Source: an uncultured virus (IMG/VR IMGVR_UViG_3300042308_000967)
Lineage: Duplodnaviria > Heunggongvirae > Uroviricota > Caudoviricetes
Direction: 5' to 3' (one strand)
IMG/VR virus record: IMGVR_UViG_3300042308_000967
Coordinates: 52,705 to 72,704 of that record
DNA: 20,000 nt
Positions within the stretch are counted from its first letter, which is position 1. Each line of letters opens with the position of its first letter. The notes under the pieces were generated by a model, which was not told the origin of the DNA, searched no databases, and saw only the letters and a program-made list of their open reading frames with translations. This document shows positions 1 to 20,000 of the stretch, piece after piece. The translations under genes were made by a program, and so were the position numbers.

Positions 1-2
1 TC

Positions 3-1361
3 TCCGATGATTTTGTTCTCAACAACGGTAATGTTGGTATAAACTCATCATCACCACAAGAAAAATTAGATGTTGTTGGTGTTGTAAAAGGACAAGACCT
101 TAAAGTTACTGGAGTTTCATCTTTCACAACTTATGAAGGTTTTCTGAATTCCAATCAGAACATCATTGAAAATGTATCAATATCTAATGGTTCAGAGAGT
201 GGTTCATTATCTGGTGAGATTATTGTAGGAACTGGAATCACAGTATCAGTTTCATCAGGGACAACAAGTTCTCAAGGTTATATTGATAGTCTGAAAGTTT
301 ATAATACTTTTACTGTACCGACTGGTGGAACTGTTGATAGACCATCAAAGTCAACACCAGGACAGTTGTTTTATAATAAAGACTTTAAGACGATTGAGTT
401 CTGGGATGGTAATGTATGGAGACAGGTTGATAATACGACGCAGAGTGGAAGAGGTGTTTTTGGTGGTGGATTTGTTGGACCAAATTATGTTTATACAATG
501 AACTATGTGAATATTGCATCCACCGGAAACGCAATTAACTTTGGTAGTATGCAAGCAGTTAATTACAATTATGCTTCTTGCTCTTCTTCAGATAGAGGGT
601 TATTTGCTGGCGGCGGTAATTATCCATCAGCAGCAGTAACAAATACAATAGAATACATTACAATTGCATCAGAAGGAAATTCTATTGACTTTGGAGACCT
701 TTCATCTGGTGGAGCAAGAGTAAGTGCGGGTGGATGTTCTTCATCAACTCGTGGAGTATTTGCCGGTGGTTATGGTCCATCACCATTTCCAAATACAAAT
801 ATTATTGATTATATTCAGATACAAACACTTGGAAATGCACTAGATTTCGGAGACCTAACGACTCCTACATCTGGTTCTGGTGGGTGTTCTTCATCAACCA
901 GAGGATTATTTTCTGGATTTTTAAATCCTGGAGGATTAATTGTATCAACAATAAATGCAATTACAATTTCATCCACTGGAAATGCTGTTACTTTTGGAAA
1001 TTTAACTTCTGCTTTATTTGAAAATAGTGGTTTATCTAACCAAACTCGCGGAATATTTGCGGGTGGTAGAGCACAACCAGGAAGCACGGCAGTATCTAAT
1101 ACTATAGACTATGTTACAATTTCCACATTTGGTAATGCATCATACTTTGGTGATTTGACCACAAGAAGAAGTTATTTAAGTTCCACATCAAATTCGATTC
1201 GCGGTTTATTTGGTGGTGGATATACACCAACTGCAACAAATGTAATTGATTTTATAACAATTTCTGCGACAGGAAATGCACAAGACTTTGGTGATTTAAC
1301 TTCTGGGAGATATGGAGTATCTGCATTATCAGACTCTCACGGTGGTCTTGGTGGTTTCTAA
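3..1361 (+). CDS. Propeller paralogue 1 (5'-truncated by window edge): fibre-like N-terminus, complete A+B anchor, six Kelch-like blades, tail SDSHGGLGGF
   Basis: The frame of the 366..1361 ORF is open from position 3 (SDDFVLNNGNVGINSSSPQEKLDVVG...VPTGGTVDRPSKSTPGQLFYNKDFKTIEFWDGNVW) and aligns with the N-terminus of 1392..2771 (STDFNLTSEQVGIGTTLPSARLDVAG). The TTG at 366 is therefore internal and the true start lies just upstream of the window. Six RG-x-F-x-G repeats follow. Confidence 0.9.
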   Translation, partial: SDDFVLNNGNVGINSSSPQEKLDVVGVVKGQDLKVTGVSSFTTYEGFLNSNQNIIENVSISNGSESGSLSGEIIVGTGITVSVSSGTTSSQGYIDSLKVYNTFTVPTGGTVDRPSKSTPGQLFYNKDFKTIEFWDGNVWRQVDNTTQSGRGVFGGGFVGPNYVYTMNYVNIASTGNAINFGSMQAVNYNYASCSSSDRGLFAGGGNYPSAAVTNTIEYITIASEGNSIDFGDLSSGGARVSAGGCSSSTRGVFAGGYGPSPFPNTNIIDYIQIQTLGNALDFGDLTTPTSGSGGCSSSTRGLFSGFLNPGGLIVSTINAITISSTGNAVTFGNLTSALFENSGLSNQTRGIFAGGRAQPGSTAVSNTIDYVTISTFGNASYFGDLTTRRSYLSSTSNSIRGLFGGGYTPTATNVIDFITISATGNAQDFGDLTSGRYGVSALSDSHGGLGGF

Positions 1362-1366
1362 TGTCC

Positions 1367-1374
1367 AATAAATA
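1367..1374 (+). promoter_or_regulatory. Putative T4-type late promoter (AATAAATA)
   Basis: One mismatch to TATAAATA, in the 30-nt intergenic gap upstream of ATG 1392. Confidence 0.6.
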
Positions 1375-1391
1375 CTTAAAAGCACTATAAT

Positions 1392-2771
1392 ATGCCTAGC
1401 ATCAGAATTGGTTTCTCAACTGATTTTAATTTAACCAGCGAACAGGTTGGAATCGGAACAACACTTCCATCTGCTCGTTTGGATGTTGCTGGTCAAATTC
1501 TTTCAGACAATTCATCAGGTAGTGGTGGTCTTTCTACTATCACCAGATATGATGGATTTTTAGATTCAGAGCAAAGACTTTCAGATAATGTTTCAATTGG
1601 TCAAACATCAAAAGGCAATCTAAACTCTCTATCAGGTGAGATTGTAATTGAAAATGAAATTACAGTCATTGATGGTACTCCACTTACAGGAGGACGATTA
1701 GATAGTCTTACAGTAACTGGTAAGTTTGATTTACCTCACGGTGGAACAGAAGATAGAGAAGATACACCAGAGAAAGGAAGCACAAGATTTAACCAGGATT
1801 TAGGACAACTGGAGTTTTATACTGGAACTGAATGGAGAACTGTTGGATCTTATGATGGAAGTGGAAGGGGGAGAGGTGTTATAGCAGGGGGAGTAAATGG
1901 TGCAGGTGCCGCTGGAGTTTATTCGGATATTGAATACTTGAATATTCAATCTCTAGGAAATACTCAAAGTTTTGGTGATTTAACAGTTAATAAATATTCT
2001 GGTGCCTCAATGTCTTCATCTACAAGAGGAGTATTTGCTGGAGGATGGGCGGCTCCAGTAAATAGCTATGATATTGAATATATTACTATTGCAAGTGGAG
2101 GAAATGCAATAGACTGGACTCAAAATAATACTGGCGGATGGGGTGCTATGGGAGCATCAAGTTCTACCAGAGGATTGAGTGCTGGTGGAGATTATCCAAC
2201 AGCAACAACAACTATTGATAGTATTCAATTTTCTACGATTGGGTCAAAAGAGGATTGGGGAGATATAACTGCTTTAAGAGGAAGAGGAACTGCGGGTTGT
2301 AACTCACCAACTCGTGCAATATTTTTTGGCGGATATGCTACTCCAGTACAAACAAGTAATATTGAATTTAAACAGACTGCATCAAATTCAAATACAGTAT
2401 TTTTTGGAGATTTGTTGAATCTAACTAGCCTTACTGGTGGTGGTGGAAATTCTGTAAGAGGAATTATTTGTGGCGGACTTCAAAGAACACCAGCAACATA
2501 TCATAAAATTATACAATATGTAACTATTGCAACCACTGGTAATGCTCAATACTTTGGGGATTTGAGTGATACTAAATCGGGGTCATTTAGTGTTTCTGAT
2601 CAAATACGAAATGTAAATTTTGGTGGTTATAATGGTTCATCGTATACAAATACTATTGAATATATTACTATTGCAACTGCAGGAAATACTCAAGACTTTG
2701 GTGATTTATCAATATCAGGATATGAACAAATGGGTATTTCAGACTCTCACGGTGGTCTAGGAGGTTTCTAA
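1392..2771 (+). CDS. Propeller paralogue 2: fibre-like N-terminus (VGIGTT.P...LDV), complete A+B anchor, six divergent blades, tail SDSHGGLGGF
   Basis: 459 aa ORF; LPHGGTEDR...GSTRFNQDLGQLEFYTGTEW, then six repeats. VGIGTTxPxxxLDV is a common phage fibre motif. Confidence 0.9.
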   Translation: MPSIRIGFSTDFNLTSEQVGIGTTLPSARLDVAGQILSDNSSGSGGLSTITRYDGFLDSEQRLSDNVSIGQTSKGNLNSLSGEIVIENEITVIDGTPLTGGRLDSLTVTGKFDLPHGGTEDREDTPEKGSTRFNQDLGQLEFYTGTEWRTVGSYDGSGRGRGVIAGGVNGAGAAGVYSDIEYLNIQSLGNTQSFGDLTVNKYSGASMSSSTRGVFAGGWAAPVNSYDIEYITIASGGNAIDWTQNNTGGWGAMGASSSTRGLSAGGDYPTATTTIDSIQFSTIGSKEDWGDITALRGRGTAGCNSPTRAIFFGGYATPVQTSNIEFKQTASNSNTVFFGDLLNLTSLTGGGGNSVRGIICGGLQRTPATYHKIIQYVTIATTGNAQYFGDLSDTKSGSFSVSDQIRNVNFGGYNGSSYTNTIEYITIATAGNTQDFGDLSISGYEQMGISDSHGGLGGF

Positions 2772-2772
2772 T

Positions 2773-4422
2773 ATGGCAAACTTAAGAGCAAACAATGTCT
2801 GTGGAACTGACGGAAGAAACGCAATCACTGGGTCTGTTGAGTTTGATGGCAATGACTACTTAACAGAAACATCAGGTGCAGGTGGATTTAATGCATCGGA
2901 AGGAGACTGGACTATAGAAGCATGGATGTATTGCAATGATGCTTCTCAACCAGACATATTAGTTAATGGAACAACTTCATCTAGTGATAGATTTTATATT
3001 CAGTTTATAGGACAGACAATTTATATTGGAGATAATACTAATAATATTATAGCAATTGGTGGAGTAAAACAAGTAAACAGTTGGTTTCATATTACAGTAA
3101 CAAAAAATTCTTCAACATATAGAGCATTTATAAATGGTATTCAAATAGGTTCTTCTACAACTCCTTTAGCAAATTATAATTTAGATTCTTTGACAGTAGG
3201 TTATAGAGGAAGTCAAGGATATTATACAAAAGGTTTTATATCTAACCTTCGTATTATCAAAGGTACTGCACTCTACACACAAAACTTCATACCACCGACA
3301 AGAAAACTCATAAGACTTCCAGGTACTGTTCTCTTATGTTGCCAAGATAATGCTAGTGTTACAACAGAAGCAACAGGAAAGACGATTACTGCAAATGGAA
3401 ATCCAGCAGCAAGAAGATTCGTTCCACAAGTCGGTTCTGATGGTGGTTTAGTTTTTGATGGAACCACAAAGATAAACACACAAAACTACTTCTATCTTCC
3501 AACAGGAACGACAGAGCAACAGTTTCCAAACTTTGCTGGTGTTGATGCTGCAAGTGCTCGTGGAATTTTTGCGGGTGGATTTGCTACACCAGCAAATTAT
3601 AATACTGTTGATTATATAACGATTGAATCTACAGGAAATGCTTTTGACTTTGGAGATTTAACACAAACAAGAGGATATCTTTCTGCTTGTTCGTCGCCAA
3701 CTCGTGGTGTTTTAGGTGGTGGTTATGTTGGAGCAACTGTAAACACAATTGATTATGTAACTATTGCGTCAACAGGTGATGCAAAAGATTTTGGAGATTT
3801 GTTTACGGGAAGATATGGTTCTGGTGCTTGCTCTTCATCAACTCGTGGAATTTTTGGTGCTGGATATTTTACACCATCTATAGTAAACTCAATAAATTAT
3901 ATAACGATTGCATCCACAGGAAATGCAAATGACTTTGGAGATTTAACTGAATCTAGAGGATATATTGGATCTTGTTCGTCAAATACTCGTGGATTGTTTG
4001 GTGGAGGCAATCCTATTGTTAATACAATAGACTTTATTACTATATCAACAACTGGAAATGCACAAGACTTTGGAGATCTCACAAATGCAAAATCTGCACT
4101 TTCTGCTTGTTCCTCTTCAACTCGTGGAGTATTTGGTGGAGGTTCTACTCCAACATTTTTAAATACAATTGATTATGTAACAATTGCATCCACAGGAAAT
4201 GCACAAGATTTTGGAGATTTAACCACAACAAAATCTTTTAATTCTGCGTGTTCTTCAAATACTCGTGGAGTATTTGGTGGAGGTCAAAACCCATCTGGAT
4301 TTACAAATGAAATTGAATATATCACTATATTAACACAAGGAAATGCACAAGATTTTGGTGATTTAACAGTAGTAAGACAAGCAACTGGTGCTTGCTCCAA
4401 CGGTCACGGTGGTCTTGGATAA
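2773..4422 (+). CDS. Propeller paralogue 3: A-only anchor interrupted by a LamG/concanavalin-A-like domain, then six blades
   Basis: 549 aa. GSVEFDG..DYL, DWTIEAWMY, WFHITVTK, AFING and GFISNLRIIKGTALYTQNF are LamG-like hallmarks (~2830-3420). LPTGTTEQQ is at 3496-3522 and there is no RFNTD module. Tail CSNGHGGLG. Confidence 0.9.
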   Translation: MANLRANNVCGTDGRNAITGSVEFDGNDYLTETSGAGGFNASEGDWTIEAWMYCNDASQPDILVNGTTSSSDRFYIQFIGQTIYIGDNTNNIIAIGGVKQVNSWFHITVTKNSSTYRAFINGIQIGSSTTPLANYNLDSLTVGYRGSQGYYTKGFISNLRIIKGTALYTQNFIPPTRKLIRLPGTVLLCCQDNASVTTEATGKTITANGNPAARRFVPQVGSDGGLVFDGTTKINTQNYFYLPTGTTEQQFPNFAGVDAASARGIFAGGFATPANYNTVDYITIESTGNAFDFGDLTQTRGYLSACSSPTRGVLGGGYVGATVNTIDYVTIASTGDAKDFGDLFTGRYGSGACSSSTRGIFGAGYFTPSIVNSINYITIASTGNANDFGDLTESRGYIGSCSSNTRGLFGGGNPIVNTIDFITISTTGNAQDFGDLTNAKSALSACSSSTRGVFGGGSTPTFLNTIDYVTIASTGNAQDFGDLTTTKSFNSACSSNTRGVFGGGQNPSGFTNEIEYITILTQGNAQDFGDLTVVRQATGACSNGHGGLG

Positions 4423-4425
4423 ATA
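4418..4425 (+). promoter_or_regulatory. Putative T4-type late promoter (GATAAATA) overlapping the stop codon
   Basis: One mismatch to TATAAATA; followed by a GAGGT RBS-like sequence and ATG 4445. Confidence 0.55.
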
Positions 4426-4444
4426 CTGATAGAGGTATAAGAAT

Positions 4445-5422
4445 ATGTCCGCAATTCCATCAGGTGCAATGAGATTTAACTCCGACTCACAGAAGTTGGA
4501 GTATTGGGATGGTTCGCAGTGGGTTCAGGTCAGCACATTCTCTCCAAACCTGAATGGTGGTGCTCGTGGTGTTTTTGGTGGTGGTTATACACCAACATCT
4601 ATTAATACCATTGAATACATAACAATCTCATCTACTGGAAACACAACTGATTTTGGAGATTTGCAATCCGCAAAACCATATATGGGTTCTTGTGCTTCTT
4701 CTACTAGAGGAGTGTGGGCAGGAGGTTCTCCTGGAATTAATACTATTGATTACGTAACTATATCATCTACAGGTAATGCGCAAGACTTTGGGGATTTATT
4801 ATATACTGCAATATTTGTTGCTGGGTGTTCTAATACAACTCGCGGAATATTTGGAGGTGGAGAACCTGGACCAGGTTCTTCTACCAATACTATCAACTAT
4901 ATCACTATCGCATCAACAGGTAATGCAGTTGATTTTGGTGATTTATTAGTTGGTGGAAATAGAACAGCATCTTGTTCATCATCAACTCGTGGTGTCTTTG
5001 CTGGATTTTTTGGAGCACCTTCAGTAAATACAATAAATTTTATAACCATAGCAACTCTTGGAAATGCTTTTGATTTTGGAGATTTAACATCAGCAAACAG
5101 AGGTAGAGCAGGATGTTCAAATTCTACTCGTGGGTTGTTTGGAGGTGGAGATCCGGCACTTAATAACATAGATTTTATTACTATTGCAACCATTGGAAAC
5201 GCACAAGACTTTGGCGATTTACTTCAAGCGAGACAATATCCAGGAGCATGTTCTTCACCAACTCGCGGTGTCTTTGGGGGTGGATACTCCGGTCCAGGTA
5301 CAAAAACAAATATTATTGAATATGTGACAATATTAACACAAGGAAATGGAATAGATTTTGGAGACCTATCCTCTACAGCATCTTCTCCTGCAGGTCTCTC
5401 CAACGCTCACGGAGGTCTATAA
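4445..5422 (+). CDS. Propeller paralogue 4: B-only anchor, six blades
   Basis: 325 aa; begins MSAIPSGAMRFNSDSQKLEYWDGSQW; tail LSNAHGGL. Confidence 0.92.
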   Translation: MSAIPSGAMRFNSDSQKLEYWDGSQWVQVSTFSPNLNGGARGVFGGGYTPTSINTIEYITISSTGNTTDFGDLQSAKPYMGSCASSTRGVWAGGSPGINTIDYVTISSTGNAQDFGDLLYTAIFVAGCSNTTRGIFGGGEPGPGSSTNTINYITIASTGNAVDFGDLLVGGNRTASCSSSTRGVFAGFFGAPSVNTINFITIATLGNAFDFGDLTSANRGRAGCSNSTRGLFGGGDPALNNIDFITIATIGNAQDFGDLLQARQYPGACSSPTRGVFGGGYSGPGTKTNIIEYVTILTQGNGIDFGDLSSTASSPAGLSNAHGGL

Positions 5423-6579
5423 TGGGAATATTACGCACTAATACAATCTCTGGAATTGGGTCTACGGATGCGGGAACAGTCTTTCAGGGTGTCACAAGGT
5501 TTGATACACAAGGATACTTTGTTGCACCATCAGGAACGACAGACCAACGCAACGCTGGTATTACAACAACAGACGGAACTATTAGATTCAACACAGACTC
5601 ACAGAAGTTAGAGTTTTATGCTCAAAGTCAGTGGTGGGAGATGGTGATTGATACTCCTGCACTTGGTGTTGCTGCTGATACTGGTGCTGGTGCTCGTGGT
5701 GTTTTTGGTGGTGGATATACAACTACCCCAACATCTGCTAATTTAAATATAATTGATTATATTAATATCTCATCAACAGGTAATGGTCTAGACTTTGGAG
5801 ACTTAACACAAATAAGATATGCATTAATATCATGCTCATCTAATACCAGAGGATTATTTGCGGGAGGATTTGTTTCAGCAATTGGTGTTGTCAACACAAT
5901 AGATTATATAACATTCTCATCAACAGGAAATGCTTTAGACTTTGGTGATTTAACAGTAGCAAGAAGGTATGGATCTGCTTGTTCATCGTCTACTCGTGGA
6001 ATATGGGGCGGTGGAGGATATGCTCCATCTCCACAATCAAATGTATTAGATTATGTAACGATTGCATCTACAGGAAATGCTGTTACTTTTGGAACTTTAA
6101 GCGCAGCAAAATCTGGAACAGCTGCTTGCTCTTCATCAACTCGGGGAATATGGGCTGGTGGATATACTGGTCCAGCGGCATTAACTAATACTATTGATTT
6201 TGTAACTATATCAACACTTGGAAATGCTCAAGATTTTGGTGACTTAACACAAATCAGAGATACTGTGAATGCTTGCTCATCTCCATTTAGAGGTGTATTT
6301 GGTGGTGGTACAACTCCTACATCTGTATCTACAATAGACTCTATCATAATTGCAACACTAGGTAATGCTATTAGATTTGGAGACTTATCTTCATCCAGAT
6401 CTCATGCTTCTTCTTGCTCATCATCTACTCGTGGTGTTTTTGGTGGAGGTGGGTCTCCTTACCCAAACATTATTGAATACATTACTTTTACAAATGCAGG
6501 AAACGCGGTTGATTTTGGAGATTTACAATTACCACGTGGATTGGGTGGTGCCTGCTCCAACGCTCACGGAGGTTTATAA
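5422..6579 (+). CDS. Propeller paralogue 5: complete A+B anchor, six blades
   Basis: 385 aa; TAATG overlap with the previous gene; APSGTTDQR...GTIRFNTDSQKLEFY; tail CSNAHGGL. Confidence 0.92.
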   Translation: MGILRTNTISGIGSTDAGTVFQGVTRFDTQGYFVAPSGTTDQRNAGITTTDGTIRFNTDSQKLEFYAQSQWWEMVIDTPALGVAADTGAGARGVFGGGYTTTPTSANLNIIDYINISSTGNGLDFGDLTQIRYALISCSSNTRGLFAGGFVSAIGVVNTIDYITFSSTGNALDFGDLTVARRYGSACSSSTRGIWGGGGYAPSPQSNVLDYVTIASTGNAVTFGTLSAAKSGTAACSSSTRGIWAGGYTGPAALTNTIDFVTISTLGNAQDFGDLTQIRDTVNACSSPFRGVFGGGTTPTSVSTIDSIIIATLGNAIRFGDLSSSRSHASSCSSSTRGVFGGGGSPYPNIIEYITFTNAGNAVDFGDLQLPRGLGGACSNAHGGL

Positions 6580-6582
6580 AAA

Positions 6583-7683
6583 ATGACTATTTTACGCGCA
6601 AATACAATCTCTGGACTTGGAACTGATGGTCCAGTATTTGATGGAAGTTTAGAGTTTAATAGTCAGAACTATGTGATTCTACCAAAAGGAACCACAGGTG
6701 ATAGAGTTGGTCTTGGTTCAACCGCAGGAGCATTGAGATATAATACTGATAGTAATAAGGTAGAACTTTGGGATGGAAACCAGTGGGTAGAAGTTCAGTC
6801 AAGTCGTCCAGATCTGAATGGTGGTGCTCGTGGTATTTTTGCTGGTGGTTATACACCAACAGTTGTCAATACTATTGATTATATCACTATCTCATCTACA
6901 GGAAATGCAACTGACTTTGGAGATTTATTTCAAGCAAGATTTTTTAATGGTTCTTGTTCTTCAAGCATTCGTGGAATTTTTGCTGGTGGTTCTACTCCTT
7001 CAAATGTTAATACAATAGACTTTATAACAATATCTTCAACGGGTAATGCCGCTGATTTTGGAGATTTAACTGAAATAAAACAGGCATTGAATGCTTGTTC
7101 TTCAAATATTCGTGGTATTTTTGCTGGCGGTTTTGTTACTCCAGTCAATACAAACACAATAGATTATATTACTATTTCATCTATAGGAAATGCAGTAGAC
7201 TTTGGAGATTTAACACAAGCAAGAAGATATCCTGCTGCTTGCTCTTCTGCAGTTCGTGGTATTTTTGGAGGAGGTTATACTTCAACACAGATAAACACTA
7301 TAGACTTTATCACAATATCAACTCTCGGAAATGCACAAGATTTTGGAGATTTAACATTGGCGAGAAGTAGTCTTTCTGCTTGCTCTTCTGCAGTTCGTGG
7401 TGTTTTTGGAGGAGGACTTTCAAATACAAACACGATAGATTATATTACTATATCAACACTAGGAAATGCTGCAGACTTTGGTGACTTAACACAAGTAAGA
7501 CATAATCTTGCTGCGTGTTCCTCAAGTATTCGCGGCGTCTTCGGTGGTGGTTATGCTCCAGGAAATACAAACACAATAGATTATATTACAATAGCAATAC
7601 AAGGAAATGCAATTGACTTTGGAGACCTAACTCAAGCAAGAAGAGGTCTTGCAGGTCTCTCCAACGCTCACGGTGGGTTGTAA
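6583..7683 (+). CDS. Propeller paralogue 6: complete A+B anchor, six highly homogeneous blades
   Basis: 366 aa; LPKGTTGDR...GALRYNTDSNKVELWDGNQW; tail LSNAHGGL. Confidence 0.92.
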   Translation: MTILRANTISGLGTDGPVFDGSLEFNSQNYVILPKGTTGDRVGLGSTAGALRYNTDSNKVELWDGNQWVEVQSSRPDLNGGARGIFAGGYTPTVVNTIDYITISSTGNATDFGDLFQARFFNGSCSSSIRGIFAGGSTPSNVNTIDFITISSTGNAADFGDLTEIKQALNACSSNIRGIFAGGFVTPVNTNTIDYITISSIGNAVDFGDLTQARRYPAACSSAVRGIFGGGYTSTQINTIDFITISTLGNAQDFGDLTLARSSLSACSSAVRGVFGGGLSNTNTIDYITISTLGNAADFGDLTQVRHNLAACSSSIRGVFGGGYAPGNTNTIDYITIAIQGNAIDFGDLTQARRGLAGLSNAHGGL

Positions 7684-7711
7684 AAACCGACCAAGCATCC
7701 TATAATAAATA
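7678..7711 (+). promoter_or_regulatory. Putative composite promoter: sigma70-like TTGTAA-N17-TATAAT overlapping late-type AATAAATA
   Basis: TTGTAA 7678-7683, 17-nt spacer, TATAAT 7701-7706, AATAAATA 7704-7711, and a second TATAAT at 7719-7724. Lies in the largest intergenic gap, ahead of the four-gene cassette. Confidence 0.55.
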
Positions 7712-7738
7712 ACACAGTTATAATAAAATTGAACTGAT

Positions 7739-8668
7739 ATGACGGAAAAAAGTTCTGCTATTACTTCTGTAGACATTACACCAGGCGCAGAGATTTCAGT
7801 TACAACGCTTAAGAAAGACCTAGCACAACTTGCATCTGGTCCTCTGCCACAAGAATACAAGGGAATGTTGACTCATATTGAAGAGACACTTCCTGCAACA
7901 CAAGCAGCGTGTGATAATTTCTATAAGTCACACTCACAGATGATGACTGTGACTTTGGACATCACAGACCTTACACCAATTCGTAGCATCAAGCATACAC
8001 TTGCAGCGATTGAAAGAACGAAGAGTGCTCTTGCAGAAGCACAAATCAATCGTCGCAAAAACGAAATCAAAATCAAAAAGAAGCAAAGAGAGATTGATGC
8101 TTGTGAAGATGACCTAGACCGTGAGGAACTAGAGATTGATATGATTGAGTTGATGAACAATAATATGAATATTGAAAACTCAATGAAGGGTGCAATTCGT
8201 AAGATGTCGTTCCTTATGACTCAATATCGTTCTGTCCTGGACCATATTGGTAAGGACCATATTACTGAAGAAGATTATGAACGTGAAGAGAAACGCTACC
8301 ACGTTATGACTGCACTGAAGCAAGCACTGAACTCTGCACGTCCTCGTGGTGGTGTGATTGATGAAGGCAACTCTATCTACCTGTTTGATATTGGGGTGAA
8401 TGTTGCACACGCACAAGCAGAAGTCTTCAATTATCTGAAGATTGAAAATGAACTGATTTCACAAGGACAAGCACCATCACACGAAATGACGATGGAGTGG
8501 TTAGAGAAGTGTGCTGATAAGTTCCAAGATTGTGCAGAACGTTTTGCAGAAAGTCGTGGATTTAAGGTTCTGGATGAGAAGTCTCTTGCTTGGCCTGAAG
8601 TTCCACCACTCCTTCCATCCACAGTTGACCAAGAGTTTGCTAAACTGAAAGCATCCGAAGAGGAGTGA
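7739..8668 (+). CDS. Hypothetical alpha-helical/coiled-coil protein
   Basis: 309 aa, rich in charged residues, with a heptad-like segment (IRSIKHTLAAIERTKSALAEAQINRRKNEIKIKKKQREID...IENSMKGAIRKM); no recognisable catalytic motif. Confidence 0.85.
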   Translation: MTEKSSAITSVDITPGAEISVTTLKKDLAQLASGPLPQEYKGMLTHIEETLPATQAACDNFYKSHSQMMTVTLDITDLTPIRSIKHTLAAIERTKSALAEAQINRRKNEIKIKKKQREIDACEDDLDREELEIDMIELMNNNMNIENSMKGAIRKMSFLMTQYRSVLDHIGKDHITEEDYEREEKRYHVMTALKQALNSARPRGGVIDEGNSIYLFDIGVNVAHAQAEVFNYLKIENELISQGQAPSHEMTMEWLEKCADKFQDCAERFAESRGFKVLDEKSLAWPEVPPLLPSTVDQEFAKLKASEEE

Positions 8669-8672
8669 TTTT

Positions 8673-9392
8673 ATGCATTTGGTAATTGGAACTCCGATGT
8701 ACGGAGGAATGTGTACAAGTGAATATACGCAATCAATGATTCACTTGTCTGAAGCAGCAAATAAGTCTAATGTAAAATTTACCACTATCTTTCTTGGTAA
8801 TGAGTCTCTAATTCAAAGAGGTCGCAATACGATTGCTCATCACTTTATGAGTATTCCTGATGCAACTCATTTGCTCTTTATTGATGCAGACCTAAAGTTC
8901 CGCGTGGAAGATGTGGTGAAGATGATTAAAGCAGATAAAGGTTTAATCATTGGTCCTGTTCCTCTGAAAGGTTATAACTGGGAAGAGATTCGTAACAGAG
9001 CACTTGCAGGAGAACCAGAGATTCATAGAACTGGTGGTGTATTCAATATCAATCATCTTCCTGGCATTGTTATGGAAGATGAAGAAACACCATTTGAGAT
9101 TGAGCACGGTGGAAATGCAATGATGATGATTCGTCGTGATGTTTTTGAGGAACTTGCACCTCATACTGATTATTATACGAATGGTGGTGCATCACTACCG
9201 GATGGTGTAGAAATTAAAGATTACTTCCGTGTTGAAGTAGACCCAGAGAAGAAGCATCTTCTTTCAGAGGATTATTTCTTCTGCCACTCATATCGTAAGA
9301 TTGGTGGTAAGGTCTGGTGTGCTCCATTCGTTCAAGTTGGCCACTTCGGATCCCATCTGTTCAATGGTCATTATGCTCGTTCATATAAATAA
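8673..9392 (+). CDS. GT-A fold (GT2-like) glycosyltransferase-like protein
   Basis: 239 aa; N-terminal strand LVIGTP, RGRN, DxD motif in HLLFIDADL, MMIRRDVFE, SEDYFFC, late GH; RBS GAGGAG at 8660-8665. Confidence 0.75.
   Translation: MHLVIGTPMYGGMCTSEYTQSMIHLSEAANKSNVKFTTIFLGNESLIQRGRNTIAHHFMSIPDATHLLFIDADLKFRVEDVVKMIKADKGLIIGPVPLKGYNWEEIRNRALAGEPEIHRTGGVFNINHLPGIVMEDEETPFEIEHGGNAMMMIRRDVFEELAPHTDYYTNGGASLPDGVEIKDYFRVEVDPEKKHLLSEDYFFCHSYRKIGGKVWCAPFVQVGHFGSHLFNGHYARSYK
9384..9391 (+). promoter_or_regulatory. T4-type late promoter (TATAAATA)
   Basis: Exact consensus overlapping the stop of the GT gene. Followed by ACTAAAAA (same context as 17261), a GAGGA RBS at 9404-9408 and ATG 9411. Confidence 0.75.
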
Positions 9393-9410
9393 CTAAAAAA
9401 CTAGAGGATA

Positions 9411-9974
9411 ATGGCAGCACAACATCCAATTATTAAATATCGTTTAACCAGAGAAGGAAGAATTCCAGAGTATCTTTGCACTGATCCAAGAGCATTTGCT
9501 GGAATGTATGGTGTAGACACTAATACTCCTGGATTTATTCCTCGCTGGTTGTCACCACAAGAAACTCAATATCTTGGAATGGGTTGTGGTGAAATTGATC
9601 CAGAACAAGGTGCTCCTTCTGGTGTATCAGTAGTTGAAACCAAAGCAGAACTACAAACTTATATCACTGGAATCAGTACTGCTTGGACTGTAGATACTCA
9701 AGTTCTTGTTGGTATTAAAACTGAAACCATTACTTCTTCTGGCATTACTACCTCACCAGAAGTTACTTTTGATCCAGGTCCAGGTGTAGTTGTTGGTGTT
9801 AATACTTCATATACTGATAGTGTAGAGAAGATTGATATTGATGGTAATGTTGCAATTACCACTCATAGAACTTGGAGAACAACTGATACACTGCAAAATC
9901 CATTTGATCCTGTTGCAGCGACTAATGAACTCTGGGGTATTTACGAAGTAGTAAACGGAATTACAACTGGTTGA
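9411..9974 (+). CDS. Hypothetical protein, Thr/Val/Gly-rich C-terminal half, possibly virion-associated
   Basis: 187 aa ORF with late promoter and RBS; several G-[IV]-x-T motifs (GISTA, VGIKT, GITTS, VGVNT, GITTG). Confidence 0.8.
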   Translation: MAAQHPIIKYRLTREGRIPEYLCTDPRAFAGMYGVDTNTPGFIPRWLSPQETQYLGMGCGEIDPEQGAPSGVSVVETKAELQTYITGISTAWTVDTQVLVGIKTETITSSGITTSPEVTFDPGPGVVVGVNTSYTDSVEKIDIDGNVAITTHRTWRTTDTLQNPFDPVAATNELWGIYEVVNGITTG

Positions 9975-9983
9975 TAAAACTTT

Positions 9984-10778
9984 ATGAAAACTTATTATTT
10001 TGATTGTGGGCTTCCACGTTCGGGGTCCACACTTTTGACGGCTTTGCTAAATCAAAATCCTCAAATACACGCAGGCACATTGTCTCCTGTATTTGAGGTT
10101 ATGTATTATACGAACGACAGACTACAAGGAGAGCAAGCACAAGCATTTCCAAAACCACAAATCTTTAAGAAGATGGTTGGAGATGTCATTGATACTTATT
10201 ATTCTGATGTAGAAGAACCTGTGGTCATTGATAAGTGTCGTGCTTGGCCTGCTCATATTGACTTAATCAAACAATACATCACACCAGAACCAAAGATTCT
10301 CTGCACAGTCAGACATCCACTGGAGATACTTGCATCATTTATTGAACTGATTAACAACAGTCGTTCAGTATCTTTTATTGATAAAGCACTGTTACAACAA
10401 GGAATGTTTATTACGGACGATACAAGATGTGAGTTTATGATGAATCCTGGTGGTATTGTATGGGAGTCAATGAATGCACTTGCGACTGCATTTAGAAACA
10501 ATCAGACGCAACACATTCACTTTATTCAGTATGATGACTTGGTGAGTGACCCCAAGAGAGTAATGCAAGGTATTCATTCGTTCTTAAGAATGAAACCTTA
10601 TGAGTATGACTTTGAGAACGTAGAGAATAAGTATAGAGAGAAAGATAGTGAAGTTTATGGACTTCCTACGATGCACGAAGTTCGCCATAAAGTAGAGAAG
10701 AAGTCAAGACACTATTCAGAAGTATTAAGTGAGGAAGTGATAAATAAGTATAAGGATTTAGATTTTTGGAACAGATAA
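9984..10778 (+). CDS. PAPS-dependent sulfotransferase family protein
   Basis: 264 aa; 5'-PSB loop GLPRSGSTLL, IDK, 3'-PB motif ILCTVRHPLEILAS, and IQYDDLVSDP, all typical of the sulfotransferase fold. Confidence 0.88.
   Translation: MKTYYFDCGLPRSGSTLLTALLNQNPQIHAGTLSPVFEVMYYTNDRLQGEQAQAFPKPQIFKKMVGDVIDTYYSDVEEPVVIDKCRAWPAHIDLIKQYITPEPKILCTVRHPLEILASFIELINNSRSVSFIDKALLQQGMFITDDTRCEFMMNPGGIVWESMNALATAFRNNQTQHIHFIQYDDLVSDPKRVMQGIHSFLRMKPYEYDFENVENKYREKDSEVYGLPTMHEVRHKVEKKSRHYSEVLSEEVINKYKDLDFWNR
10739..10746 (+). promoter_or_regulatory. Possible T4-type late promoter (GATAAATA) inside the sulfotransferase 3' end
   Basis: One mismatch to consensus, about 35 nt upstream of ATG 10782, which starts the second propeller block. 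Confidence 0.4.
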
Positions 10779-10781
10779 TAA

Positions 10782-11912
10782 ATGTCTGAAGCAAGGATTA
10801 ACCGAATATCTAATGAAAAGGGAGATGGTGGTCCTTCTATATCAGGAATCACAACTTTTTCTGGTTTAAACTATTTCGTACCACCAAAAGGAACCACGGC
10901 AGAGAGACCTTCAGATTGTCCGCCTGGTTCCATTCGTTTTAATACTGATAGTGCTCATTTAGAATACTTTGATGGACTGCAGTGGTTAGAGTTTGAAGCA
11001 TTCAATAATGAGTTAGGTGTGAATGGTGCTTTAGGAACTCGTGGCGTTTTTGCAGGAGGATATGGATTTACACCAACTCCTGCTATTGTAACCGGAATAG
11101 AATATATAACACTTTCTACATTGGGGGATGGTATAACATTTGGAGAATTAACTGTAGGAACTTTTTTTGCGGGTGCAGGAGCATCATCAACTCGCGGAAT
11201 ATTTGGAGGTGGACGTGCAGCAGGACTGGGACAAAATGTAATCAATTACATAACATTTTCTTCAACTGCAAATGCATTAGATTTTGGGGATCTTACAGTT
11301 GCTAGACAAGAAAATCACGGTTTTTCTAATGCAACAAGAGGGTTATTTGCCGGAGGATATAGATATTCTCCAAATGCATATGTAAATATTATTGATTATG
11401 TAACTATTGCATCAACAGGAGATGCACAAGATTTTGGTGATATAAATTTTTTAGGGGGTTATAAATGTGCTTGTGCATCTTCAACAAGAGGAGTTACAGC
11501 AGATTCTGGTAATACTCTTGAATATGTAACAATATCTTCAACAGGAAATGCTATTGACTTTGGAGATTTAAATGTAAGTTTAACCAAGGGAACTTCTTGC
11601 TCAAATTCTACCAGAGGATTATTTGCTGCAGGACTTGTTCCAGGAGTATCAAATTTAATAGATTTTATTACTATTGCATCTACTGGAAATGCAACTGACT
11701 TTGGAGACTTAACTATTAGTCGTCATAGTCCTGCTGCAGCATCATCCGCAACTCGTGGTGTTTTTGGTGGTGGAGTTACACCTAGTGGTAGTAATGTTAT
11801 TGATTGTGTGTCTATATTAACTGCAGGAAATGCAATAGATTTTGGAGATTTGGTTCGTTATGGTGGAAGAAGAGCACATACTGCTTGTTCTAACGGTCAC
11901 GGAGGTCTATAA
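10782..11912 (+). CDS. Propeller paralogue 7: complete A+B anchor, six blades
   Basis: 376 aa; PPKGTTAERP...GSIRFNTDSAHLEYFDGLQW; tail CSNGHGGL. Confidence 0.92.
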   Translation: MSEARINRISNEKGDGGPSISGITTFSGLNYFVPPKGTTAERPSDCPPGSIRFNTDSAHLEYFDGLQWLEFEAFNNELGVNGALGTRGVFAGGYGFTPTPAIVTGIEYITLSTLGDGITFGELTVGTFFAGAGASSTRGIFGGGRAAGLGQNVINYITFSSTANALDFGDLTVARQENHGFSNATRGLFAGGYRYSPNAYVNIIDYVTIASTGDAQDFGDINFLGGYKCACASSTRGVTADSGNTLEYVTISSTGNAIDFGDLNVSLTKGTSCSNSTRGLFAAGLVPGVSNLIDFITIASTGNATDFGDLTISRHSPAAASSATRGVFGGGVTPSGSNVIDCVSILTAGNAIDFGDLVRYGGRRAHTACSNGHGGL

Positions 11913-13048
11913 TGTCTGAATTTAAGTCATCAAGTTTTAGAAACGAAGACAACAGTGGTGCTCCTGATATTGTTGGAGTCTCTACATTCACTTCACCATA
12001 TTACTTTGTTCCACCATCAGGCACCACAGCAGAGAGACCTTCTGGTGATGGATTAGCACCAGGTATGTTGAGGTTTAATACTGATATTGGAAGACTGGAA
12101 GTATGGAGAGGAGACCATTGGGCAACGATACTTGGTCAAGAAAGTGCTCCTCTTGGTGCTCGTGGAGTAATTGCTGGGGGTGACACTACTGGAGCAGGTG
12201 CAGATACAAATGTAATTCAATATATAACACTCTCAACCACCGGAAATTCTGCTGATTTTGGTGATTTAATAAGAAATCAAAGACACGTTTGTGGAAATGT
12301 TGCGTCAACAACAAGAGGGTTATTTGGAGGTGGATATAAAAGTGGTAGTGCAGGAACAAATACTATCGAATATATAACAATATCTACTCTTGGCAATTCA
12401 ATTGATTTTGGAGACCGTGCAGGTGGTTCTACTTGGTCTTGGGGTGGACTTTCTAATTCAACAAGAGGATTATGGGTTGGAAGTAGTGGAATTCCCGGAA
12501 ATAGTAATGTTATAGATTTTATTACAATTGCATCTACAGGAAATTCTCAAAGTTTTGGTAATCATTTAATTACAAGTAGAGATGTTGCTTGTTTGTCAAG
12601 TAATACCAGAGGAATTCTTGCTGGTGAATATACTAATGATAATACTATAGGATATGTTACTATTGCATCAACAGGAAATGCAGTTGATTTTGGTGATTTA
12701 ACATTTTCAAATCCATCAGGTAATACTTACAATAGAGCGACTGGTTCAAATGGAGTTCGTGGAGTATTTGGACCTCATGGAGAAACTCCAACTGGAAAAT
12801 ATCAATATATTACAATTTCAACATTAGGTAATAGCGTAAATTTTGGTGATGCTTTGTCATCTATTGCTTCTGCAACAGGATCAAGTAGTCCAACAAGAAT
12901 GTTTAGTTGTGGCGGAAATTCACCAGCAATAACTAATTCAATTGATTATATAACTATAACCTCTACAGGTAATGCACAAGATTTTGGTGATTTGATTACT
13001 ACTGCTACCACTGCCGGCGCATTAACCAACGGTCACGGAGGTTTATAA
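11912..13048 (+). CDS. Propeller paralogue 8: complete A+B anchor, six divergent blades
   Basis: 378 aa; TAATG overlap; PPSGTTAERP...GMLRFNTDIGRLEVWRGDHW; tail LTNGHGGL. Confidence 0.92.
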   Translation: MSEFKSSSFRNEDNSGAPDIVGVSTFTSPYYFVPPSGTTAERPSGDGLAPGMLRFNTDIGRLEVWRGDHWATILGQESAPLGARGVIAGGDTTGAGADTNVIQYITLSTTGNSADFGDLIRNQRHVCGNVASTTRGLFGGGYKSGSAGTNTIEYITISTLGNSIDFGDRAGGSTWSWGGLSNSTRGLWVGSSGIPGNSNVIDFITIASTGNSQSFGNHLITSRDVACLSSNTRGILAGEYTNDNTIGYVTIASTGNAVDFGDLTFSNPSGNTYNRATGSNGVRGVFGPHGETPTGKYQYITISTLGNSVNFGDALSSIASATGSSSPTRMFSCGGNSPAITNSIDYITITSTGNAQDFGDLITTATTAGALTNGHGGL

Positions 13049-13051
13049 GAA

Positions 13052-14149
13052 ATGTCTAAACTCAACATTAGCAGATTAACCAACGAGAACGAGGACGGCT
13101 CACCAAAGATTACTGGTATTACTACCTTTTCTTCTACTGCATTTTTAGAAGCACCAAAAGGAACCACAGCACAAAGACCAACAAATCCACTACCAGGTGC
13201 AATTCGTTTTAATACTGATGGTGGACATTTGGAATATTTTACTGGTGAGTTCTGGGATGAAGTTCTTGTTGCTAATAATAGTTTAGATGGTGGTAATCGT
13301 GGTGTTTTTGGTGGGGGATTAACAACACCAGGTTTAGGTGCAAATAATACAATTGAATTTGTAACTATCTCAACAATAGGAAATGCAATAGATTTTGGCG
13401 ATTTAACTGTTGCTAGATATGCACTAGCGTCATCCTCATCATCAACTAGAGGATTATTTGCTGGCGGTATTCCACAACCAGAATATAATGTAATTGACTA
13501 TTTAACATTTTCTTCAACAGGAAATGCTTTAGATTTTGGAGATTTATTATCTGGTATAAGTCAACTTATGTCTTGTTCTTCATCAACAAGAGCAATTTTT
13601 GCTGGAGGATACACTCCAACCATTAATGTAATTCAATATGTAACAATTGCATCAACAGGAAACTCTGTTGATTTCGGAGACTTAACAACAGTCAGAAGAA
13701 ATGCAGCGGCGTGTTCATCATCAACTCGTGGTCTATTTGGTGGAGGTATTACGCCAGGAACAACAAATACAATAGATTATATTACAATATCAACATTAGG
13801 AAATGCTATTAATTTTGGTAATTTAACTCTAGCAAGAAATAACCTTGCGGGATGCTCAAATTCTACTCGCGGATTATTTGGTGGTGGTTCTGGCGTATCT
13901 AATGTGATTGATTATGTGACTATTGCAGCAACAGGAGATGCAACTGACTTTGGTGATTTAACCGTTGCAAGAAGATATTTGGCGTCTTGTTCTTCATCAA
14001 CTCGTGGTTTATTTGGTGGTGGCTATAGTCCAACAACGAATGTAATTGATTATGTAACAATATTATCAACAGGAAATGCACTTGACTTTGGAGATTTAAC
14101 AAGTTCTGGTTGGTTAGGTGCCTGCTCCAACGGTCACGGAGGACTATAA
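13052..14149 (+). CDS. Propeller paralogue 9: complete A+B anchor, six blades
   Basis: 365 aa; APKGTTAQRP...GAIRFNTDGGHLEYFTGEFW; tail CSNGHGGL. Confidence 0.92.
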   Translation: MSKLNISRLTNENEDGSPKITGITTFSSTAFLEAPKGTTAQRPTNPLPGAIRFNTDGGHLEYFTGEFWDEVLVANNSLDGGNRGVFGGGLTTPGLGANNTIEFVTISTIGNAIDFGDLTVARYALASSSSSTRGLFAGGIPQPEYNVIDYLTFSSTGNALDFGDLLSGISQLMSCSSSTRAIFAGGYTPTINVIQYVTIASTGNSVDFGDLTTVRRNAAACSSSTRGLFGGGITPGTTNTIDYITISTLGNAINFGNLTLARNNLAGCSNSTRGLFGGGSGVSNVIDYVTIAATGDATDFGDLTVARRYLASCSSSTRGLFGGGYSPTTNVIDYVTILSTGNALDFGDLTSSGWLGACSNGHGGL

Positions 14150-14152
14150 ATA
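14145..14152 (+). promoter_or_regulatory. T4-type late promoter (TATAAATA)
   Basis: Exact consensus overlapping the stop at 14147-14149; GGAG at 14160-14163; ATG 14175. Confidence 0.75.
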
Positions 14153-14174
14153 TCACTATGGAGAATAAACAATA

Positions 14175-15170
14175 ATGGCAGCAGCACCAGGAGCATTACG
14201 TTTTAATACAGACTCGCTGAAGATGGAACTCTACGATGGAAATCAGTGGGTAGAAATTGTTGCGACTTCTCCTGAAGCACAGACTGGTGGTGCTCGTGGT
14301 GTTTTTGGTTCTGGTGGAACAGATCCATCTCCTATATTTAATGTGATTGATTATGTTACAATATCAACCACAGGAAATGCACAAGATTTTGGAGATTTAC
14401 TTGGAGCATATACAATCCGATCTTCTTGTTCATCTTCAACCAGAGGATTATTTGCAGGTGGTCAAAATGGTCCTGCGCCAGGGTATACGAATACAATAGA
14501 GTATATTACTATTTCATCTACAGGAAACTCACAAGATTTTGGCGATTTAACTCAAGTAAAAACTTCTTTAGGTTCTTGTTCAAACTCAACTAGAGGAATA
14601 TTTGGTGGAGGAGTTTTATTTTCTGCGCCTACCACCTTTCAAATTAATGTAATTGAATATGTAACAATATCTTCAATCGGAAACGCTATAGATTTTGGCG
14701 ACTTATCACACACAAATGCAAATCAAGTGTCAGCATTATCATCATCAACTCGTGGAATTTTTGGTGGTGGAGCTCCAAACGTAAATATAATAGAATTTAT
14801 AACAATATCAACTACAGGAAATTCTGCTGACTTTGGAGATTTAACTGTTGCTCGTCATGGGCACGAAGGAATGTCCAATTCAATTCGTGGACTATTCGCT
14901 GGTGGAGCAAGTCCAGATAATGTGATTGATTATATCACAATAGCAGCACTAGGAAATGCAATTGATTTTGGGGATTTGACAAGTGCAAGAAGAAATAGTT
15001 GCGGAACATCCTCTTCAACTAGAGCAGTAATAGCGGGATCAGATTATCCTTCTACAAATGTAATTGATTATGTGACGATTATGACTACAGGAAATGCAAT
15101 TGATTTTGGAGATAGAACTGGAAATTATGGTGGTAGATGTGGTCTCTCCAACGGTCACGGAGGTTTATAA
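14175..15170 (+). CDS. Propeller paralogue 10: B-only anchor, six blades
   Basis: 331 aa; begins MAAAPGALRFNTDSLKMELYDGNQW; tail LSNGHGGL. Confidence 0.92.
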   Translation: MAAAPGALRFNTDSLKMELYDGNQWVEIVATSPEAQTGGARGVFGSGGTDPSPIFNVIDYVTISTTGNAQDFGDLLGAYTIRSSCSSSTRGLFAGGQNGPAPGYTNTIEYITISSTGNSQDFGDLTQVKTSLGSCSNSTRGIFGGGVLFSAPTTFQINVIEYVTISSIGNAIDFGDLSHTNANQVSALSSSTRGIFGGGAPNVNIIEFITISTTGNSADFGDLTVARHGHEGMSNSIRGLFAGGASPDNVIDYITIAALGNAIDFGDLTSARRNSCGTSSSTRAVIAGSDYPSTNVIDYVTIMTTGNAIDFGDRTGNYGGRCGLSNGHGGL

Positions 15171-15173
15171 GAA

Positions 15174-16202
15174 ATGTCTGAATTTAGAGTAGACCAAATC
15201 ACAAATCAGTCAGGCTCAAGAGGACCAGACATTGCAGGTATTACAACTTTCTCTGCGACTTCTGGGATGTTGATGCCAAGTGGAACAACAGAATATCGTG
15301 GAGGAAGAGGAAGAGGTTTGTTTGGTGGTGGTTATACATTTCCAGCACCAACAACTAATTTCAATATAATTGATTACGTGACCATCGCAACACTAGGAAA
15401 CGCATTAGATTTTGGAGATTTAGCACAACAAGGAACAAATAATAGTATAGGTGCCTGTGCATCATCAACTCGCGGAGTTTGGGGTGGAGGAAGTGAAGAA
15501 CCATCAACAAATTCAAATGTAATTCAATTTGTAACAATATCTTCAACAGGAAACTCTTTTGATTTTGGGGATTTAACCTTTGCAAGAAGAAGTGCAGGTG
15601 CTTGTTCTTCATCAACTCGTGGGATATGGGCAGGAGGAAGAACGCCAACGTCTCAAAATGTAATTGATTATATAACTATCTCAACTCTTGGAAATGCATC
15701 AGTTTTTGGAGATTTAAATAGAGGTCATAGTAGTAATACTAGTGTGGGTGCTTGTTCATCACCAACTCGCGGAATATTTGCAGGAGGTTATAGTCCAAAT
15801 GTCAACACAATTACTTTTATAACAATTGCAAATACTGGAAATGGTCAATATTTTGGAGATTTAACAGTACCAAGAAGCAGTGGAGGATGTTGCTCAAATT
15901 TAACTCGTGGAATATTTGCAGGAGGTAATAGTACCAATGTGATTGATTATTTTACTATTGCCTCTTCTGGAAATGCAATAGATTTTGGAGATTTAACATA
16001 TTCTAGTTCTCAAATATCTGCCTGTTCAAATTCAAGTCGTGGAATTTTTGCTGGTGGGTATTTTGCACCCGGAGGGGCAAATATTATAAGTTTTGTGACT
16101 ATTGCTTCTACAGGAAACGCTTCAGACTTTGGAGACTTAACTCAAGGAAGAGCAATAAGAAACGCAGGTTGCTCTGACGCTCACGGAGGTTTAGGAGACT
16201 AA
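15174..16202 (+). CDS. Propeller paralogue 11: A-only anchor, six blades
   Basis: 342 aa; MSEFRVDQITNQ...GPDIAGITTF...MPSGTTEYR runs straight into GGRGRGLFGGG; tail CSDAHGGLGD. Confidence 0.92.
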   Translation: MSEFRVDQITNQSGSRGPDIAGITTFSATSGMLMPSGTTEYRGGRGRGLFGGGYTFPAPTTNFNIIDYVTIATLGNALDFGDLAQQGTNNSIGACASSTRGVWGGGSEEPSTNSNVIQFVTISSTGNSFDFGDLTFARRSAGACSSSTRGIWAGGRTPTSQNVIDYITISTLGNASVFGDLNRGHSSNTSVGACSSPTRGIFAGGYSPNVNTITFITIANTGNGQYFGDLTVPRSSGGCCSNLTRGIFAGGNSTNVIDYFTIASSGNAIDFGDLTYSSSQISACSNSSRGIFAGGYFAPGGANIISFVTIASTGNASDFGDLTQGRAIRNAGCSDAHGGLGD

Positions 16203-16203
16203 T

Positions 16204-17265
16204 ATGCCTATCAACGAAAACGCACCACTTTCAGTCACACCAGGAGCAATCAGATTTAACACTGACTCTATGAAGTTAGAGTATTATCGTGGTGGTCCTG
16301 TAGGATTTGGAACCACTACAACGACTGGTGAATGGGTTAATCTTACAACAGACTCACCAGACATTCAGACTGGTGGTGCTCGTGGGTTGTTTGCGGGTGG
16401 ATATACAAATAGTCCATTTGGATTTACAAATATTATTGAATATATTACAATATCTACAACGGGAAATGCAATTGATTTTGGCGATTTAAGTAATGCAAGA
16501 CAAGATCCTCACGGAACAGCATCAAATACTCGTGGTATTTTTGCAGGTTCAAGTGGTCCACAAAATAATATAATTGAATTTGTAACCATATCATCAACAG
16601 GAAATTCACAGTCTTTTGGACAATTAACAAGACCTTCAATATATCACTATGGACATAGCAATCAAACAAGAGGACTTTACTGTGGAGGTTTTCAATCACC
16701 AACAACAGTTCTTAATACAATTGATTATATAACAATTGCTGCAACAGGAAATGCAGTAGATTTTGGAGACCTCACAGTAGCAAGAGACACGCATAGTTCA
16801 TTTGCATCTTCAACAAGGGGAATATGTGCGGGAGGGAGAACTGTTGTACCATCAACATTTACTAATCTAATTGATTTTGTAACTATTTCATCTTTGGGTA
16901 ATGCTGCAGATTTTGGCGATTTATATGTTACGGCAAGATTTGCTTCAGGATGTTCTAACTCAATCAGAGGTGTGATTGCTGGCGGTTATAATCCTGCAGT
17001 CACAAATACAATTCAATATATTACAATTGCATCATTAGGAAATTCTCAAGACTTTGGTGATTTAACCGTTGGTCGTATTGCACTATCATCAGCAGCATCA
17101 CCAACTCGTGGAGTGTTTAGAGGTGGAGAAACTCCTACTATGCAAAATGTTATTGATTATGTGACTATTATGAGTGCAGGAAATGCAATTGATTTTGGTG
17201 ATGCAACAACCACCATCACTTCAGTTTCTGGAGGTTGCTCCAACGGCCACGGTGGTCTTGGATAA
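16204..17265 (+). CDS. Propeller paralogue 12: B-only anchor, six blades
   Basis: 353 aa; TPGAIRFNTDSMKLEYYRG...GEW; tail CSNGHGGLG. Confidence 0.92.
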   Translation: MPINENAPLSVTPGAIRFNTDSMKLEYYRGGPVGFGTTTTTGEWVNLTTDSPDIQTGGARGLFAGGYTNSPFGFTNIIEYITISTTGNAIDFGDLSNARQDPHGTASNTRGIFAGSSGPQNNIIEFVTISSTGNSQSFGQLTRPSIYHYGHSNQTRGLYCGGFQSPTTVLNTIDYITIAATGNAVDFGDLTVARDTHSSFASSTRGICAGGRTVVPSTFTNLIDFVTISSLGNAADFGDLYVTARFASGCSNSIRGVIAGGYNPAVTNTIQYITIASLGNSQDFGDLTVGRIALSSAASPTRGVFRGGETPTMQNVIDYVTIMSAGNAIDFGDATTTITSVSGGCSNGHGGLG

Positions 17266-17268
17266 ATA
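17261..17268 (+). promoter_or_regulatory. Putative T4-type late promoter (GATAAATA)
   Basis: ATAAATAACTAAAAA context identical to the promoter at 9384; upstream of ATG 17285. Confidence 0.65.
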
Positions 17269-17284
17269 ACTAAAAAGTACGAAG

Positions 17285-18166
17285 ATGTCTGTTATTAAGG
17301 TAAACAATATAACAAATAGAGATGGGACATCAGGACCAGTAATTGCAGGGATTACTACTGTGTCCACAACTTCTCATATGGTTGTTCCGACTGGTAATAC
17401 AGGACAGAAAGTTGCATTAGCACCGGATCCTTATATTAACAATTTGGTTCTTGCACTACCTTTTAATAGTGAGAGTGTTTTTGATGATGTGAGTCCAAAA
17501 AGTAAAGGAACTCCAGCAGTACAAGGAAGTTTTGGTTCATCAACTTCAAGTCTTCCATTTGGAATTACTGGAGTTACTACAACTTCAAGTGGTATTGTCA
17601 CTTTCTCCAAATATTATGGAACAAGTTGTTATTTTGACGGAGTTGGAGACCATTTAAAATTTGCGGGGTCTGGAGATTTTCAGTATGCAGCAAATGATTT
17701 TACAATTGAATTTTGGTGGTATCCAACTAATACTACAAGACAAGCATTATATCACGGAAGTTTTGGTGCGGATTACTCTATAGGCATTGACTATAATTCA
17801 ACAGGTGCAAACAAGTTAGGAATATGGGCAAGTTCAAATGGGTCTTCTTGGAATTTGATTAACGCAGATGGTGGTGGAAATGGTATTTGTAGCACTGCAG
17901 TTCCACAAAATCAATGGAATCACATTGCTTTTGTTAGAAATGGAACTACCTGGAGATTATATTTAAATGGAATTGTAGATTGTACAGTTTCTAATTTATC
18001 GGGAAGTGTTGATGTTACTGCAACTGATGTTCAGGCAATTGGTGCTTGGTGGAATTCTGAAACAGCAATGAGTGACTTATATGGTTATTTGCAAGACTTT
18101 AGAATTTACAATGGTGTAGCAAAGTACACATCAAACTTTACACCTCCTACACAGATTGCATTATAA
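17285..18166 (+). CDS. A-only anchor plus LamG/concanavalin-A-like domain protein (no propeller); putative lectin-like virion protein
   Basis: 293 aa; N-terminus homologous to paralogues 7-9 and 11 (IKVNNITN...GPVIAGITT...VPTGNT). LamG hallmarks SCYFDG.GDHL, DFTIEFWWY, WNHIAFVRNG...LYLNG, GYLQDFRIYNGVAKYTSNF. Confidence 0.88.
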   Translation: MSVIKVNNITNRDGTSGPVIAGITTVSTTSHMVVPTGNTGQKVALAPDPYINNLVLALPFNSESVFDDVSPKSKGTPAVQGSFGSSTSSLPFGITGVTTTSSGIVTFSKYYGTSCYFDGVGDHLKFAGSGDFQYAANDFTIEFWWYPTNTTRQALYHGSFGADYSIGIDYNSTGANKLGIWASSNGSSWNLINADGGGNGICSTAVPQNQWNHIAFVRNGTTWRLYLNGIVDCTVSNLSGSVDVTATDVQAIGAWWNSETAMSDLYGYLQDFRIYNGVAKYTSNFTPPTQIAL

Positions 18167-18169
18167 GTT

Positions 18170-19162
18170 ATGCCAGTACCATCAGGAGCACTACGATTTA
18201 ATTCAGATTCTAGAAAGCTAGAATACTACAACGGGGAAGCATGGTGGCAGATTGATAGTTTCACACCAGACTCTGCGACTGGTGGTGCTCGTGGTGTATT
18301 TGGTGGTGGTTATATCAAAAGTCCTACGAGTGTAAACACAAACACAATTGATTATATTACAATATCAACTACAGGAAATGCAATTGACTTTGGCGATTTA
18401 ACAAATGCCAGAAGAGCAGGGTCTTCTACTTTTGCATCTAGCACTCGTGGATGTTTTTCAAATGGATTTTCAACTGCTGCAGAAAACAGAATAGATTATA
18501 TTACCATTTCATCAACAGGAAATGCACAAGATTTTGGGGACACACTGACTGCATTTTATTCTGCAACAGGTTTAGCAAATTCAACTAGAGGAATAATTGC
18601 TGGTGGAGTTCCTTCGTCTAATGTAATTCAATATGCAACTATAGCATCAACAGGAAATACTGTTGATTTTGGTGATACTAGTTTTGCTGGTGGATATAAA
18701 AGTGCTTGTGCATCAACAACTCGTGGAATTATTGCAGGTGGAAGTTCTTCAAATGTAATTGAATTTATTACTATATCCACATTAGGAAATGCATCAGACT
18801 TTGGAGATTTGACTCAAGCAAGAAGTGCTTTAGCAGGAGGTTCAAACTCAACAAGAGGGATATTTGGTTCTGGGTATACTCCAACTCTATCAAATACAAT
18901 TGATTACATTACAATTGCTGCAACAGGAAATGCAACCGATTTTGGCGATTTACTAGCAGTATATGGATTTCCAAGTTTTTGTGCTTCATCAACTCGTGGC
19001 GTGTGGGCAGGTGGATATTCACCAACACCAGGAACTGCAGTAAATGTTATTCAATATGTATCTATTATGTCTACAGGAAATGCAATTGACTTTGGTGATA
19101 TGTCTACAGCAGCAGGACTTGCTCAAGGTGGTGGTCTCTCTAATGGTCACGGCGGTCTCTAA
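18170..19162 (+). CDS. Propeller paralogue 13: B-only anchor, six blades
   Basis: 330 aa; begins MPVPSGALRFNSDSRKLEYYNGEAW; tail LSNGHGGL. Confidence 0.92.
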   Translation: MPVPSGALRFNSDSRKLEYYNGEAWWQIDSFTPDSATGGARGVFGGGYIKSPTSVNTNTIDYITISTTGNAIDFGDLTNARRAGSSTFASSTRGCFSNGFSTAAENRIDYITISSTGNAQDFGDTLTAFYSATGLANSTRGIIAGGVPSSNVIQYATIASTGNTVDFGDTSFAGGYKSACASTTRGIIAGGSSSNVIEFITISTLGNASDFGDLTQARSALAGGSNSTRGIFGSGYTPTLSNTIDYITIAATGNATDFGDLLAVYGFPSFCASSTRGVWAGGYSPTPGTAVNVIQYVSIMSTGNAIDFGDMSTAAGLAQGGGLSNGHGGL

Positions 19163-19744
19163 TCACCACGCCCATGAAACTGCGGAAAATCTGCGCCCTT
19201 TAGTTGCTTCTTTTACACCATGAGGAAATAAGAACAACGAAGGGAACATAATAATATCACCTTTACCAAGTGGAACGACATAATCATCCCAGAAGAATAG
19301 TTCTGCACCTTCATAGTCATCGTTTAAATTTAAGATGAATGAAAGCACTGGAATTCCAGCGTCTTGTGTGTTCCAGAGACTGTGAATGTGGTCGTGGTGC
19401 TGTCTCATAATTTGACCAGGACTATAACGATTGAAACGAATCGCAGAAAACTTATTCATAATCTGCATCGTTCTTTCACACTCAAAGTGATACTTCGCAT
19501 TATAAGCAGCACCTGCCTGAATCATAAACGGCGTCAATAATTGTTGCAGGTCATCAGTAATATTCTGAACATCAAGTTCCATTGTTTCTTCAGAACCAAA
19601 TGTTCCTTGCACATTGTTATACCAAGTATGAGGACGCCATTCTCTGGTTTCAATGGTGTCCACGATATAATCACATAGATTCGCAGGAATAATAGAACGT
19701 TCTACGTGAATCAGGTCTTTTAGTTGTGTATTAGGATTGTTCAT
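19163..19744 (-). CDS. 2OG-Fe(II) oxygenase, prolyl-4-hydroxylase-like
   Basis: 193 aa; RY..GQ, HxD (HHD), LNDDYEG.EL, IIMFPS, distal His (PHGV) and 2OG-binding Arg (GRRFSAVSW). Confidence 0.9.
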   Translation of the reverse strand: MNNPNTQLKDLIHVERSIIPANLCDYIVDTIETREWRPHTWYNNVQGTFGSEETMELDVQNITDDLQQLLTPFMIQAGAAYNAKYHFECERTMQIMNKFSAIRFNRYSPGQIMRQHHDHIHSLWNTQDAGIPVLSFILNLNDDYEGAELFFWDDYVVPLGKGDIIMFPSLFLFPHGVKEATKGRRFSAVSWAW

Positions 19745-20000
19745 TTACGGTCTCCAATGGTCTTGCTTGTTCGCACTTACGGCAGAAGTCTTGTTGAAAT
19801 CTTTGTTTTTGAGTTTGATATGCTTCAGAACTTAAGAGTTCTTTAAGTGGTATATCATTTATATTACCACAACTATACTCTTGATGAAAGTCGTGACAAC
19901 AGTAGAACACATTACCTTTCACGCCAAAATATAGATTATCAAAGTATCCAGCACTGCATCGTGTTGGTTGGTCACCCCAGTCAATCGGACCACGTTGAAG
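19731..20000 (-). CDS. C-terminal SPASM/Twitch-type Fe-S domain of a probable radical SAM protein (5'-truncated by window edge)
   Basis: The frame is open to the window edge: LQRGPIDWGDQPTRCSAGYFDNLYFGVKGNVFYCCHDFHQEYSCGNINDIPLKELL...FCRKCE. The pattern C...G.V..CC.D....GN....L.E...CxxC is SPASM-like. The radical SAM CxxxCxxC motif itself is not in the window. Confidence 0.75.
   Translation of the reverse strand, partial: LQRGPIDWGDQPTRCSAGYFDNLYFGVKGNVFYCCHDFHQEYSCGNINDIPLKELLSSEAYQTQKQRFQQDFCRKCEQARPLETVNEQS

Follow-up and report, generated by a model that had tools for sequence, protein, structure and literature searches.

In the tail-fibre region of an uncultured marine phage, an N-terminal unit composed of an anchor (A) and a sheet (B) is encoded continuously in some paralogous genes and is divided between adjacent genes in others. 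On balance, we consider it probable that the chains of the split pairs form a branched fibre of three plus three chains that displays two kinds of head; co-assembly of A-only with B-only chains as such is likely. The window is the whole stretch of 20,000 nucleotides that was analysed; it is the final 20 kb of a 72.7-kb viral contig and shares its end with that contig. It contains 14 paralogues, seven with continuous A and B, three with A only, and four with B only. They are listed below, and are referred to by their first coordinate.

3..1361, + strand: paralogue entering from upstream, with a long N-terminal extension, an internal A tail (aa 106), B (aa 120), and a kelch propeller
1392..2771, + strand: paralogue with a long N-terminal extension, an internal A tail (aa 115), a weaker B (GSTRFNQD), and a kelch propeller
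2773..4422, + strand: A-only gene, with an N-terminal cap, LamG within A (Pfam PF13385, aa 26-163), the remaining A (aa 221-249), and a six-blade kelch head, without B
4445..5422, + strand: B-only gene, beginning MSAIPSGAMRFNSD..., with a three-stranded B sheet and a kelch head
5422..6579, + strand: intact A+B+kelch paralogue
6583..7683, + strand: intact A+B+kelch paralogue
10782..11912, + strand: intact A+B+kelch paralogue
11912..13048, + strand: intact A+B+kelch paralogue
13052..14149, + strand: intact A+B+kelch paralogue, source of the first fold
14175..15170, + strand: B-only gene upstream of A-only gene 15174, a position kept in relatives
15174..16202, + strand: A-only gene, A (aa 1-43), then directly a kelch head
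16204..17265, + strand: B-only gene, 1 nt after 15174
17285..18166, + strand: A-only gene, A (aa 1-43) plus LamG (Pfam PF13385, aa 118-278), without a kelch head
18170..19162, + strand: B-only gene, B sheet (aa 8-27), then a six-blade kelch propeller (AF2 model pLDDT 93.4)

An earlier note on this DNA had counted seven paralogues with a continuous anchor, had placed B-only genes 4445, 16204, and 18170 immediately after A-only genes 2773, 15174, and 17285, respectively, and a fourth B-only gene, 14175, directly before 15174, and had held that all ORFs are intact and that the break always falls at the same place in the motif. This anatomy was borne out in full. The ORFs and motifs are where the note put them, the spans that it gave cover the A tails of the three A-only genes, and a joint alignment revealed one break position, with the A-only exit and the B-only start both located in the short linker after P-x-G-T-T-x-x-R. 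The tails are:

3496..3522, + strand: A tail of 2773, LPTGTTEQQ, with the first blade directly after
15273..15299, + strand: A tail of 15174, MPSGTTEYR
17384..17410, + strand: A tail of 17285, VPTGNTGQK

In 2773, LamG sits inside A, between the cap (MANLRANN..., aa 1-25) and the remaining A. The four B-only genes start 4-13 residues before G-x-[ILM]-R-F-N; since each ORF was called from the first ATG, GTG, or TTG after a stop, they cannot reach further upstream. In the intact genes 5422, 6583, 10782, 11912, and 13052, A is positioned at aa 34-36 and B at aa 49-52, and the weaker B of 1392 is matched by the B profile built from the window with an E value of 3.9e-6. When the 14 gene labels were permuted within two blocks, all three A-only genes directly preceded B-only genes in 0.8% of 200,000 shuffles.

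Two kinds of head occur, six-bladed kelch propellers and LamG domains. LamG (PF13385) scores 55.2 bits in 2773 and 70.4 bits in 17285, with a gathering cut-off of 27.6. The 13 kelch paralogues had no match to Pfam Kelch models at E values up to 0.01, and matched only PHROG 19111, whose function is given as unknown in PHROG. The AF2 model of 18170 (74-sequence alignment; pLDDT 93.4, pTM 0.87) contains six four-stranded blades that close the ring, and a Foldseek search with this model matched KLHL12 (6v7o_B; E 3.5e-17, TM 0.75/0.87), as well as the kelch domains of Keap1. Kelch ORFs end in HGG[LI] in 158 of 162 cases. The idea that a kelch head is an obligatory chain end, which would force the split, was rejected, since some chains have two propellers and an internal HGGL (P0002, P0010, and P0049).

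To follow the split in related viral contigs, A and B profiles built from the window were run on the ORFs of 126 fetched loci and the window. When each unique A-only gene with another gene no more than 200 nt downstream was considered, the next gene was B-only in 49 of 57 cases; in the other eight, it was a second A-only gene with a B-only gene after it, and no other neighbour was found (0/57). The 49 A-only/B-only pairs correspond to 26 clusters at 60% N-terminal identity, and the counts are not independent, because related arrays share descent. Conversely, 62 of 66 B-only genes adjoin an A-only gene (49 behind one and 13 in front). Three of the remaining four are distant intact forms missed by the A profile; the fourth, in L093, comes after a gene truncated by the end of the locus, with no gene called behind it. 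Thus, the A-only/B-only adjacency first noticed in the window is strongly conserved in related viral contigs, and also in more distant ones. The pairing survives changes of head: the orthologue of 15174 in L055 carries a non-kelch head, that of 2773 in L063 is without LamG, and in both loci a B-only gene is still next. To judge from these sequences, heads may be exchanged while the pairing persists.

The related contigs also contain fused forms. One family is represented by three forms, namely intact (6583 of the window), fused as A-LamG-B-kelch (the P0058 family), and split as A-kelch / B-kelch (L084:9812). Fused A-LamG-B-kelch chains number at least 66 among the 120 matches listed, and their B follows directly after the LamG C-terminus (KYTANFTPPERIAEIGVGFKAGQLRYN). 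A fused A-kelch-B-kelch chain, P0012, is a single member with an odd C-terminus, and may be a chimera. With metagenome contigs as the source, and with P0012 as a possible example, one could suspect that the breaks reflect errors of sequencing or assembly, or pseudogenes of recent origin; however, the same breaks are seen again, with the ORFs intact, in many independent contigs that share only ~50% identity in their heads, and we give this explanation practically no weight. The split, as far as the comparison of contigs can tell, is not an error.

The same data bear on the possibility that the two members of a pair are independent proteins. The A/B linker would then be a module boundary at which cassettes (head, stop, start) were recombined, the B-only chains would trimerise via their own prism and would be held on the virion otherwise, or not be virion parts, and the adjacency would be inherited order. 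The kelch domain is found behind many unrelated N-termini, so the family is highly modular, as this explanation would have it. The 14175-type genes, which in relatives are located upstream and not downstream of the A-only gene, come after an intact gene, and the unequal numbers in the window (three A-only versus four B-only genes) point the same way; these numbers and the upstream position of the 14175-type genes also count against our own proposal. These observations have to be weighed against the neighbour counts on both sides of the pair (0/57 and 62/66), the persistence of pairing through head swaps, and two results described below, the retention of the tail motif in A-only genes and a complex model that passes its controls. 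Overall, we regard independence of the paired chains as rather unlikely.

A-only and B-only genes meet at tight junctions: they overlap by 1 or 4 nt, lie 1 or 3 nt apart, or are separated by a conserved spacer of 21-23 nt, which is present at 19 of 49 related A-only to B-only junctions. Two junctions of the window are:

4423..4444, + strand: 22-nt spacer between 2773 and 4445, with the conserved motif ATAAATA...AGAGGTA (stop codon plus a GAGG ribosome-site-like box)
18164..18172, + strand: TAA GTT ATG, i.e., the 17285 stop, one codon, and the 18170 start, in a single frame

The latter arrangement, which is identical in four related loci, could allow read-through, and fused homologues are known among related contigs, so that recoding (read-through or frameshifting) might join A-only and B-only ORFs into one product. 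However, the two ORFs share a frame at only 15 of 49 junctions, the eight of these that have 21-nt spacers hold a second in-frame stop, every B-only gene starts from an ATG of its own, many with a GAGG box, and no slippery site was seen at the 15174/16204 junction (GAC TAA T ATG). Recoding is, in our judgement, very improbable.

In the first fold of 13052 (30-sequence alignment), only aa 31-72, which comprise the A tail and B, were modelled confidently (pLDDT 79-87; strands 51-54, 59-63, and 68-70). The beta-helix and LRR matches of this fold were discarded as meaningless, its propeller part being at pLDDT 43. Residues 31-72 can be superimposed on residues 583-623 of CBA120 TSP3 (5w6f_A; Z 5.1, rmsd 1.1 Å, 39 aa, 26% identity) and on residues 5-49 of Mtd (1yu0_A; Z 4.5, rmsd 2.3 Å, 42 aa), with Z scores that are modest because the domain is small. 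TSP3 D4 is described as a three-stranded sheet that is preceded by a 'linker' and forms a trimeric beta-prism II (PMC6517402), while the Mtd trimer is described as being promoted by its beta-prism (PMC6328139). In its predicted structure, the A tail plus B matches this known trimerising unit: as in TSP3 D4 and the Mtd N-terminal prism, ~40 residues comprise a GTTxxRP-like segment and then a three-stranded antiparallel sheet. In TSP3 and Mtd, segment and sheet are located in one chain, at its C- or N-terminus, whereas here the unit is internal and, in three window pairs, is divided between two genes. At the sequence level, the best PDB match to the anchor was Gp49 of 9d83 (E 0.22; common motif SGTTAQRP...FDTT...W), nothing relevant was found in the literature on 9D83, and five N-terminal anchor fragments matched no Pfam family at E values up to 10.

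The B part of 18170, without A, was modelled as a full three-stranded sheet (pLDDT ~90; strands 8-11, 16-20, and 25-27). Thus, A would act as a docking arm and would not rescue an unfoldable domain. Together with the description of TSP3 D4 as a self-contained trimerising sheet (PMC6517402), the complete modelled sheet implies that B-only chains may fold and trimerise unaided; both points are in favour of independent proteins.

The A tail, in turn, is retained in genes without B. In A-only genes with a kelch head (n=46), P35 is present in 45, G37 in 46, T39 in 45, and R42 in 42 cases, and each of these positions is conserved in 26 of 26 intact genes. Nine orthologues of 15174 show no variation at P35, S36, G37, R42, G43, and G44. 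The fused A-LamG-B family (n=67) has lost T39 (S in 56, A in 9, and T in 2 cases), as well as R42; the A-tail/B contact is therefore not universal. Relaxation of T39 and R42 in that family is in favour of another possibility, namely that the chains join end to end or head to prism, with the B prism sitting on the upstream head or C-terminus and not on the A tail, for which the gp36-gp37 joint of the T4 long fibre is a model. The position of B directly after the LamG C-terminus in fused forms and the invariable gene order, head 1 then B, also fit such joining. Yet the upstream heads and C-termini vary (kelch ...HGGLGD, LamG ...PPTQIAL, and others ...KGRYT) while the B N-termini are alike, A is the constant element of the upstream gene, and the complex model, from which the heads are absent, puts the A tail on B. 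Joining of this kind appears to us decidedly unlikely.

The 3:3 multimer prediction that the earlier note had suggested for the N-termini of 15174 and 16204 passed its controls. Three copies of 15174 (aa 1-46) were combined with three copies of 16204 (aa 1-62), the heads being left out, and the models scored 0.86, 0.86, and 0.87 versus 0.33 for the best of three controls. The score mark used is reached by 116 of 157 solved complexes versus 2 of 215 mismatched pairs, a calibration set unlike the present input, which consisted of six chains with custom-made shallow alignments (7 and 9 rows). Contacts agreed by at least 83% between runs, and the partner pLDDT was at least 70. In the modelled interface, aa 28-44 of 15174 contact aa 7-22, 25-28, 42, and 44 of 16204; the A tail rests on the B sheets, and each tail contacts two B copies. 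The pLDDT of the 15174 A fragment was 86 with B versus 45-50 with unrelated partners, and that of the 16204 partner was 70-72 with A and 67 without it. The arrangement of three copies around a threefold axis appears in the 3:3 model only, and the pass may stem from likeness to intact units.

We propose that the array encodes trimeric receptor-binding fibres whose chains consist of an anchor A (~43 aa), a prism sheet B (~30 aa), and a head. In the products of intact genes, the end of A (P-x-G-T-T-x-x-R) would lie on the B sheets and form one unit with them. In split pairs, the A/B junction would have received a further head together with a stop and a start, such that anchor and head 1 would belong to the A-only chain, and prism and head 2 to the B-only chain. 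The prism made by three B-only N-termini would accommodate three docked A tails, and the outcome would be a branched 3+3 fibre that A holds on the virion and that displays two kinds of head. We infer the role of A as a virion anchor from two features, its N-terminal position and its high conservation. The earlier note had proposed that A-only and B-only chains complement each other in trans. Interaction in trans is supported by the conserved adjacency, the correspondence of A tail plus B to one structural module in solved proteins, the retained tail motif, and the 3:3 model; the notion of B as an incomplete half was not upheld, its sheet being modelled complete without A. The further claim that one anchor displays two heads is favoured by single chains with two heads (A-LamG-B-kelch), which are common, and disfavoured by the unequal window counts. 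As a doubtful extension, a 15174 A-only trimer might take either 14175 or 16204, or mixed B trimers, so that about a dozen genes would yield combinatorial two-headed fibres, with new heads entering as 'head-stop-start' at the A/B linker.

Branched phage fibres are already known; a fibre built from a prism unit split across paired genes would be a new form, and no published description of such a split anchor was found in the literature searched. CBA120 TSP1-4 and DT57C LtfA/LtfB are described as placing several heads on one attachment point, with one protein virion-bound via another (PMC8825819, PMC7506556, PMC10713586), and LtfA of DT57C as donating beta-strands to LtfC sheets (PMC10713586). 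As in those complexes, different heads would share one attachment point here, according to the genes and the model. In CBA120 and DT57C, the joints are made by globular N-terminal domains dedicated to this task or by a collar protein, whereas the joint proposed here is a small prism cut in two, a design that is found in 26 pair clusters and also in unsplit form. In the donor-strand complementation of chaperone-usher pili, the pilin fold is incomplete until a strand is donated, and a linear polymer is formed. Similarly, subunits in our model are joined by a segment that one chain places across the sheet of its partner; unlike the pilin fold, the B sheet is modelled complete without A, and instead of a linear polymer a threefold-symmetric trimer would result.

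In abundant marine myophages, a large fibre region, variable and barely understood, sets the host range. If our proposal is true, a recurrent simple rule, by which two heads per anchor are obtained by cutting a trimerising unit between arm and sheet, would account for the enlarged head repertoire of these phages, and the unit would provide a compact natural connector (~45 + 35 residues) for two-headed fibres in laboratory phages.

No near-identical DNA was found in cultured phages, and a protein search gave weak partial matches only, in cyanophages S-SKS1, S-TIM4, and P-RSM4. Matches in the protein atlas were viral clusters only, without named families. Scans for sigma-70 promoters and terminators gave no excess over shuffled sequence. 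The word TATAAATA of T4-type late promoters has two matches versus 1.6 expected, which is not evidence; one of the matches sits just 5' of 14175. An integrase-like gene is located near the array; recombination sites for it at the A/B junction were considered and rejected, the sole DNA repeats being blades (60-76% identity). Genes 5' of the array match tail-fibre PHROGs, and a sulfotransferase and phrog_1574 are located inside it. The host recognition cluster of T4-like cyano- and pelagimyophages is described as a variable fibre island with glycosyltransferase-type and radical-SAM genes and concanavalin-A-like domains, defined by the flanks VrlC and gp14 (Zaragoza-Solas et al. 2020, PMC7029224); the passages of that paper that describe the cluster mention neither kelch arrays nor split anchors. 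With its fibre PHROGs and gene content, the region analysed here may be a comparable variable fibre island.

The window holds 14 paralogues, all on the plus strand and separated by -1 to 30 nt, with four genes at 7739-10778 as the sole interruption. In seven paralogues the anchor is continuous: A (P-x-G-[TG]-T-x-x-R) is followed 8-11 residues on by B (G-x-[ILM]-[RF]-[FY]-N...LE...G..W), N-terminally in five and behind a longer N-terminal extension in two. The genes with one half of the anchor are:

2773, plus strand: A-only
4445, plus strand: B-only
14175, plus strand: B-only
15174, plus strand: A-only
16204, plus strand: B-only
17285, plus strand: A-only
18170, plus strand: B-only

In one alignment, the same short linker contains both the point at which A-only genes depart from the anchor and the start of B-only genes. 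B-only ORFs cannot be extended upstream, because each ORF was called from the earliest start codon that follows a stop. When the gene labels were shuffled 200,000 times, all three A-only genes came directly ahead of a B-only gene in 0.8% of cases. The split with a common break point described in the earlier note is confirmed.

In contigs whose 17285 orthologues are 50-53% identical, the order B-only, A-only, B-only, A-LamG, B-only is kept with identical junctions. In more distant contigs (G001-G003, L055, L063, L065 and others) the pairing is kept despite changes of head; a B-only gene still follows a 15174 orthologue with a non-kelch head (L055) and a 2773 orthologue without LamG (L063). For a census, A and B profiles from the window genes were run on ATG-started plus-strand ORFs of at least 90 aa from 126 related loci and the window, excluding nested ORFs, ORFs containing X, and loci L001-L003. 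The unique genes comprised 76 B-only, 60 A-only, 26 intact, 38 with internal B only and one with A and B far apart. Among unique neighbours within 200 nt, an A-only gene was followed by a B-only gene in 49 cases, by another A-only gene in eight (with a B-only gene next in all eight) and by any other gene in none. Because the arrays are of common descent, the 49 pairs (26 clusters at 60% N-terminal identity) cannot be counted as independent of one another. An upstream neighbour was present for 66 B-only genes. It was an A-only gene for 49; among the remaining 17, 13 directly preceded an A-only gene (three of them behind a 2773-type gene overlooked by the A profile), three were distant intact forms classed as B-only because the A profile missed them, and one lay behind a truncated gene. 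We conclude that the adjacency, which the earlier note proposed as a check, is kept in related genomes. An artefactual origin of the split is ruled out by this conservation. Recoding that would join the two ORFs into one chain is unlikely: the two ORFs share a frame at just 15 of 49 junctions, and same-frame 21-nt spacers hold further in-frame stops.

A spacer of 21-23 nt, itself conserved (..ATAAATA..AGAGGTA..ATG; window 4423-4444 and 19 related junctions), separates 2773-type A-only genes from the B-only genes next to them and may contain a ribosome site or a late-promoter-like word. TATAAATA also occurs at 14145-14152, before 14175.

Among the heads, the sole Pfam match was LamG (PF13385), in 2773 and 17285; for the repeat head the match is PHROG 19111, a family of unknown function, and for the anchor several unnamed PHROGs. 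The predicted fold of B-only 18170 (74 sequences; pLDDT 93.4, pTM 0.87) has a six-bladed kelch-type propeller as head, resembling KLHL12 (6v7o_B, E 3.5e-17, TM 0.75/0.87) and Keap1, while residues 1-27 are modelled as a three-stranded sheet with pLDDT of about 90. In the poorer model of intact 13052, residues 31-72 (A tail and B) are the sole confident part (pLDDT 79-87). This piece superposes on residues 583-623 of CBA120 TSP3 (Z 5.1, rmsd 1.1 A, 39 aa, 26% identity) and on the Mtd N-terminus, residues 5-49 (Z 4.5, rmsd 2.3 A, 42 aa). According to the passages cited, TSP3 D4 is a three-stranded sheet preceded by a linker, three copies of which form a beta-prism II with core asparagine, tryptophan and proline (PMC6517402), and the Mtd beta-prism promotes its obligatory trimer (PMC6328139). 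As modelled, A tail plus B is therefore a small trimerising unit of known kind, broken between leading segment and sheet. The best PDB sequence match, Gp49 of 9d83, has the same word order (SGTTAQRP...G...FDTT...W), but with E 0.22. A is a putative virion anchor, judging from where it sits and from its near identity in orthologues with heads just ~50% identical.

A-only genes keep the tail motif as well as intact genes do. P35, G37, T39 and R42 are present in 45, 46, 45 and 42 of 46 A-only genes with kelch heads and in 26/26 intact genes each; with other heads (n = 14) the counts are 14, 14, 12 and 8 R plus 5 K. The 67 members of the fused A-LamG-B family lack R42, and at position 39 have S 56 times and T just twice; this loss concerns a single clade, carries little weight and counts both ways. 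One of the complexes proposed by the earlier note was modelled as three copies each of 15174(1-46) and 16204(1-62), given as orthologue alignments. Scores were 0.86, 0.86 and 0.87 (best control 0.33), past a mark reached by 116/157 solved complexes and 2/215 mismatched pairs; halves of a split unit can pass it through likeness to intact structures, and the job is unlike those of the tool's calibration. Runs shared at least 83% of contacts, with partner pLDDT no lower than 70. Residues 28-44 of A rest on residues 7-22, 25-28, 42 and 44 of B, every A tail contacts two B copies, and A chains reach pLDDT 86 with B versus just 45-50 with unrelated partners. The model thus supports binding of the two N-termini, while stopping short of showing it.

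Several observations speak against co-assembly: B is modelled as a complete sheet without A, the window counts are unequal (three A-only, four B-only), and 14175-type genes lie upstream of their A-only neighbour. It is possible that B-only proteins are independent of A-only ones, or that the two chains meet through a head-to-prism joint. We nevertheless lean, with some hesitation, towards co-assembly of A-only and B-only chains. The claim that they rebuild the domain was overstated, since B is already a complete sheet in the 18170 model; an A tail that would dock as an arm on the B prism fits better.

Three forms of the 6583-type anchor were seen: intact (window), fused in one A-LamG-B-kelch chain of ~600 aa, and split into A-kelch and B-kelch (L084:9812). 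Among 120 matches listed, at least 66 fused forms have both motifs and at least three blades; 12 more have B and blades but failed the A pattern. In 17285/18170 the fused architecture has its split counterpart (...KYTSNFTPPTQIAL* V MPVPSGALRFN versus ...KYTANFTPPERIAEIGVGFKAGQLRYN). Two-headed chains therefore exist, and the extra head sits at the linker between A and B. The single-member 514-aa chain P0012 (A-kelch-B-kelch) lacks HGGL behind its first ring and has an unusual C-terminus; it represents either a chimera of the assembly or a natural fusion.

Branched fibres are already known. In the papers cited, one binding protein holds another in CBA120 (PMC8825819, PMC7506556) and in DT57C LtfA/LtfB, with LtfA supplying strands to LtfC as well (PMC10713586). 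What sets the window apart is its proposed joint, a 40-residue prism unit cut between arm and sheet, which recurs in many gene pairs and is also found unsplit and fused. Literature searches returned no description of such a split prism joint.

Related arrays contain one A-only and one B-only paralogue, neither in the window, with a glycine-rich N-terminal extension (MGYGGGGSGG...); arrays with these genes hold six A-only and six B-only genes:

L066, 11115-12248, reverse strand: glycine-rich-extension paralogue
L066, 13294-14406, reverse strand: glycine-rich-extension paralogue
L068, L070, L094, L098 and L099: likewise

In the window and related loci, HGG[LI] lies within 12 residues of the C-terminus in 158 of 162 kelch ORFs, the ending being SD[SA]HGGLG in many A-only kelch genes and SN[GA]HGGL in most B-bearing ones. 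Double kelch propellers of ~630 aa stand behind unrelated N-termini (MANYPQLD..GVW.., MSNSGKVWD..; P0001-P0005, P0010 and others), with HGGL internal, between the two rings.

The window (bases 52705-72704 of a 72,704-base viral record, ~35% complete) has 36-40% GC throughout. In PHROG comparison, the genes upstream match tail-fibre and baseplate families, including an 1818-aa protein (phrog_529, E 0) and 844- and 760-aa proteins matching fibre families. In gene content, this stretch is reminiscent of the variable "host recognition cluster" that the passages cited outline for T4-like marine myophages (PMC7029224). No recombination-site-like repeats were seen in the window. The non-paralogous genes are:

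7739-10778: four-gene cassette unrelated to the paralogues (unknown 309-aa; phrog_1574; unknown 187-aa; sulfotransferase, PF13469), at the same array position in G001-G003
19163-19744, minus strand: 2OG-Fe(II) oxygenase (PF13640), directly after the array
19731-20000, minus strand: SPASM-domain protein (PF13186), end only, after the array

On this contig, upstream of the window, the tail-fibre genes just before the kelch array are interspersed with an integrase-like gene (phrog_1, E 6e-38) and a homing-endonuclease-like gene (phrog_655), at L001:16336-17202 and L001:1751-2728.
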